A stretch of DNA of 64,000 nucleotides. Source: Amoebophrya sp. A120. Its lineage: Eukaryota > Protista > Dinoflagellata. The position numbers were made by a program, and so were the translations under genes. A model generated the notes under the pieces. It did no database searches. It saw only the letters and a program-made list of their open reading frames with translations, and had not been told where the DNA came from. The DNA is taken from positions 6,105,985 to 6,169,984 of the forward strand of contig CAJINV010000003.1 in assembly GCA_905178155.1 (NCBI GenBank). Reading direction: 5' to 3'. Shown in pieces: positions 1 through 64,000 of the stretch. Each line of letters begins with the position of its first letter. Position 1 is the first letter of the stretch.

Positions 1-3000
1 ACGAAGTCGGCGGCGTTCGCCACCAGGGAACCCTCCTGGAAGTCGTAGTCCAGCAGCGCCTCCTGCCGGGTGTCCGACGGTTGCCCGTAGAACCACTGGT
101 TGTCCCAGTACTGACCCAACAGGCCTCCCACCTCCAAGGTCTGCACGTTCACCGTGAACACCCCCTGTGTGTGCAGGGTCAACGAGAAATCGTACACGCC
201 GTCCCCGCGGTACTCGGGCTTCAGGCAGCACAGCGGCTCCGTCAACAGGTCGTCCTCGCGGAACAGCGGGTGCGTCTCCGTCACTCGGAGACACAGCACC
301 CCCGTTTTGTCCTTTTCGCACACATTCTGCACGGACAGAACAAAGGGCCGCTCCACCGCGTTAGGGCCGGTTTCGTCCACGCGCGGCTGCACGGCCAGTG
401 CGCCGGTTGAAGAACTGGCGTCGGGCGCCACCGCTTGCATCCGAATGCTGAACTGCTCGCCGCTGACAACGGTCTGCGGGAACGCGGTCGGGTAGCTGTG
501 CGGTACTTGCAGCAGGTCCCTCAAACGCACGCTCGCCTCGATGGGCCTCGAGGTGCCCACCTTGTTGATGGCAAACACCCGGTAGGTGTACTTGGTGCGC
601 AACGACAGCCCCTTGCGGTCGACGTGGAACACGTCCGGCGTGGTTGTCCCGTTGTAGACGACCCGCCAGCCGGGTCTGGCTGTGGTATTCGTCGCGTTGT
701 TCGACAGCTGAAGATCTTCAGCGTCGTCGGTTGCCTTCTCCAAAACCGCAAATCCCATCAAGGCCGTGCCACCGAGGTCTCGGGGCAGCGGCCACGTGAT
801 GCGGAGGTCGTGTGACCCGAGTTTCAACAATGTGGGTTTTTGCTTTTCGGGCAGCGGCTCGTCGTAGTACCAGGGAGCTTCGTCCGGCACCGTGGCCTCC
901 CCCGTGATCTCGTCGTACCCGGCAAACACGGGAACGCTGCTGGCGAGGTAGGTGGCCAGACTGGAGCCGGGGCCCAAGGTGGCCGCGTTTGCGTCCAACA
1001 CGGCGAACGTCTGGAACCTGTAGTACGCATCCGGCGTGAGGCCAGTCATGCTAATCTGATTGTCGCAATCCCCCAAGTACACCTCTGTCGCCAGCGGACC
1101 CCCCGCGCCATCGTCCATGAGAACCTGACAGCCTTCGTAGTTTCCCTTGCCGTACTTTGCAAAGGATTCCGGACGGGTGACCAGAAGGTGGATTTCGCCG
1201 GGCCTACTATACACTAGGGTGGGCGGCTCGACCTCCCCAGCCGATGTTGGTGTGAAATCTGGAATGAGATTTTCCGCCACGCGGCCCCCGCCGATCGGGT
1301 CCATCACCGCGTTGTACAACGACGGAACCCTGGCGGTTTGCGCTCCGCCGCTTGACGTAGAAGAAGTTGTACCCGAAGTTGTTCGCGCCGTCGCTGCGGA
1401 ACTGGTGCTTGCTGCAGAAGAAGCACTTGACGTTGTTGAGCCAGACATAGTACTCGAAGAACTGGTCGAGGAAGACGACGACGAACTGGATGAAGAACTG
1501 TGATAGGATCCCAGGGCCATTAGCCACGTGCTTGCGGAATACAAGAGAAAATTTAGAGCGACTGAAGCTGCTGTAGTTCCTCGGACAGTCTTCCTTCGCC
1601 CTCCACGTCCACCAGTCCCAGCTGCAATGCTATGTAATTTTTTCGGCTTGGCAGGGAGAAAAAATCTAGAAAAATGCGTTATTGTTGCGATGTGGAGCAA
1701 CACGTCCCATGCAAACCACGACGACCACGTTGTGCCGTCGTTTGCAGCATATGCTTTTTTCCTTTGGCGTGGCGGTTGCCGCTTAGCTTTGCAGCTCGAG
1801 TCGCTAATATCGCTATCGCCGACATGCACATCCTGCGTTTCCAAAGGAGCCGCAACCGCAGGCTGGACCTCCGCACGGCGGCCCGCAGACTGCCACCGGC
1901 CGCAGGCTTTATCTGCATGAGCTTGCACGTCCTCCGCACAGTTGCATAGCAGTGCCTTCTTGGTCTTGCCACACAATGTCGGTCCCGCGCCACAAACATC
2001 CGTTGCGTCGCGTTGCTCTTTATCCTCTGCTGCTGCTGCTGCGCCGCCAACTGAGGAGCCACCAATGACTCCGTACGCGTTCGCCGTATTTGCGACCCGA
2101 ATAGTAGCCGCGCGGCCACTTTTTGCCGCCTCCACCTGGGTGTTCTTTGTGCACCCAGCGACCCATGATCGGCGAGGCCTCTCCTCCTCTTCCGGGCGGC
2201 GCTGGCTGGGGTTTTCTCCTCGTTCAGCTGGAGCCGCAGCCTTTTTCGCAGTTTCGGCCTGAAGCCTCCGAGCTGCAGCTGATCTTGCGACGAGGACCCT
2301 TGTTCTGATGACATCTTCACGTGGAGAGGAAATAACTCGGTGCACAACTCTGCGTGCATCAATGTTGTTGCTCGTCCTGAGGAAGCGTGTGCTTTTTCTT
2401 GTCGGGTCGTACTTTCCTCTACATCTACTCCTGGAACCGTACTGTTCCATGGTTCGGGCTCCGGTTCTGCTGCATCCGGCTCGGGTTCTGCGAAGGGTTG
2501 CAACCTCTCGGGAATCGTCATCTCGTCGTCGCTCTCCTCCGAATCGCTCGTCTCGTCCCAATCGTTGTACTCGCCTTGTAGTTCCGCGCTCTGCTGTTCT
2601 TCGTCCCCGCCTCGTTCGTCCTCGCGCGGGGGTTCGTCCATGAAGAGAACTTCGTTGCGGCCTGGCATGGGCGGCAGCTCCCATATCCGCTGCCGTCGCG
2701 GCCCTCCGTGCAAAAAAGAAAAGGTCTGGTCGTCGGCAGCATGATAAGGGCTCCTCCACCACGTAGCCGGAACGGTATTCTGAGCGAAGCTGCCGTTTGC
2801 ACCGCTTTGCTGCGAAATGGATTCTGGTGCGTCGCGGCTTGCGGGACGACCGGCGTTCATCCCTGCATTTCGGGGGCAGCGGTGATGAAAAACGTCCTCT
2901 GGACGACCCGGGAACCGATGCTCGACGCTTACTGCCTTTCCCTGTTCCGTTTCTGGTGTTGGCTGAAGATTGCAGTTCGCTGCCACACTGTGACTCTTGC

Positions 3001-3385
3001 CCGTCGCCGCTTGTTCCACGGCGTCGCGCTGGCTGCTGGGTGACGAGGGTGTGGCCTGCCCGGTGCTGAATATTGCCATTCGCTCCTGGCTGCTGAATAT
3101 TGCCACTGGCGCTGTTCGGGTTCGGCCGGATGACGAGGGCGTCGTCATTTCCCACACAAGAGCGAATCTCTGATCGCTTCCTTGCCCACGTCGGACCTGC
3201 ATATCTGCACCTGCGACGTGGTTCGAGAGCATGTGTACAACCGGGCGGCGTCGCTCGTTGCGAGCACCGCCGCACGTTTCGTATTGCTTGTCCGCGGCAG
3301 TTGAAGTTGAAGTTGATCTGTCCCCCTCCTCCTGCTGAATATTCGTCATTCGTCCAAGAGGCGACTGGGGACATGTCGTTGGCAT
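1..3385 (-). CDS. Large fibronectin type III repeat-containing protein, 5' part; runs off the left edge; N-terminal exon structure uncertain
   Basis: A minus-strand frame absent from the ORF track, read by hand from ~2430 to ~990, gives a Ser/Thr-rich linker then PPTLVYSRPGEIHLLV...YEGCQVLMDDGAGGPLATEVYLG...ISMTGLTPDAYYRFQTFAV, an FN3-like repeat. Continuation to the left edge is inferred from the track omitting it. ORF 1679..3385 is a low-complexity upstream segment in another frame. Confidence 0.55.
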
Positions 3386-4470
3386 CGCGTGTTTTGTAGC
3401 ACCGCCGCCGTTATTTTCACGAGCGGCGAGGTAAGGTCTCCTTCTCCATCACTGCGCATGCATCAATAAACGCCAAGCTTGCAGTATCGTAAGCTGTGGC
3501 GCAGATCACGCACTAGAAGATTTCCGCGATAGCTTCCACCCGCCCGTGAATCTTCGTGATAACTTACTTCATCAAACCACTTCCCCGAACGGTCGTTCGT
3601 CGTCAAGATCGAGGTTCTGTTTTGCTTCTCCCTGTAGTGCGTCTGCGTGCGTCGAAACGCGGAAGGGATGCTTGTAGGAAGTTGACAAAAAACATACAAC
3701 TCGGGTATAAAAATATGCAAACGAGACAAGTAAAGGTTTTCCCCAACAGTAGTGTACAATATCTTGTTCAACACTTCAAAGTAGTTACATGCAGGAATTC
3801 GCTGCCAAGCAAAACTGAAGCAAAAATCTCCCGACTCTATGAAGCTCGCTAAAGCTTTACTTCCAATTCAAGATGAAATAGAAATAGAAATCACAGCAAT
3901 GGACATATAAAATCAAGGAAACGACGACACCGATGAACGAAGTGAACGAAAGAACGAGTGCCGCTCAAGCGTGAGTGAAGAAATGCAGTAAAATACTTAC
4001 CGCAAATCCTTAATATTTCCTCACTGCTCGTCCTGTTCCTGACTCAACCTAATTGCCACTTCAGAGCGACGTGAGACGCACACAAACTACGACATCTTCG
4101 TCACCCTAAGCAACTGCAACAAGAATATCTGGTACAATTTTGCCTTCAGCCGACCAGAAGTGGAACAGAAGAGATAAAGAAATGAAAATCCGGCTGGCTG
4201 GTGCTGGTGCTAGCGCTTGCGCTCCGACGTAATTCGCTGTTCATTATTTGTAAATCCATTTACAGCGCGCTACAACTACTCATCTGGATCTGCTGAAGCT
4301 AGTGCCACTCGTCCAGCAAGATCCGCGGGAAAAGAAGACATTAGCAAAAGCGTTCTCAGGACTCGCTTCGCGTTTTGATATCGTAGTCGTTCGTTAGCAT
4401 GATGCGCCATCCCCTGTTCGCTACGTTTTCATCACTTCGAGACGCGGAAAAAAAGCGCAGTTCCGCGCTG

Positions 4471-5287
4471 TCAAGCACCATCTCCACAGGGGCCTTCCAT
4501 GTCGGCTTCGTTCGCATGACGCCTGCCAGTAGTACGACCGGTCGCCATTTTCTCCAGAAACGAGTGGCGCTTCGGCTTTTTTCCAAATACGCAACGGTTC
4601 ACGTAGGCAGCGACGGCCCCGCGGGTTTTGAACCGTTCCGGCTTCCGCAAAACGTCGTCGCGAAACTTCGTGCAGTGTCCCATGCAGGGTTCACTACACG
4701 CAGGCTCTCCGATGCAGCCGCAGGCTTGCTCACAGATTGTGAGCGGGCAGGAAGAGTCGCTCGCGGTCACGCAATTGATGAACTCTCCCCCAGCCCCGGT
4801 CGGATGTAGGCTTCCGCACGTGCTCATGCAGTTGTGCATCTGGGTGGCGTAATTTTGGCATGCGACGGAAAGAGCACCCCCACCACAAAAGTCCGTGGCG
4901 AACTGCACCGGCGCCGGTGTGCATCTCCGTAGCTCTTTGTTGAACTGGGGGTAGTCGAAACACGTACTGCAATCATCCCCAGGCTGAGGATGAGGTGGAT
5001 TGCGTTGAAACGATTGTAACGATTGAGTTTAATTGCAAAGCCAGGCAAGAACACCTACTACATCGGAATAACGATCAAGACTTCTTTTTCAAGACATTCA
5101 TTACGTCATTCATTCTTTGTTGAAAAACGGTGCTTACCAGACAAAAGTTCAGGGATTCGCAGAATGTTTCGTTGTCCGCACACGATGACAAAGCTCGGCC
5201 GGAAACCGCTATCCCGCACGACGTTGGATCAACGACACAAAATGTCAAGATTCCGGCCACGGCACGCGTCCTCCTCATCAAAGCCAT
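4471..5287 (-). CDS. Small cysteine-rich, probably secreted protein (at least 2 exons)
   Basis: Exon ~4471-4985 reads PGDDCSTCFDYPQF...DFCGGG...ACQNY...NCMSTC...ICEQACGC...CSEPCMGHCTKF. Upstream ORF 5075..5287 begins with a signal-peptide-like MALMRRTRAVAGILTFCVV. The junction was not resolved. Confidence 0.5.
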
Positions 5288-5508
5288 CGGTTCAACAGAA
5301 ACAGAGCCTCGGCCTTGGTGGCCGAGGTGGGTCTTTTAGATAAGTACCTACTTCGAATAAGGACCGAATTCAAACAGACTGAATGCCGGCATGTAGTATC
5401 GCATGGTACATATGGATATGCTGTGCGGTCGTCGCTATGCATTTGCAGATCAGATCAGAATATTACGGCTCGGCTCGGCTGTCGGCGAGTGGCGAGTGGT
5501 GGGGCGGT

Positions 5509-5770
5509 CCAGAACTTTAAGAGTACAGCTGGAGCTTTCATGAGCTAAAACTTGACCACGCTTACTGCTATAGTAGAGGCGGCTAACGATGAGGGCGGCG
5601 GCGTTCCAGAATGAGGGCGGCTAACGATGAGGGCGGCGGCTAACGATGAGGGCGGCTTACTGCTATAGTAGAGGTGTCGGGCGGCGTTCCAGAACTTTAA
5701 GAGTGCAGCTGGGGCTATTCATGAGCTATAACTTGACCACGCATACTAATTTCTAGTAGAGGCGGCTAAC
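5509..5770. repeat. Complex imperfect direct repeat with internal shuffled sub-repeats
   Basis: A unit of about 80 bp (ccagaactttaagagtRcagctgg...cttgaccacgc...tagtagaggcggctaac) occurs at ~5509 and ~5689. Between them are several copies of ggctaacgatgagggcggc. Confidence 0.85.
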
Positions 5771-8242
5771 AGCGAACTTGTCCTCCCCCCGCGATAATAC
5801 AAAGCCCCGGCCTGAAACTCATGCTTACTGGGTGGGGCAGGGAAATTTAGGCCATAAACCCGACAAGGACGCTGAAAGTCTTATACTTGGCCAACGAAAT
5901 AACTTCACGCGCCTGACGGGAGCACCACCGCTTTAACCCTAAAACCCTGTCTAAGTTATCAGTCACTTACAACTATTTGGTCCTAGTATGCAAGTTCCTA
6001 ACTACGGCATGCAATATCACCTCGGCCTGGATCAGAAATTTTCATTTTTTCATTTTCCGAATTAGTCACCCTGAACCCCTCTATCAAACTTCCCTAGTGC
6101 ACCAAGACCGCCCGGCCCACACGGGCGCTTCTTTCCCCAAGTGGAGATATACTCGTGCACAGGTGGGGACGCTCTTGGCTACACTGGACTCGCCGATAGG
6201 AATTTACGATCTACGTGCTTCTGAACCTTTTAGAAACGGGAACGCTGGAACGGCTTGAGCTTCTTGCTTCACGTAAAAATTTACCACCTTCTTCTTTCTT
6301 TTGGCCGAGGTGTCTAGGGCGCTACTAGTGCCAACGATCCGCACGAAGGTCTTTGCGCTACGAATATTTGTAGGTCGAAGATGGGCGCTACGCGGAATGT
6401 ACTACACGAGCAGGCAATGTGACGGCCACGGCACCGCAGTCACGAAGACCGCCATACAAAACTAACTATCCTCGTCATGAGGCTTCCCGCGAACGTCACG
6501 CCTGTCGCCGCATCTGCTGGCGCAACAGCAGTGCGAGGGATGGACTATTCTATACCCGCAGGCAACATGCTACACATCCCTGTTTAACTAACCCGGTCGG
6601 TGTGTTAGTTTTTTATGTGTTAATTCCTGGCACACCAGAAGCGCTAGTAAAAAGAACTCATAGACTTTTTCTGTTTTGAACACCGCCAGGCTATTTTACT
6701 ACTACTTCCTACTCCAGCTCTTATCTTACTAACTTTTACAGCTACTAACGCCGCCCGCTTTGCCCTTTTCTTGTTTTCTCTTCACACACACTTGACAGAG
6801 ATTTTTTCCACCAGACAACCCTGCTGCCCACAGCTTCATCATCTTCACAGTTGCAGCATAGCCATGCTGCCGGTGTTCGTCTCGGCATCTGGTCCTGCGG
6901 GGTCCATGAAATGGACGTCGTTGCCGGCTGCTTTGACCCTCAGGCCCGGCATGTAGTCCTCCCGGCCCGCAACAGGGCGAGGCACTCATCTGCGGCAACT
7001 TCCCAACATCGTCAGTGGCACTTCCGCCCCGAGGACCCGCTAGTCGCCCGCACCCGTGCGGCCCGCATCGGCCGCCACCACCACATCCTGGTCGCCCGCT
7101 GGGCTAGCACGCGTTGTATTCGTACATTGGCGTCTGCAGTTGCGCCGTTGCCTCGGGTTGCGCCCGGTGTGGTTCTGCGTTGGCGGCTGTGCCGCCGGGT
7201 GTCGTGTGTGTGAGCATCTTGACCTTGAAGGTCGCGCCGCTGCTGTCGTTGCCGTAATCGGCCGCTGGCTGCATCACCAAGTCTGCCTGTCCCCCTGGGT
7301 TTCCTTATGTTACCGTTTGGTATGCTCGCACACGTTGGTGCGGCGGTACAACAGTTTTTTGGAGAGAGACTCAAGAAACCCCCAGTGATAGATAGATAGA
7401 GCTGGACGGACTAGTGGACAGAGAAAAGAAGAAAGAGCGCTATAGTGGGCCACTACCTGTACTTAAAAATAAAAAAACGTTGATAAAAAGTAAGGGAAAA
7501 AGGACATCCTACGACCTTGACTGAGAACTAGCGTTTTTGTTACAGTTATACTCGTGAGCGAAAACTTTCAGTGCCATACACGACCAACAAGGTTTCACTG
7601 CGAACACAACTTTCAAGCTTTGCAATCGCATTTGCCCGTCAGACGCGGTACCGAGTTTCACTTTGCCACCACAGCAATCGCCTCCATTTCGTCATTGGCG
7701 TTGCGTCACTTTTCCACATTTATCCACCACACATTTCAACCTGGCCCAAGTACAGGCCTGTTCTTGCAACAAGCAACAGCAAGTACAAGAAGTCGTCGAG
7801 ACCAGAGCCACAAATAAAGTTCCGTTGAAGTAGCTAATTCATCTCCTTCCACTTTGTTCACAACGTCCGTGCATCGTGCACCTCATGATTCCATGATGGA
7901 TCACGAGCCGAAGTAAACGTCGATTCTTTGGATGTAAACGCAGGATGTAAACGCAGGTCAGAGATCAAGAAAGTCAAACGCAAACGCATTGAAATAGAGC
8001 TTTCTCTTTTGCAATTTGCAAGTCTAAATGATAAAGTCAGTCTAACTAAGTTCTCAGCGCTCAACGAACTGCTAAAAAAAAGGACAGCAAGCACAAGCAA
8101 GCTTCAGCTATTGGCTTTTGAATTAACGCGGTATCTTTTTCGCGATGGTTCACCTCTGCGTCGCTTTTTTGTTTCCGCGCCAAAATTCCGCCCGCAGGGC
8201 AGATCATCGATCAATCCGGAGGACAACATCATCAAGAATCGT

Positions 8243-11200
8243 TTAGATGTTTTGAAGCGCCAGCAGACTGGATGCCACCTTCTTGCCTGCGTTTCGCACC
8301 TTATTCCGAGTCGACTTTCCAGTATCCTGCTCTCCGCCAGCACCGCTTGGGCTTAATGGTTCCGAGGGAAGAGTCGACGTGATACCTTTCTCACCCCATG
8401 AGGTCACACACCCTCGCGGAACCAGCAAGCCAACGCGCGGATGCAAGTCAATTACTTCCTGGAGCATGGCCTGCGCTACACTATCGACCTTGAAGCTTTC
8501 CCGGACCAAGTTGCGGACGGAGGTACGAAGTGACTGTTTGATAAACATTTGAATTTTTTCAAGTATGTAGTTTCAATGACTTTCTTCTGCGGATTTTTTC
8601 GTGAGTGCAGCAGCAGCTGTACACAGTACTATACTTCTGACCCCTTTGATGACATAAAACAGCCCAAGAATACAGATCGCGAACAAGAAAAGTACATACT
8701 TACAAAACGAAAAAGCAACGTACGTCCTCAATGTCCTGACAGTGGTGATCGACTTGCTTCACTGTGGCCTCCGTGTCCGTGACGAGCTGCTTCATTTCAT
8801 TTGATCTTTGCTCCTGGTAATCGACTTCCGAATCGAGGTGTTTCTTGCACTCCAGCATGAGATGCCGCGCGAACCTGGGCTCCACGTTAAACTGCTGTTC
8901 CAAATCTAGGACGTCGATGCGCATCCGCAGTCGCTGTCTCTCCCGCTCGGCCTTGGACATTTTCTCTTCGTCCTGGAAAATCATTTTCGCTAGCACCGCC
9001 GCGTCCGCCAAGCTCATCTTCTTGCTCGCGAGCGAGCCACTCATCATGGTCGCGTCCTTCTCCTTGTTCTTCGCGGCGATGGCCACCATGGCGTCGGTGA
9101 CGGTTCTCTCTGCTTTTGCGGTGGCTCCCGGGTCGCGGTCGGGTTCGTCGTCCTTCTTCTTTGTCTCCGCCCCGCCGGGCTTTTTCTCCGCTTCCTCGTC
9201 CCGCTGCCGTTTTCTTCTTGTGCGGGGGGATTCCTGCGTGGCTGCGCTATCTTGTTTGCTCTCGTACGCGGCCCGTTGTGCGAGTCGCGTCTCCGTTCGC
9301 TGCGCCAACACTGTCTTACGACCGTAGGCGAGAGCCTCTCCCGATTCGGTGCAGAAGTCCTCGTAAATCTCCTCGACGCTCTTCACGCCCTTGAAAAGCT
9401 TCTCCATCTCGCTGTTCAGAATCCCGAGCTGCAGATACGCACGCCGCTGCAACAGCCAGTCCACGTTCCAGTTCAGCTCCCCTATGAACTCACCCGCTTG
9501 CGCAAAAACACCTGTAGTACAATATTGGTTTGGGGAATTAATTCTCGCACTCTCCGAAAATTAGTTTCATCTTCTGGCGTTTTCTGCATCCGCAAGGTTG
9601 TCGAGGCCTGAATTATCGTAAATAAACACAAACAGCACATAGCGACAGCCGCTCCACAACTAGCAGCGCAACATGAGCCACAAGGCCGCAGGACCTGGCG
9701 GATCGACTGATGACATAATTGACACGTCGGCTGTAAAAACAGTTAACAGACTACTTCTACCTTTTGCGTCTCCGACCCGCGACTTGAGTTCTGCGTAATG
9801 ATCGAAGATGAGCGCAATGAGCAGGTTGAGCAGAATAAAGGTCATGATAATCATGAAGCTCCAGAACCAAAGCGTCGCGGTGATCGGACTCAAATCAAAC
9901 ATCTCGTTGAAGTCGAACTCGCCTAGGATCGCCAGAAAGGAGGTGTTCACAGCCTTCGATGTCGTGGACCAGTCCTCCAATAAACTCCCGAACAGGGCAT
10001 GGCCGCCGAGCGCGTAGGAAACGAAGACGACGAAAAAGATGAGCAGGTAATGTACCATGTCCACCACACTGAGGTAGAGCGCGGATGACAGTACCGCGAG
10101 CCGGGGCTGTCCCTGGAAGGCCTTGAAGAAACGCATCATCAGGATCAGCGTGTACCAAAACAGCAGATTGTACTGGATCCTGTGCGGTTTAATGACTTTT
10201 GGTTTTGTCTCCTGAAACAGAAACATCATCGTCCCTCATATAAAAAGCTTATTTGGAACATTAAAATTACCCTTTGGTTACACATCTATCAACAAAAAAT
10301 GCACAGCACACTTTGCGGTAAAAGGAGCTGCAAAAAAGGTTGTGAACAATACCATTGCTGGTCGGCCAAATCTTATCCCACGAAAAAACTGTTTCACTGT
10401 GATGATTTTGCAAAATCCGCATCACAAGTTTGTTTACACATGACACTGAAAATTTGTCATGCGCGCTTCCCAAGGGAAAACGCGCTTGAAAATCCAATGC
10501 CTTGCAGGTGTAGCAACACAAATCGTTCTGTGTTGCATTTTCTGCATCACAAGTTCAGTGAAGCAGTTTTTTTTTGCGATAAATCTTGGATTTTGTCGAT
10601 GATCTGTCCCCACTGGTCGTGGTAGCTTTCGATGCTGCTGGTTGCCTATCAAGTGTAAAAGTGTCTGGGTCTGGAAGAGTGCGCGACTTGTCATGCAGCT
10701 TTTCCATGACCCATGAGGTCTGGAATACAGGACCTAGCATGACACATTCTGCGCGATCTCCATCTCTCTCATGCCTATCCTGCATGAGAAACTCCCTCCC
10801 GACTTGGTCAAAACTGGACGACTTTTGCGAGTCATTCGTTCGTTGTGGATCGGCTCTGCCGACCGGGTAACCCATCGCCTCACATACAAATGACCGACAT
10901 AGGCGAACCCCGTTGCGGGACATACAAACTGGCCGCACGGAAGGGCCCTAAGCGCTACATACATAGTCCACCCTAAGCGCCTACCACTTCGGTCGGGACT
11001 GCGTCTACCTGGTCCTGGGGGTCTACAGCGCACTAGCCCTTTGCGAATCATGCAACACAGATTTTTGCATGCTTCAGATTTCGCATGACAAGTTGCATTC
11101 TTCCAGACCCAGACATTTTTACATTTGATATTGCCACAAAGTTGCCGTCCGCGTCAATCTGTGACGGAGTGGCGGGTAGCGCCGCGATTTCCTCTGCCAG

Positions 11201-14164
11201 CACCCCCTGCTTCGATACCATGTCGAGCCAGAGTGCGCCCATGACGATCCCCAAGGTGATCGTGCACCAGTCCAGAAAGTTCCACTTGTCTCGCAGGTAG
11301 TCGAGCAGATAGCTGTTTCTTCGCGCCTTCAGCACTTCGAACAGCTCTTGCTGAAACAGCATGAAAATCATGCTCATCCAGATGATGTCCGGGAGGTAGT
11401 AGGCGAAGTTCGGATACAGGTTGGCGGAAGTGGCAGCAACCTGGATCGACTTCTGCATGTACCCGCCGTCCTCGAAGGTGAAGCGAACCTTCAGGTTGGC
11501 GAACAGGCGCACCTGCGCGTTGAAGAAGGCCGCCTGGAACTCCAGCCACTCGGTGTTCTCGTCGATCCAGCGGTTCGGCACCAGCAAATGCTCCACCTCC
11601 TCCAGTGCGCCGCCTGCCGCGGACAGGCGGCGCCCGACGTCGAAGTAGGCCTCGAAGATCCCGCTCTTCCCCGCAACGGGCTGAAAGGGGAGGTTGCGCG
11701 CAGTGGTGCCGGGCCCGTACGCCTCGGTGAGGGGAATCTCGGACCGGCACTGCATGTCGTACCAGGCGTTCAAATCCGTGTTCACTGGGCACCCCGAGGA
11801 TTTGAGTTTTTGTTGCTGCAAACGCACGCCGCCAATCAGCTGGTTGAACAGCATCAAACGTCCGGGTCGGTCGGAGGCGGCCTTCGGGGGTGGGTTCCCG
11901 GCCAAGACCGAAGCAAGCTCCACATCCTGGAACGTCAGCTGGTTTTCGCGCCATATTACCTTGATGGCAAAAGATACGTTCATCTTGTTCACAGTGTCAA
12001 TCTCATTCTTCAATACACTCTGAAGCGGCGACATCGCGGTTCGCGTATTTTTCACCGCGTTCCGCCGAATCTTGCGCAAATGGAGCAAAGTAAAAAGAAG
12101 AGCATGCCTTCCACTTCGTGTTTTTGGGTTTGCGTTTGCGTTTGGCTATCATGGCGCAAAGAGTAATATAAGAAAAATACTGGTAGGAGGCCGTGCTGTA
12201 GCCAAAACCAAGAGTCGGCGACTGAAATGACTTGGTCCCACGTGGTGATGTTTAGTGTGAGCTTGCTCGCATCCCCAATCTCGTTCAGCTTGTCTTGTAT
12301 CCTGAGTAAAAACGTACGCACGCCAGAGTTGTAATGCAGATTTGCAAAGACAGGAAGACTTGTAATGCGCATCACCATGAGAGCCATTTCCAATCGTGTT
12401 TTGGCATTTGTGATGCTGTGAACAGGATGAGCCGATGAATCTGTGATGCGGCTGCACTTGCTAACCTGCACTACACTGCAGAGTGCAACTTGTCATGCGT
12501 GACTCACAAAACTCCTAGGTTTGTGTTGCAAAATCCCCATCCTGACTCTGGTGTGGGTACGTTTTTCCTCTCAATATCTTGAAATATTTGTTCCCTGGTG
12601 CTTTGCATGGCGAATTCGGTGTAGGTTTGTCCGTCAACCATACCGGCGATTCGATGCACGGATACTTGTTGATCTTGGTCCAGAAATGCGAATTGAGACA
12701 TATCAAGGGCAGACTCGCAGCCCCGCAGCTTCGCCACGCCGCGGTCGAGCGCCTCCCGAGGCTGGCAGTTGCAATCGCAGTGCATTTGCACTACCTGTGG
12801 AGGACGATTTCAAACGCAGTATGAGTGACAACACGCATACTGGTAGTAGTTGTATCAAGCAGTAGTTCTAGTTGTACAAATTTTCAATACGCATTATTTT
12901 TGCTTCTAAATCAATTATGAGCTTCTACTTCTCAAAGTGGTACCGTCTCTTGCGTGGATCCTTCGATGGCGGGCGCGTTCCCTAGTGAATATCAGATGCA
13001 AAAAATATGTCATGGTCTGGAAGAGTACAAGGCTTGTGACGCACCAGCTTTTTTTTGTATATTCATGAAGCAGCTTTATCTAGTATCATGACCCAGAAGC
13101 AGAAGGTTTGGAATGTTGCGAGCCGTGGCATCACAAGTTGAGAGGATCCCCGACCCCGATGCCTATCCTGTACGAGAAATCTCGTCTCCAAGTGACCCAC
13201 AGCCAGTGGGTGGCTTTTGCTACTCATTCAATACAGATTTTCATTTTTGTGTCGCTGTCGACCTCGTCTAGCATTAATACAGACGCGGCGTTTATTTCCA
13301 GAGCCAGACGACATATTTGCAATGCATAGTAAAGGGTGTGCGACAATTCCAGAGACGGAGTCAGCGAGCGTGCGTTTCACCGAGAAGGTTTGCTCGACGT
13401 CGCCATGAAGCTGCACCAAGAGCACAAATGTCATCCACATTGCCAAGGTAAAGGGTATACCGCCTCCAGCTTCCAGAAACCACAGATAGGCATTTAAGAA
13501 CCTGTTTGTTCCGGGCAGTTTCTTCTTGTTTTGCTGAAAAAATGGCCGAGCTCCAAAAAAAAAGGCAGTTTGGTAGTACTTGCAAAGATTCAGCACAGCT
13601 GCTTAGTCCTGCCCATGGCTTACAAAAACGCGTTCATCCGGTTCCGGTAAGCAAGTCTCTAGGAGGCAAAAACAAAAAGCAAACCTTCAATGAGCAAATT
13701 TACGCAAACTTTGATTTTCAATCATTTTACGTGGAAACAAATTGTCTAGCAGTATACGAGAGCATCTCGCCCTTGCTCACGGAAACTCTCTCCGCCTCCT
13801 TTTCGCGCTTGCGGTACTGCTTGCCTCGAAGCCAAGGCAAGGTCCAATAAGGATGTGCGGCCAACTGCGTTCGGTCGCGGTCAATGTCTTCACTGCTGCC
13901 ACCCCAGGACGAATCGTCTTCATCACTGAGGTGTCCCTCGTCGAAACTTTCCTCGTCCTCATCATCACCTGGCGACCCAGTCGGTGATTTACCATTGCTG
14001 GGACTGGATCCCCCGAAGGTCTCGTCGAGCGGCACACTACCGGGCAGCGTCGCGGGATTCTCTCCCTCCCCGCCGACGGGCGATGCTGCACCGTCGTCAC
14101 CCGGCTCATCGGCGGCGGTTTCTGCCTCGGGATCCACTTTTTTCGCTCTTGAAAAAAGACCCAT
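8243..14164 (-). CDS. Polycystin-2/TRPP-like cation channel, single 6TM domain, 11 exons
   Basis: TOP-domain motifs NQLIGGVRLQQ and NRWIDENTEWLEFQAAFFN, S3 DKWNFLDW, S4-S5 MRFFKAFQGQPRL, pore FLAILGEFDF, S6 FILLNLLIALI. Six GT-AG introns (8534-8723, 9512-9760, 10180-10352, 11960-12180, 12795-12943, 13502-13730) plus four TIR elements; all joins are in frame. Confidence 0.88.
10374..10581. mobile_element. Introner-like TIR element IE1 (208 bp, family B)
   Basis: Ends TATCCCACGAAAAAACTG...CAGTTTTTTTTTGCGATA; TSD AATCT at 10369-10373 and 10582-10586. Removal gives DKIQD-LADQQW in frame. Confidence 0.92.
10647..11130. mobile_element. Introner-like TIR element IE2 (484 bp, family A)
   Basis: TIR TATCAAGTGTAAAAGTGTCTGGGTCTGGAAGAGTGC / GCATTCTTCCAGACCCAGACATTTTTACATTTGATA; TSD TTGCC at 10642-10646 and 11131-11135. 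Removal gives DGNFVA-TSSIESYHDQW. Confidence 0.93.
12298..12576. mobile_element. Introner-like TIR element IE3 (279 bp)
   Basis: TIR TATCCTGAGTAAAAACGTACGCACGCCAGAGT / ACTCTGGTGTGGGTACGTTTTTCCTCTCAATA; TSD TCTTG at 12293-12297 and 12577-12581. Removal gives EQIFQ-DKLNEIG. Confidence 0.92.
12990..13328. mobile_element. Introner-like TIR element IE4 (339 bp, diverged family A)
   Basis: Ends TATCAGATGCAAAAAATATGTCATGGTCTGGAA / TTCCAGAGCCAGACGACATATTTGCAATGCATA; degenerate TSD GTGAA (12985-12989) and GTAAA (13329-13333). Removal gives IVAHP(L/S)LGNAPAIEG in frame with the next canonical intron. Confidence 0.85.
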
Positions 14165-14302
14165 TTTGTTCGGAAGACCCTTGATATTCGCTCGCAGCCG
14201 TCCACTTCCCACCGAGATGAAGAACGGCGAACGATTTATGACACCCTTTCGCCTGAAGGAAGAACTTGTTTTCCCTCGCAGCGAAAGTCGAAGATGCCCG
14301 GC

Positions 14303-16196
14303 TCAGGCGGTTGCTGGTGTCTGGTGGTGGGTAGCTTCAAATTCATGATGGAGGTATCGGCAGTCTGACCGGTAGAAGGAGTGGTCTGCGTCCCAGTGGC
14401 GGCGATAACCTTCTGGGATTGAACAAAGAACAGACGATCTGTAGCCACAGGCGGATAACCAGAACGAGAACAGGATGGAATACACTTATAATGTCTTTAC
14501 TTTTGGTCACTTCAAATTCAAAAAAAGCACCTTTACTCTTCTTCCGAAATATTCTAGGCTGCTCTCGGCAGGCGCTACACGCTAAGGAAATAAAGGGAAA
14601 AGGACATGTTATAGGCTTTTGATAGGGTCCTGAATCATAACCATATCGATACATATTACACACGGACAACATGCGCCACCAAAAATGATGAAAGTGAAGT
14701 TTCTAAGTAGCGATGATCCTGCCACTTTCGAATTGTCGAGCCTACCTCAGTCGATAGTACCATTCACGAACAAAGCGATAGATTCTCTCTCCAACACTCT
14801 AGGTCGATTTCTCGAGGACTCTCACCCTCCATTATTTTCGCGCAGGAAGACGAAGATCATGCAGACACTGTCGCTGTACTTTTAACGGTCTTTGCATAAA
14901 GCGCGATTGCGACAAAACCCATTCATCATTCTCATTGTCATTGGCTGTCTACCGAAATAACAATCATCATGTCTTAAGCACCGGACTGGACGAGACTCGA
15001 AGTAAACAGCGCGCTATTGCGGTTGACTTTATCTCAACATAAAAGATGTCGACTTTTCTTTGTGTAGGTTCGTGGCGCAACAACGGTCGTGTGCGAGTTG
15101 CGTCATGGTTTTTGGATTTGTTTTTGTGTATACAAGTATTGACAACAAACGCAGGACTACAACTGTTCTAACGAAAATAGTTATTTTTGGATGAGTTTCT
15201 TAGATATTGATATTGTCTTTATGTCCACTTGTACTTTTACTTTTTGATATTCATGCCTTTGGTGCTGCCCACGCTTTATCGTCTTCGTATCACTCCACCT
15301 GCAGATACCTCTGAATCTTCATGCTCACAAACCCTACGTGTAAAAATAAGGCCGCGTTTCTTCCGGCGTAAGACAAGTAGATGACTATCATACATTGGTG
15401 GCCCTATTCATAATAGCGATTTGCGGTTAAGAAAAAGGAAAACTTTTGGAGCCTTACTCGGCGTCAACAACGTCGAGCAAGGTGTTGAACGTGCGAGGCT
15501 GGGCCATTCCATCAGCATAAATTTTGACATTGACAGGCTAACGGAAAATTATACAGTGGAAAAAGAGTTACTTTTCTTTTATCTTTGCGCAAGCGCAAGG
15601 AAAAGAATGATCAACGTCATCTATTTCAACACGGCTCTGCACCGCACTTACGAGCAGTTTCTCGAGGACGAAGCATTCGTCAGTATATTATGATACAAAT
15701 AAGGCTGAGCGGGTTCTTCTTCGCAGTTGTATAGTAAAGTATGTAGAAGTCCTGCTACTCGCGTTCTTTAGATTTGGTGATTATCATGTGTCGTTCTGAC
15801 GGCTATGCTGAACACAATCGTCCGAGCGCACACGTCAACACTATCCACACGGTGCTCGTCTGTGCTCTACTTTTTACGGAGATGAACTACCGCGGATAAT
15901 AGAGACGACATTGAAACACGAGATTCTAACTCTTCATGATCAACTATAAAAAAATCAATACATCATACGAAGTATAAGTAAGTAAATGTCACTACAGGGC
16001 AACTCTCGTTCAAACCAAAAATCACGTTGCCGGGGGCGCGAATTATAGCGACCAAGAATGTGTCAGAGCTGATCTTCTTCATCGCCGGATCCAAATTTAC
16101 ATCAACCGTCGAGAAATAAACGTACAAATGGAAAAAATGGTGCCACTTGTTAGGAGCGTTTGCGTTCACCACGTTCTTTTGCGAAATCGCAACCAA
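14303..16196 (-). CDS. Possible multi-exon hypothetical gene
   Basis: Short exon-like segments end in GTAAG/GTAGG donors, e.g. DECFVLEKLL (~15650), PVNVKIYADGMAQPRTFNTLLDVVDA (~15460-15540), GERIYRFVREWYYRL (~14750). Not assembled and no family recognised. Confidence 0.3.
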
Positions 16197-17328
16197 TACA
16201 ATCCGATGGCATTCCTGCTTTCTGCTGTTTTATGGTAGATCAAGTTCTTCATGAGGCCTGAAAGAAGAACCAGGGAAGGAGGTTTTTGGACTTTGAAAAT
16301 TTTGCACGTAAAGCAAGCTAGTTAGTAGCGCGGTGAAAAGGCGACAGCTACGACATGTATATTTTTACGTAAATCTTCTGTGTAGTATTGCTATCTTCGA
16401 AAATGTTGAAAAGCATTTAAAGAACCAAAATCATCACACGGTGTTGGTATTATTTATAGGCAGTGCAAGCACCACACACCAATGAGCAGTATTGAGGCAG
16501 TGGTCGGTCCTCCGTGTGGGTAGTAGGCGTAAGGAAGAGCGCCGTCCTCTAGTGGTCTAGGGCCGCGGTCTTGTATCATTTCTATCGTAAGATCTAGGTC
16601 CGGTATTAATCGCAAGATCTAGAGCCGCGGTGTTGACCACGGCGCATGATCTCTATACAGTTGTATTGAAGATGCGAGTCAAGTAACATCTTTGTCTTTC
16701 GAAGCACAGTGACAGACAACCGTGTTGATGTCAGCCGTACCTCTAGTCTTGGTCTGACTCCTCTATGTACTATGTATCAACTAGCCTTCTTGGTTGCTGC
16801 AATCAGAAACCTCCAGGCAAAATAAGAAGGGGGGAGGGCTTTGGGTAAAAAAAAGTCTCAAGGAAAAAAGTAACTTATTTTGTCAGGAATACGGCATTGC
16901 TTTTATATGCTGTTCATACACTTGCACTTCTCAAGCAGCCGGAACCGGTAGCTGCGTAGGAGGCAAATGCAAAACGAAATGTCTCTTGGAGCTGCACCGA
17001 TTCGGTGTGCTTGCACTGTTCCAGGTCGTGCATGTGGACCACTAAACTGGTACGACGTTGAGACAAAGAAAAGGGCTCTAGTACTTCTTTGTCAGAATAA
17101 CAAATCTTCTAGCATCTTCTCTTCAGTATGTTAGCTTTCTCTTTCCCAACGTTCTCACTCGACACTGTTCCGTAGCAGTCGCCTTCGAATAACCGCACGG
17201 GCCACGCAATCGAAATTCTGCCCTGTTCGAGAAAATTCCGATCATCCTTTGTCTCTCTGCTATATTTCTTGCTCTTTTTGGTCCTCGTGCCACCTCATTA
17301 TTCGGTTTGAAGTAGTACTCACCACTTC

Positions 17329-20300
17329 TTATTGGTAGATAATGTGTTTCTTGCCGTCCACATTATCCGCGTCACGAATTATTCTGCACAAGTTACAGGA
17401 TGAACAGCCGGGGCGGGCTTCTACTCGATGAGATACACACACAGCCGGCGACCATGGTGGAGCCGGAGGTGGAGGAGGAGAGTCGGAAGAAGAATACACA
17501 TCATGGTCCGCCGGCAATCTCGGGCTAGTCATCGGCGGAGGAGGGAACGGATCATGTTCCGCTGAGCCGCAACCACTCGTGGTCCCGGGAGTAGAGGACG
17601 AAGCTTGTTCGGTTGAGGCGGAGCCGGAACCACTCGCCGCTGCACCAGAGGACGAAGCTGCAGCTGCGGAACCGGAAAGAGGAGCGGCGTCTTCATCTGG
17701 AGTATCTTCACTAGTTGTATCAGGAGTCTGGTGCTCTACCAGCATCCCCCGATAGTTGTGGCTTGCTGACCGAGGCCGTTGCTTGTCTCGAAATCTTCCG
17801 TAGGAGTCTTTCCACGAGCACAAATGGCAGCGGTTACAGTCTTTTCCGTCCTTGCAGCCCTTTTTTCTCCAGTTGTATTTACACGGAGGTTGGCAGGAAT
17901 GCGGGTGACCCAGCGAGCCGTTGGAGACGACATCGGTGTAGCCGTGCTCCTCCAACTCCACGCAGTTTTCATGAGGGCCGCCCCCCTGCCGCGACGTCGC
18001 GCTACTGGCCTGGTCGTGGGCCGTCAAGAACGAGGAGCTTTGGAAAACGTCACACGAGGAGCGCGACTCCAGCTGCGGGTCGTGGGGTCGTTGTTCCAGC
18101 GATTCATCTCGCTGCTGTCCTCGCTCCGCTCCCGTGATGATCTTTGGTTGTGCTGCCGTTGGTGGGGAGCTGCAGGAGGGCCTCGCCGCGACAGTCTGAG
18201 ACGAAATGCTGCTTGATGCCGGGCTCATCTTCGAGGGCGGCTTGGAAGTGCTCTCTGCCTGAGCCATCTTCTGCGTCGAGGAAGAGGACGCAGCTCCACC
18301 TGTCGCTGTGCTGGCGGTCGCAGAAGTTGGCGCACTGCTGCACTCGGATCCCCCTTGAAGAACTCGGTAAGAACCACGCTCGGTCTTCGTGGTGATAACG
18401 AGGCCGCGCAGACGATGCGTGGCGTCGTCCAGCCTCACTGTCTCTGATGTTGATGCACTAGCTCTTGCATCATCCACCACCCCGCGCTTGCTCTTCTTGA
18501 GCTTGTTGCGCAACATCGCAGTGGCTCGCGCGAGATCCCTGTCCGTGTTCTGCGCCGAACGTTCTTCGATGATCTGCAAGGCAACCTGTGCTTCGGCGTC
18601 GGAAAGCCGGTGCTCCAAATCGAAATCGCTTATGTGCTTCAGCATGTCGATAGTCTCGGACTTCAGTTGCTCGACGTCAGCAGGGATCATGATGTCTTCG
18701 TTCATTTGTTCCGTGATGGGTGCATTGTGCACATTATCTTGTTGGACTGTCATGCTGTTCGTTCTTGATGTCCGGGCAGGAAAATCACAATCAGCATCCT
18801 CGTCTAGGGTCTTTCGCTCCTGCACCAGTGCTGGAGGCGGTAAGGTACTGGAGGAGGAACAAGGTAGACCCGGCGGCGCCGCAAGAATAACCCCCTCCGT
18901 AAGATTATCATAGCCATCTTCTTTTCTCCTGTTCCCGCAAGCAGCAGTCATTGCTCCTTTCATGGTGCCACGAGACAAGCTGGGCTCCGCCGCCGGCTCC
19001 TTTTGGGGGTCATTCAGGGGCACGCGCACGCACGTCCACACCATTTTTCTGCCACAACTGCCGCTCGAACTGGCGGCAGCAGCTGATGTGTCCTCCACAC
19101 CTAGAAATGTTGACCCGTCTGAACCACTACTGGCGCTAGAAGGAGAAAACATCGCGGCATCGCGTAACCGCTGGCCCACGATGTAGGGGGGCGAGGGAGA
19201 GGAGGGCGGAGGGCTGTAGGCGGTCGCCGTGGTGGTCGTCGTGCTGGTGGAAGCAACGACGTTATTAATATCATCATCGACGTCCCCGCTGGTCGTGCCT
19301 GGCTCCTTTTTTAAACTTTCCATCAGTCCCTTGATGTTCTGGCCAGCAACATGATCAACCTGATCCCCTACTTGCTCCTCCACACACGACGGCCACATCC
19401 GGTGCTGCTGCTGCCAGCAGTTGGCGGCATCGGCAAGTTCCCAAAGAATAAACTTGCCCAGCGCTTCATCAACATTATCCATCATGGTGCCGACCTCAGC
19501 TTCACGGGACAGAACATCCTCCTGGCACTGCGGCGGAGGAGTCCGGATCGTCGCCGGCGTGCAGGGCATCGTCCTTGCGGAAACCTCCAGATCTTCGGGT
19601 AGACAGGAAGGGGGCGAACTCGTCTGATCGCGCGGCTGGTGCTGTTCTTGGACCTGGTGACGAACGAAGGCCGGAGTCGGGACGGTCAGGCAGTCTTCAT
19701 CGAAAAACTCGCCGTCTTCATTATCAGAGGGAAAGGTAATGGTAACGCACTTCCTGTAATAAGAAGGCTCGTCTTCTTCAATACCATCGGCATCGAGATC
19801 GACTTCCTCGTCCTCCTCTGGCAACGAAAACAAGCAGGAGTGTGATGGCCGCAATAATAATTCCTGACGAGGTTCTTGTCGTTGTTGGTGTAAAAATCCC
19901 GCGGTAGCAGTATCAGTATTTTTATGCCCCCCGACAGACTGCAAAAGTTGCTCTCGTTGTTGCTGGTCCTTAAGGCCTACTGCGGCCGCGGTACTACAGC
20001 TAGCAGCTTCTTCGGCCGGGAGCTGCCCCACACGTCGAAGACTTCTGCGTCTCGAAGAGTTCGCCGCGACCTGCCCCACACGTCGACGACTCTGCGCGCG
20101 GTCTTCTTGCTCTAGGAAGACCTGTAAAACGCCGCGGAGCATGTCAACCTCCCAGACGCTCCGCGGACCAGTTCTCTCGATGCGGTCGCGCAAGCAGCCC
20201 AGGGTTTGTATCGCAGCCTCCAGCTCCGGGGACGGTTCGCGCCCGGGTATTTTCTCCAGCTCTTGGTCGAGTAGATTTCGCTGCAGACGTTGAGCCTGCT

Positions 20301-21516
20301 GCAGACATGCCTCAGATACGTGTCGAAGTTCTTGCGAAGCGTTCTGCCAGTCGTGTGCCAGCTGTGCTCCGGCAGCTTCAGCCCGCTGCAGACGTGCCTC
20401 TGCTCCATGTAGAAGTTCTTGCAAAGCTTTCCGACAGTCGCCGGTGCCGGAAGCCGCGGGGGACGAGCGATCGGGAACGGCAACGGGATCGCGCAAGCCC
20501 GAGACATAATTACTATAATCCGGCGCCAAAAAGCGCTGCTCTTCGAACCGTTGAACGGTTCGGAGGGCTTCTCCGAATGCAACTTCTTGCTGCTCTTCGA
20601 ATCTTGGAACGGTTCGGACGGCTGCTCCGATCGCCAGTTCTTGCAGAGAGTCGTTGCCTTGCTGGTGGTGCAGTAGTTCTGACCATTCTTTTAGAAGTCC
20701 TTCCGCTTGCGAAGCTCGCTGAGGCTCCTCCTGCAGCCCGTGCCCGGGGTCGTCGTGTGTCCTCTGTGCTTCGGGGACAACGGCTTCGGTGGAGGTACTA
20801 GCGCCTCCGGGAAGATAAACCTCCGCAGACGAGCGATCGCGCAAAGCCGCTAAAGCACCACTATCCTGCGCCAGACGGCTCAGCTGCAGCTCTGCGCGCT
20901 GTTCTTGCCGTCTTCTTCTTCTTTCGCGTTGCAAAGCTCGCTGACGCAGCCTTCTCCTCCGCGCAGAGTCGTTCAGGCTTGCGAAGGCTTGGTTGCGCTG
21001 CTCGCCTAGTAGCGTCGCTTGCGAAGACTCGCCGAGGTCGCAGTCGTGCTGTGTCTGTGCAGCTGGTGTCTGGGGGGCGGCTCCGGTGCTGCTGGTACTA
21101 CCTCTTCTAGTGCCATCCGTCTCCTGTGCTCCGGCTTCGGTGCTGGTAGTCATTGGTCTGTGCACTGTCCCGTCCTGTGCTCCGACAGTAGTTCCGGTGC
21201 TGGTGGTCATCTGTCTGTGCTCCGGAGGCTCCGAGACAACGGCGGACCACGAGGCTCCTGCAGCCCCGGGGGTCGGGTGCTCATGCTCAAACTGGTCTGG
21301 CGCTGGTCGCGGCAGCAAGAAAGAACCACGACGCCTGGATGATTGTCCTTTCGGGGCTGCCTTGCCTTTCGCAAGAATGGGTGCTCGACGTCCAACTGGC
21401 ACTGTTCCCGTTGTAGAGCCCATTACAACACAAGTTGTGACGCCACCAGCTGCTGCCAAAAACAAAATGGCAGCCACTGCCATCATCGTTCCGTTGATGG
21501 CTGTGAAGGATGGCAT
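17329..21516 (-). CDS. Low-complexity 1395-aa protein with a C-terminal dinoflagellate-type C3H1-like zinc finger and hydrophobic N-terminus
   Basis: Uninterrupted 4.2-kb ORF containing SNGSLGHPHSCQPPCKYNWRKKGCKDGKDCNRCHLC. Confidence 0.75.
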   Translation of the reverse strand: MPSFTAINGTMMAVAAILFLAAAGGVTTCVVMGSTTGTVPVGRRAPILAKGKAAPKGQSSRRRGSFLLPRPAPDQFEHEHPTPGAAGASWSAVVSEPPEHRQMTTSTGTTVGAQDGTVHRPMTTSTEAGAQETDGTRRGSTSSTGAAPQTPAAQTQHDCDLGESSQATLLGEQRNQAFASLNDSARRRRLRQRALQRERRRRRQEQRAELQLSRLAQDSGALAALRDRSSAEVYLPGGASTSTEAVVPEAQRTHDDPGHGLQEEPQRASQAEGLLKEWSELLHHQQGNDSLQELAIGAAVRTVPRFEEQQEVAFGEALRTVQRFEEQRFLAPDYSNYVSGLRDPVAVPDRSSPAASGTGDCRKALQELLHGAEARLQRAEAAGAQLAHDWQNASQELRHVSEACLQQAQRLQRNLLDQELEKIPGREPSPELEAAIQTLGCLRDRIERTGPRSVWEVDMLRGVLQVFLEQEDRAQSRRRVGQVAANSSRRRSLRRVGQLPAEEAASCSTAAAVGLKDQQQREQLLQSVGGHKNTDTATAGFLHQQRQEPRQELLLRPSHSCLFSLPEEDEEVDLDADGIEEDEPSYYRKCVTITFPSDNEDGEFFDEDCLTVPTPAFVRHQVQEQHQPRDQTSSPPSCLPEDLEVSARTMPCTPATIRTPPPQCQEDVLSREAEVGTMMDNVDEALGKFILWELADAANCWQQQHRMWPSCVEEQVGDQVDHVAGQNIKGLMESLKKEPGTTSGDVDDDINNVVASTSTTTTTATAYSPPPSSPSPPYIVGQRLRDAAMFSPSSASSGSDGSTFLGVEDTSAAAASSSGSCGRKMVWTCVRVPLNDPQKEPAAEPSLSRGTMKGAMTAACGNRRKEDGYDNLTEGVILAAPPGLPCSSSSTLPPPALVQERKTLDEDADCDFPARTSRTNSMTVQQDNVHNAPITEQMNEDIMIPADVEQLKSETIDMLKHISDFDLEHRLSDAEAQVALQIIEERSAQNTDRDLARATAMLRNKLKKSKRGVVDDARASASTSETVRLDDATHRLRGLVITTKTERGSYRVLQGGSECSSAPTSATASTATGGAASSSSTQKMAQAESTSKPPSKMSPASSSISSQTVAARPSCSSPPTAAQPKIITGAERGQQRDESLEQRPHDPQLESRSSCDVFQSSSFLTAHDQASSATSRQGGGPHENCVELEEHGYTDVVSNGSLGHPHSCQPPCKYNWRKKGCKDGKDCNRCHLCSWKDSYGRFRDKQRPRSASHNYRGMLVEHQTPDTTSEDTPDEDAAPLSGSAAAASSSGAAASGSGSASTEQASSSTPGTTSGCGSAEHDPFPPPPMTSPRLPADHDVYSSSDSPPPPPAPPWSPAVCVSHRVEARPGCSSCNLCRIIRDADNVDGKKHIIYQ

Positions 21517-23972
21517 CTTGATCTTGTAGTTTTGGAGGCGGGAGTAATTATATTTTCTGCTAGCGAGCAGACTTTACTTGATGTTGAGGGCGGAAAAATC
21601 AAACTTTTTGTTTTTGCGGTACTACGGGTTGCTGTACTAGTGAACTATCATCAATATCAAGCACGTAGTTGTAGTACTACCTACTACGACGCTTCTTGAC
21701 TACTTCTATGTTTCCAGCGTTGAAACGGGAGTCAGTGTGGCTAAAAAAGGTCGGGTGTGTTTCTTTGAGTAATGAGAATTTATTTCGTTGCCTTTTGGAA
21801 GGACTTAGACGTCAAATTTTGCTTCCTTCTAATTTTAGTTTTACCGCGTCAAGAGAACCAGAACGAGATGAAGTAAGGCTCTCTAAATCTTTCTCTTTCT
21901 CTTTTATTCGTATCAATTACATAGACTCGATTCATAAATTGTAAATCTTTGATCGACGGTAGACTACGTCCACGACCGGTGCTGTGGGTATTTGAAGTTG
22001 AATGCCATTGGCAATTTTTACCGCGAAGCCCAAGCCTCCCAATAGTTAGGTGGTGCGAATGCGATAAAAAAATATAAAAATATCTATACATTATCAAATT
22101 ACTCCAACTCCCCAGTTCTTGACGAGATGAAGGCGGCCCCCGGCCCCACGAGGACGTGATCGCATTACTTAGAACAAGTTGTGAGGGGGAACGGGAAGTA
22201 CAAGTAGATCAATCGGTGTGAGACGACATGCTAGTAAAAGCGTTGCAGCTCATCTTGTGGTTGTCTGGCATATTCATATGGTGAGATCTCGATAGATCAT
22301 CTCGATCGCGGGAACAAGATGCCACTGGGACAACACGAAGGAAACTGAATAAATCAGAAGAACAAGGAGCGCTTTATTCGCCGGCACGGATGATAGATCA
22401 CTGGCGGCGAAAGAATCCACCTACCCTAGCATCGATCCCGGACGGCCACAATGAAGAAAGAACATCAAGGAAGGAAGAGGAAGACGAAGACGACGAACGA
22501 AGCGGAGAATAGAATTTCGATCTGCGAATAATATCATGTATTATCAATCTACCCACTTACCCCGCAACCGCATTGCTATCTTCGTATCTGCTGGTCCTCG
22601 TCCAGAGCCACAATTTACTACCTAGCATCGACTGGAGATCATCCGAATCATATCAGGGCAGCTGCACCCACGAAGACCACAAGCGAGGCACGATACAAAA
22701 CAAAGCGTCACGAATAAATGCAAATGAACAATTGAACTCGTCGATTGCGCGACGAGGGTACGCCGTGTTTGTGTCGGACACAATGCGGAACAATATCGTC
22801 CTCATCTTGAATGACGTGATGAAGAAGATATTCATTGCAATTTTGTTTTCATACGACGATAACTAACATGTCCCATCTCTCTTTCAGGGGCAAGAGGACA
22901 CGAAATATGACGAATGGATTCGCCCTTCCAATTTTCATTTTCGCTTCCACACAGATGATAACATCTCCCGGAGCCAGCTCTTTTGAGCGACAACTTCAAC
23001 TCAACGGGAACGAGACCGGCTTTGCAAGAATGTGACAAATGTCATACATTTTTGAAAAACTGATACTAGTGCGGAGCGCTATCTTCATTGCATGTTGGTA
23101 TAAAAATAAATATATGCTGGTCACCTTGAATTAGAATTATCACATGAATATTCTACACCCAGGAAAATAGATCGCGACCCATATCGTCAGCAAGCTAGAG
23201 AAATGATGGCTGAGAGATGAAGTAGGTGCCTCGGCTTCGCGCATTTATGTTGCAAAATTCAAAACTATTCTTGTTGCTAGTCTTTCGAGTTTTGAGGGTG
23301 AGTCTATGCATATTGTCGGAAAAAACTAAGCACCCTGGTAGCTTACAGCTATCATGCGCCTGTGTTGGAACAGCACATGAAGCCCGCGGATTGATTGATA
23401 TTGGTTGCTGCACACTTCAAAAAAACTTAGTAAACGAAGCTTCCCGGCCGGCGAGACCAAGGTTACAAGAACCAATGGAATAAAAAACCATGAAGAAAAA
23501 TTGATCTTCAACCAACACAGGAGCCTTATCCCTCTACTTTCACTGCCAGCAATCGATGATAAATGTTGCCCCCAAATCTGCGCTTGCGCAGCACTCGGTT
23601 TATAAAATTGAATGACGCGTGCGCTTCTCAAAATTTTAAATATTGAAACACACAATTTGACCGTATGCCGAATTTTTGTTCTTGGAAGTCGAAGTATACA
23701 TCTGAGGTGCCTCTAGGCAAACAAAGGCATAGCGAATTCTACTTTACTATTTCGTTCATGTTCTGTTCGTACATTGCTTAGCATGATTGGTAATCCCTTT
23801 GAATAAAAACTGAAATGGCCGGAGGTGCTTCCAAGCGTGTCAAACTTTTTTGTGTGCAAAGGCGAATCGACCGTGTATTATTTAACGAGTATTTAACACA
23901 ATAATGAAAAAAATCATGCGCACTGGACTGCACGGCTGCGATGATTGGTATACAGGAGCCACGTCTTCAAAA

Positions 23973-26900
23973 CTAAAGCACAATATTCGTGTTTCCTGTT
24001 TGCTGAAGCATGGCTGCGGTGCTGTTTTTCATCATCCCGTTTTTCTGCTGCGACTGAGCGAAGGCAACACTTGCACTCCGCGCTCGACGAATATCCTTCT
24101 GTACCTGCGCTTCCTGATCTCGTTGCTGTCCAGCCGTTGCCTGCTGGGTCGCCGTGGTCAATTCCGAGATCGAATTCAGATCCAGTCTCGAGCTGCTGCC
24201 CCGACGGCCGCTTGGACTAGCAGAGAGCGGTGGCTGATCGTCCTGGTGTTCCGACACCAGGAGATCCTTTTCTTCTGAAGTGGAACTCCCACTAATCGCC
24301 TTGCTCATCATCTGCTGCGGCTCGAGAGAGTCGCGTCGCTGTAATCGCGAACGTTGCTCTACTTGTTGGAGGTCGCCCGGAGCAGCTTGACTGCTGGTGC
24401 TCTCCCCCTTCGTGGAAGAGCGTCGCTTGCGACTACTTTTGAATGCAGCTGCAGCGCCTGCTGTGGCCGCAGTGTGATCGCTGTACGAAGGTGATGTGGC
24501 CTTGAATGTATTGTCCTCCGAAACTAGCTGCTCAGCGGCCGCGCGGCTGCTCAACTGCTCCGTGATGCGCGTTGCCAGATGAGTGAGCAGGTCATTCTTT
24601 GATAAGCGGCGACTCTTCGAAGAGCTGGTGCTTTTGGAGGTCTGCTGCACGTCTACCGCGCCGTGCTGCTGCTCCTGATGTGCTATGCCGCCCTGCGACA
24701 GTAGATGATCGGATGCGAGCACCACATTATTCTGCCGGTTGCTGAACGATCGCTGGGATATTAAACCCTGATCGTCCCTGCTGTTATTCGCTTTGCTCTG
24801 CATGATATCGTTGATAGCTTCCAACATTTGACTGGAGACGGTTGTCGTGGAGCATCTACGAAATGGAAGATGATTTGGTGAGCAATTAGACGGGGACGAA
24901 GACACCGCGCCGGCGCCAGGGCTGTCGCCACCGACAGCGTCTGTGGTCTGGTGCAAATTAAACCCCGCGTTGTTGGCAGAGGTGGGTGTCGGGTTGCAGG
25001 AGGAAATCAGCTCTGCTAGCGCTTCGAGCACCCCAGCCGATTCCGTGGAACTTCTGCGTAGCTTCTTCTGTTCCACCCCCGAGAGCCGCCGCGACGTATT
25101 CGCCGAGGAGGAGGAAGAAGATTTGTTCTGCGCATGGGTCCCGCGCTCCTCTTGCTTTCCGGGAGAACCGGAGCGGCTCGAAGAGGTCGACGATTTGGAT
25201 TTCCTTCGATTTCGCTGCACGACAACGTCGACGCGGGTCGTGGAGTTATCATTTCCTTGTTCCTGCTGGTGCTCCAACCCCGGTTCTTCGTTTTCGTCCC
25301 CACCGGTACTTAAAGCAGCAGCAAGGTCCTGCGAGCTTCGGCGTGAGGTCCTTTGGCTGGGCTTTCTCGAGGTCCGTTGGCTCTGCTCTCGCGAAGTTTC
25401 GTCCTGCGCCGCCCGTCGGCTGCTCCGGGTTGTTCTTGACTGGTAGATTTCAGAAGCCACACCGTACGTGTACGACACGCTTTTGCTGCTGTCTGCGGCT
25501 CCTGGGGCTAGCAAGTGGTCACCACTGCTCTTCATGGTTGCTGCATCACCGCGACTCGGAGTCGTGTTGCTCCGTCCAACGACGAATTCTTGCAGCAGCG
25601 CTAGATCTGGAACCTCCACGCGGGCAGTACTGCGGCGCGCAAGCACCTTTGCCGCGTCAATCTTTTTTGGCAGATTTACTTCGAGGATGCGGTGCTGAGG
25701 CACAGGCACTTTATCATTCTCATTGCTCACGTCTCCAAGATCGGTTTTATCGGCTGCGATCGACGTGGTCTGAGCGGCAATTGAAACATGATTCTGGTCC
25801 TCATCCTCGCTCGCAAGACAGGATGCCACGGGAATTGAAACGGCCTGACTGGTCCCGCTCTCCGATGGTGCCGGAAGCAGAAACGGACTAGACAAGAATC
25901 TGTTTGAAGTGTGTTTCTGCATTTCTGCCGAGGCGGTACTGGATATTTCCCCCGAAAGCAAACGGGGAGGAGACTCCATGATCGGCACGGGCAGCGCGCG
26001 TTCCCCATGATCCACCCCCGTTTCAGTTACCTGCTGATGGCGCTCCAGACCAAAATCTCGGTGAAGCTGCCCGTCAGCGCTTTTCTCGGTCGTAGAAGAA
26101 AAAGCAATCGACGCACCTGAAGTAGAGTTCTTCTGCGTTAAAATCTTCCCTGTGACTGAGCAAGAATCGGGTTGGCGACGATCTTCCTGGGGTTCCATTT
26201 TTCGACCCTCTTCGTGCTCTTCGATACTACCGACTTGCTCCCGCGGCGCTGGTAGGTGCTGACGAGCAGCTTCATCCCGTGGGCCGATGTGTTGGAGCTG
26301 GTGGTTCCTCGAGCTTCCATGTCTCGTCGAATCGACAGGAGTTGCAACGTCTGCAGGACGACGTGCAGCAGTCTCTTCCCTTTTTTCTCCTTCGTTCTCC
26401 GCGGCGTCAGGCTCTATTTCGCCTGCTTCAGTTTTTACCGAGTCGCGCAACACGATGACACTGCCTGTGCCAAGTGCGTTTTGGCTCGCTGCTGTTTTGA
26501 ATCCGTTTCCAAAACTAATGTGCCTTTGAATGATTCGCAACACGGACTCAAATGCACGCAGATCGTAGTAGTTCAGGCGGTGGACGAACGTCTGGAACTT
26601 GTCCTTCGACAGCGTCCCCAGAATCGCGCTGTTCGTCTCTATCCAGTTTTTCGCAAGGTGGTCAGCCTTTTGCCTTTCGCGTCGCTCGGTGTACGTCAGT
26701 CGCGGCTTGCTTGCCACTTTTTTGCTGCTTTTCCGTCTGGACCTTCGGTGGTCCGACTCTCGCTTGTTACCTTCTGCGCCGGCTTTGTCGCCGATAGCGC
26801 TTGTTCCGCGCCAGCCTTTGGTTCTTTCCTCGTCGCTCGAGGCCGAGGAGGAATCCTCGGTGTCCGTGAACAATGCTTCGTCGCGGCGCAGAATGCTTCT

Positions 26901-29900
26901 GGAGAGCTTGTGGAATCGTTTGATGGCCCAAGGTGTGCGCATGTTGTATTTCCGTTGCCACGCCTCAAAAAGCAGCTGGCAGCCGTACAGGAACAGGATT
27001 CCAAGCAGGATCAGGAAGCAGAAACACAACTGACTAAGAACCTCCCGGAAAGTTTCCCGCTCCTGTTCTGTGACGGGTATCAAGGGGAAAGACACGACGA
27101 GGAGCAAGAGCAGGACGATCAGGAGGGTGGTGTCCACCATATTCAGCGTATCGTCCTTCCAGGGCCAGCAGCGCATCTGCAGAACCAGTGCAGTGAGAAG
27201 AAGCAGGAACATCCACGTGATCTGGGCCGACGGAAGGTCTGGCCCCACCACAATGGACAATACGGTGAGCAAGCTCCGTGTGCTGAGCACCAGGCTCCAG
27301 TAGTACCGCTCCGGGCGGAAGCGGAAAAACAGGAATTTGGTCTTCATCAAAAATTTGGGATCCGTCATGCTTCGCTCGGGCGCGACCCTGATCAAATGCA
27401 CCGCCGCCGCCATCAGACCCACCGGCCAAAGAAGGATGGCGAACACCGCCGCGATCACAAACTTGGGAAACTGGGGATCGTCCCAGGAGCACAGAACGTC
27501 CTCATACTGGTCCATGGAGGAAAGGTCGGAGCCAGGATGGTAGAAGCAAACGAAGGGCACGAAGCCTAACGCCGCGAAGCTTATGTAGAACGCCTGCGCG
27601 AAGAACCCGCAGCAGCAGAAAACCTTCTCGTACACCAACTCTTTCCGCACCCGCTGCCACAGGGCCTCCATGCTGTCCGAAAAACGGGCCAGCATCCGGT
27701 GACCGGGGCCTCTGTGGTCGTGCGCAGGTACCGTTATAGCGGTAGGGTTTGGTGCAGACCAAGAGTTCTCCGGACCTGTTTTCTGGTTCTTCTCAAGTTC
27801 GTCAACGAGCGAGTTCGTCGCTCCAGAGGAAGAGTCGTCATCTGAGCTGTCGCTTTCCGGCATTTCCGACATTCCGAGTTGCATGGCCCGGAGGCGGTCC
27901 AAAAACTGACCACTGAAAAACACCCCAGCGGGATTCAGAGCATTTCTTCGAGTTGTCGGTGGTTGCGGAACTGGTGCAGGTGCCTCGGTGAGGACGTCTC
28001 GGTCTGCGAGAGCGAGCATGTGTTCCCCTTCCCACTGTAGATGAAGTGCCATATCGGGGTCCGCGTGGTCTCCTGGTAGGCTCTGAAGTTGGTTAGTCCT
28101 CGTCGTGCGCAGCGCCCCAATACGCGGAGCTGCCTCGCTGCCGTTGTTCTTATCTGGTTTCATCGAGTCCTCGTCTTTGTCTACTTTTCTGGATTCCATG
28201 TCTTGCAAAATTGGCCCGAAGGAAAAGCTACAATTTACTTTGTTGCCTTTGTCCTTGACATGGAGGGTTCTTGCTGTCATCCCTCCGTGCTTTTCTTGTT
28301 GATCATTCTTTTCTTCTTGCTCACCTGCTCCTGGAGATTTCGCAGTAGCCAACTGCTCCCGGATACCGTTCGGCAAGTCGTCGTCCCCGCTGGTACTTCT
28401 CCTCATATCGATCTGACGGCTGGCGCTGGTCGTTGCGGGCTCGTTCCACGTTTCTTTCGGGTCTCGCTCTCGTACAACCTTCCTGACATTATGCTCGACG
28501 ATTCCACCTCGTGGTACCGGTACGCTGCGCAGGTCGTTCTCTGTTGGCTCCTCTTGTTCAAGGAGTGTTGGCGGTGCGACGCCGACGTCAACAACGGCGC
28601 CTGGAAATCCAGGCAGAGTTCCAGCTGCAGGAACCGCGTCAGAACTACAAGATGCTGATTCTTCAAAACGATGAAGCTCCAGGCTTTCCATCGAAATCAG
28701 ACTTTTGATTCGATTCGTTTCAGTAGCCCGCGCACCACTTCGGCCACCACCAAAGCGTGCCATTGCACTATTCCGGAGGTCGTTCGCAGTGGAAGTGACA
28801 AACTCACTTAACATGGAGAGTACGCTCGTGCGCTGAGATGCCCGAGCACGAGAGGCTTTGGCTTCCTTCTCTTTGTTGACCGCTTGAAAATTATCGAACA
28901 ATGATTCGGTCCATAAGGATCCGCGACTGGCGCCGGCGGTGGACATCCAAGAACTTCTGCGTGCTCCCGACCCCCCATCCATTACAGCGCTTTGCCGCGT
29001 CGAAACAGCGCTCGGAATGAGCTTCGTGAATGAGTTCCGCGATACTGATGCCATTCCACCTAGCTCTGGAATTGAGAACGACTTCGGAATGCTGTTAAGT
29101 ATTGCTTTATTTGTTGATTCTGTATCCTGCCCGATTTCCAAGACAGAAGAAAAAGTATTGCAAATTAGCACAAAAGTATGTAAATGTACCGGCAACAAAA
29201 ACTGCATGAAAGAACAACTTGTTCCGGGTCTACAAGTATCAATCTTACTTGAATCTACAAAAAAGCAAGTGGGTAGACAGATGTACGCGAGCTGTCTTCG
29301 GCGGGTGATCCAGTAGGCTCCGAAGTAGAGTGCAAACACAGTGAAGGGCATCATGATCCGGGCCAGGTAGTGTCGGAACGAGTCTCCCGAGGCAAAACAT
29401 TCAAAGCCAAGGCCGATTTCGTGCAACTCGAGGAGAAAGACCGTTCGCATTCCAGCAAAGAGCCCCTGTACGGCATCTGGGTGTCGAAAGGAAAATTTAG
29501 TACTGTCGCTGACAGGCCGACATCTACTGACACTGCACGCGTTTGCCACGATGACCCCCTCAGTCTACGCCTACAGACAGGCACACAAGAATTTTACGAA
29601 ATCTTCAGGGACGTTGTTCTAGACCACGAGACCCCCTCGCACCAATTGTATACCAACGTGATGGACTGCATATCTGCTTGCGGTCAGAGGCAGTCAAAGT
29701 GATGCAGTGCAAATAAATGGAGGTGATTTCGATTGACATTGACAGAATCTTGTAGTTTCCTAATGGCCACGACACCTTCATCGAAGAAAAGACTGCCAAT
29801 GTTTGAAAGGTCTGCACCGTCATGCCCACAAAGGCCCCGGTGAAGACGGCAGGACTTGCTTTGCTTGTAACGTCGTTGCCCACAGTGAGGATGTAGGTCA

Positions 29901-32031
29901 GCACCAGCATGAAGCAAGTCAAAAAAAACATAATTACCTTGTAGTTGAGTGGCAGTTGATAAAAAGGAAAAGCAGAACCGTATCCGTATGTCTGAAAGAA
30001 GTAACTTAGTTCATCGTCCGTATGTCTGAAAGAAGTAATTTAGTCCGCACAACCGCAGTTGTTGAAAAACGTTTTTTCGAAAAACTGCTCAAGGTCAAGA
30101 CACGAAGCAAAAGCAAACAGTAGCTTTGATACCACACTGAGCACGAAGTGGTCGAGGACGAACCTCTTCCACGCGCTTTCGTTGCACGGCGAGCACACTT
30201 TTCCATTGTAGCCTGCGTAGGAGGCACATTTTCGACACGTCAACCCCTGGTGATGGTCTCCGCAGACCTGTACTCCACCCGGGCAACGAGTGCGCAGCGC
30301 GTCGGTCATGATTTCCTGCATGCGAACCTCGTGAGTGCCCTTCTCGGTTACCGGCAGCTCGATTGTGGCGCCGCACTTGAATAGTGTGACCCCGTTCAGG
30401 TCGATCGCGTCTTCGGGAAAGTATTCCACGTGCTCGGCCAGATTTTTGAGCTGCATTGCCTGCGCGACCTCCCGGTTGTGACTACTGAACCGCCCGGGCC
30501 AGGGGCTGACCTTGTAGCCCGGCTTCGCGATGATGGTTTCCTGGTCGGTCCGTGAAACTGCAGCGCCCCAGTCGCATCGCATGCCAACGACGCATCGGCG
30601 GCACGTGGCCAGTCTCCGATCCCAAAAGTACTCGTTTTTACAGATGCACGCAGTTGCCGTGGTACTGCCTTGCCCGAAGGCGGTAACTTGATCCGGGCCG
30701 CAGTTCGTGCAAGCCGGGAAGAAATCTAGGGCATACCGTATGCTGCTCGTAGTTGCTGATGTTTCGCTACGCGTAGCTGCAGACGTCGAATCTTCCGTAG
30801 TACTAGTACTAGTGCGCCTCGCGGCCTTATCATTATTGCGCCCGTCATCAGGAGCGGTGGCGGTGGGTGCGTTGCTCTCTTGCGCGAAAGATCCGAGGAG
30901 GGCACGTGCACGACCGGGCACCGCTCCCTCCGCAACGTCGCTGCTGTTAATCGTTGCCGTGTCAAACGTGGACCAGCTGATGTTGACATGCAGCCCTTCA
31001 GGAAAGTTCCACACTGCGGAAATATCTGTTCCCGCCAACGTTGTGCTATTCTTACTGATCGCAACCCCTGCGTTCCGAAGCGCCCCTGCATCATACACGG
31101 ACCAAAACTGTTGTGCAAACGGTACACTGACCCCGTGGTAGGTCAGGAGCTCGGTGAGCCTGGATTGCAATTCTGCCACGGTGGCACCGGTTAAGAATGC
31201 CTCATCTGCCTCTGATGTGCCTGCAGTTTGAACACCCGCCCCACTCTGTGCGTCAATTATCCCAGTCGTTGGAAAACTGGTGCTGGTGCTCCTTGCGTGG
31301 CCACCGCGAAGGCGCTGTGCCTCGCGGGCACGCAGACTCTGCAGTCCCTCGCGTGTGATCGCGCGGAGATGCTCCACGGAGCGAAACACGAGTCGCCGCA
31401 CAGGCAATTCGGCACTGTAGGTCCCAGGTCGGCAAAGCCCACAAAGCAGCTGGTGCGGAATCACTTCGGTGCCGTCTTGAATTAGGTGCGAAACCGCTTC
31501 CCCGTCAAAGTGCTCGCCAGCCACACACAGCAGGCTCTTCTGGAACAGTGGCGACAGGCGTGTCGTAAACTTGTTGACCAGAACTGGGTCTGGAACAAAG
31601 GCGTTCTGGTCCGCAGACGCGACGAACACCTGCGGCGCCACACTCGTGGCTCTTGCACCCCTGCTGCCATTCTGCTCTTGTTCCCCCTCGAGCTCATCAA
31701 AGAAAGCGAAATTGTAGCGGCGCAGCGCCTCGTCTACCTGCGAGGAGATGCGGGGAGCCGCACTGCATTGCACCTGCTCTGACGCAGGTGCCTGAAGATG
31801 CGTCGTCGATGTGCTTGTTGCTACAGCATGGTGGAAAACTAACGGGGCAGAAAAAGGCACCACTCCATATTGGCACCTCGAGCAGAACAAACCACGGGCG
31901 GCAGACTTAAACGTCGTTCGTCGCCTGCTGCTCGACCTGCTTCCTACAGAGATAGTAGTTGTACTTCCGCGTTTCCCCGCTTGTTCGCAATGTCCCTGCG
32001 CTGCTTGCTGCCGCGGGTGCGCCGACATCAT
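23973..32031 (-). CDS. Large receptor-like membrane protein: Cys-rich (GCC2/GCC3/TNFR-like) ectodomain, multi-TM region and long disordered tail
   Basis: Ectodomain motifs CRPGTYS, CTNCGPDQVT..GSTTATACICKNEYF, CGDHHQGLTCRKCASY; TM-region motifs QTLAVFSSMKVSWP, KFLFFRFRPERYYWSLV, QMRCWPWKDDTLNMVD. Built from ORFs 30040..32031, 29605..29931 and 23973..29549; some junctions uncertain. Confidence 0.75.
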
Positions 32032-33093
32032 GTCACCATGCCTAACACGCCCCCGTGCGTCACAGACTAGAAGGCATTTGAAAGTGCTTCGACCAGCTCT
32101 ATGGAAAGAGTCAAGTTATTTTCATGGCGCCTTTTTCATTAATTTACCGCTACGAAAAAAGTCATGCAGAAAAATGTCGAGCAGACGGATGCAAGAGTGC
32201 TGCGCGGCTCGTGAGCGTGCGGTGGTGCCTACGTCTGTGGACCACTCCAAAGGCTTGGCTTCCAGGCCAAACCGTGTTGCTCCACTGAAAAGTTGCTCCC
32301 AACCTAAGTGCCGCGTTTCCTATTAATCTTTCTCTGAACGCCAAATTTTGTTCAGCTCAGCCTCACTTCATTTGTGAATATGTCTCTCATCTCTCTTTCC
32401 GTCGAATCACTCTAACATCTACTGTTTAAGTAAGCATGACGCGTCCTTATTTCGTACCTGATTCGGAAGACCAAGAAGGAAGAAGCACACGATAATCGCA
32501 TCCGAGACCGGCTTCATCTTTCGCCTAGAAAATCACCCCTTTCACAAGTTTTTATCATCGCCGCAAGCAATGAAAATTTTGCGTCATCTTGAAAAAATTT
32601 GATATATCAAATTCGCATCGGCGCGTTTGCCTTCGCGTTCGGGTTTTCCTTTTCGGGTTACAGATACGCCTTACCCAAAAATCGTGTGAAGTAGTTATGT
32701 GAAGACAAAAAAGTTGATCTGACACCAACTCTACCGCAGTGGGTAAAGATTCTTCGCTTTTTTATGCTGACCCCGCACTTTGTGGCCCAGACAACGAAAC
32801 TTGTAGTAGTTGCGGTAAGTTACATGGTAGCAACAGCAAAGCAAAAACGAAATTTGAGACCAAAGCGCAACAACATCTGTTTATCTTCAATATTCGATGT
32901 TTGCATCTTTACCTTTGTTTATTTAAAATCTGGCCGCGGCGTTGAAAAAAAAGACGCGGTCCCTATTGAGCTTGCGAGGACCTGCGCTGATCGTTTCCGA
33001 AAAGTATCAAAAGGGTTGATTGCTTCTACCTTATCAAAATTACAGCTTTTATCCGGTATAACTTTTAGTTCTGCTTTCGCGTCTGTCCATGCA

Positions 33094-34351
33094 TCACGAG
33101 TAGGAATATTCCGCCTTGTTATGGAGAATAAGCTCTTCCCCAACGAAATAGAAGCTGTCAGATCGCGTCTCCCATGGGTTGCTGATGATGACCTTTTTCA
33201 ACTCCTCGTCCAGAACTTCTGGCATGCTGTATATAATCTCCCAGGTATTTACGCTGTCAGGAATGCAGAAGGGCATCGTGAAGTCGTAGCTCTTTATGCA
33301 CCTGTTGTGATTGCGTTATCTTTGGATGTTGAAGAGATAAAGAAAAACATTTGCATTTGATCAATCATGAATACTTACTGAGCTGCACAATTCTACTCTG
33401 GCATCGAGTTGATGACTGCGAAAGCAAGGGGGCGCCAGCGCGTCGCGAAGGTACGACACATCCTGGCACAAACCGCAACATAAAACTGCTTCATTCGCAT
33501 GCCGCCTCCCGTATTGTAACATTACTCAAAAACCGTAGTTGTACTAAGACTAACTATTATACTCGTTCTTGAAATAGTGGCGTTCTATCATCCGAAAATT
33601 TCGCACTTCCTTGCTGCAACGAAATTTCAGTTCCGTTCCAATGGTCTTGAGGTCCAGAAACTTCGGGCCAAAATGGTAGCGCACACGGCGTACGTCGTCC
33701 GGGTCCTCTGGTGGTGGTGTTGCTGTATCCCACCGAAAAGCAAGCCCATACCAAAAACAAATGAATTTGCCAAAAAAAAATGCTGCTTTCATCATTTTTG
33801 ATTTTTTTTCTAGTTCTTGGCTCTCCCGCATGACAAATTTTTTGGGCACCTTTGTCACCTGGCACGCAAAACATACAGATACAGTGCATTCCCGATTTGA
33901 TTTTGTGACACAAAAAAAGCAACACAAATTTACGTAATCTGGTATGATGGGTGTCCTCACTTTTCTCGAGGATATGGTGCTGCAGCTGGCGCATTTTCTA
34001 AATCCGCAGCGACGTCGAAATGAGTCGTGCTCTCGCCGGTTTCCTGTGTGGAAGTATGATCACAAACACAATCTCTATTAATCCTCGCCACGAGCTGCCG
34101 GCTGAGGCTGAGTTGCGTAAGAGCAAAGATACTACTGCGGATACACGAGAATGATCGTTGTCAGATTACTGCGCAGTACTGTAGTTCTAGTTTGCCTCGT
34201 CGGCCACAGATGTGAATAGTACCTCGTCGATGCTCCTTATCTTGAACGCCAGAAATTCCACCCCGTAGTGATTCGCGTCGAGGTCACAGAGAAATTCGTC
34301 GCAGGGCCCTGCGAGCTGTGCAACATACTCAGGTGTTATCGGAATCATCAT
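33094..34351 (-). CDS. UNC119: UNC-119 (PDE-delta family lipidated-cargo carrier)
   Basis: Assembled exons: ITPEYVAQLAGPCDEFLCDLDANHYGVEFLAFKIRSID; VRYHFGPKFLDLKTIG...NFRMIERHYFK; KSYDFTMPFCIPDSVNTWEIIY...NPWETRSDSFYFVGEELILHNKAEYSYS. GT-AG introns 34044-34222 and 33302-33562, plus IE5. Confidence 0.95.
33726..33974. mobile_element. Introner-like TIR element IE5 (249 bp) in UNC119
   Basis: Ends TATCCCACCGAAAAGCAAGCCCATACCA / TGGTATGATGGGTGTCCTCACTTTTCTCGAGGATA; TSD TGCTG (33721-33725) and TGGTG (33975-33979). Removal gives ENAPAAA(P/A)TPPPEDPDD. The nearby GT and AG would splice out of frame. Confidence 0.87.
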
Positions 34352-35228
34352 GTTGCTTCCGTGGAAACGCGGCAGTCGCGCCTTCCTCCAACTCAGCAGG
34401 AGTCACTACTGTAATAAAACCTACAAGTGTAGACACATCCAGAGCCAGAGTGTGTGGTTAGTAAGGCGAAAACATCAAAAAACCTACAGGATGAAGACCG
34501 AAACAGGCGTGCGTACACGAATCGAATCGCACCAACACTGCTACCTGAACCATTGAAGCAAGTTGCAATTCGCTCGTGCCTTCGTTCTTACTCTTTTTCT
34601 TAGCGAGAAGGTTAGAAGTTTATGCATTACGATAACGATGAAGCTCAGAAATCTAGATATGTCTCTCACGCCACAGGGAGGCACTGCAGGGGAAGAAGGC
34701 GTTCTGCTTCTGTATATTTTTCGAATAGGCATAATTCAAGCCTTGCTGTGACAACGGTTTCTATGTGCATGTCTGACTGACGAGAGGACTGCGCACCCTA
34801 TGATCAGCAATACTCTTGATGCACTCAAACAACAACATGCTTGCTGTGCAACAAGCTAGTCGATAGCAGAGGCAAATTCAGCAACTCACTTTTCTCACTC
34901 TTGTTTCGGCCTACTCGCTTCACAGCCCGTAGAAACCTAGAGCTAGATGTAGACATTCTACTTATTGGAGAGACTCCCAAAAGTGCTGCACCGTTGTGGA
35001 TTTTATCGCCAGCACGCTGATGCTAACGCGACGTCAGTACAAAGTGTCTTTTCGCTTTACTATTGGGTCTGCTCCCGAAGCCGAGCAGCCTGCTTGAAGG
35101 GATTTTTGCTCTTGCGAGCAATGAAGAAGGAGATGCAGAATGACAGCTCGCAGCCATGACGTTTAGTTTCCATCAACTTAAAAACTAGCGATTCGCGAAG
35201 ATGGGTCAACAACGACTACACCTCCAGC

Positions 35229-37697
35229 TCACGCTTGCTTCAGTTTCGCTGGTCCTGGCCGAGATGCGGCGGTGGCCTGCAGATACACCGAGAGAATTAC
35301 CAAGCCGACGGCACCCACCAGAGGCTGAGACGGGTACCTCCCTTGCAGCATCACGTTCAGAACCGCCGTCAGCACGATGCCGCATACGATGGTGAAGCCC
35401 TTCGCGACGCCGCCGACGTACTTGGTCACCTAAAAAGTATCGCAAGAAAAAACTGTTTCAGTGTGAACTTGTGATGCAGAAAATGGGACACAGAACTATT
35501 TGTCTTGCTACACCTGCAAGACACTGGATTTGCAAGCGTGTTTTCCCTTGGGAAGCGCGCATGACAAATTTTGAGTGTCATGTGTAACTAATTTGTGATG
35601 CAGATCTTGCAAAGTCATCACAGTGAAACAGTTTTTTCGTGGGATAAAAAGGAACGCATACATAATACGATAAACATAAATCATAGTGCTACAACTAGAT
35701 GCCGATTTATTAGCTTTCAATTTTTGGACTCATCTACTTCTCGCATATTATGTGTAAGCTAAGCATACCCGCCTCGTCCATGATACCAGCGGCGCTTTGT
35801 AGCTCCTGCAATACGACTTTCTGAGTAGTAAGTAGGTACCTGTCCAACCACGATCCCACCAGACGCTTGCAACAGCAGCGGCACGCAGCTTAGTAGCTCC
35901 GGAATGTGCACGGTTTTGGATTATCGACTGCGAATATGTCTGGGTCTGGAAAAGAGCAGCTACTTACCCCCTCTGATGCTTGTTGTTTCGCATTCCTGCA
36001 ATTGCAAAATCTGTGCTGCATCACCAAAAAAGTCGTGGCGCAATGATCCACCAGGTTTCCAGACCCAGACATATTTTCATTTGCACTGGATATGGATGGA
36101 AATAGCGCCATTCTGTCTTGTGGAGGCAGCCAGAGCAGGTCGTAGGCGTACACTCCGAGGATTTGTAAAGCCGTCAGCGAAAAAGTCGCACACGACAGCT
36201 CCAGCGAGAACAGATACGCGTTCTTCTTGCCTTGTGGTGCAGGACTGGGAGTAGAAGATGTCGAATCACTTGTTCCTGTGGTTGTGCTTATCTCCTTCGG
36301 TCTACTTGCAGCTCTACTGCTCGTCGCCGAAGCACTCGCTTCTGAAGCAGTGCCAGCAGCAGTTTTTCGTGTCTTGCTTCGATTTTCTCCTGGAGTGCGA
36401 TTCCGGTCTCGACTTGTCTTCGCATTGGATTGCAACTTGTAAACTGTTGTTCCCGGTGACGTAGTTGAGGGTCCTGTCACGGAATTATTCCTGTCGCTGT
36501 GCATCTCCTTCTCGGAGTCTTGGCTCGATGTGGCAGCTGCGCTCCCTGCCGTTGTGCCCTGCAGCTTGGAGGTTTCTGCATCAGTCTTGCTTTCGTGGTC
36601 TGTGCCTGCTTCGGTCGTGGCGTCGCTTCTGCCATCTTTATTGTAGTTGTTCCCTGAAAACAACTTTTTCGGTTGAGTGCTCACCGAGGATTTCGAGGTC
36701 AGCAACATGGACCGTTCGCACATTGCAGAGCCAAAGCCCGACAAAAATGCAGCGCCGAGGGCATATACGAATCCGAGCGTAAATACTCCAAGCTCAGCGT
36801 CCCGTGGGTTCGGCGTCGACGAGCCGGCTTCCGTAAGCCTAAGAAGGACGACGGCACAGAAAAGCAGCAGAACGGCGACCTAAGTGTTGCGAATTCTACT
36901 AAATTCATTTTCTTATTCCTTCTGCTTCTAGGTCCAACGAAGCACGTCTTGCACCTCATCATCTACATCACTTCATTTACGTACGAGACACTGAGCTTGA
37001 CACAAACACCATAAGCTGCGCCAATAGCTTTATGCAAAAGCTAGTAGATGTAGAATACGAAAAATCTACAATACCATTTCTCGGGCGTTTGTTCGGCGGC
37101 CAAGGATGAAATACGTAAAAAAGACGGTAAATGCCACTTTTGTCGGGTTGAGTAGATTTGACACGACCGGATCCAGGCTGAGCATAGCGAGGTAAATGAA
37201 TATGTTCTGCAGGCTGTAGCTTACGCTGGGAATGAAAGCGGGCACCACTGACGTTTCCCACGACAGCGAGCGCATGCTGGATTTGAACTTCCCGATAACG
37301 GCGAGTCCCGCAAGCGAAAAAAAAATTTTGGAACCCTCGGTCAACAGAACCATCACGCGTGGATTCACCACAGGGTCGCGGCGGGCGTAATCTGGGCATG
37401 GTTTATTCCTTCGTTTCTCTTTCTTGCCGCTGCCAACAATGACCAATGTTGCGTATTACGATCAGATCAAGGTCGAAACACAGATCACGTGCCCAGCAAA
37501 GAATATGACTTTTTTTCATTCTCTTTAGTACTCACAGCGCGTCGCACAGAGATCTTTGACTTACCTCCCGAGAGGTGCTGTGTGACGATTGGTTGCACCG
37601 CGAACTGAAACATAAGCAGGACCATCCATGGCAAACCGCGGGCGTAGTCATACTGCAACGCCGACGTGTTTGCGACCGGCTTCAGCGGACTCAACAT
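35229..37697 (-). CDS. Nucleotide-sugar transporter, SLC35A (UDP-Gal/CMP-Sia transporter) family
   Basis: Motifs AFIPSVSYSLQN, LLNPTKVAFTVFF, FLSGFGSAMCE and, after removing IE7 and intron 35430-35839, LLQASGGIVVGQVTKYVGGVAKGF. Start codon approximate. Confidence 0.88.
35438..35646. mobile_element. TIR element IE6 (209 bp, family B) nested in a canonical intron
   Basis: Ends TATCGC...GTGGGATA; TSD AAAAG at 35433-35437 and 35647-35651. Aligns end to end with the reverse complement of IE1. Confidence 0.93.
35922..36092. mobile_element. Introner-like TIR element IE7 (171 bp, family A)
   Basis: TIR TATCGACTGCGAATATGTCTGGGTCTGGAAA / TTTCCAGACCCAGACATATTTTCATTTGCACTGGATA; TSD TGGAT at 35917-35921 and 36093-36097. 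Removal restores MALFPS-KTVHIPELLSCVPLLLQASGG. Confidence 0.93.
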
Positions 37698-39182
37698 GCT
37701 TGTGTGAGGACAACCGGCGTGCTCCCCCGGCACAGGTTCCTTTGGACAGCACGTTTCCACTTTGGTATCAAATACTACTCCACGACGTTTCAGACCGCAT
37801 TTATTCTTTCCCCGGTTCACTCATTTTCCATGTCGTGTGCATTGTAGCAAGCGAAAAAGAGGAACAAGAGATGGTGCAAACGATCGTTAGCTGGTAATAG
37901 CGAGGTCATGTCTGTTTCTGTCACAGCGCAGCAAGAGTTTGCGAACAGGGCGCCCAGAAGATTGATGCGGAGGAGCAACGTAGTTTGTATTCTGAAAGTA
38001 AAAGCCTACCTGAGTAAATCAAACAAACTCTGTACAGAGTGACTGAGTATTGAAGAAGTAGAATTCAAAAAAAATGAAAAGTGCGTCTGGATGACGTGAT
38101 CTACTTCGAGAATAAACTCAGAAACCCGAAAAGGCCGACGTCGAATGTTGCGTCTTAATTATGAGTCCGTGCATTTGTAATGATCCAGAAATGTCATCGA
38201 CTGAAAAAAATGCAAATGGCATCCAAAGAAAAATTTTCAAAGGAGTACTCGCCGAATCGGTATACAAGAAAGCGGAAGGAAGCTGAAGAGCTCGGATCGG
38301 TTCTTCCAGTACCAGTACCAGTTCCACTTTCTTCAGCAAAGAGAAATCAGTCGGGTGCTCGCTTCTTCAGGCGAGCGAGTAGCTGTAGCTGTTTAAACGT
38401 GCTATCTGTAAATAGCTGGCGAGCGAGTAGTGTTTCAACTTATCACCGCCAGAGCTTGACGAAGCACCACCCTGCTTAGCTGTGAACGGCCAAACTCGGG
38501 GAGTTGCCGAGAAGAAGGAAGGCCGAGCCCTTCAATCAGCCCCGGCTTAAGAAAGGCGCAATATTGCCACCCCTACTTCCATACCGCACTAATCAACCTC
38601 CGCACAACCACAAGGTTCCAAACAAGCCTCCTCTGCTTGCCCTTCCTTGCGTCAAAGCAGGCGCCTAAGAAAAGGCAGGTCCTAAGCAAGACTTCTCTTC
38701 TTGCCCTTCCTGCCTACACCACTTCCGGAGCCGGAACTCTAGTAGCGACACGCAAACGCCACCAGGAAACACAGGAAAGCACGGAGTTATGCCCTGCATC
38801 GCCCAGTTGCCTCCCTAAAAGCCGTCAACCTACCCTGCTGCTCCGCCGTTCCTCTGTTGTGGCCGTGCGGCTCTTGTTGACCCAAGAACGACAAACCCAC
38901 CGACTGATAGACGCTGGCGAGGGACATCATTTTTACGGTCTCGCTTGTTTATTCTTGGTTGCAGCAAGCACAGAAAAAATTTCCTTCGTTCCGTTCTTCG
39001 TTCGGATTCACGACCACGACGTTGTCATCACCGGCCTATACGCTAGCGTCACGTACCTACGCGTAGTCGACGCACCTCGTCGTCGGCTTAGAAGATTTAG
39101 ATTTACACATATATAACAACCAAGATCTGCGTAAATAAAATTCCATGATTGAGTTGAAGTGTGGTTTCAAACTCATTGCCAT

Positions 39183-41543
39183 TCACTTCATAAGCGTCTT
39201 GTCGAATGTGTAATTCGACGTGCCAAAACCCCTAAGGGGATCGGATGCCACAGGTAACTCTGAGAAGAACCCGAGTGGCAAACGCTGTTCCTGAGTCATC
39301 GCGTACCACCGCCTGTCCGCAGGTGCCACACCGTTGCATTCTTCGTATCTCCAAACGGCGTCAAAAAATGTACCGCACATCGGTCGCTGGGACTGCACTG
39401 TGAAGAAGATTCCATCGACCTGCTTGTCAAGCGTTCCGAAAGGGTCTTTGCCCAGCGTGTTCTTGAGACCGATGCCGCGTCCTGAAAGAGACCGGCTCAC
39501 GTCCGTGATCATCGGCCAGAACGGCATTGCGAACGTGAACAGCATGGCCAGAATCTCAAAAGTGAAAACCGCTCGAGGAAGGAGCAGACTGGCGCTCTTC
39601 GGTACCACGCGCCCGCGCAGCTGTGGGTCCTGGTGCGCCGCTGGTTCATCGATGTTGTTCTTGTTTCCCTTGTTCGCGGTCGAATCCCTAAACAGGGCTG
39701 ACTTTCTGTCTCCCAAGTTGCCGGCTTGGAGGACCATGAGCAATGCGCTGAATAACACGGCGCAGATCCAGCCTGAAACCAGGCAGACCGCGCGTAGCCG
39801 ATAGCAGGTTGGGAAAAGTTGAAGCATCGCTCTTTGCATGATGCTGTGATCGTCGCATTTCGCAGCCGCCAACCCAACGGGCGTCGCGAAAAAAAACTGC
39901 CAATCACCCTCCGTCATCTCGTCGGACATTCCAAACAATGCTTCCCCGAAACCGAACCCCTCCCCGGTAAACTGCAATGTCTCGAAAATCAAAAGCGTTG
40001 CCATGCCCACCGGAGCCACAATGAGATGGATGAAACTCATAAACCAGTAGTTCTTCTTCAAATGCATCTTCGTGAAGGCTAGATCCTGCACCTGCACCGG
40101 GGACCCTCCAGCCGCCACACGTTCCGCATGCTGCCCGTCGAGTTGCATCGGCGAGAGCGCCACTTCGCCCTGGTCCGTGCGGGGGTGCGGTAACCGTTTC
40201 TCGTCCTCTCCCTCCTCGTCATCAAGAAGGTATGACGCGCCAGGAACAGCCGCGGTTAGAAACATGCACACGGAAGGAAGAGTGAGCCACAGCACTCGCC
40301 CAGCGATATGGCTCAGATGCTCCGTCGCAATCACGTCCAGGTTGAATGTATTCCCCACGATACCTTCCCACGTGTTCTCCTCCCAACCCTTCTCCTGGGA
40401 CCTCCAGCTCCAATAGAAGTTACTGCAAACCCGGTTATAGATGACCAATGTGTAGCGCGATAGCAGCACACAGACCGTGTGCACAATCAGGCAGGCCGTC
40501 CAAACGCGCCCTTCGCTGCTTTCCGCGCGCTGGCAGACGGCAGACAGCGTCCCCGCGTAGAAAAAGTCCCAGGGTAGAATCACGTACAACTCGAGGCTGC
40601 CAACGGGTCCGTCATCTCGTTCTTGTTCTACTGCTTCACCTTCGCGATGATCTTGTTCACTAAGTGGCCGCGCTCCCCCCTCTCCTCTAGGCCGCGAGCC
40701 TGTAGATAATGTAGGTGGTTCCCATTTCGGAAGGATCAACGTCTCTGGGAAGAACACCATTTTGATTGGAAGCGCGATACCGATTAAAAATAAAATCGCT
40801 CCATACCCCAGCATGAGCAGCACCGCCGAGAAAATCCAGTCGACTTTTCGCAGCGCAAGGTCGTACGCGAGCAGAAACTGCGTTACTAGCTCGACGATCG
40901 TCCCTACCTCGCGAATTGTGCGAACTTTTTGGACAGTCGCTTTGCGAAGATCTGAGACATCCGCATGTGTTGTCGAGGTCGCGTTTTCCAGTCGCGCGTC
41001 AGTCGTGCGCATGACCTCGAGCTGTGCGCCCTGCTCGCGAATCTGCGCCTTCTGTGCCGCAATTTCAGTCGCTTGCCGATGGACCAAGAGCTCCAACTGC
41101 TGCAGACGCTGCTCCCAGGGCGGTAGAGCATCCTGCTGCCCATCCTGCTGCCCCCCCAGCTGCTCCTGTTCGCCTCCTAGCGGCAGCTGTTTCATCGAAT
41201 TCTGTTTATCGGTTCGTCGCTCATGGTCCTCCGTGGCACGATCCACATCCGGGTATTCGGGCTGGGACGCTGCGACGGCACTGAACAAAAAAGACGCGCC
41301 TTCCACGCTTTGTGCTGTCTTCTGCTCGCCTGCAACAAAACCAAAACTAGACCGCTCGTTGTCTGTATGTGTGACCACGACGGTCGCAGCTATTTTTAGG
41401 GGATGTTGTGCTGCGAAGCCTTCTATCCCGATGCGAGTTGCCGAAACGGTTCGTGCGCGCTTTTTGACAAAGGGACTGAGTACTCGTGGGGCAACCAGTT
41501 GCGGAGGCAGCTCCGGTTTGCGACTTCTCTGGCACGTCCCCAA
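39183..41543 (-). CDS. Hypothetical multi-pass membrane protein with N-terminal coiled coil (786-aa ORF)
   Basis: Long ORF; coiled coil WEQRLQQLELLVHRQATEIAAQKAQIREQ; about seven hydrophobic segments. True start uncertain because the ORF begins at GTG. Confidence 0.65.
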   Translation of the reverse strand: MGTCQRSRKPELPPQLVAPRVLSPFVKKRARTVSATRIGIEGFAAQHPLKIAATVVVTHTDNERSSFGFVAGEQKTAQSVEGASFLFSAVAASQPEYPDVDRATEDHERRTDKQNSMKQLPLGGEQEQLGGQQDGQQDALPPWEQRLQQLELLVHRQATEIAAQKAQIREQGAQLEVMRTTDARLENATSTTHADVSDLRKATVQKVRTIREVGTIVELVTQFLLAYDLALRKVDWIFSAVLLMLGYGAILFLIGIALPIKMVFFPETLILPKWEPPTLSTGSRPRGEGGARPLSEQDHREGEAVEQERDDGPVGSLELYVILPWDFFYAGTLSAVCQRAESSEGRVWTACLIVHTVCVLLSRYTLVIYNRVCSNFYWSWRSQEKGWEENTWEGIVGNTFNLDVIATEHLSHIAGRVLWLTLPSVCMFLTAAVPGASYLLDDEEGEDEKRLPHPRTDQGEVALSPMQLDGQHAERVAAGGSPVQVQDLAFTKMHLKKNYWFMSFIHLIVAPVGMATLLIFETLQFTGEGFGFGEALFGMSDEMTEGDWQFFFATPVGLAAAKCDDHSIMQRAMLQLFPTCYRLRAVCLVSGWICAVLFSALLMVLQAGNLGDRKSALFRDSTANKGNKNNIDEPAAHQDPQLRGRVVPKSASLLLPRAVFTFEILAMLFTFAMPFWPMITDVSRSLSGRGIGLKNTLGKDPFGTLDKQVDGIFFTVQSQRPMCGTFFDAVWRYEECNGVAPADRRWYAMTQEQRLPLGFFSELPVASDPLRGFGTSNYTFDKTLMK

Positions 41544-43064
41544 CTACTCCGTCCCACCGTCCATCTTTGACTGCACTGCTTCCGTTACTCTGCGTCAGGA
41601 TGTTTCCGGCGCTCAGGGCTAGAAAAACCGCTAGTTTCTCGCCCATTCGGGACCGTGGTGATTTGGTATCGTGCGGCAAGAAGGGCCGTCTCCTGGTCGA
41701 TGATGATGTCCGACAGGCGAATCCAGCAGAAGCACGATCTTTAATAGCCCCAGACCGAACCTGAGGGCCCTTCGGTCTCGCAGCATGTCCTGGGTGAGGA
41801 ACAATCCTGACCTTCAGTAGAGAGTGGTGCTTTTCCGTCATGACAATGAAGGGTGTTGCCGAATTGGAATTTTAAATTGCTTTACAGTACTGGCTGGAGC
41901 TGCTATGAAAGCACAGCACGGTAATACATACGCACACCTACTAGTCACACTCGCAACCGACAAAGAAAAACTTTACGCTCTTTCAGCAAAGAGAAATCAA
42001 ATTACCGAGGACGCTGATATTTTATCGGTGCTGACATCATCAGCCGCAGGAATCAAAGCGAAACTGCACAGGTGAAGCCCGGCTGCGTCAGCCTCTTGCC
42101 GGCTACATGAGACGTATGTTATGCCATTTGTGCTTCTCTTGAAGCACATCCAGCGGCTCCTTCTATTGATCAGTCGTATATCTTCGAACAGAGTCTACAC
42201 ATTTTGAGACGAGGCTGGAAACCGCGTAGTCAATAACCACGTCACCAGATGAGAGTGTCGGTTTACAACGAAATACTTTTGACCTGCGTCTCAACTGCAG
42301 AAACAGAAGCAGAATCGGGCACCATCATATTCGTGAGATTTATTTGTAGAAGGTGCAGGTGGACGTGGAGCGAGACGCAGCATTCATGATTATGTCATAT
42401 ATAAAACACTAAATTCCAAAACGGGACCAGTATCGAAAGTAGTCAGTTGTATCTAAGACGGTAGTTGGAGTTAGAACTTATCCATGGCGTGGCAATTCTT
42501 TCTCGTACAAAATTCGGTAAAAATTGGCAGCAGCTTTTCCTCGCCGCGGCGAGCAGGATGCTATAGTGTATTCGGTAAAAATTCTAGGATTCTTTAGATG
42601 TTCAAGAAACCGAAGCTTCTTCATATCCTATTATTGATCAGGTTTTTTTTCTCTTTGTTTGGGTTGACGTTGATGTTAGTTTGTCTTCTGGATTGTCTAT
42701 AGCGTATATTGAAAGATGAAAAGTTATGGTAAAAGTCAAGCCTGTAGTGTATGAGGAATCCGGCTCAGTAATAGTCTTTTTCTCTATCTGTAAAAGTGTT
42801 TTTGAGGTGCTGTGAGGCTGTCACTGTACGCAGTTGCGTGCGCATAAGAAAACTGCGAGCGGGAAGAGGAAGCGCGTCGCCGGTTCCAGACATTTTCTTC
42901 CGAAAAATATGACGACTGGCGACACGGACACAGGTCTCCATGTATAATAATTCACAAGTTGTTCACACGAAAAAAGGAAAATGCCCGGAACATCAACTTC
43001 ACAGGGTCTTATATTCTCCTCTAGGAAGGTAGCACATGGAGAAACCGTCGGGGTCACCCGTTCT

Positions 43065-46000
43065 TCATGCGGGTGGTGGTGGTGGTGGAGGCGGCACTGG
43101 TGGTGCGGGAACGTCAGCCGGCCCGACAATTGAGGCACCGAAGCCACCCGAGATTTCTTTCAACGCCTTCGGCTTGAATGGAATCTCCAACCCCGTGGGG
43201 GTTGCGTCGTTGCAGAGCCTTACCTTGCTGACGTACCCAAACGCTTCGCAAAATGCGAACATCTCCAGTTCTTTGGGTACGGGAGATCCCTGGGCCAGCC
43301 AAGGGTGCAAGTCCATATGGCATGCCATCACAATGTCCCGATTCGCGTACCTGTTGATGTTCGATGATTATATAGTGCTCAAATGCATGTTTTCGCACCA
43401 GTAAAGATTTTTTCCGCGGACGTGGGAAGAAGGGAAGACCAAGACAAGAAAGGAAGAAAAGCGAAAATAAGCAGAAGCCTTCCAAGGTGATTCCAACTAG
43501 AACTAGGTAGGAGTACCAGAACCAGAAATCAGAAAGCGGGAAAATATAGTAAATCTACATGGAAATGGTCCAAATCCAGTCGGCCTTGGTGCTGTCCTTC
43601 GGGCGGACCAGTACCGACATTCGGTCTCCTGGCTTCCATTTGATCGGCGCCGAGTCCTCCCCGTCGAGTATGTAGCGGATGTCTTTCTGTCCGTCCTTGT
43701 AGAGCCGCCGCGTCTGTCCATAGTACGGCCCGGAGAAAAACCAGCCCTGCTCGATCTTTTCCAGCCGCCGCGGAATTTTCTCGATCTGCCCCGGCACGTC
43801 CGGGTTCAGAAAAGACACGCCAAGGCCCAGACACCCGACACTTTCCTCGGGCTTCGGTGTCACCTCCACCACTTCCACCTCGACGAAGTACCCCTGCCCA
43901 TGCCGCGGGATAGGCTGCGCGCTCACCGCAACGACGCCGTCGGGATTATCCAAAGAGAGTAGCCCCTTGATTGCGCGAGCGAAATTCTGTCGAGTTTTTC
44001 GATCAGACAAAAGTAAGTGCAGGGCACAGCAGCAGCGACCAGAAGCATCTAATTACTAGTATTTCATTTTTACATCAGTCACTTACTTTCCTTGCAGACA
44101 GATTCATCAAACAATATCGAGCTGGACTCATCTATATCACCTTCCCTGCGCCCTGGGCTGAATTTTGGTAAGAAGATGCGCGTGATAAAATCGCTCCATT
44201 GACGTCCGCAAACGTGCCACGGAGGTTCGTGTTCCAGGTGAGCTTCGTGGGATCAGTGAGGGTCGTGAAAGGAAACATCCAGGCATCGAAGATGAGTTTC
44301 AGAGACGTGGTCTCGTCGCTGCTTGCGGCGCTGGCCACGCGGCCCTTTATGTTTTCGCCCTTCACCATAATTCGGGTCTTGCCATCGATGAGCGCGTCGT
44401 ACTTCTTGGTTTCCGCCACGTATCCCAAAATAATGCCCTCCCGTCCGTTGAAGCTCGCAGCCTTCTCGCTCTTCAGACCACATATCACGATCAGGTCGTT
44501 TGGCTGGAATAGCGGTAGGTCGGGCACTTTCGAGGGCTTCACTACGGAAGAGGACGACGCCACCGCCGTTTCGAGGCTTGAGGAAGCCCCTGCGGTAGAA
44601 GCCGAAGCAGCAGGGCCGCCCTGACTTACGCCTGTACTAGTAGTGCCCGACGCACCGCTCCCAGCGCCCTCCTCCTCCCGGCCTGGGGCGGCGGCAAGTT
44701 GGGCCGGACCGCCCGCCCCGTCTCCGGCAGATCCCGGAGACGGCAGCTTGCCTGCCTCCCCTGCTTCGACTTGCTGCTCGACGCCTGAAGTGCCAAACGT
44801 CTCCCCGTCCTTTTTCGGCACGCTCCGTAGCTTGACTGGTTGCTCCGGCTTCTGCCCAACGGGAACGAAGGATTGGACTTTCTGGTCAGAAAACCGCGTT
44901 GTTGACTGCAAGCACGTGCGAACATACCTTCAATTTACCATATTTGATGTTGAAACTACGGGGGGGCGTTCATTTTTCTTGGTGTATCTTCAAATCAAAA
45001 TCTTAATCATTATGCTATGTATACGAAGCCTCCACACGCTCGACGCCCTGAAACGATTCGGACGTGTACACACCTTGCTCAATGTCCGCGAGATCGAGCA
45101 GCTTCGTTTCTTTCAAGGTTGGCAGGTTGATCGTGTCTTGCTTGCGAAACTTTGGCTCGGCACGCTCCACCAATGGCGGCGGCTTCATAAACTTCTTCGT
45201 TTCTACCCCGGGTGCTGCGGAGGAAGAGGACTGGTGTAAGTTTACGGTATGTGCTTGTGGAGGGGCGAGGCTCTTGCAGTTGCACTTTACTGTGTTTATT
45301 CATTGCAGAGACGCGCAAGCATGCGAAATTTCTGCCGCCAAAATCAAATCAGAAAACGGGATCCAGAATCTCGTCGCAGACATAGTAGACACAGTACCAG
45401 GAGCTCCTGCTTCTTCTTTGCAAAATATTCTTGCTCATCCTCGGAGTCGACATCGTCCGCACATACTCGCGCTGCATTGCCGTAGACTTCGTCGTCGTCA
45501 CCATCTGTAGTGGCATTTTTTGGACATTGCACTACCGAACAGCACCGGCAAACTACTGCCTGTCTCACTGACCTCGCTAGAAAAGCTACGTACATCATAC
45601 GCGGCTGATAAATTTCGTCTGCTGGGTCGTGCTGATGCGACAAGACACGCAGCGAACGCAGCACTTGGTCGAAGACACCATCTACATCTCTTACCTTCCG
45701 TTTCGTCCTGTGCACTCTCTTTTGGCACGGCGACCGGCTGTGAGCCAGTAGTTGATGAGGTTGATCGCGCTTTTTCAAAGCGAACGAGTTCGTCGACCCA
45801 CGTGTCTGCGACGTCCGTTGCATTTTCCAACAGTTCTTCCAATGCGCACACACGTGACAACAAATTTACTGGACCTGAAATACAGTCAAAATCGAGTAAA
45901 AACTACGGACTGCGAGAATACTGGCGTGGGAGCCCATGTGGAGCTGGGGAGGCGTGGGCATCAAAAATCATGATCAATAGAAATAAAAGCGTAGAAGTAC

Positions 46001-46462
46001 CGTCCCATCTTGGGTCTTTGTTATTTGTCTCGGAAAGCTTTGCTGTTTCGCACAAGGCTTTTATCCGCGGTATTCGGTCATTCCCCTTAAACAAGATAAC
46101 CAATCTCCCCTGTTGTATATGTTTTAGACAATGCTATATGTCAACATGCACGTCTATCGCGAACTTCACTCACCACGAAGTAAAAAAACAGCGCATGAAC
46201 CATGGAAAGCCGGTTGCCATGGTTCATGCGCTTCGGTGCGAGGTAGTATGGCTCGTACTCTCTGCCCGGCTTTGCGATTTTCCTCGATAAAATCCCGGAG
46301 AAAGCCCACGGAATTGAGGAATTCCATCTCGTAGCGCCGTTTTGTGACTGACTCATTGGATGCGTCCAGAAAAAGGTCTTGGTGGTCGGCGATGAGTTTC
46401 TCGGCGGTCTTGATCTCAACCTCCACCTGCACACCAAACGTCTCGGAAACCGACATCTTCAC
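43065..46462 (-). CDS. Multi-exon protein with an SH3/KOW-like motif and a C-terminal neuralized (NHR)-like domain
   Basis: LIVICGLKSEKAASFNGREGIILGY...KYDALID...MVKGENIK; GVVAVSAQPIP..GYFVEVEV...LGLGVSFLNP...WKPGDRMSVLV...MFAFCEAFGYVSKVRL. In-frame GT-AG joins near 43350-43560, 43990-44140 and 44930-45025. The 5' exons are less certain. Confidence 0.65.
46190..46232. repeat. Perfect 16-bp inverted repeat (hairpin, 11-nt loop)
   Basis: AGCGCATGAACCATGG (46190-46205) and CCATGGTTCATGCGCT (46217-46232). Confidence 0.9.
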
Positions 46463-47654
46463 TGACGAGCAGGAGGAGGAGACCGTAGAACGGTACTATG
46501 GCCGCTCCTGTGGTCAATGCAGCGCGGTACACAGTGGCGTCCCCTTCCGCACCTCCTTCGGTCAGGCAACCAAACCCAAATCGCTTTTCTCGGTCATGAT
46601 CCCAGGTTCCTCCGTAGCACTCGAATCTGTTCGCCTAAGTACGACCTACTAGCACACACGCGTACAACGAGATCGGAATCCATGACGCGATAGATAATAT
46701 GTAGAGTTGTCAACTGGCTATTTATGTTCCTTAGTACACAAATCGACGCGGGGACAGCATGTTCGTTGACCTGTCACAACGACCATGACGAATAAACACG
46801 AAAAACAGCGCACACTGAAAAATTGCCCTTCGATCAACATACGTCTCGCAAAAGAGGAGCTAAATTGAAGGTAGATATATTCTTTCAGTGTGAGATAAGT
46901 CAGTGCGTCGATACTATCTTAGCTTATACGCAACCTACTGCAGCTGGACCCGCAAAGAGAAATACGCTCGCACCAGATAGCACCGTTAATATCGTGATCG
47001 CGCTCGAAAGATACTACTTGTATGTTTCATACACATGAATGTAGTACGTTGAGGTCGAGTTGGACTTTCCATACTCGAATATTTACCTTTCACCACCACT
47101 CGTTTCGACGAACTGCCTCTGGCTTTGCGTTCGGCTAACGTCGTTTGCTAGCTACAACGGAAAAGAACAAAAGTGTAGCAAAACTCCGTCGAACGGAGGC
47201 ATCATGCGAGAGTCGCTGCAGCAGACCCCAGGCTGCAATGACGTGATGCATTGTCGCAACGCGATTTCACTTTGTGAGCATCGATCCATAGTTAAGTGCC
47301 TGCGCCTGTACTAGCCGTGATATGCCTAGGTTTCTCGCGTTGTCGCGCAGATGCAGATCAATTTATTGGTATTGTCCACGCGTTTGCGAAATAAAACAAC
47401 ACGCGCTCGTCTGAGCTAAGAATTCAGCAGATCATGGGCAGTACTAGTAGCACCTGGAAAGGAATGCCATAGCCATACCTACTAGGTCTAGGGGCAATAC
47501 GTACATAGAAAACTGGTCAACATCAAGCGAGTGTTGATGTTGGGAAAAGAAAACGAGACGGAGAGCGTTAATCTGTACCTCGTGGGGAAGAGGAAAACAC
47601 CGCCGGGGGAAATACACTGGCGGCAATTCCAACGCGCTCCGTCCATGGCTCGCT

Positions 47655-50600
47655 TCACTCATCTTTTGCAACCGTATTTGAGCCCACAGCTAGACTGAGC
47701 TCCAGAAGCCGACTGTATTCTCCTTGTAGTTTTTCTAGCTGAGCTTTGCGCGCAAGCTTTCGCTCTTCCTGCACTTCGATGTATTGTGCCAGGATGTTTT
47801 GGTTCTGCTGCGCTTCCTGAAGCTGGGGCAGCACGTCGTCGATGTACCTGTCGAGCAGGTTGGATACCTCGAGCAGATCGCTTGCAACCTGCCCCATCAT
47901 ATTTTGCTCCTTCTCTTTCACTTCATAGGCCGTCAGGAGCCCGGTCGGGTCCGCTCCCGCCCCGCCACCCGCGGCTTCATCGGTCGAGGTTCCATGCATA
48001 TCACCGAGGATCAACGTGCTTGTCTCCAGAGCCCAGTCTCGCCACTCCTGCGGGAGGAGAAGCCAGTACGGTGTGACTTCGTTCTTGATACTTTCTTCCT
48101 TGATCGCACGCGACATCATCCGTCGCGAGGCCGCACTCTTCCCGCCCGGGGACTTGTTGGACCGCTGATGATGCCCCCGTCCGGAGGTCGGAGACGGGGG
48201 TTTGTGTGGACGAGCGACGGTGGAAGCAGACGCAGCGCTTTGGTCCAGTTCTACTCTGGGGAGGTCCGCATTAACATCATCGAGGTCGAACCCCTCCCCC
48301 GCGGCCCCTCCGCTGTGGAGGTGCCCCCCCGTTCCCAAAGGGTCCAGGAGCTCCCGGGTATATTCCTTGTCGAAGTGCTGGAAATTCTTATCCATCACGG
48401 CAAAGAACACGTTCATGAGCAGGTAGTAGAAAAGCATTAGGAAGGGAAAGAAGAACACCGGGGCCATGGTGGGATCGGCGGCGGAGAGCAGCGAAAACGC
48501 GTAGTTGCCAAGAATCATCTCGTAAACCTCCAGCAATCCGTCGGACAAATTGGAGAACTCCTTGTGGTACCGCCCGAAAAACAGGTTCCCCGCGAGCACG
48601 AAGCCCCAGAAGATGACGAAGAAAAGCAGGAAAAACCAACTGATGTCCTTGAAACCCCCCGCGAGACTCTGAAAGATGACCGTCATGCGGCCGGCGGTTC
48701 GGAAGAATTTCAGAAGCCGGAAAAAGATGAAGACCACGTTCAGCGCAGCCGTGGCTACGAAGAGGTCCTGCTTCTTGGCCGCCTGAAAGAAAGCCGCCAT
48801 CACCTCGGCGTCGCTGCACCACCACCCGCTTTGGATGTCGCAGCCCTCCCAGGTGGGGTTTTCGTACTGCACGTACTGGGCAAGGAACGCATCGCTGGAG
48901 AACCGCATCCACAGCAGGATCGACGTGATGCTCAAGATGTAGGAAACGAGGTCCACGGTGTTGAAGAGGTCCATGCAGAAATGGTGGAGAAACGCCTGCA
49001 GCCCTGCTTTGAGATACTCAGTAATGCTGAGCCTAATCCCGTGAGTCGGATCCACTTCGGCAGCTGCTGCCTCGGCAAATTGTGGCGGTTTCGAAGATGT
49101 GGCCCCCCCATCTTCGTGCTCATCTTGCAATTTCACCAACTGGGGCTTGGGCGGCGCAACCGGAACGAAATTCGCGGGGTCGTCAAGGAGTCCCTCGTCG
49201 AACAGCTTTTCTGCGAGCAGCCGGTTCTTCTTCTCGACGAACTCAGCGTGCACCTCTACGCCCTCCTCGATTATGTAGTACGCCAGGTACACGAGATAGA
49301 TCATTTCGAGGAGGACCCGAATCACGTTGGCTGTTTTGTCAAACGTGTAGTACTGCACGGGAAGGGACTTCAGCGTGATGCGCTTCTCCACGCCGCCGCC
49401 GGGGGGAAAGGTGAAGCCGACAATGGCCAGGCTGAAAATCTGCAGCTGCGCGTTGAATACGAGAAATTCCACGACCAGGTTCGCCGTTTGCGCCGAGACG
49501 TAGTTCAGTTCCTCCATCTGTCGGGTGTCCCTGTCAAACAAACGCGCGTGCACACTGAGGCTGCGCACGAATGCGGACTGCTCGTTGAAGCCGGTCGTGA
49601 AATTGCCGAGCACCAGTCGCTGCCTCACGTCCACGACGTCCGCATATCAAAAGGAAAAACTCCCCCTCCCCATATCAAAACGAAGTTTCTGATGCTGGAT
49701 TTGCGTACACAAATCAGATTTGTCCTGCTGGAGAGGACTGCAGGCCTATACTAAGCCTGAGTAGAGAGGTTTTCTGCTAGGCGCTAAGCATGGCAAACGC
49801 CTAGGCTGTAGGGCCAACAGCATCACAAACCGCCTGCAGAATGTGGCGTAGCCTGTGTAGTTTCGGTCCTGCAAGACAGAGATGATTTGAGGGCACAAAT
49901 GAGCATTACAAATTTCCTGAGACGTGCCTTTTCGATATGGGGAGGGGGGATTTTTGCTTACGATACCGCAGCTTTTTTCACCTGGTCCGCGAATACATCC
50001 TCGGCCTGCACCGACAGGTCGCGGACCGTGCTAGTGCGCTGGTACAGCAAATCGCTGGGTAGTAGAGCGGCTGAAGTTGTTGATGTACTAGAAGAACTAC
50101 TCGCAGCACTTGCGCTTGCGGTAAGGTAGGGTGTTGCCTCCATGGGAAAAAGTCTCTGCGTGAGCCGGACAGGCTTTTGCCCCAAGACCACGTTCCAGTT
50201 GCGAATCACCAACTGCTTGCAGCCCCTCTCCCCGGGCTCGTTGCCTTCGCAAATGCCATCAATAGAGGTGTGATATCGGTCCAGGAACTTCGACGCGCTC
50301 GAAAGGTCGTCGCCGGGCAGCGACTCGCTGGACTCGAAGAGCGCGTACCGCAAGCCGGTGCGCAACCAGCGCAGGACGTCCGCGCGCGATTCGATACCGT
50401 CGAAAGTCGCGTACCGCTGCCCCGAGGTTGAGGACGGAAACGTGGCGTACCGCAACGCGTCCTTGATGGGCTCGCCGGCGTGAAAGGTGTCGCTCCGCTG
50501 CAGCTGCAGGTAGAGGATCACAAAGTAGAACACGACAAACAGTGCGTACAGCACTTTCGTTGTCAATCCATCCTCCTGCGGCTCCTCCTCCTCATCCTTC

Positions 50601-53600
50601 TCTTCGACGCCAAAGCCCAGGAACCGCTTAGCCTTGTCCGCCGCTGCGTGCACATTCGTGTGTGCCCTCAAAAAGACCGCCGACTTCCACCGGTTGAACT
50701 TGTCCTGCGCGCCAACCTCGCTCTCGTCGTCGTCGTCCTCCTCCCCCTGTTCCCCGGAACTCAGGTCGGACTGTCGTTTGAGCGCCTCGCGGGCCTCGGC
50801 GTCGTTGACGGCGTCGACGTTATGGATTGCAAATATGTCTGGGTCTGGAAGAGCACAACTTTGTCATGCACATTTTCCACGATCCATGATGTCTGTGATG
50901 TATGCCATAGCGTTACAGATTTTTTGGGCGCTGGCTTATCTATGCGCACCCAGCATGACAAATGCCCTCTCCGCGTGGTAGCCAAATTAATCTTTAGCAT
51001 CCAAATGCAGCATCACAAGTTTGGCTCTTCCAGACCCAGACATTTTTGCATTTGATGCACATACGCCGCGTTCAAAATCGCGTTATTCAAGTTGACGAGA
51101 ATGAAGTAGAAGAGAAGCATGAAGATGAGAAAAAATATCCTCGATCGCACCGGGTACTCCACGATGAGCAGATCGTACACGTCCACCTTCCCGCCCATCA
51201 TCTCGAACAGGGACACAAACGCGTCGCTCTGCGTGCCAAACTCCGTCAACCGGCTGCCGAACTGGATGTTCGAGAAGTTGACGAAGCCGAGGAACAAAAT
51301 CGTGCAAAAAAGCGTGAAGCACACGAGCGCGGTGGCCGACCGGGCAACCATGTCAATCAGGATGCGGACGCGGACGGAGGCGATCCGCAGGTAGGAGAGT
51401 AAGTTCACGTATTGGAAGAAGAACGCCAGCCCAGCGATGCGCTGGAACAACAGAAAGCTCGCCGCTTGCTTCTCGAACTTCTCCATCATGGCACTGAAGC
51501 CCGCGGCGTTCAGCGCATCAGTGGTCCCGGTGGCTACGGCGCTGCTCTGCTCGAAGGCGTTCAGGTCCGGGAGCGCCGAGTCCTGACTCTGGTAGGAGAT
51601 CCAGACGGTGTGCACGACGTAAAACAACACGATGTTGAGCAGCATCAGGTAATTCCAAACCGTCCACTTTTGGTTTCCTCCGCCGAACAGGACACGGACC
51701 GTCCACAGAATCAGCACCGCCAGGGTCATTTTGTCGTCCGCCTGGTACATACCGAGACCAATGTCCGTCGCGACGCTCTCGGCGTTGCCCGTGAGGTCCA
51801 GCGTGTCGAGCTGGTACTCGCAACTCACGCTCCCGGCGACGTTGAAGGTGAAGATCAGCTGCACCCAGGTGTGCAGCCGCAAATTCGGATTGTAACTTAC
51901 GAAGTCCACCGCAACCGTGCTGGTGTAGCGATCGATGAACTTATGAAGAGTGCACAGCAACCCCTGTGGCCCCTCATACATTGGTGCCATGCTACTTAAG
52001 AAAAGACTGCGCAGTCGAGTCAGGGGGTGCTATTTCGGTGTGTCATGTTGGGAAACTAAGGGCAGGGCGTCCCTTTGTAAAACAAAACTACAAACATGAA
52101 ACCGCATACCCGGTAAACTCTAAAACAGAAAATTGAACAACGCGATTTCTACCGAGAGACAACAACAGAAACTCCTGGGACGGCTGCGACGTGAGTTCTG
52201 TTGTTATCTGAGTAGGAATAGCTCTGTGCAATGATCGTGTCTTAGCACCGAGGGAACAGAAATAAAAAGTAAAAAAGCGTGAAGCAGCTAACTATGACAC
52301 AGTCCCACCTACTGAAAAAACCATCCTAAAGGTGGTATCTGGAATTTCTAGCAGGGAAAAACTTAGTGGTTTGGAAAATGGGGTTGCGATCGTGGTGCCA
52401 ACGTATTTCGGTGTGTCATGCAAAAATCTCTGCTCTGGTGTTGGTTGCGTCGTTGCTCATGCCTTTCAGATGAGGAGGCGAGGGCGACTTATGGCTGCAC
52501 TCGGATAGAACTGCCCGTCCTTCACGACCTCTTTGAGGACAAGCGCAAGCTGTTCTACCGCTGGCGTCTCACTGCTGGACCGTTGCGTCACCTCCACCAG
52601 TTGCACAAAGGCAAGCTGCTTCTTGCTCCCGTAGGGTAAAACCGCGTGCGACGTGCTGCGGTGAAACTGGTTCAAACTCGGCAGAAAGATGGTTCGTCCA
52701 TTGCTGACCAACGTCGGCGGCACCAGTTCCGAGGCATAGTTCGGCATCGTTGGGTAATACGGCGCGGAAAGCGTCAGGTCGTCTTTGCTGTAGGACCGAA
52801 ACTTGCAGTAGGAACAGACGTCGGAACCGGCGTTGGCGCAGTCTGACGGCACCAGCAGGCACCCGCAGTCGTACAGCCCGCACAAGCGCTTGCACGTATC
52901 CAGCGTCTCCCCGACCACCACGTGCGCTAGCTCCTTGCCCCCGATGCAGACCTTGTTCGGGAAGATGTTGAACTGCAGCTCCTGTTTGCCCGCATCACCG
53001 AACGAGGAACGGCGCCAACTGCGGTAGGCGCCGTAGTGCGTCAGATCGTCGAACTCCTCGGTTTCGTCGTGCACTGAGACCCCGGCCATGCTGCCCCAGA
53101 CCTCGGGCGCTAGAAGCTTGAAGTCCTTGTCTTCATTGGCCACCATCTTCATGCGTCGCGTCGATATTCGCAGGGGCGTGAGCACGCGGTTCGCGGCGCT
53201 GGGAGCCGTGACGGCTTTCGGGAGCGCTTCGGTGAAGAACGCCTCGACGTCCTCCAGGCTCTGTATGTTTTCCCATCGCCGCGAGAAGTATCCCCAGAAA
53301 AAAACCCATCCATATCCATTTTATGCATGACAAACAGTGGATTTTATTCTTATGCATGTTTTGCATGACAAATTGGATGTGGATGGGTGTTTTTTCCTGG
53401 ATAAGAAGCCGTGTTGGTCTACGTAGGTTGCGGCCTTGATAGATGTAGACCAGACCCGGTTCACCTCGTACGCGTCGCCTGTCCGGACGCGATTACTCAC
53501 ATAGTACAAGGGCCAGATCAAAAACGTGAGAACGTACAGAAGAAACTCAAACCCCGATAATCGCGCTGCTGCGTCCTGTTGTATGAAAGTTTGCCGCGCG

Positions 53601-53680
53601 AATCCCGGCCCGAGGATCCGTTGCCGGTACGGCTCCGTTCTGTCAATCATCACCATCTTCACGGATTCGTCTTTGCGCAA
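47655..53680 (-). CDS. Polycystin-2/TRPP-like channel with two tandem TOP+6TM domains and a C-terminal coiled coil; 5' end uncertain
   Basis: Domain 1: KFIDRYTSTVAVDFVSYNPN, WTVWNYL, pore FVSLFEMMGG, S6 FILVNLNNAIL. Domain 2: YVSAQTANLVVEFLVFNAQ, DLFNTVDLVS, FFRLLKFF, pore VYEMILGN, S6 LLMNVFFAVM. Joined by IE10, a GT-AG intron (51964-52591), IE9 and IE8. Confidence 0.85.
49645..49965. mobile_element. Introner-like TIR element IE8 (321 bp)
   Basis: TIR TATCAAAAGGAAAAACTCCCCCTCCCCATATCAAAA / TTTCGATATGGGGAGGGGGGATTTTTGCTTACGATA; TSD CCGCA at 49640-49644 and 49966-49970. Removal gives QVKKAA-DVVDVRQRL. Confidence 0.93.
50821..51057. mobile_element. Introner-like TIR element IE9 (237 bp, family A, eroded ends)
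   Basis: TIR TATGGATTGCAAATATGTCTGGGTCTGGAAGAGC / GCTCTTCCAGACCCAGACATTTTTGCATTTGATG; degenerate TSD GACGT (50816-50820) and CACAT (51058-51062). Removal gives LNAAYVDAVND. Confidence 0.85.
53289..53403. mobile_element. Introner-like TIR element IE10 (115 bp)
   Basis: TIR TATCCCCAGAAAAAAACCCATCCATATCCATTT / AAATTGGATGTGGATGGGTGTTTTTTCCTGGATA; TSD AGAAG at 53284-53288 and 53404-53408. Removal gives DQHGF-SRRWENIQSLEDV. Confidence 0.93.
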
Positions 53681-54279
53681 ATAAATGGTCCTTCCGAAAA
53701 AGCCGCTCGCATTGGGATTGTGTTTGTGATTGTGTCTATGTCAAGCATGCATTGCATATATAGTGCCCCTGTCTCCTCTCAGCAGCACTTAGTTTCACCT
53801 TCTGAGTAGAAGCAACAGCGATCCTCGTCAGAACTTCACTCTTTGCTTCCTGGACAGCCTCATCACGATGGCGATCGTGTTCGTGTCACCGTGGATTACG
53901 ACCATAATTACCAGGAGACGGCATCTGTAATGGGACACGACCGCGTCTGCTCTCACTGCTCTTTTACACTCGGTCTTACAGAAGTAGCCGGCAGATTCAC
54001 GAGAAAATTGCCAGCCGCTTCAGCAAAATATCTTCAACGGATACCGTTCCTAGCTTTGTGGCTGGGCATCCACAGCTAAACATGCTAGCGGAGAATGGGC
54101 TAGGTAGTAAAGAAGAACACAAGGAGTCGTGCCGGCTGTCAGACGGACTGCTTCACTGTCGCTTCAGCCACTTTCAACATTTCTTGCGAGTGGATTGTCT
54201 TTAGCAGAGACGCCCTTGCGACCAAAACCTAGTAGCACATCGGCAGGCGGTCCTTAGGAACAACATCAGAGTGGTAGTT

Positions 54280-55704
54280 TTATTCTTCAATCACCTCGAT
54301 TTGAACACCCTGATCTTCCTGCTCTTGTTCCTCCGATGAATGCATGGATGTCAAGTCTCCCGCATCGGTGGTTAGCGCTGCGTCTCGAAGGAGGTTCCGT
54401 GTCAAGTTGTTGGTTGCCGAGTTCGTTGCCGTCCGCACCGCATTCGTGTACGCTGCCGCAGTAGGCGATGGCAACGTACTGAGGTAAGCGAAGTGTGCGG
54501 AATGGACCTGGAAAGACGGGATCTTTTTCATGACGAAGGCTAAGGCGATGTTGAGCGACCAGGTGCGCTTCTGCTCCAAGTAATACCCCGTGACGGCAGC
54601 GGCAGCGCTGCTGTCCTCCGCACTCAACACAAGTAGCCGATCCGCATGCTGTTCAGCCTTTGGAACCTTCTCCAGCAGGTACTCGACACTCTGCGGGAGG
54701 GGCAGTGCGGTCGTGCTCAGGAACTTCTTCGCGTCCCGCAATTGCAGTGCGTGCTTCGCGTCCAATAGCAGGTCGACTAAGGCTTTCTGTCGCCGACACA
54801 CGTGCGCACATTCCGCAGCAACACTGGACACGACGAGCAACACCTCGGTGATGTTCATTGCCTCGACGACGTCGCAGAGATTTTCGATACTAGTCCGCGC
54901 TCGGTTCGGCATAGACGTTGCGTCTACTGAGCCCGAGGACACTTCATGTCGTGCAACCGCCGCTTCTAGTACTGGAGGCAGCTGCTGCTCCATGAGGTTT
55001 TCTTGAACAGCAGCCTCCTCTGGCGCAACCAGGTCTACGTTGTCGCTTGCGAAGAATCCCGATCCGGCGCAAAAAAAATGATTCGAAAAGGCAATCGGAA
55101 GTCGCAGGCTCTTAGTTCGCGCCTCGCAGGCGTGCTCGGGTTCCCGTTCCCCAGGGATGCTGTCAGTAGTGCGACGCAGCAGGAGCGGGAACTCCCGCAC
55201 ACAGTCCTCGAAAGAGATCTGATAAACCTCGTCGAAGTTGAACCGCGTTTGCAAAGCCACAACATTGTCACAGACATACACCAATGCGCGTCTTTTGACC
55301 TTTGTCGCCCTGTCTGCTCCTGATGAACCAGCCTCAGCCTCAAAAGCCGCCAAGACGTCGTCCAGCACGAGGTGGACCTGTAGGTCGTCGCCACTCTTTG
55401 CGCCGGAGGCCAGCGGAGCTTCTCCCTTGTTTGTCTCTGGGTACCCAACCCATCGAAAGCCCTTGATGTGCCCCGCGTCGAATGACTTCCGACTTCGTCG
55501 GAAGTCAACGAGGAAGTACTTCGTAGCGCTTGTCCCGGGAGGTAGCTGCAAGATGTTCCATAACTGTAGCGGCTTCATAATTTTCGCTCCCGTTGGAGGC
55601 TTACTCGGCCCAGAAGAAGTTGCACCCAGAGCCATTCCCGCATGCGACAGCAACAGACCGGCAGGGTTTGGGGCCCCGGCTCCCGAACCCATAGGCGCCA
55701 TCAT
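54280..55704 (-). CDS. Rhodanese-like plus degenerate dual-specificity-phosphatase-like protein (MKP/STYXL1-like architecture)
   Basis: N-terminal MKPLQLWNIL...YFLVDFR..KSFDAGHIKG (rhodanese/CH2). C-terminal RLLVLSAEDSSAAAAVTGYYL....WSLNIALAFVMKKIP resembles the DSP C-terminus but lacks HCx5R. Confidence 0.6.
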   Translation of the reverse strand: MMAPMGSGAGAPNPAGLLLSHAGMALGATSSGPSKPPTGAKIMKPLQLWNILQLPPGTSATKYFLVDFRRSRKSFDAGHIKGFRWVGYPETNKGEAPLASGAKSGDDLQVHLVLDDVLAAFEAEAGSSGADRATKVKRRALVYVCDNVVALQTRFNFDEVYQISFEDCVREFPLLLRRTTDSIPGEREPEHACEARTKSLRLPIAFSNHFFCAGSGFFASDNVDLVAPEEAAVQENLMEQQLPPVLEAAVARHEVSSGSVDATSMPNRARTSIENLCDVVEAMNITEVLLVVSSVAAECAHVCRRQKALVDLLLDAKHALQLRDAKKFLSTTALPLPQSVEYLLEKVPKAEQHADRLLVLSAEDSSAAAAVTGYYLEQKRTWSLNIALAFVMKKIPSFQVHSAHFAYLSTLPSPTAAAYTNAVRTATNSATNNLTRNLLRDAALTTDAGDLTSMHSSEEQEQEDQGVQIEVIEE

Positions 55705-56506
55705 GGGTTTCAGAAAAACTAAAACAACAGCTGTGCTTCTCACAGACTCCTAGTTCGAATCAAACAATGCCATAAACTACAGAGATGCTTACGAATCACG
55801 TAACGAAAGCGATCCCTTGACGTGGATCTGGATGCTCTACGTATTTACAGATGTAGCCCTGTCCTTTCCATCAAGTTAGATATACACACTGAGTCGCTAC
55901 GTTTGTCTGTTTTTCCGCTCAACACAACTGACCACAAGAATTTTGCCTGAAAAGTACCGGGGACGCTGCAGGAGATGATGTCAAAAGGAGATGATAGGAG
56001 ATCGCTTTGCTATCTTTGACACAGTGGTTTTTCAAGCGTCCAATCGGCTCGATCTTCGCCAACAATCACAAAAGGGCAGTGGCACAACTACATATAGATA
56101 TCACTATCAGTCACATATCTACTTCACCGATGCTATTTGAATTACTTCAAATTCTAGCTACCAGTACCACCCAAGAAGCAAAATAATACTGAGCGGCACT
56201 GTAGCTCAGCTCGCGTGGACCGCCACACGAGGCCGAGCGGCAAGGAATGAACACTGTCGCGACTGCTAGCCATGTGATCGGGGCCCTGCCTCCACGCAAG
56301 GCCGAAGCCCTTCAAGATGGTCCGAGATGCCCCCTGTTCTCCAAATGCGAGCGACTGAAGAAGATCCTTGCGCCCGCCCACTCTGTAACCTACCAGATCG
56401 AGATGGATCCGGCCCCCAGCTGGTTGGTTGGATAATTCAGGCCCGGCGACCTGGATCAGAGCTGGGCCCAGCTTCGCGCGCTGACCTGAGTCAAAACGTG
56501 GCCCAG

Positions 56507-58964
56507 TGCGTTTTCGCTTTGCGTTTTCGCTTTGCGTTTTCGCTTTGCGTTTTCGCTTTGCGTTTTCGCTTTGCGTTTTCGCTTTGCGTTTTCGCTTTGC
56601 GTTTTCGCTTTGCGTTTTCGCTTTGCGTTTTCGCTTTGCGTTTTCGCTTTGCGTTTTCGCTTTGCGTTTTCGCTTTGCGTTTTCGCTTTGCGTTTTCGCT
56701 TTGCGTTTTCGCTTTGCGTTTTCGCTTTGCGTTTTCGCTTTGCGTTTTCGCTTTGCGTTTTCGCTTTGCGTTTTCGCTTTGCGTTTTCGCTTTGCGTTTT
56801 CGCTTTGCGTTTTCGCTTTGCGTTTTCGCTTTGCGTTTTCGCTTTGCGTTTTCGCTTTGCGTTTTCGCTTTGCGTTTTCGCTTTGCGTTTTCGCTTTGCG
56901 TTTTCGCTTTGCGTTTTCGCTTTGCGTTTTCGCTTTGCGTTTTCGCTTTGCGTTTTCGCTTTGCGTTTTCGCTTTGCGTTTTCGCTTTGCGTTTTCGCTT
57001 TGCGTTTTCGCTTTGCGTTTTCGCTTTGCGTTTTCGCTTTGCGTTTTCGCTTTGCGTTTTCGCTTTGCGTTTTCGCTTTGCGTTTTCGCTTTGCGTTTTC
57101 GCTTTGCGTTTTCGCTTTGCGTTTTCGCTTTGCGTTTTCGCTTTGCGTTTTCGCTTTGCGTTTTCGCTTTGCGTTTTCGCTTTGCGTTTTCGCTTTGCGT
57201 TTTCGCTTTGCGTTTTCGCTTTGCGTTTTCGCTTTGCGTTTTCGCTTTGCGTTTTCGCTTTGCGTTTTCGCTTTGCGTTTTCGCTTTGCGTTTTCGCTTT
57301 GCGTTTTCGCTTTGCGTTTTCGCTTTGCCTTGCTTTGCTTTTTCGCTTTGCTTTGCTTTTTCGCTTTGCTTTGCTTTGCTTTTTTGCCTTTTCGCTTTGC
57401 TTTTTTGCTTTGCTTTTTTGCTTTTTCGCTTTGCTTTTTCGCGTTGCTTTTTCGCGTTGCTTTTTCGCGTTGCTTTTTCGCGTTGCTTTTTCGCGTTGCT
57501 TTTTCGCGTTGCTTTTTCGCGTTGCTTTTTCGCGTTGCTTTTTCGCGTTGCTTTTTCGCGTTGCTTTTTCGCGTTGCTTTTTCGCGTTGCTTTTTCGCGT
57601 TGCTTTTTCGCGTTGCTTTTTCGCGTTGCTTTTTCGCGTTGCTTTTTCGCGTTGCTTTTTCGCGTTGCTTTTTCGCTTTGCTTTTTCGCTTTGCTTTTTC
57701 GCTTTGCTTTTTCGCTTTGCTTTTTCGCTTTGCTTTTTCGCTTTGCTTTTTCGCTTTGCTTTTTCGCTTTGCTTTTTCGCTTTGCTTTTTCGCTTTGCTT
57801 TTTCGCTTTGCTTTTTCGCTTTGCTTTTTCGCTTTGCTTTTTCGCTTTGCTTTTTCGCTTTGCTTTTTCGCTTTGCTTTTTCGCTTTGCTTTTTCGCTTT
57901 GCTTTTTCGCTTTGCTTTTTCGCTTTGCTTTTTCGCTTTGCTTTTTCGCTTTGCTTTTTCGCTTTGCTTTTTCGCTTTGCTTTTTCGCTTTGCTTTTTCG
58001 CTTTGCTTTTTCGCTTTGCTTTTTCGCTTTGCTTTTTCGCTTTGCTTTTTCGCTTTGCTTTTTCGCTTTGCTTTTTCGCTTTGCTTTTTCGCTTTGCTTT
58101 TTCGCTTTGCTTTTTCGCTTTGCTTTTTCGCTTTGCTTTTTCGCTTTGCTTTTTCGCTTTGCTTTTTCGCTTTGCTTTTTCGCTTTGCTTTTTCGCTTTG
58201 CTTTTTCGCTTTGCTTTTTCGCTTTGCTTTTTCGCTTTGCTTTTTCGCTTTGCTTTTTCGCTTTGCTTTTTCGCTTTGCTTTTTCGCTTTGCTTTTTCGC
58301 TTTGCTTTTTCGCTTTGCTTTTTCGCTTTGCTTTTTCGCTTTGCTTTTTCGCTTTGCTTTTTCGCTTTGCTTTTTCGCTTTGCTTTTTCGCTTTGCTTTT
58401 TCGCTTTGCTTTTTCGCTTTGCTTTTTCGCTTTGCTTTTTCGCTTTGCTTTTTCGCTTTGCTTTTTCGCTTTGCTTTTTCGCTTTGCTTTTTCGCTTTGC
58501 TTTTTCGCTTTGCTTTTTCGCTTTGCTTTTTCGCTTTGCTTTTTCGCTTTGCTTTTTCGCTTTGCTTTTTCGCTTTGCTTTTTCGCTTTGCTTTTTCGCT
58601 TTGCTTTTTCGCTTTGCTTTTTCGCTTTGCTTTTTCGCTTTGCTTTTTCGCTTTGCTTTTTCGCTTTGCTTTTTCGCTTTGCTTTTTCGCTTTGCTTTTT
58701 CGCTTTGCTTTTTCGCTTTGCTTTTTCGCTTTGCTTTTTCGCTTTGCTTTTTCGCTTTGCTTTTTCGCTTTGCTTTTTCGCTTTGCTTTTTCGCTTTGCT
58801 TTTTCGCTTTGCTTTTTCGCTTTGCTTTTTCGCTTTGCTTTTTCGCTTTGCTTTTTCGCTTTGCTTTTTCGCTTTGCTTTTTCGCTTTGCTTTTTCGCTT
58901 TGCTTTTTCGCTTTGCTTTTTCGCTTTGCTTTTTCGCTTTGCTTTTTCGCTTTGCTTTTTCGCT
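56507..58964. repeat. 13-bp tandem satellite, about 189 units in three variant blocks
   Basis: (GCTTTGCGTTTTC)n at 56507-~57328; irregular junction; (GCGTTGCTTTTTC)n at ~57441-57674; (GCTTTGCTTTTTC)n to 58964. Confidence 0.98.
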
Positions 58965-60488
58965 GTGCCCGCTCTCAGCCACCAAACTCCCAAGGAAGCT
59001 CCTAAGTCTTTGAGGGCCCTTAGGAGGCTCCTTACGGAGCTCCCTGAAGGACATAGGCCCTTAAGGCCCCCCCCGCTTAGGGCGGTTACTAAGCGAGGGC
59101 GACTGAAGATGATTTATCTGAAGATAATTTTCTTAACAAGCTGCCTAGGGCCCCCCTGCTGTAACACAAGCCGCCCCAGGAGCTTCCGAAGGACCGCAAA
59201 AACCTTTGCCGCTATTATTAAACTATGCTATGGCTCGTCGTTTCTTTCTTTGTCGCGCTCTTTGCGGAGGGATTTTTTGGAGCGTTTGAGAGGGTTCCCG
59301 TAAGTCGGTTTCCTACTTAGTCGCTCAGTGTCGCAGGTGTGTTCAAAGTGGGTCCGGGGCTGATTGAGCTAAATCACGACGGCACTAAGGGCCCCGAGTC
59401 AAGAAATTGGCAATATTCTCCTCCTCCTCCTCCCACCGCTCGAGCCGCGCCCTTAGGCCTCGCACCGCGAAGGGGCTCGCCGCCTGGACAAGGACGACGG
59501 CCGCCGATTCACAACGAGAGACACCCAACAGATCGACCGAGAACCATTCGCAAGCCTCCCGCAAACGCCGGCCGGCAACCTGCTCCCCACAATCCCGAAG
59601 CCAGGCGGCGCGGCAGGGAATTTCCAGAAGAACACCGGAAGGGTCTGAGTCCGGCGGCGCGTCTGTTTTCAGTTTTTTGATTTGCTCCATCGGTATGAGC
59701 GGAAACAAAAGCAAGGCCCAGGCGGGCGCTATTTATGGCGAAGGCAAGAAAACAAACAAAAAAACCCGGAACCTGCCGCGGCGGGCCCACGCTCGGAATC
59801 TGCGCCGGCGGCATCCTCGAAAGGGGTCGGCGTCGGAAGTGTCGAGGCACCGGGGGGCGGCCCCTCGAAGACTGGCGGCGCCGCCACGCACCCACCGGCC
59901 TCATTCTCCAAGCCCGCGAGGGGCTGCCGCGACCAGCTCGCCGGCCAACTTAATTGGGCGCGCGGCGGTTTTCCGGCTTTTCCCGGCCGCTTCATGTTGT
60001 TAGTTTCTCAGGCGACGCAATACAACTACGGGGGCGCGGAAATGTATAGGGGAAAGCTCGGGGCCTAGCAAGGTTGTTCTATTGGGGATGGGTTTTGGTA
60101 CTACGGTGGTAATGTATTGCTTCATCAGTGCGACCTGTCAGTCTATGCACTAGTATGGGAGAATTTAACTGGGCGAGGCAGGCAAGCACACGTCTGCCAA
60201 AGTCTATCTTGCTTCTACTTTCGTGGCGATCTTGTCCCTCGGACCATGAGATGATAGATCATGCTGGTTCGATGAGTCAGGGGAGGGGGTCCACACTACA
60301 TACAGAAGGTGGGCGCACTCTCTCCGGAGCGCGATCTCGCCCTCTGCCTCCGTCGTCTTTTCATTTCTCATCTTCTTCTAGATCTAGTGCTAGTCCCTTA
60401 TATTTTTCATTTTCGTGGCTGTTCTCAATCTCATTTCCATCACTGCAAAGCCTTTACGAAACAGAAAACAGAGCTGCACTCGACAGCA

Positions 60489-62270
60489 TTAAGTTGGTCG
60501 ATTGGAATGGTGTAGAATTTTTCTTCGCAAATATCGCTGCTTCTCCTTCGGAGTGCGAAGCTGTGCCCATTCGGCCACAGCTATGTGAATGACTTCATAC
60601 CCCAACTTTCCTAGCAGGTGGTGCTTCAGCCTCGTCGTCGCAGTCATAGGCGAATTCAAATCGTACCACCTTGGTAGTGCCTTGCTCAGGGCGTCCACTT
60701 CTCGATCCAAAGTGTCCTCTGCAGTCTCCCGCATGGGAATCCTCCCTGTTGCTCGCATCTGCTTTCTACCATCGGCACAACGTTCGACCGTGGCTACAGG
60801 GTTTTTCTTCCCGCTCCGGCACTCCGCACGCCGTCCATCATCCGCTTTGTGCAGCCGCGTGTCAGCATCTTCAGAGGATTCTTCCCCTGCTTCTCTGGGA
60901 TCTTCCGGGTTCGGTTTCTCGGATTCGAGCAAATCTGGACGCGGACGTAAGAATTCGTCGACCACCTCTTGGTCGCCCTGCATGATACCCTTCTGCCTAG
61001 CACTTGCTTCGTCCCGGAACGCGCTGCAATGCGCTTCTACACCTGGCGCGACGAGGTCGTCTAATACTTCCGGGGGGGAGGAGGGGAACGCGCATGGATC
61101 TGCTAACTGTCGGTAGTAGTGCATGGGACCCTGGGCCTCCAACGCCACGTGCCGTGTCAGCAGCGGCGTTTTCGACGGGAGCAAGAAGTCGATCTGGTAG
61201 GGGCCTACGGTTACTTCGGACTCGAACTCAAACTCGGCACCGCATGCCACCTCAAGGTTTCTCCGAAGGTCGCGCTGGAACGCCGAGTTGGTGTGCGAGT
61301 ACTCGGGCATCGCGCCTGCGAAGCGCACTTTCCGCAGCCAGCCCCAGACCAAAGGCGGCACACGCTGCTTCCAGAATTTCGTGCGCAGCGCGATCTCCAG
61401 AACCTTCATCTGCGACAGGGCAGCGTGCGGCTTATTGTTGTTCGTCAGGACCAGCGAGCCGTCTTTCCCGTGTATGTGCGCGTTCGGAACGGACAACACG
61501 CGCTGAGAGTCCCGAAACAGCTGCACAGCAAGATCCGCGGTCTCGACGCCGAAATACGCCATTGCCAGCAACAAATTGCACGCCGATTTCAAACCGCCAA
61601 CCTGACGCCGCGTGTCCGGAAACTGGTTTATTTCAGTGGCGCTTCCTGCGGCAGCAAATTCAGGATGTCCAAGCGGGAGCCGCCCTGTGGCAAGGCAATG
61701 ATCCTCGGCCTTATCATCGACTTCGTCAATGTCATCCAATAGAAGTACATCATCCGCTTCCACCGCTTCATCTTCAGAGCCTTGCGTCATTGAAAAAACC
61801 GGAGTTGGGGCTTCAGACGCAATCGCATCGGCTGGCTCGGCTGCTGTTGTCTCCCGATCATGGCTTTTCTCCTCAGCTCGTGGGATCCGGCCGTCAGGCT
61901 GTGCTAGTACGATCTGCTCAAAAATGCGCGGCTCCCAGAGATCCAAACGGAAGAGCTCGTAGGCAACTAGAGAAGGGTATCGAAGCGCGATGCCGCTGTC
62001 GTGGATGCGATCCGTAACCGCGGCTAAAACTTCCGCTGGCGGGCGCAAATGCATCCGGCCCAAGGCTCGTAACAGAAAAATCAAATCGCGGGGGCTCAGC
62101 TCGTCTCTGCTCTGCTGGCACTCGTCCCGCACCCCATTTCGATGTTGCCACCTCCGGAGGTACTTCGGGCTGAAGATCTTTCGATCCGTCGTGAAAAAAA
62201 CCCTCGGAAACATGCGCAAGGAGGAGCAACTCTGGAAAATCGATAGCTCCTGCTGCAGAGTGAACTTGTC
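60489..62270 (-). CDS. RAP-domain (FASTK-like) RNA-binding protein; 5' end unresolved
   Basis: SAFQRDLRRNL...FESEVTVGPYQIDF...VALEAQGPMHYY...TTRLKHHLLGKLGYEVIHIAVAEWAQLRTPKEKQRYLRRKI, with a long insertion inside the RAP domain. Upstream helical-repeat-like ELSPRDLIFLLRALGRMHLRP. Confidence 0.85.
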   Translation of the reverse strand, partial: DKFTLQQELSIFQSCSSLRMFPRVFFTTDRKIFSPKYLRRWQHRNGVRDECQQSRDELSPRDLIFLLRALGRMHLRPPAEVLAAVTDRIHDSGIALRYPSLVAYELFRLDLWEPRIFEQIVLAQPDGRIPRAEEKSHDRETTAAEPADAIASEAPTPVFSMTQGSEDEAVEADDVLLLDDIDEVDDKAEDHCLATGRLPLGHPEFAAAGSATEINQFPDTRRQVGGLKSACNLLLAMAYFGVETADLAVQLFRDSQRVLSVPNAHIHGKDGSLVLTNNNKPHAALSQMKVLEIALRTKFWKQRVPPLVWGWLRKVRFAGAMPEYSHTNSAFQRDLRRNLEVACGAEFEFESEVTVGPYQIDFLLPSKTPLLTRHVALEAQGPMHYYRQLADPCAFPSSPPEVLDDLVAPGVEAHCSAFRDEASARQKGIMQGDQEVVDEFLRPRPDLLESEKPNPEDPREAGEESSEDADTRLHKADDGRRAECRSGKKNPVATVERCADGRKQMRATGRIPMRETAEDTLDREVDALSKALPRWYDLNSPMTATTRLKHHLLGKLGYEVIHIAVAEWAQLRTPKEKQRYLRRKILHHSNRPT

Positions 62271-62379
62271 CCCTCGCAACTGCATGCACGGCCCCCTCGC
62301 AACTGCATGCACTTGTCCCCTCGCAACTGCATGGAATATCGATAGTTCCTGCGCGGCCCCCCCCCTCGCAACTGCATGC
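62270..62379. repeat. Four closely spaced copies of CCCCTCGCAACTGCATG
   Basis: Copies start at ~62270, ~62293, ~62317 and ~62362. Confidence 0.9.
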
Positions 62380-62704
62380 AGGCAGCTGCGCCGCCAACTA
62401 GACGGGCCCGGCTCGCCATCCCTCTTCGCAGAGTTCGCGCAGCAACCATAGGGGCCCACATGAGGCCGGTCGGAATCGGCCACGCATCGCGTTGCCCGAG
62501 CCGACTGCGTGCGACGCATGTTGCTGGGTCGGCCGTCAGCTATAGGGGGCCGGCGCCCAGCTTGACGCCCGCGCTGCGCGCCCGTGTTTCTGCGATTGCG
62601 CGCGCGAGCTCAACCGCAGAAGCATCTCACGGCCGCGATTTCTAATTTTTCGCGAGGTTTATGTTTGTCGTCGACAAACACAAATCTCGGGAAAGTTGGA
62701 GGCC

Positions 62705-62912
62705 CTCAACTCGTAAGTGCGCCCACCACTAGAGAAAATTTGTGTGGAGCGCACTTACGAGTTGAGAAAAGTGCAGCACACCATCGGGGGTGCGATTGAA
62801 ATGCTGCATTTTTCTCAACTCGTAAGTGCGCTCCACACAAATTGTCGAGAGCGCAGCGAGAAATTTCGCAACTTTTTCCAGAGCAAATCCAGAAAAGGTT
62901 GCGAAATTTCTC
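62705..62912. repeat. Cluster of long inverted repeats (hairpins)
   Basis: 42-bp arms at 62737-62778 and 62802-62843 (one mismatch); 21-bp arms at 62858-62878 and 62892-62912 (one mismatch); an extra 18-bp arm copy at 62705-62722. Confidence 0.92.
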
Positions 62913-64000
62913 AGAAATAGTAAAAAAGGGCGGAAATGGGCGCCGGCGGGCAGGCTCCGCCCGGTTGTGTGTGGTTGCGTGCATGTGGCTCGTCCATGTA
63001 GCTCACCCTCCAGACCACACCAGCCAAGGCTAGGAAGGCGCCGACCTCCTAACTATAGCTGAAGGACGGACCAACAACATGCGGCGCACCGTGGTGGGAT
63101 CAACGGTTGGGAGGCGCGGCCGGTTCAAACAGGCTCCATGTGTCCCCCATAGTAAGCTGCTGCGCGAACTCCGTAAAGAGGGGCGTTGGGGCCCGGTGCC
63201 TCTAGTTCGGGGGGCGGCTTGTTGCGTGCAGCTGCCGGGCCACAACAAGCGAACGGCGCGCGGCCACACCTGCCTGGCTTCGAGCCGAACAAATGGGGGC
63301 CGGGCGGTTTTCGTCGTACTTGGGCGCGCCAGGCCGGGCGGTGCGCGGCCCGTGTGGCAGGCTGGCGCGCTTGGGCAAATTTCTTCACCGAATCGCCTCG
63401 CGTTCTTTCTGGCGCTGGTGGCAAAATGCACGGGATGGCGCGTAGTTGCTCCAGGCGATTTGGGAAATTGCCGACGGGCCGGGTCGGGTAGGTTGGTAGC
63501 TACTGCGTGGCTGGGCGGGTTGCGTTTGGCGGGCCCCCGCGGCCGGGCGCATTGTTATTAGCAGGCCCGCCGCCCGGCTTAACGGATGCATGTGGCCACT
63601 ATAGTTGGCCAACCGAAGGAACATACGCAACGAGCCGCGGCCGGCGGGCATTTCGTACCCGCGGCGCGCCACCTACGTGAGGCCGGCTGGGAAAAGACAC
63701 CCAGGCGCGCAACGCGCGGGCCGGTCGCAAGGGGCGGGTGGGGCGGCTGCCAAGCCGGGGGGGCCATCCAAAACAACGCGCGGCGCACGCGGCTGGGCCA
63801 TGCAACTGGCCCGCCAGGTGCATGCAGCTGGCCCCTACGATTAGTTGCGGGCCCGTCCAATCCAAACTGTGGACGAGGGGCCAGGCGCTGTCGCCGACAT
63901 GCAGGCGCATGTTGCTTAGCGTAGCCCATCGCGGTCATGCGCCTATTGAAGCAGGGGCCCTGCTACCTTGGTGCCGCGAGTTAGTCAGGACTGGGCCCTT

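Follow-up and report, generated by a model that had tools for sequence, protein, structure and literature searches.

Introners of the parasitic microbe Amoebophrya sp. A120, tiny transposons that make introns, share across many families a short internal word, GCATSACAA (TTGTSATGC on the other strand), which is conserved beyond its surroundings and recurs in the same orientation mostly 31–33 bp apart. We consider it rather probable that the word works at the level of DNA, as a subterminal site bound by a transposition protein common to the families, and is not an RNA splice signal.

Introner elements and their removal from RNA

The window, the whole stretch analysed, is 64,000 nt of Amoebophrya sp. 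A120 (GCA_905178155.1, contig CAJINV010000003.1, 6,105,985–6,169,984, forward strand). It contains eleven elements with TAT…ATA termini and a 5-bp target site duplication (TSD), and these appear to be introners of the A120 type. The A120 introner elements described in the available text of PMC7789003 are alike in having an inverted repeat with a TAT start, about 7 variable bases and an A run, as well as short direct repeats and non-canonical removal. The elements of the window are as follows (elements carry no assigned strand; 'exact' sites are copies of the 9-mer, 'broad' sites match GCAWBACAR, and orientation is in parentheses):

IE1, 10374..10581: family F2; TSD AATCT; exonic, in a minus-strand gene with a polycystin domain; exact 10419(+), 10454(−), 10544(+); broad 10513(+), 10528(−)
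IE2, 10647..11130: family B with about 218 nt of additional motif-free interior; TSD TTGCC; exact 10688(−), 11083(+); broad 11052(+)
IE3, 12298..12576: family F3; TSD TCTTG; six broad sites in a single orientation, 12329, 12360, 12408, 12441, 12490 and 12521, forming three pairs at 31, 33 and 31 bp
IE4, 12990..13328: decayed family B; TSD GTGAA/GTAAA; sole exact site 13128(+)
IE5, 33726..33974: singleton family; TSD TGCTG/TGGTG; exact 33828(+); broad 33919(+)
IE6, 35438..35646: family F2, orientation opposite to IE1; TSD AAAAG; exact 35469(−), 35559(+), 35593(−); broad 35500(−)
IE7, 35922..36092: family-B terminal inverted repeat (TIR); TSD TGGAT; no exact or broad site; one-mismatch copy at 36018
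IE8, 49645..49965: family F4; TSD CCGCA; exact 49820(+); broad 49871(+), 49903(+), 32 bp apart
IE9, 50821..51057: family B; TSD GACGT/CACAT (2 mismatches); exact 50861(−), 50953(+), 51010(+)
IE10, 53289..53403: family F8; TSD AGAAG; exact 53325(+), 53363(+)
IE11, 51942..52507: F5-like TIR; perfect TSD GAACT; no exact or broad site; one-mismatch copy at 52413

The first ten of these sum to 2,612 bp and collapse to about six families, with IE1 and IE6 sharing 92–93% identity in opposed orientations and a single TIR common to IE2, IE4, IE7 and IE9. The 5-bp TSD is exact in 8 of the 11 elements, while a scan of the window for 6-bp TSDs returned none. The terminal base of IE9 is altered. By sequence inspection, IE6 sits within a canonical intron, and its excision in silico left stops in all three minus-strand frames.

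An independent set of 338 elements in 23 families was called without reference to the motif. TAT…ATA termini gave 274 exact-TSD calls, whereas none of six control termini gave more than 1. TAT at positions 1–3 of the inverted repeat is given by construction of the calls; A had a frequency of 0.61–0.77 at positions 11–15. Element families had 8–183 members, and the lengths 106, 149, 208, 260, 278, 305 and 319–322 bp in Dataset file 8 of PMC12130899, in the part available, match families of 109, 149, 209, 263, 279, 308 and 322 bp here. Summed read depth across elements was very high in DNA run X1. In run X11, which has the same species label and comes from another study, the sole match was one family-B TIR.

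Contigs from the presumed-RNA runs of a single study were used to assess removal from RNA: in them, 8 of 11 elements (IE1–5, 8, 9 and 11) were precisely removed without GT-AG ends. The contigs omit IE1 plus 5 nt. They join 10641 to 11131 across IE2 (489 skipped, that is 484 + 5), 12292 to 12577 across IE3 (284 skipped), 12982 to 13327 across IE4 (344 skipped) and 33720 to 33975 across IE5 (254 skipped; this joint is absent from DNA run X1), and likewise 49639 to 49966 (IE8), 50816 to 51059 (IE9) and 51936 to 52508 (IE11). For IE7 the evidence is one-sided, a contig piece that begins at 36093, which suggests that this element too is removed. One-sided also is the contig at IE10, which departs from the genome at 53283 and continues; only the TTGT form of the motif is read by the IE10 transcript.

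Enrichment of the motif

The sequence-only reading had listed 18 exact copies, and every one was found at its position, with no further exact copy in the 64 kb. All 18 lie inside the ten elements then listed, in both orientations, and the single one-mismatch copy ascribed to IE7 is also present. Its count of nine motif-bearing elements in ten holds for those ten, but IE11 had been overlooked and has no exact copy, so that the tally becomes 9 of 11. As for copies often lying 30–50 bp inside an end, 10 of the 18 are 29–45 nt from the nearest end. In 100 dinucleotide shuffles of the window, exact copies averaged 1.27 (maximum 5).

Out of sample, elements totalling 83.7 kb contained 566 exact copies and the 385.7 kb outside them 246. 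The refuting condition of equal frequency outside elements thus fails, the motif being about 10-fold denser inside. Forty of the 246 outside copies were inspected by eye, and many adjoin decayed or truncated element ends. The motif was the top 9-mer over the 23 families of the motif-blind set and was found in 19 of them; family representatives carried it in 16 of 23 cases, compared with a shuffle mean of 0.3 and maximum of 2.

The motif is broader than the 9-mer and is described by GCAWBACAR, with T favoured in the 5′ flank (TGCATGACA). Because refinement by EM drifted to the looser matrix TGYAWBRCARR, the fixed pattern GCAWBACAR, which was derived from the same data it was applied to, was used thereafter. 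Elements had a mean of 3–4 broad sites, and the orientations were balanced (64 vs 65). An Rfam search of the window gave no matches. A scan of viral contigs gave three, none with motif or element, which we took as chance.

Conservation and spacing of the sites

Substitution in the motif core, a rate over six positions, was 0.03–0.15 compared with 0.16–0.36 in the non-CpG interior, 2–7-fold lower in nine of nine families; with all nine positions counted it was still about 1.7–3.1-fold lower. The motif thus does not decay at the rate of its neighbours. The ratio of core to interior rate was 0.24–0.48 in all five divergence bins (137 disjoint nearest pairs), and in the closest pairs the motif was better preserved than the TIR. 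Residual substitution at strong sites (about 0.035) was near the divergence of TSD pairs (0.039), which is what decay of the sites after insertion would produce.

As to the earlier description of the families as otherwise dissimilar, motif-masked family consensuses were mostly no more similar than shuffles, with a few weak exceptions such as F3–F8 (38 vs 21). The site layouts of B, F4 and F6 all begin 41</73<, and those of F4 and F6 are identical, so the families, which may share remote ancestry, are not fully independent. Covariation of left and right TIRs was clear only in F2 and F8 and weak in B and F5, and is confounded by subfamilies.

Same-orientation pairs at 30–33 bp numbered 22, vs a mean of 6.9 and a maximum of 13 for the best of any window in 3,000 null draws. 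The spacer between such pairs was unconserved and unrelated. Divergent and convergent spacings had peak periods of 10.6 and 10.8 (p = 0.007 and 0.002). Outside the 30–33 bp peak, periodicity of same-orientation sites was not significant (p = 0.12), and with the peak included the best period was 12.5. Distances to element ends clustered at about 31–33, 41–43 and 62–64 bp; outward distances were periodic (R at 10.5 = 0.43, p = 0.002; best-period p = 0.012), with a best end-distance period of 9.25. Sites were almost absent 5–29 nt from the ends, and in elements of 484, 834 and 1,104 bp they lay within about 210 bp of an end.

Two further structural ideas were rejected. TIR positions 4–12 as a degenerate motif held for only about 15% of ends, and the motif as a general hairpin extension failed in that motif–motif pairing occurred in only 4 of 11 predicted RNA folds.

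Alternative explanations

The sequence-only reading had proposed a binding site for the transposase, or else for a removal factor or guide RNA. The transposase is the probable reader, given the helical spacing of the sites and their independence of strand; an RNA-level factor is disfavoured by strand-equal substitution, by retention of the motif in non-exonic copies and by the excision of IE11 without an intact site.

It is possible, at a low probability, that a host DNA-binding factor on the phased sites flags the element, on chromatin, so that it is removed co-transcriptionally from the nascent RNA independently of GT-AG, and perhaps aids transposition too. Strand independence and helical spacing would suit such a DNA-bound mark, and of 197 predicted exonic copies 196 carry one or more broad sites, but so do 67 of 69 non-exonic copies, and IE11 was precisely excised without any. 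Strong sites in non-exonic copies had a substitution rate of 0.049 vs 0.275 in the interior, and a stratified comparison of the motif in exonic and non-exonic copies gave p = 0.35. Motif decay rose with age proxies in non-exonic copies (rho 0.22, p = 0.018) and not in exonic ones (rho 0.04, p = 0.53), reaching 0.043 in old exonic vs 0.074 in old non-exonic copies. This interaction was, however, borderline (p = 0.03 one-sided, 0.055 two-sided), equal for the TIR, gone in family B alone, and reduced to 0.043 in exonic vs 0.058 in non-exonic copies when three copies were dropped. Comparing exonic with other copies, as had been suggested, shows that non-exonic copies keep the motif, and hints only weakly that old exonic ones are protected further.

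We regard it as improbable that the sites bind a host factor of chromatin or transcription that has nothing to do with mobility, the carrier elements being tolerated or indirectly amplified. An ApiAP2-like protein would be one candidate, to which the resemblance to TGCATG may be a lead. The DNA-level signature and the T favoured 5′ of the motif would fit; against it stand the phasing of sites to transposon ends, their near absence just inside those ends, and a window whose non-element DNA contains no exact copy.

Very improbable is an RNA splice signal placed on both strands for splicing either way, whether as a T-N-A-C resembling a branch site or as a target that an altered snRNA or guide RNA recognises. 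Outward sites 31–43 nt from the end do lie at a branch-point-like distance, and the motif core resembles a U-n-A-y branch consensus. Yet substitution was the same on either transcribed strand (0.070 vs 0.069; 162/2316 vs 157/2274), and the putative branch A was no better preserved on the RNA strand (0.119 vs 0.108). Moreover, GCAWBACAR is missing from the RNA strand in 26 of the 197 predicted exonic copies, six canonical introns (1,238 bp) contain no match within one mismatch, and a 32-bp spacing rule is unexpected for single-stranded RNA. Motif orientation in exonic copies was random.

That the motif is a neutral relic, left by common ancestry or by duplication within elements, or a compositional effect of low mutation, is hardly credible and already largely refuted: the layouts common to some families and their weak residual similarity would suit it, but within-family conservation, the unrelated spacers of the 32-bp pairs and the shuffle-level masked consensuses do not.

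Proposed role and related systems

As subterminal docking sites for a transposition protein, the motif copies would act on double-stranded DNA in many families of non-autonomous TIR transposons. The 31–33 bp spacing, three turns of B-DNA, would set bound protomers on one helical face, and the transposase, or a host DNA-binding cofactor that it needs, may assemble cooperatively on the sites and pair the element ends. Re-mobilisation would then be limited to copies with enough in-phase sites, so that the word and its spacing would persist as TIR bodies and spacers diverge into unrelated families. A separate process, with the paired TIRs and the TSD as guides, would probably account for removal from RNA.

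Counted against this reading were the failure to find a transposase or binding protein, the best periods of 12.5 and 9.25, the possible kinship of families, the signal in old exonic copies, and the better preservation of motif than TIR in the closest pairs. An autonomous element or transposase ORF was found neither in 469 kb of loci nor in the window, where none of 17 ORFs was transposase-like; the three ORFs of the longest element had no Pfam match. According to the available text of PMC7789003, no transposase was found in A120, transposase-mediated mobilisation was argued against, and no family-specific motif of the inverted repeats was detected. Most of the 22 A120 rows compared from PMC12130899 are classed 'TIR DNA, Unknown'.

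The available text and text supplements of these two papers report no internal cross-family motif or spacing rule, and the 9-mers are absent from 14 supplement files of PMC12130899. A full-text literature search for four 9-mers gave nothing on introners among the matches listed, and our literature searches found no description of the motif.

Precedents exist in the accessible parts of the literature. Lemi1 binds subterminal motifs of the Emigrant MITE (PMC1636448), and MITE and hAT elements, including Hermes (PMC6188088), likewise have several short internal sites, in both orientations and no more than a few hundred bp from the ends of the non-autonomous elements, where the transposase binds them. 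Here, in contrast, family-specific TIR bodies go with a shared putative site, and the elements double as introns; hAT repeats are variably spaced (PMC6188088), unlike the 31–33 bp preference, and termini and TSD differ. At the left end of IS1535 (IS607 family), TnpA binds helically phased 9-bp motifs 20–60 bp from the end, which nucleate cooperative binding (PMC6188088), but this is a serine recombinase without TIR or TSD, with direct repeats about 10–11 bp apart, and the analogy is mechanistic only. IS3EU/GingerRoot DDE transposons share TA..TA termini, but their TSD is usually 6 bp and not 5 bp (PMC10045372). Euglena nonconventional introns are also removed without GT-AG and have paired ends, whereas their paired CAG/CTG lies at fixed boundary positions and the motif here is internal, repeated and strand-independent (PMC12501133).

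Implications

A shared, conserved and spaced internal word suggests that many introner families are one system with one factor, and so bears on how Amoebophrya introners move and are removed. The 32-bp site pair offers a specific bait for pulling down that factor, and the motif could be used to find decayed elements and the autonomous parent. Coupling of removal to a DNA-bound mark could also be tested directly. On a bolder and doubtful reading, one DNA-binding protein would read the phased sites as an 'address code' common to the A120-type families, licensing transposition and, while it sits on chromatin, marking elements of either orientation to be cut precisely from nascent RNA independently of GT-AG. 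If true, this would amount to DNA-templated intron definition, and would explain how many unrelated families invade exons harmlessly.

A conserved word within the introner elements

The introner elements of the window (IE1–IE11) start with TAT, end with ATA and carry a 5-bp TSD. These ends agree with the Amoebophrya A120 introner description in the accessible part of PMC7789003, and the family lengths agree with A120 rows among the 22 of 58 rows seen in file 8 of PMC12130899, so that the elements appear to be A120-type introners. The sequence-only reading had claimed 18 exact copies of GCATSACAA (or TTGTSATGC) in the window. Each was found where claimed, and there is no further exact match; dinucleotide-shuffled windows gave a mean of 1.27 and a maximum of 5 (100 shuffles). 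All 18 copies lie within ten elements totalling 2,612 bp, as do 29 of the 32 matches to the broader GCAWBACAR. These ten, described earlier as dissimilar families, form about six families instead: IE1 and IE6 are a single family in opposite orientations, and IE2, IE4, IE7 and IE9 have a common terminal inverted repeat (TIR). The eleventh element, IE11 (51942–52507), had been overlooked and contains neither exact nor broad sites.

IE2 carries about 218 nt extra without motif (10828–11045), missing in other family copies (joint 10827>11046). Positions 52041–52330 of IE11 are common to five other loci and possibly represent a nested element or a longer family.

An independent sample of 469 kb non-redundant sequence was obtained by scanning JACKZZ01 contigs, which may not be from the window's strain, with the family-B TIR (at least 177 loci, long flanks for 80). 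Calling elements without reference to the motif yielded 274 TAT…ATA candidates that had a strong TIR and an exact TSD, compared with 0–1 for six control termini, and 338 called elements in total. The exact motif was present in 288 of these, and 128 of the 173 elements not belonging to family B carried it; selecting family B by TIR biases TIR conservation there and leaves the motif unaffected. Exact-motif density was 6.8 per kb within elements versus 0.64 per kb outside. Across 23 family groups, GCATGACAA ranked first among 9-mers, ahead of words overlapping it and of GCATCACAA, GCATTACAA and GCAATACAA, and in 19 groups at least half of the members carried the exact motif.

Other features of the window include a perfect 13-bp tandem array of ~2.5 kb with extreme AT skew (about 56500–59000) and a cluster of co-oriented minus-strand polycystin/PKD and TRP channel-like genes (8400–14500, 23976–29564 and 47250–53600). 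Two further repeats lack TAT ends and motif: nested inverted repeats with arms of 25, 37 and 45 nt, directly upstream of a RAP-domain ORF (62420–63182), and a region at about 38260–38930 with ~10-fold higher depth and an assembly break in the DNA-like run X1.

Removal from RNA

In contigs from runs presumed to be RNA (two samples of a single study; that they are RNA is a guess), exactly the element plus 5 nt is missing at IE1–IE4, IE5, IE8, IE9 and IE11, and six ordinary GT-AG introns are likewise skipped. Thus IE11, without an intact site, is still removed. In X1 the IE5 joint is absent and contigs run on into elements, a comparison covering IE5 and not IE1–IE4. RNA contigs support one side only of IE7 and IE10, and IE6 lies, by sequence, within a canonical intron. 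TSD mismatches at the RNA contig joints of three elements suggest that the cut falls inside the TSD, and the upstream exon would retain 3–4 nt if one rule holds:

12983–13333, IE4, TSD-mismatch element
33721–33979, IE5, TSD-mismatch element
50816–51062, IE9, TSD-mismatch element

Predicted folds join the first 30 nt of an element to its last 35 at 21–28 paired positions in 10 of 11 elements, IE11 having only 6. From this modelling, TIR pairing and the TSD are likely to set removal. A 14-nt micro-exon piece (10354–10367), between a canonical intron and the IE1 TSD, is kept in the RNA contigs from each of the four runs.

Selective conservation of the motif

The motif did not decay at the neighbouring rate. 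Substitution at six core positions was 0.03–0.15, against 0.16–0.36 in the non-CpG interior (nine families, 7–132 copies), and the motif/interior ratio held at 0.24–0.48 over 137 disjoint nearest pairs, the closest differing by 4.7%. Motif-masked family consensuses were mostly at shuffle level, with few weak exceptions. The word therefore survives while the surrounding sequence diverges. Copies with a TSD mismatch had more motif changes (0.061 versus 0.036, p 0.01) and baseline motif substitution was close to TSD-pair divergence (0.039), consistent with changes arising as decay after insertion.

Removal of the element and one TSD keeps the coding frame for 209 of 311 scored elements, versus 52 and 42 in off-frame controls. 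Orientation in predicted exons was random in 9/9 families (197 exonic elements confidently stranded; within-locus agreement 140/143). Conservation confined to exons, proposed as a sign of a splicing role, was not seen: strong sites were at 0.049 versus interior 0.275 in non-exonic copies, and at 0.034 versus 0.291 in predicted exonic copies (stratified p 0.35), although the unstratified comparison reached a nominal p of 0.044.

Geometry of the sites

Plotted relative to element ends, sites are almost missing at 5–29 nt and begin at 30, with inward and outward orientations equally frequent. Among same-orientation pairs 9–69 bp apart, 13.3 of 19.8 (family-weighted) are at 30–33 bp; at least a quarter of members carry such a pair in 15 of 23 groups, and the window has seven at 31–33 bp. 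In the sample, same-orientation pairs at 30–33 bp number 22, which compares with a mean of 6.9 and a maximum of 13 in 3,000 random re-placements (best window each time), kinship among families lowering the independence of these spacing statistics. Conservation does not extend to the spacer. Distances of outward sites from the end fall into clusters at 31–33, 41–43, 62–64 and 73–75, with p 0.002 for a 10.5-bp period and p 0.012 for the best period, which was 9.25. Opposite-orientation spacings have period peaks at 10.6 and 10.8; same-orientation periodicity past the main 30–33 peak was not significant (p 0.12).

The F1 family consensus has an inward motif-like word within its TIR (positions 4–12), as do ~15% of family-weighted ends. 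A 1,104-bp element at sample locus L028 (505–1608) bears the F6-family site array just at its left end, the right having short tandem repeats; a Pfam search of it gave no match.

A candidate binding site and its alternatives

The elements thus share a selectively conserved word with a 31–33 bp spacing rule, end-relative placement and strand independence. The reading we favour, with some reserve, is that a single protein would dock on these phased sites in double-stranded DNA, binding cooperatively with its protomers on one helical face, and that the bound protein would be needed to mobilise copies. The binder could be the transposase itself or a cofactor supplied by the host; a search of the 469-kb sample loci and of the window ORFs turned up neither.

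The DNA-bound protein might instead mark elements for removal. Older exonic copies were less changed than older non-exonic ones (0.043 versus 0.074; for the interaction, p was 0.03 in a one-sided and 0.055 in a two-sided test; 312 exonic or non-exonic copies with up to two TSD mismatches, out of 381 homology-defined copies), which speaks against a purely transposition-level reading; the pattern is the same in the TIR, absent in family B alone and driven in large part by three copies. However, IE11 is removed without an intact site, and we regard such a mark as unlikely. Binding by an unrelated host factor appears less likely again. Of the binding sites suggested from sequence, that for a protein at the DNA level stands as our favoured reading, whereas an RNA removal signal is very improbable, since substitution was equal where the RNA reads GCA… (0.070) or its complement (0.069). 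A neutral relic is the least credible, the core being substituted less than the interior in nine families.

On the favoured reading of mobilisation by a shared binder, the motif would act like transposase-bound subterminal repeats, as far as PMC1636448 and PMC6188088 were accessible. IS3EU/GingerRoot elements, in the accessible part of PMC10045372, also have TA termini but differ in TSD length. No description of the motif was found in the accessible portions of the literature searched, including PMC9860276, PMC11282704, PMC12130899, PMC12787238 and supplement text; this search excludes PMC7789003 figures S14–S25, Roy et al. 2023 Curr Biol and deposited consensus files, any of which could show it. 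The motif is a real, well-supported feature: a cis element akin to a known kind and, as far as the literature was searched, itself new.

Follow-up and report, generated by a model that had tools for sequence, protein, structure and literature searches.

Background

Amoebophrya A120 is already known for its introners: the accessible text of Farhat et al. (2021, PMC7789003) puts the number of these repeated introns in the strain at 29,850. As described there, they form repeated families, carry a TAT-N7-AAA inverted repeat, are flanked by direct repeats and have non-canonical borders supported by RNA, and no transposase is given for A120; the elements described below resemble them in families, inverted repeat, direct repeats and borders, and no transposase was recognised in the sequences searched here. 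The same text reports a spliceosome that is near-complete, with the U1 snRNA undetected. Among the A120 families of Gozashti et al. (2025, PMC12130899), judged from 22 of 58 rows, most are 'TIR DNA, superfamily unknown', many measure 150-320 bp and many have non-canonical borders, again as found here.

Two systems in other hosts are also close. In the accessible text on the nonconventional introns of Euglena (Nomura et al. 2025, PMC12501133; PMC11282704), the ends are paired through terminal inverted repeats (TIRs), the borders are slidable and resemble target site duplications (TSDs), spacers are fixed, and GT-AG introns occur alongside. The MITE-derived introns of Fritillaria borealis, as far as the excerpted sources go (PMC11282704; bioRxiv 2025.08.15.670264), use non-autonomous TIR ends as splice sites with an adapted spliceosome, and a review states that these TIR-derived non-canonical introns appear to be removed by the spliceosome (PMC11282704). 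For the introners of A120, the literature searched, within its accessible text, holds no published account of the removal machinery.

Since both the organism and the class of element are published, and public gene models already remove the elements, those reported here are no discovery. What we add is that mismatched TSDs can mark the cut site naturally; Farhat 2021 left that site undefined.

Elements and host genes

The window, the whole 64,000-nt stretch of DNA that was analysed, contains the following elements:

IE1: 10374..10581, reverse strand, 208 bp, TSD AGATT, exonic in TRPP gene 1, matches model P0005
IE2: 10647..11130, reverse strand, 484 bp, TSD GGCAA, exonic
IE3: 12298..12576, reverse strand, 279 bp, TSD CAAGA, exonic
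IE4: 12990..13328, reverse strand, 339 bp, TSD TTTAC/TTCAC
IE5: 33726..33974, reverse strand, 249 bp, TSD CACCA/CAGCA, in the UNC119 gene
IE6: 35438..35646, reverse strand, 209 bp, TSD CTTTT, nested in GT-AG intron 35839-35430, 8 nt before the intron 3' end
IE7: 35922..36092, reverse strand, 171 bp, TSD ATCCA, in the SLC35A-like gene
IE8: 49645..49965, reverse strand, 321 bp, TSD TGCGG
IE9: 50821..51057, reverse strand, 237 bp, TSD ATGTG/ACGTC, sense-strand start CAT
IE11: 51942..52507, reverse strand, 566 bp, TSD AGTTC, ends without AAA
IE10: 53289..53403, reverse strand, 115 bp, TSD CTTCT

Their host genes are:

8243..14164, reverse strand: TRPP/polycystin channel gene 1, 1117 aa, 6 GT-AG introns and 4 elements
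33094..34351, reverse strand: UNC119-like gene (PF05351), 187 aa, 2 GT-AG introns and IE5
35229..37697, reverse strand: nucleotide-sugar transporter (PF04142, matched by one exon, under the curated cut-off), 504 aa, 3 GT-AG introns, IE7 and the intronic IE6
47655..53656, reverse strand: TRPP/polycystin channel gene 2, 1580 aa, four coding introns, every one an element

The initial annotation had proposed ten elements of 115-484 bp, seven with perfect and three with degenerate TSDs. All ten are present at the starts proposed, with 5-bp flanking repeats, and the degenerate TSDs are those of IE4 and IE5 (one mismatch each) and IE9 (two); the eleventh, IE11 (51942-52507), had been missed. With IE11 counted in, the TSD is 5 nt in 11/11 elements and perfect in 8. 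Pairs having a perfect TSD and at least 10/16 TIR matches numbered 7, against a mean of 0.2 (maximum 1) in 30 block shuffles. The annotation had also stated that the TIRs start with TAT, which holds in general, the inverted-repeat motif of TAT, 7 nt and at least 3 A being exact at 18/22 ends (at both ends in 8/11 elements, at neither end in IE11), but fails for the sense-strand start of IE9. Hairpins of the elements fold at z -4.9 and -7.0, and IE1 and IE6 are one family, inserted in opposite orientations. A further candidate at 23311-23903 was dropped when an alignment-based scan did not recover it.

Nine of the first ten elements are exonic, as had been claimed for the two TRPP genes, UNC119 and the SLC35A gene, and the tenth, at 35438 (IE6), lies inside a GT-AG intron. 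Removal of each element plus 5 nt gives proteins of 1117, 504 and 1580 aa that are identical to A120 models P0005, P0009 and P0001, and a protein of 187 aa from the UNC119 gene; any single exonic element that is kept introduces a premature stop, which bears out the prediction that retention truncates and deletion restores the frame. Ortholog alignments run without an indel at IE1-IE4, IE7 and IE9. Because the products of three genes are identical to A120 models and the ends carry the TAT-N7-AAA motif of Farhat 2021, our data support membership of the published A120 introner class, in agreement with the earlier placement in a known class. All 13 of the canonical introns examined in the window keep GT...AG, and their donors read GTAY in 10/13 and have G+5 in 3/13.

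Most of the population statistics were gathered on loci in metagenomes that belong to a close relative. Five of the eleven window elements join a family, with relatives in these loci at about 65-85% identity, and insertions of a family occur in either orientation. The length of the TSD is strictly 5 bp (190/269 perfect, compared with 0-7 perfect at lengths 3-4 and 6-10), and the frame is kept only if one TSD copy stays (71/74). Element ends read TAT(C/G)...(C/G)ATA. The longest stop-free stretch was 149 aa among 3 elements above 450 bp; a search of 397 kb of loci and of viral contigs recognised no cognate autonomous element with a transposase, and the viral contigs gave 0 matches. A 470-nt match over IE1-exon-IE2 in loci L105 and L058 turned out to be two adjoining element families with an unrelated spacer between them.

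Removal from RNA and retention in DNA

Junctions were sought in contigs, not reads, from runs whose RNA label is a guess; this evidence covers seven elements (IE5-IE11), and IE1-IE4 rest on the annotated A120 protein and orthologs. The RNA contigs skip the element plus 5 nt at four of the seven: IE5 (254 nt, joint 33720->33975, in runs X3 and X5), IE8 (326 nt, run X3), IE9 (242 nt, joint 50816|51059) and IE11 (571 nt). A single unbranched RNA contig of 7459 nt, at depth 30, carries the gaps of 326, 242 and 571 nt. Gaps of element plus 5 nt had been forecast; the sizes given were right, and those of 254, 326 and 242 nt are seen in RNA. At IE7 and IE10 the RNA contigs are consistent with removal, one piece in X5 beginning at 36093 and another stopping at 53283, the expected edge, and no junction across the intronic IE6 is shown in the RNA contigs. 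In X3, an RNA-type run, one GT-AG intron is also absent and 7/30 bins have zero depth. For the IE1-IE4 region the word share in RNA-type runs was 0.45, where 0.41 is expected of exons alone and about 0.74 if the elements were kept. The estuary runs X9-X11 (word share 0.05-0.13) were not counted as evidence, and the raw-read run X12, from which this strain's genes are absent, gave 85 reads, all on one TIR.

DNA unitigs span the TSD/TIR borders at depth 41-44, the same as background, indicating single-copy retention, and IE5 is contained in a DNA contig of 12,899 nt without the skipping joint; these DNA data come from one run, which may be the source of the assembly itself, and rare variants are dropped in contigs. 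The elements are retained in the DNA, and the RNA lacks them along with a number of bases equal to one duplication. These results support the proposal that precise, GT-AG-independent removal works alongside the ordinary introns of the same transcripts.

Position of the cut

Where the two copies of a TSD differ, the mismatched bases reveal which copy each base of the mRNA came from. At IE5 base 3 is retained in RNA from the upstream TSD copy, the conserved Leu193 requires the same of base 3 at IE4, and a metagenome locus (L003:3812-4136) compared with model P0030 is a third case placing the cut after base 3 or later. At IE9 the RNA has the base of the upstream copy at position 2 and that of the downstream copy at position 5, so that the cut falls after base 2-4, an upper bound provided by one contig from one run. 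With three of the four mismatched TSDs giving base 3 or later and one giving base 2-4, the cut is likely confined to after TSD base 3 or 4, at one fixed spot beside the paired ends. The mismatched TSDs also exclude the suggested reading of IE2 as GC-AG, which needs a cut after TSD base 1, provided that all elements share one register.

We infer a single register common to all elements, after base 4 rather than base 3. A cut after base 4 makes 70/138 introns phase 0 (p=6e-5), and letter preferences around the TSD do not account for this bias (best p=6e-4 among 150 tests). Terminal pairs G.G or A.C number 32/138 against 23 expected with a cut after base 4 (p=0.051) and 15 against 17 expected after base 3. 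Homologs of locus L030 have a polar residue in 5/5 aligned, which mildly favours a cut at or after base 3 and is uninformative at base 4; exon pieces matched Pfam in 2/29 cases and ORF look-ups gave an A120 protein in 3/29, and neither separated base 3 from base 4.

The letters at the junction show no clear preference. Only 11/138 junctions are readable as GY-AG in any register, and GT/GC-AG ends at register 3 or 4 occur in 0/11 window elements and in 0 and 4 of 138, respectively. There was no AG excess at any register (AG at TSD 3-4 in 7/112, background 9%) and no excess of G at +1 (42/112 versus 32%, p=0.27); TSD base 5 is a purine in 74/112, with a background of about 58%. Genome-wide use of mismatched TSDs on existing RNA-seq would fix the register and the true intron ends, and with the register known, searches for lariats or circles would know where to look.

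Mechanism of removal

The reading that we prefer, to which we give an even chance, is RNA splicing positioned by the paired element ends, likely by a relaxed spliceosome. The elements are copies of a transposon that carry no coding sequence and are flanked by a target duplication of 5 bp; they would be mobilised by a DDE transposase or integrase acting in trans, and the cut likely lies at a fixed distance from their paired ends. The ends could be joined by a stem about 25 bp long (TIR positions 8-31), which would stand in for site definition by U1 and AG; pairing of the arms is weak at TIR positions 4, 5 and 7 (0.38-0.54) and for the most part 0.7-0.9 between positions 8 and 30. An altered spliceosome would probably take the element end as its donor site, the intron reading N|TAT...ATA-NNNN with T+2, A+3 and Y+4 imitating host GTAY donors, and the 3' cut may be measured from the stem. 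This mimicry, a likeness of three letters only, is suggested by the GTAY of 10/13 canonical window donors and by the TAT, never altered at A: where an end is degenerate, as in 13 confidently exonic elements, the 5' TAT has changed at base 3 only (3 TAC, 1 TAG).

Several observations count against a spliceosome. Neither AG nor G+1 is in excess, 106/138 junctions lack a G.G or A.C terminal pair, and the sense strand is not enriched in branch-point-like motifs (TRAY 94 versus 99 of 138), a test to which a branch point borne on the TIR would be invisible. Moreover, with 13/13 ordinary introns keeping GT...AG, one spliceosome would have to insist on the ends of one class and disregard those of the other. 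An Euglena-like cut-and-ligate system is a close rival, to which we give rather less than an even chance: a structure-guided nuclease with a ligase, or a new RNP, would act at fixed offsets on both sides of the TIR stem without lariat chemistry. Junction letters and orientation that are nearly irrelevant, tolerance of changes in TAT at either end, and the strictness of the ordinary introns all suit such a machinery, and so do the 3-nt 5' spacer and 5-6-nt 3' spacer around paired motifs described for Euglena (PMC12501133, accessible text), whose 2-3 nt stagger equals that of a base-4 cut in the present elements (1 nt ahead of the TIR and 4 nt behind it). The donor-like N|TAY end, the borderline G.G/A.C excess and the phase-0 excess for a base-4 cut speak for the spliceosome instead, and the Euglena CDG/CHG signature is absent. 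Tentatively, A120 might possess a second, spliceosome-independent splicing system that cuts on either side of TAT-ended TIR hairpins with a constant stagger (1 nt ahead, 4 nt behind), is blind to junction sequence and is a convergent alveolate counterpart of Euglena nonconventional splicing; if so, exonic insertions of the transposon would be harmless in either orientation. Whether the answer is a second splicing machine or a spliceosome blind to the two terminal bases, it would matter for RNA biology.

The remaining explanations are far less probable. Programmed excision from an expressed copy of the genome, raised earlier as an alternative, would agree with transposon-like ends that start with TA and with a removal that recreates the pre-insertion site exactly, but we consider it very improbable, as the unitigs cross the borders at background depth and IE5 is intact in its DNA contig. 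Ciliate IES excision leaves one TA, whereas both TAs are removed here and a variable 5-mer is left. Equally improbable are reverse-transcriptase template switches across the hairpins (falsitrons), with true mRNAs that retain the elements and are decoded otherwise. A hairpin with a direct repeat is a known setting for this artefact (PMC8240250, accessible text), and all of the RNA evidence is presumably cDNA-based; however, three consecutive elements are skipped in one unbranched contig, IE9 is skipped although 2/5 of its TSD bases mismatch, conserved proteins would be truncated, and Leu193 is conserved as the spliced form predicts. In addition, a reverse transcriptase running 3'->5' should copy the downstream repeat, and bases 2-3 appear to be the upstream copy's. 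Least probable of all is that nearby GT/GC-AG sites are used or that the genes are pseudogenes. In-frame GY-AG pairs do lie within 45 nt of every element (7-39 each), but the RNA gaps of exactly element plus 5 nt refute their use at IE5, IE8, IE9 and IE11, orthologs lack an indel at IE1-IE4, IE7 and IE9, and few junctions can be read as GY-AG. Both outcomes that the initial annotation had named as refuting its proposal were checked: an RNA contig leaves the elements out, contrary to retention, and the one equal-length GC-AG alternative at IE4 would put LLWN in place of the LLGN shared by the A120 model and both orthologs.

Comparison with known systems

In their TIRs of about 30 bp, TSD of fixed length, lack of an ORF, families defined by length and insertion in both orientations, the elements resemble MITEs, although a cognate transposase was not found for them in the loci and viral contigs searched. 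They differ from ciliate IESs in being kept in the DNA contigs (one run), and from U2 spliceosomal introns in that GT/GC-AG ends are absent at registers 3 and 4 in 11/11 window elements. The introns of Fritillaria borealis prefer the ends AG-AC and AG-AT in the excerpted sources (PMC11282704; bioRxiv 2025.08.15.670264), whereas both terminal bases here would come from an arbitrary TSD. Euglena, in the accessible text (PMC12501133; PMC11282704), needs N3CDG...CHG-N5-6|R and releases circles, while the A120 elements have TAT ends. For A120 itself, Gozashti et al. (2025) have automated TSD calls spanning 2 to 5 with one manual call of 5 (22 of 58 rows) and, in the accessible text, give neither a cut register nor a mechanism of splicing, and the accessible text of Farhat et al. 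(2021) gives direct repeats of 3-5 nt and an undefined border; in the elements described here the repeat is 5 bp and the cut likely falls after its base 3 or 4.

Introner elements in the window and their host genes

A scan of the window for TAT...ATA pairs flanked by 5-bp repeats (TSDs) recovered the introner elements of the initial annotation, and pairs combining a perfect TSD with at least 10/16 TIR matches numbered 7, versus 0.2 expected (30 block shuffles). The two TSD copies differ at one position in IE4, one in IE5 and two in IE9. The claim that every element starts with TAT stands apart from IE9, which starts with CAT, and the count of ten has to be corrected for an eleventh element, found through a gap in RNA:

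51942-52507, IE11, introner element with TSD AGTTC

Every host gene lies on the minus strand. Pfam domains in these genes were polycystin, PF05351 and PF04142 (7 of 13 exon pieces matched), and exon queries matched, at 99-100%, proteins named Amoebophrya sp. A120 by their sources. Retaining any single element results in an early stop, while excising each element plus 5 nt reproduces exactly the A120 protein models P0001 (TRPP gene 2, 1580 aa) and P0009 (nucleotide-sugar transporter, 504 aa), whatever the register, and P0005 (TRPP gene 1, 1117 aa) if the cut falls after base 3 or later; the proposal that retention truncates and deletion of the element with one TSD restores the protein is thereby borne out. 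Alignments to orthologs from A25 and from another strain's transcriptome are free of indels at IE1-IE4 and at IE9, as is the alignment to the A25 ortholog at IE7; IE8, IE10 and IE11 lie in looser alignment regions with small gaps close by.

The GT-AG intron 35430-35839 has IE6 inside it, with 8 nt between the element and the intron's 3' end. Either IE6 is removed before its host intron, by nested splicing, or the branch point has to loop across the IE6 hairpin. The window also carries a tandem array of a 13-bp unit at 56507-58968 (190 copies, 98% matches) and, in a GC-rich stretch at 62420-63182, nested inverted repeats that include a 45-bp hairpin at 62734-62846.

RNA and DNA runs over the elements

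Four runs were compared over 33500-53499, a range with IE1-IE4 outside it; the RNA label was given to runs by a tool as a guess, which gains support from the presence of spliced GT-AG introns and from intergenic bins that are empty. Two RNA-type contig sets contain the joint 33720->33975 (254 nt, IE5) beside an ordinary 179-nt GT-AG intron. A single 7459-nt contig of the RNA-type run X3 has gaps of 326, 242 and 571 nt; the final piece listed for this contig stops at the start of the IE10 repeat. A piece from the RNA-type run X5 begins at the first base past IE7. The predicted element-plus-5 gaps of 254, 326 and 242 nt were thus seen, in contigs, as expected. For X12, a run of raw RNA reads under the same species name, 85 reads fall on one TIR (51026-51056), where each side shows just one foreign flank, and there is no other match anywhere in the stretch compared.

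Summed over the TIRs, depth in the DNA-type run exceeds background by a factor of hundreds to thousands, an indication of high copy number in a qualitative sense rather than a copy count. Another repeated sequence, at 38354-38791, has a DNA depth of 329 versus 44, and unitigs break there; TAT ends were looked for at this repeat and none was found.

The elements in metagenome contigs

The TIR pattern occurs in at least 125 stretches of metagenome contigs, of which 124 loci (397 kb) were analysed; all of them were picked up through a single TIR family, and the search pattern itself dictates the TAT and AAA positions. Judged from sequence, these contigs come from an organism closely related to A120: three of its ORFs group with A120 proteins at identities of about 90-100%. 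Removing element plus 5 reproduced 17/17 residues at 13/13 junctions tested, a 1148-bp element included. Among 269 elements picked by TIR alone, the 5-bp repeat is perfect in 190 and has one mismatch in 39, and repeats of 3-4 or 6-10 are perfect in 0-7. From 252 elements with flanks, 84 gave confident independent frame calls on both sides and 10 strand conflicts were removed; in 71 of the remaining 74, exactly one TSD copy must stay for the frame.

With 114 uncertain elements omitted, 138 oriented exonic ones remain. Their TSD letters match the coding background (1/28 tests at p=0.049) and GY-AG is readable, in any register, in only 11, in agreement with the initial view that the TSDs lack a consensus and that removal is independent of GT-AG. 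Both orientations are used by 8/10 families, including all seven with at least 4 members, and the two arms are similar through the first 31 positions. Six elements lie within one 464-aa gene (L021:2216-4706), where the shortest exons are about 40 nt, and in X1 DNA contigs spacers of 29-40 nt separate adjacent elements.

Position of the cut

Mismatched TSDs reveal which repeat copy enters the mRNA. The upstream copy supplies base 3 in IE5 (RNA, two runs), IE4 (Leu193 in the A120 model and both orthologs) and the metagenome element L003:3812 (A120 model); in IE9, base 2 comes from the upstream copy and base 5 from the downstream copy (one contig). If a single register applies, the cut falls after base 3 or 4, which excludes the earlier GC-AG reading of IE2; at these registers GY-AG ends occur in 0/11 window elements. 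Where metagenome TSDs mismatch as A/T versus G/C, A/T is on the upstream copy in 15/20 (p=0.04).

There are indirect hints that favour base 4 over base 3. A cut after base 4 makes the intron start N|TAT, ordinary window donors being GTAY in 10/13; it places 70/138 introns in phase 0, and G.G and A.C terminal pairs then number 32 versus 23 expected (p=0.051). TSD base 1 is at codon position 3 in 70/138 exonic elements of the metagenome loci and window (p=6e-5), a bias that the letter preferences tested do not explain. Canonical window introns have chiefly GTAY donors with G+5 scarce, and mostly A-rich acceptors without a pyrimidine tract.

Removal of the elements

DNA-type unitigs continue across the repeat/TIR borders at a depth of 41-47 on unique sequence, and no skipping joint at IE5 is among the stronger joints, the ones listed for that run; excision of the elements from DNA seems to us very improbable, as does a reverse transcription artefact as the source of the skipped junctions. 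Since junction letters and orientation are apparently irrelevant, the information must presumably sit in the symmetric element ends. These form stable stems (z -4.9 and -7.0), the outer part being loosely paired. We give about an even chance to removal by a relaxed spliceosome, which would read the element end as a donor, with the stem serving as both bridge and ruler. A separate cut-and-ligate system is somewhat less probable, yet a serious alternative, because AG is absent at the junctions, 106/138 of them have no compatible terminal pair, ordinary introns stay strict, and the stagger, for a cut after base 4, is the same as in Euglena (PMC12501133). For the relaxed spliceosome, Fritillaria offers a precedent in the handling of such introns (review PMC11282704).

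Relationship to known introners

No mobilising enzyme was recognised in three long elements; Gozashti 2025 (PMC12130899) flags an integrase-like family, 38, in A120. A strict 5-bp TSD, the register and the donor likeness were not found in the published text consulted, although Fig. 3 and S19-S25 of Farhat 2021 may bear on them. That paper (PMC7789003) reports 29,850 introner copies in A120 with no transposase, and U1 snRNA as undetected, and leaves the border positions unknown. In its description the ends consist of TAT followed by seven variable bases and then three or more As, and the direct repeats measure 3-5 nt. Because 18/22 element ends in the window fit this TAT-N7-AAA-type rule and the proteins are those of A120, the class is known in this very organism, which sharpens the initial statement that it was not new. 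The window elements are ordinary members of a published class, and they give a cheap and concrete way into the question of how that class is spliced.
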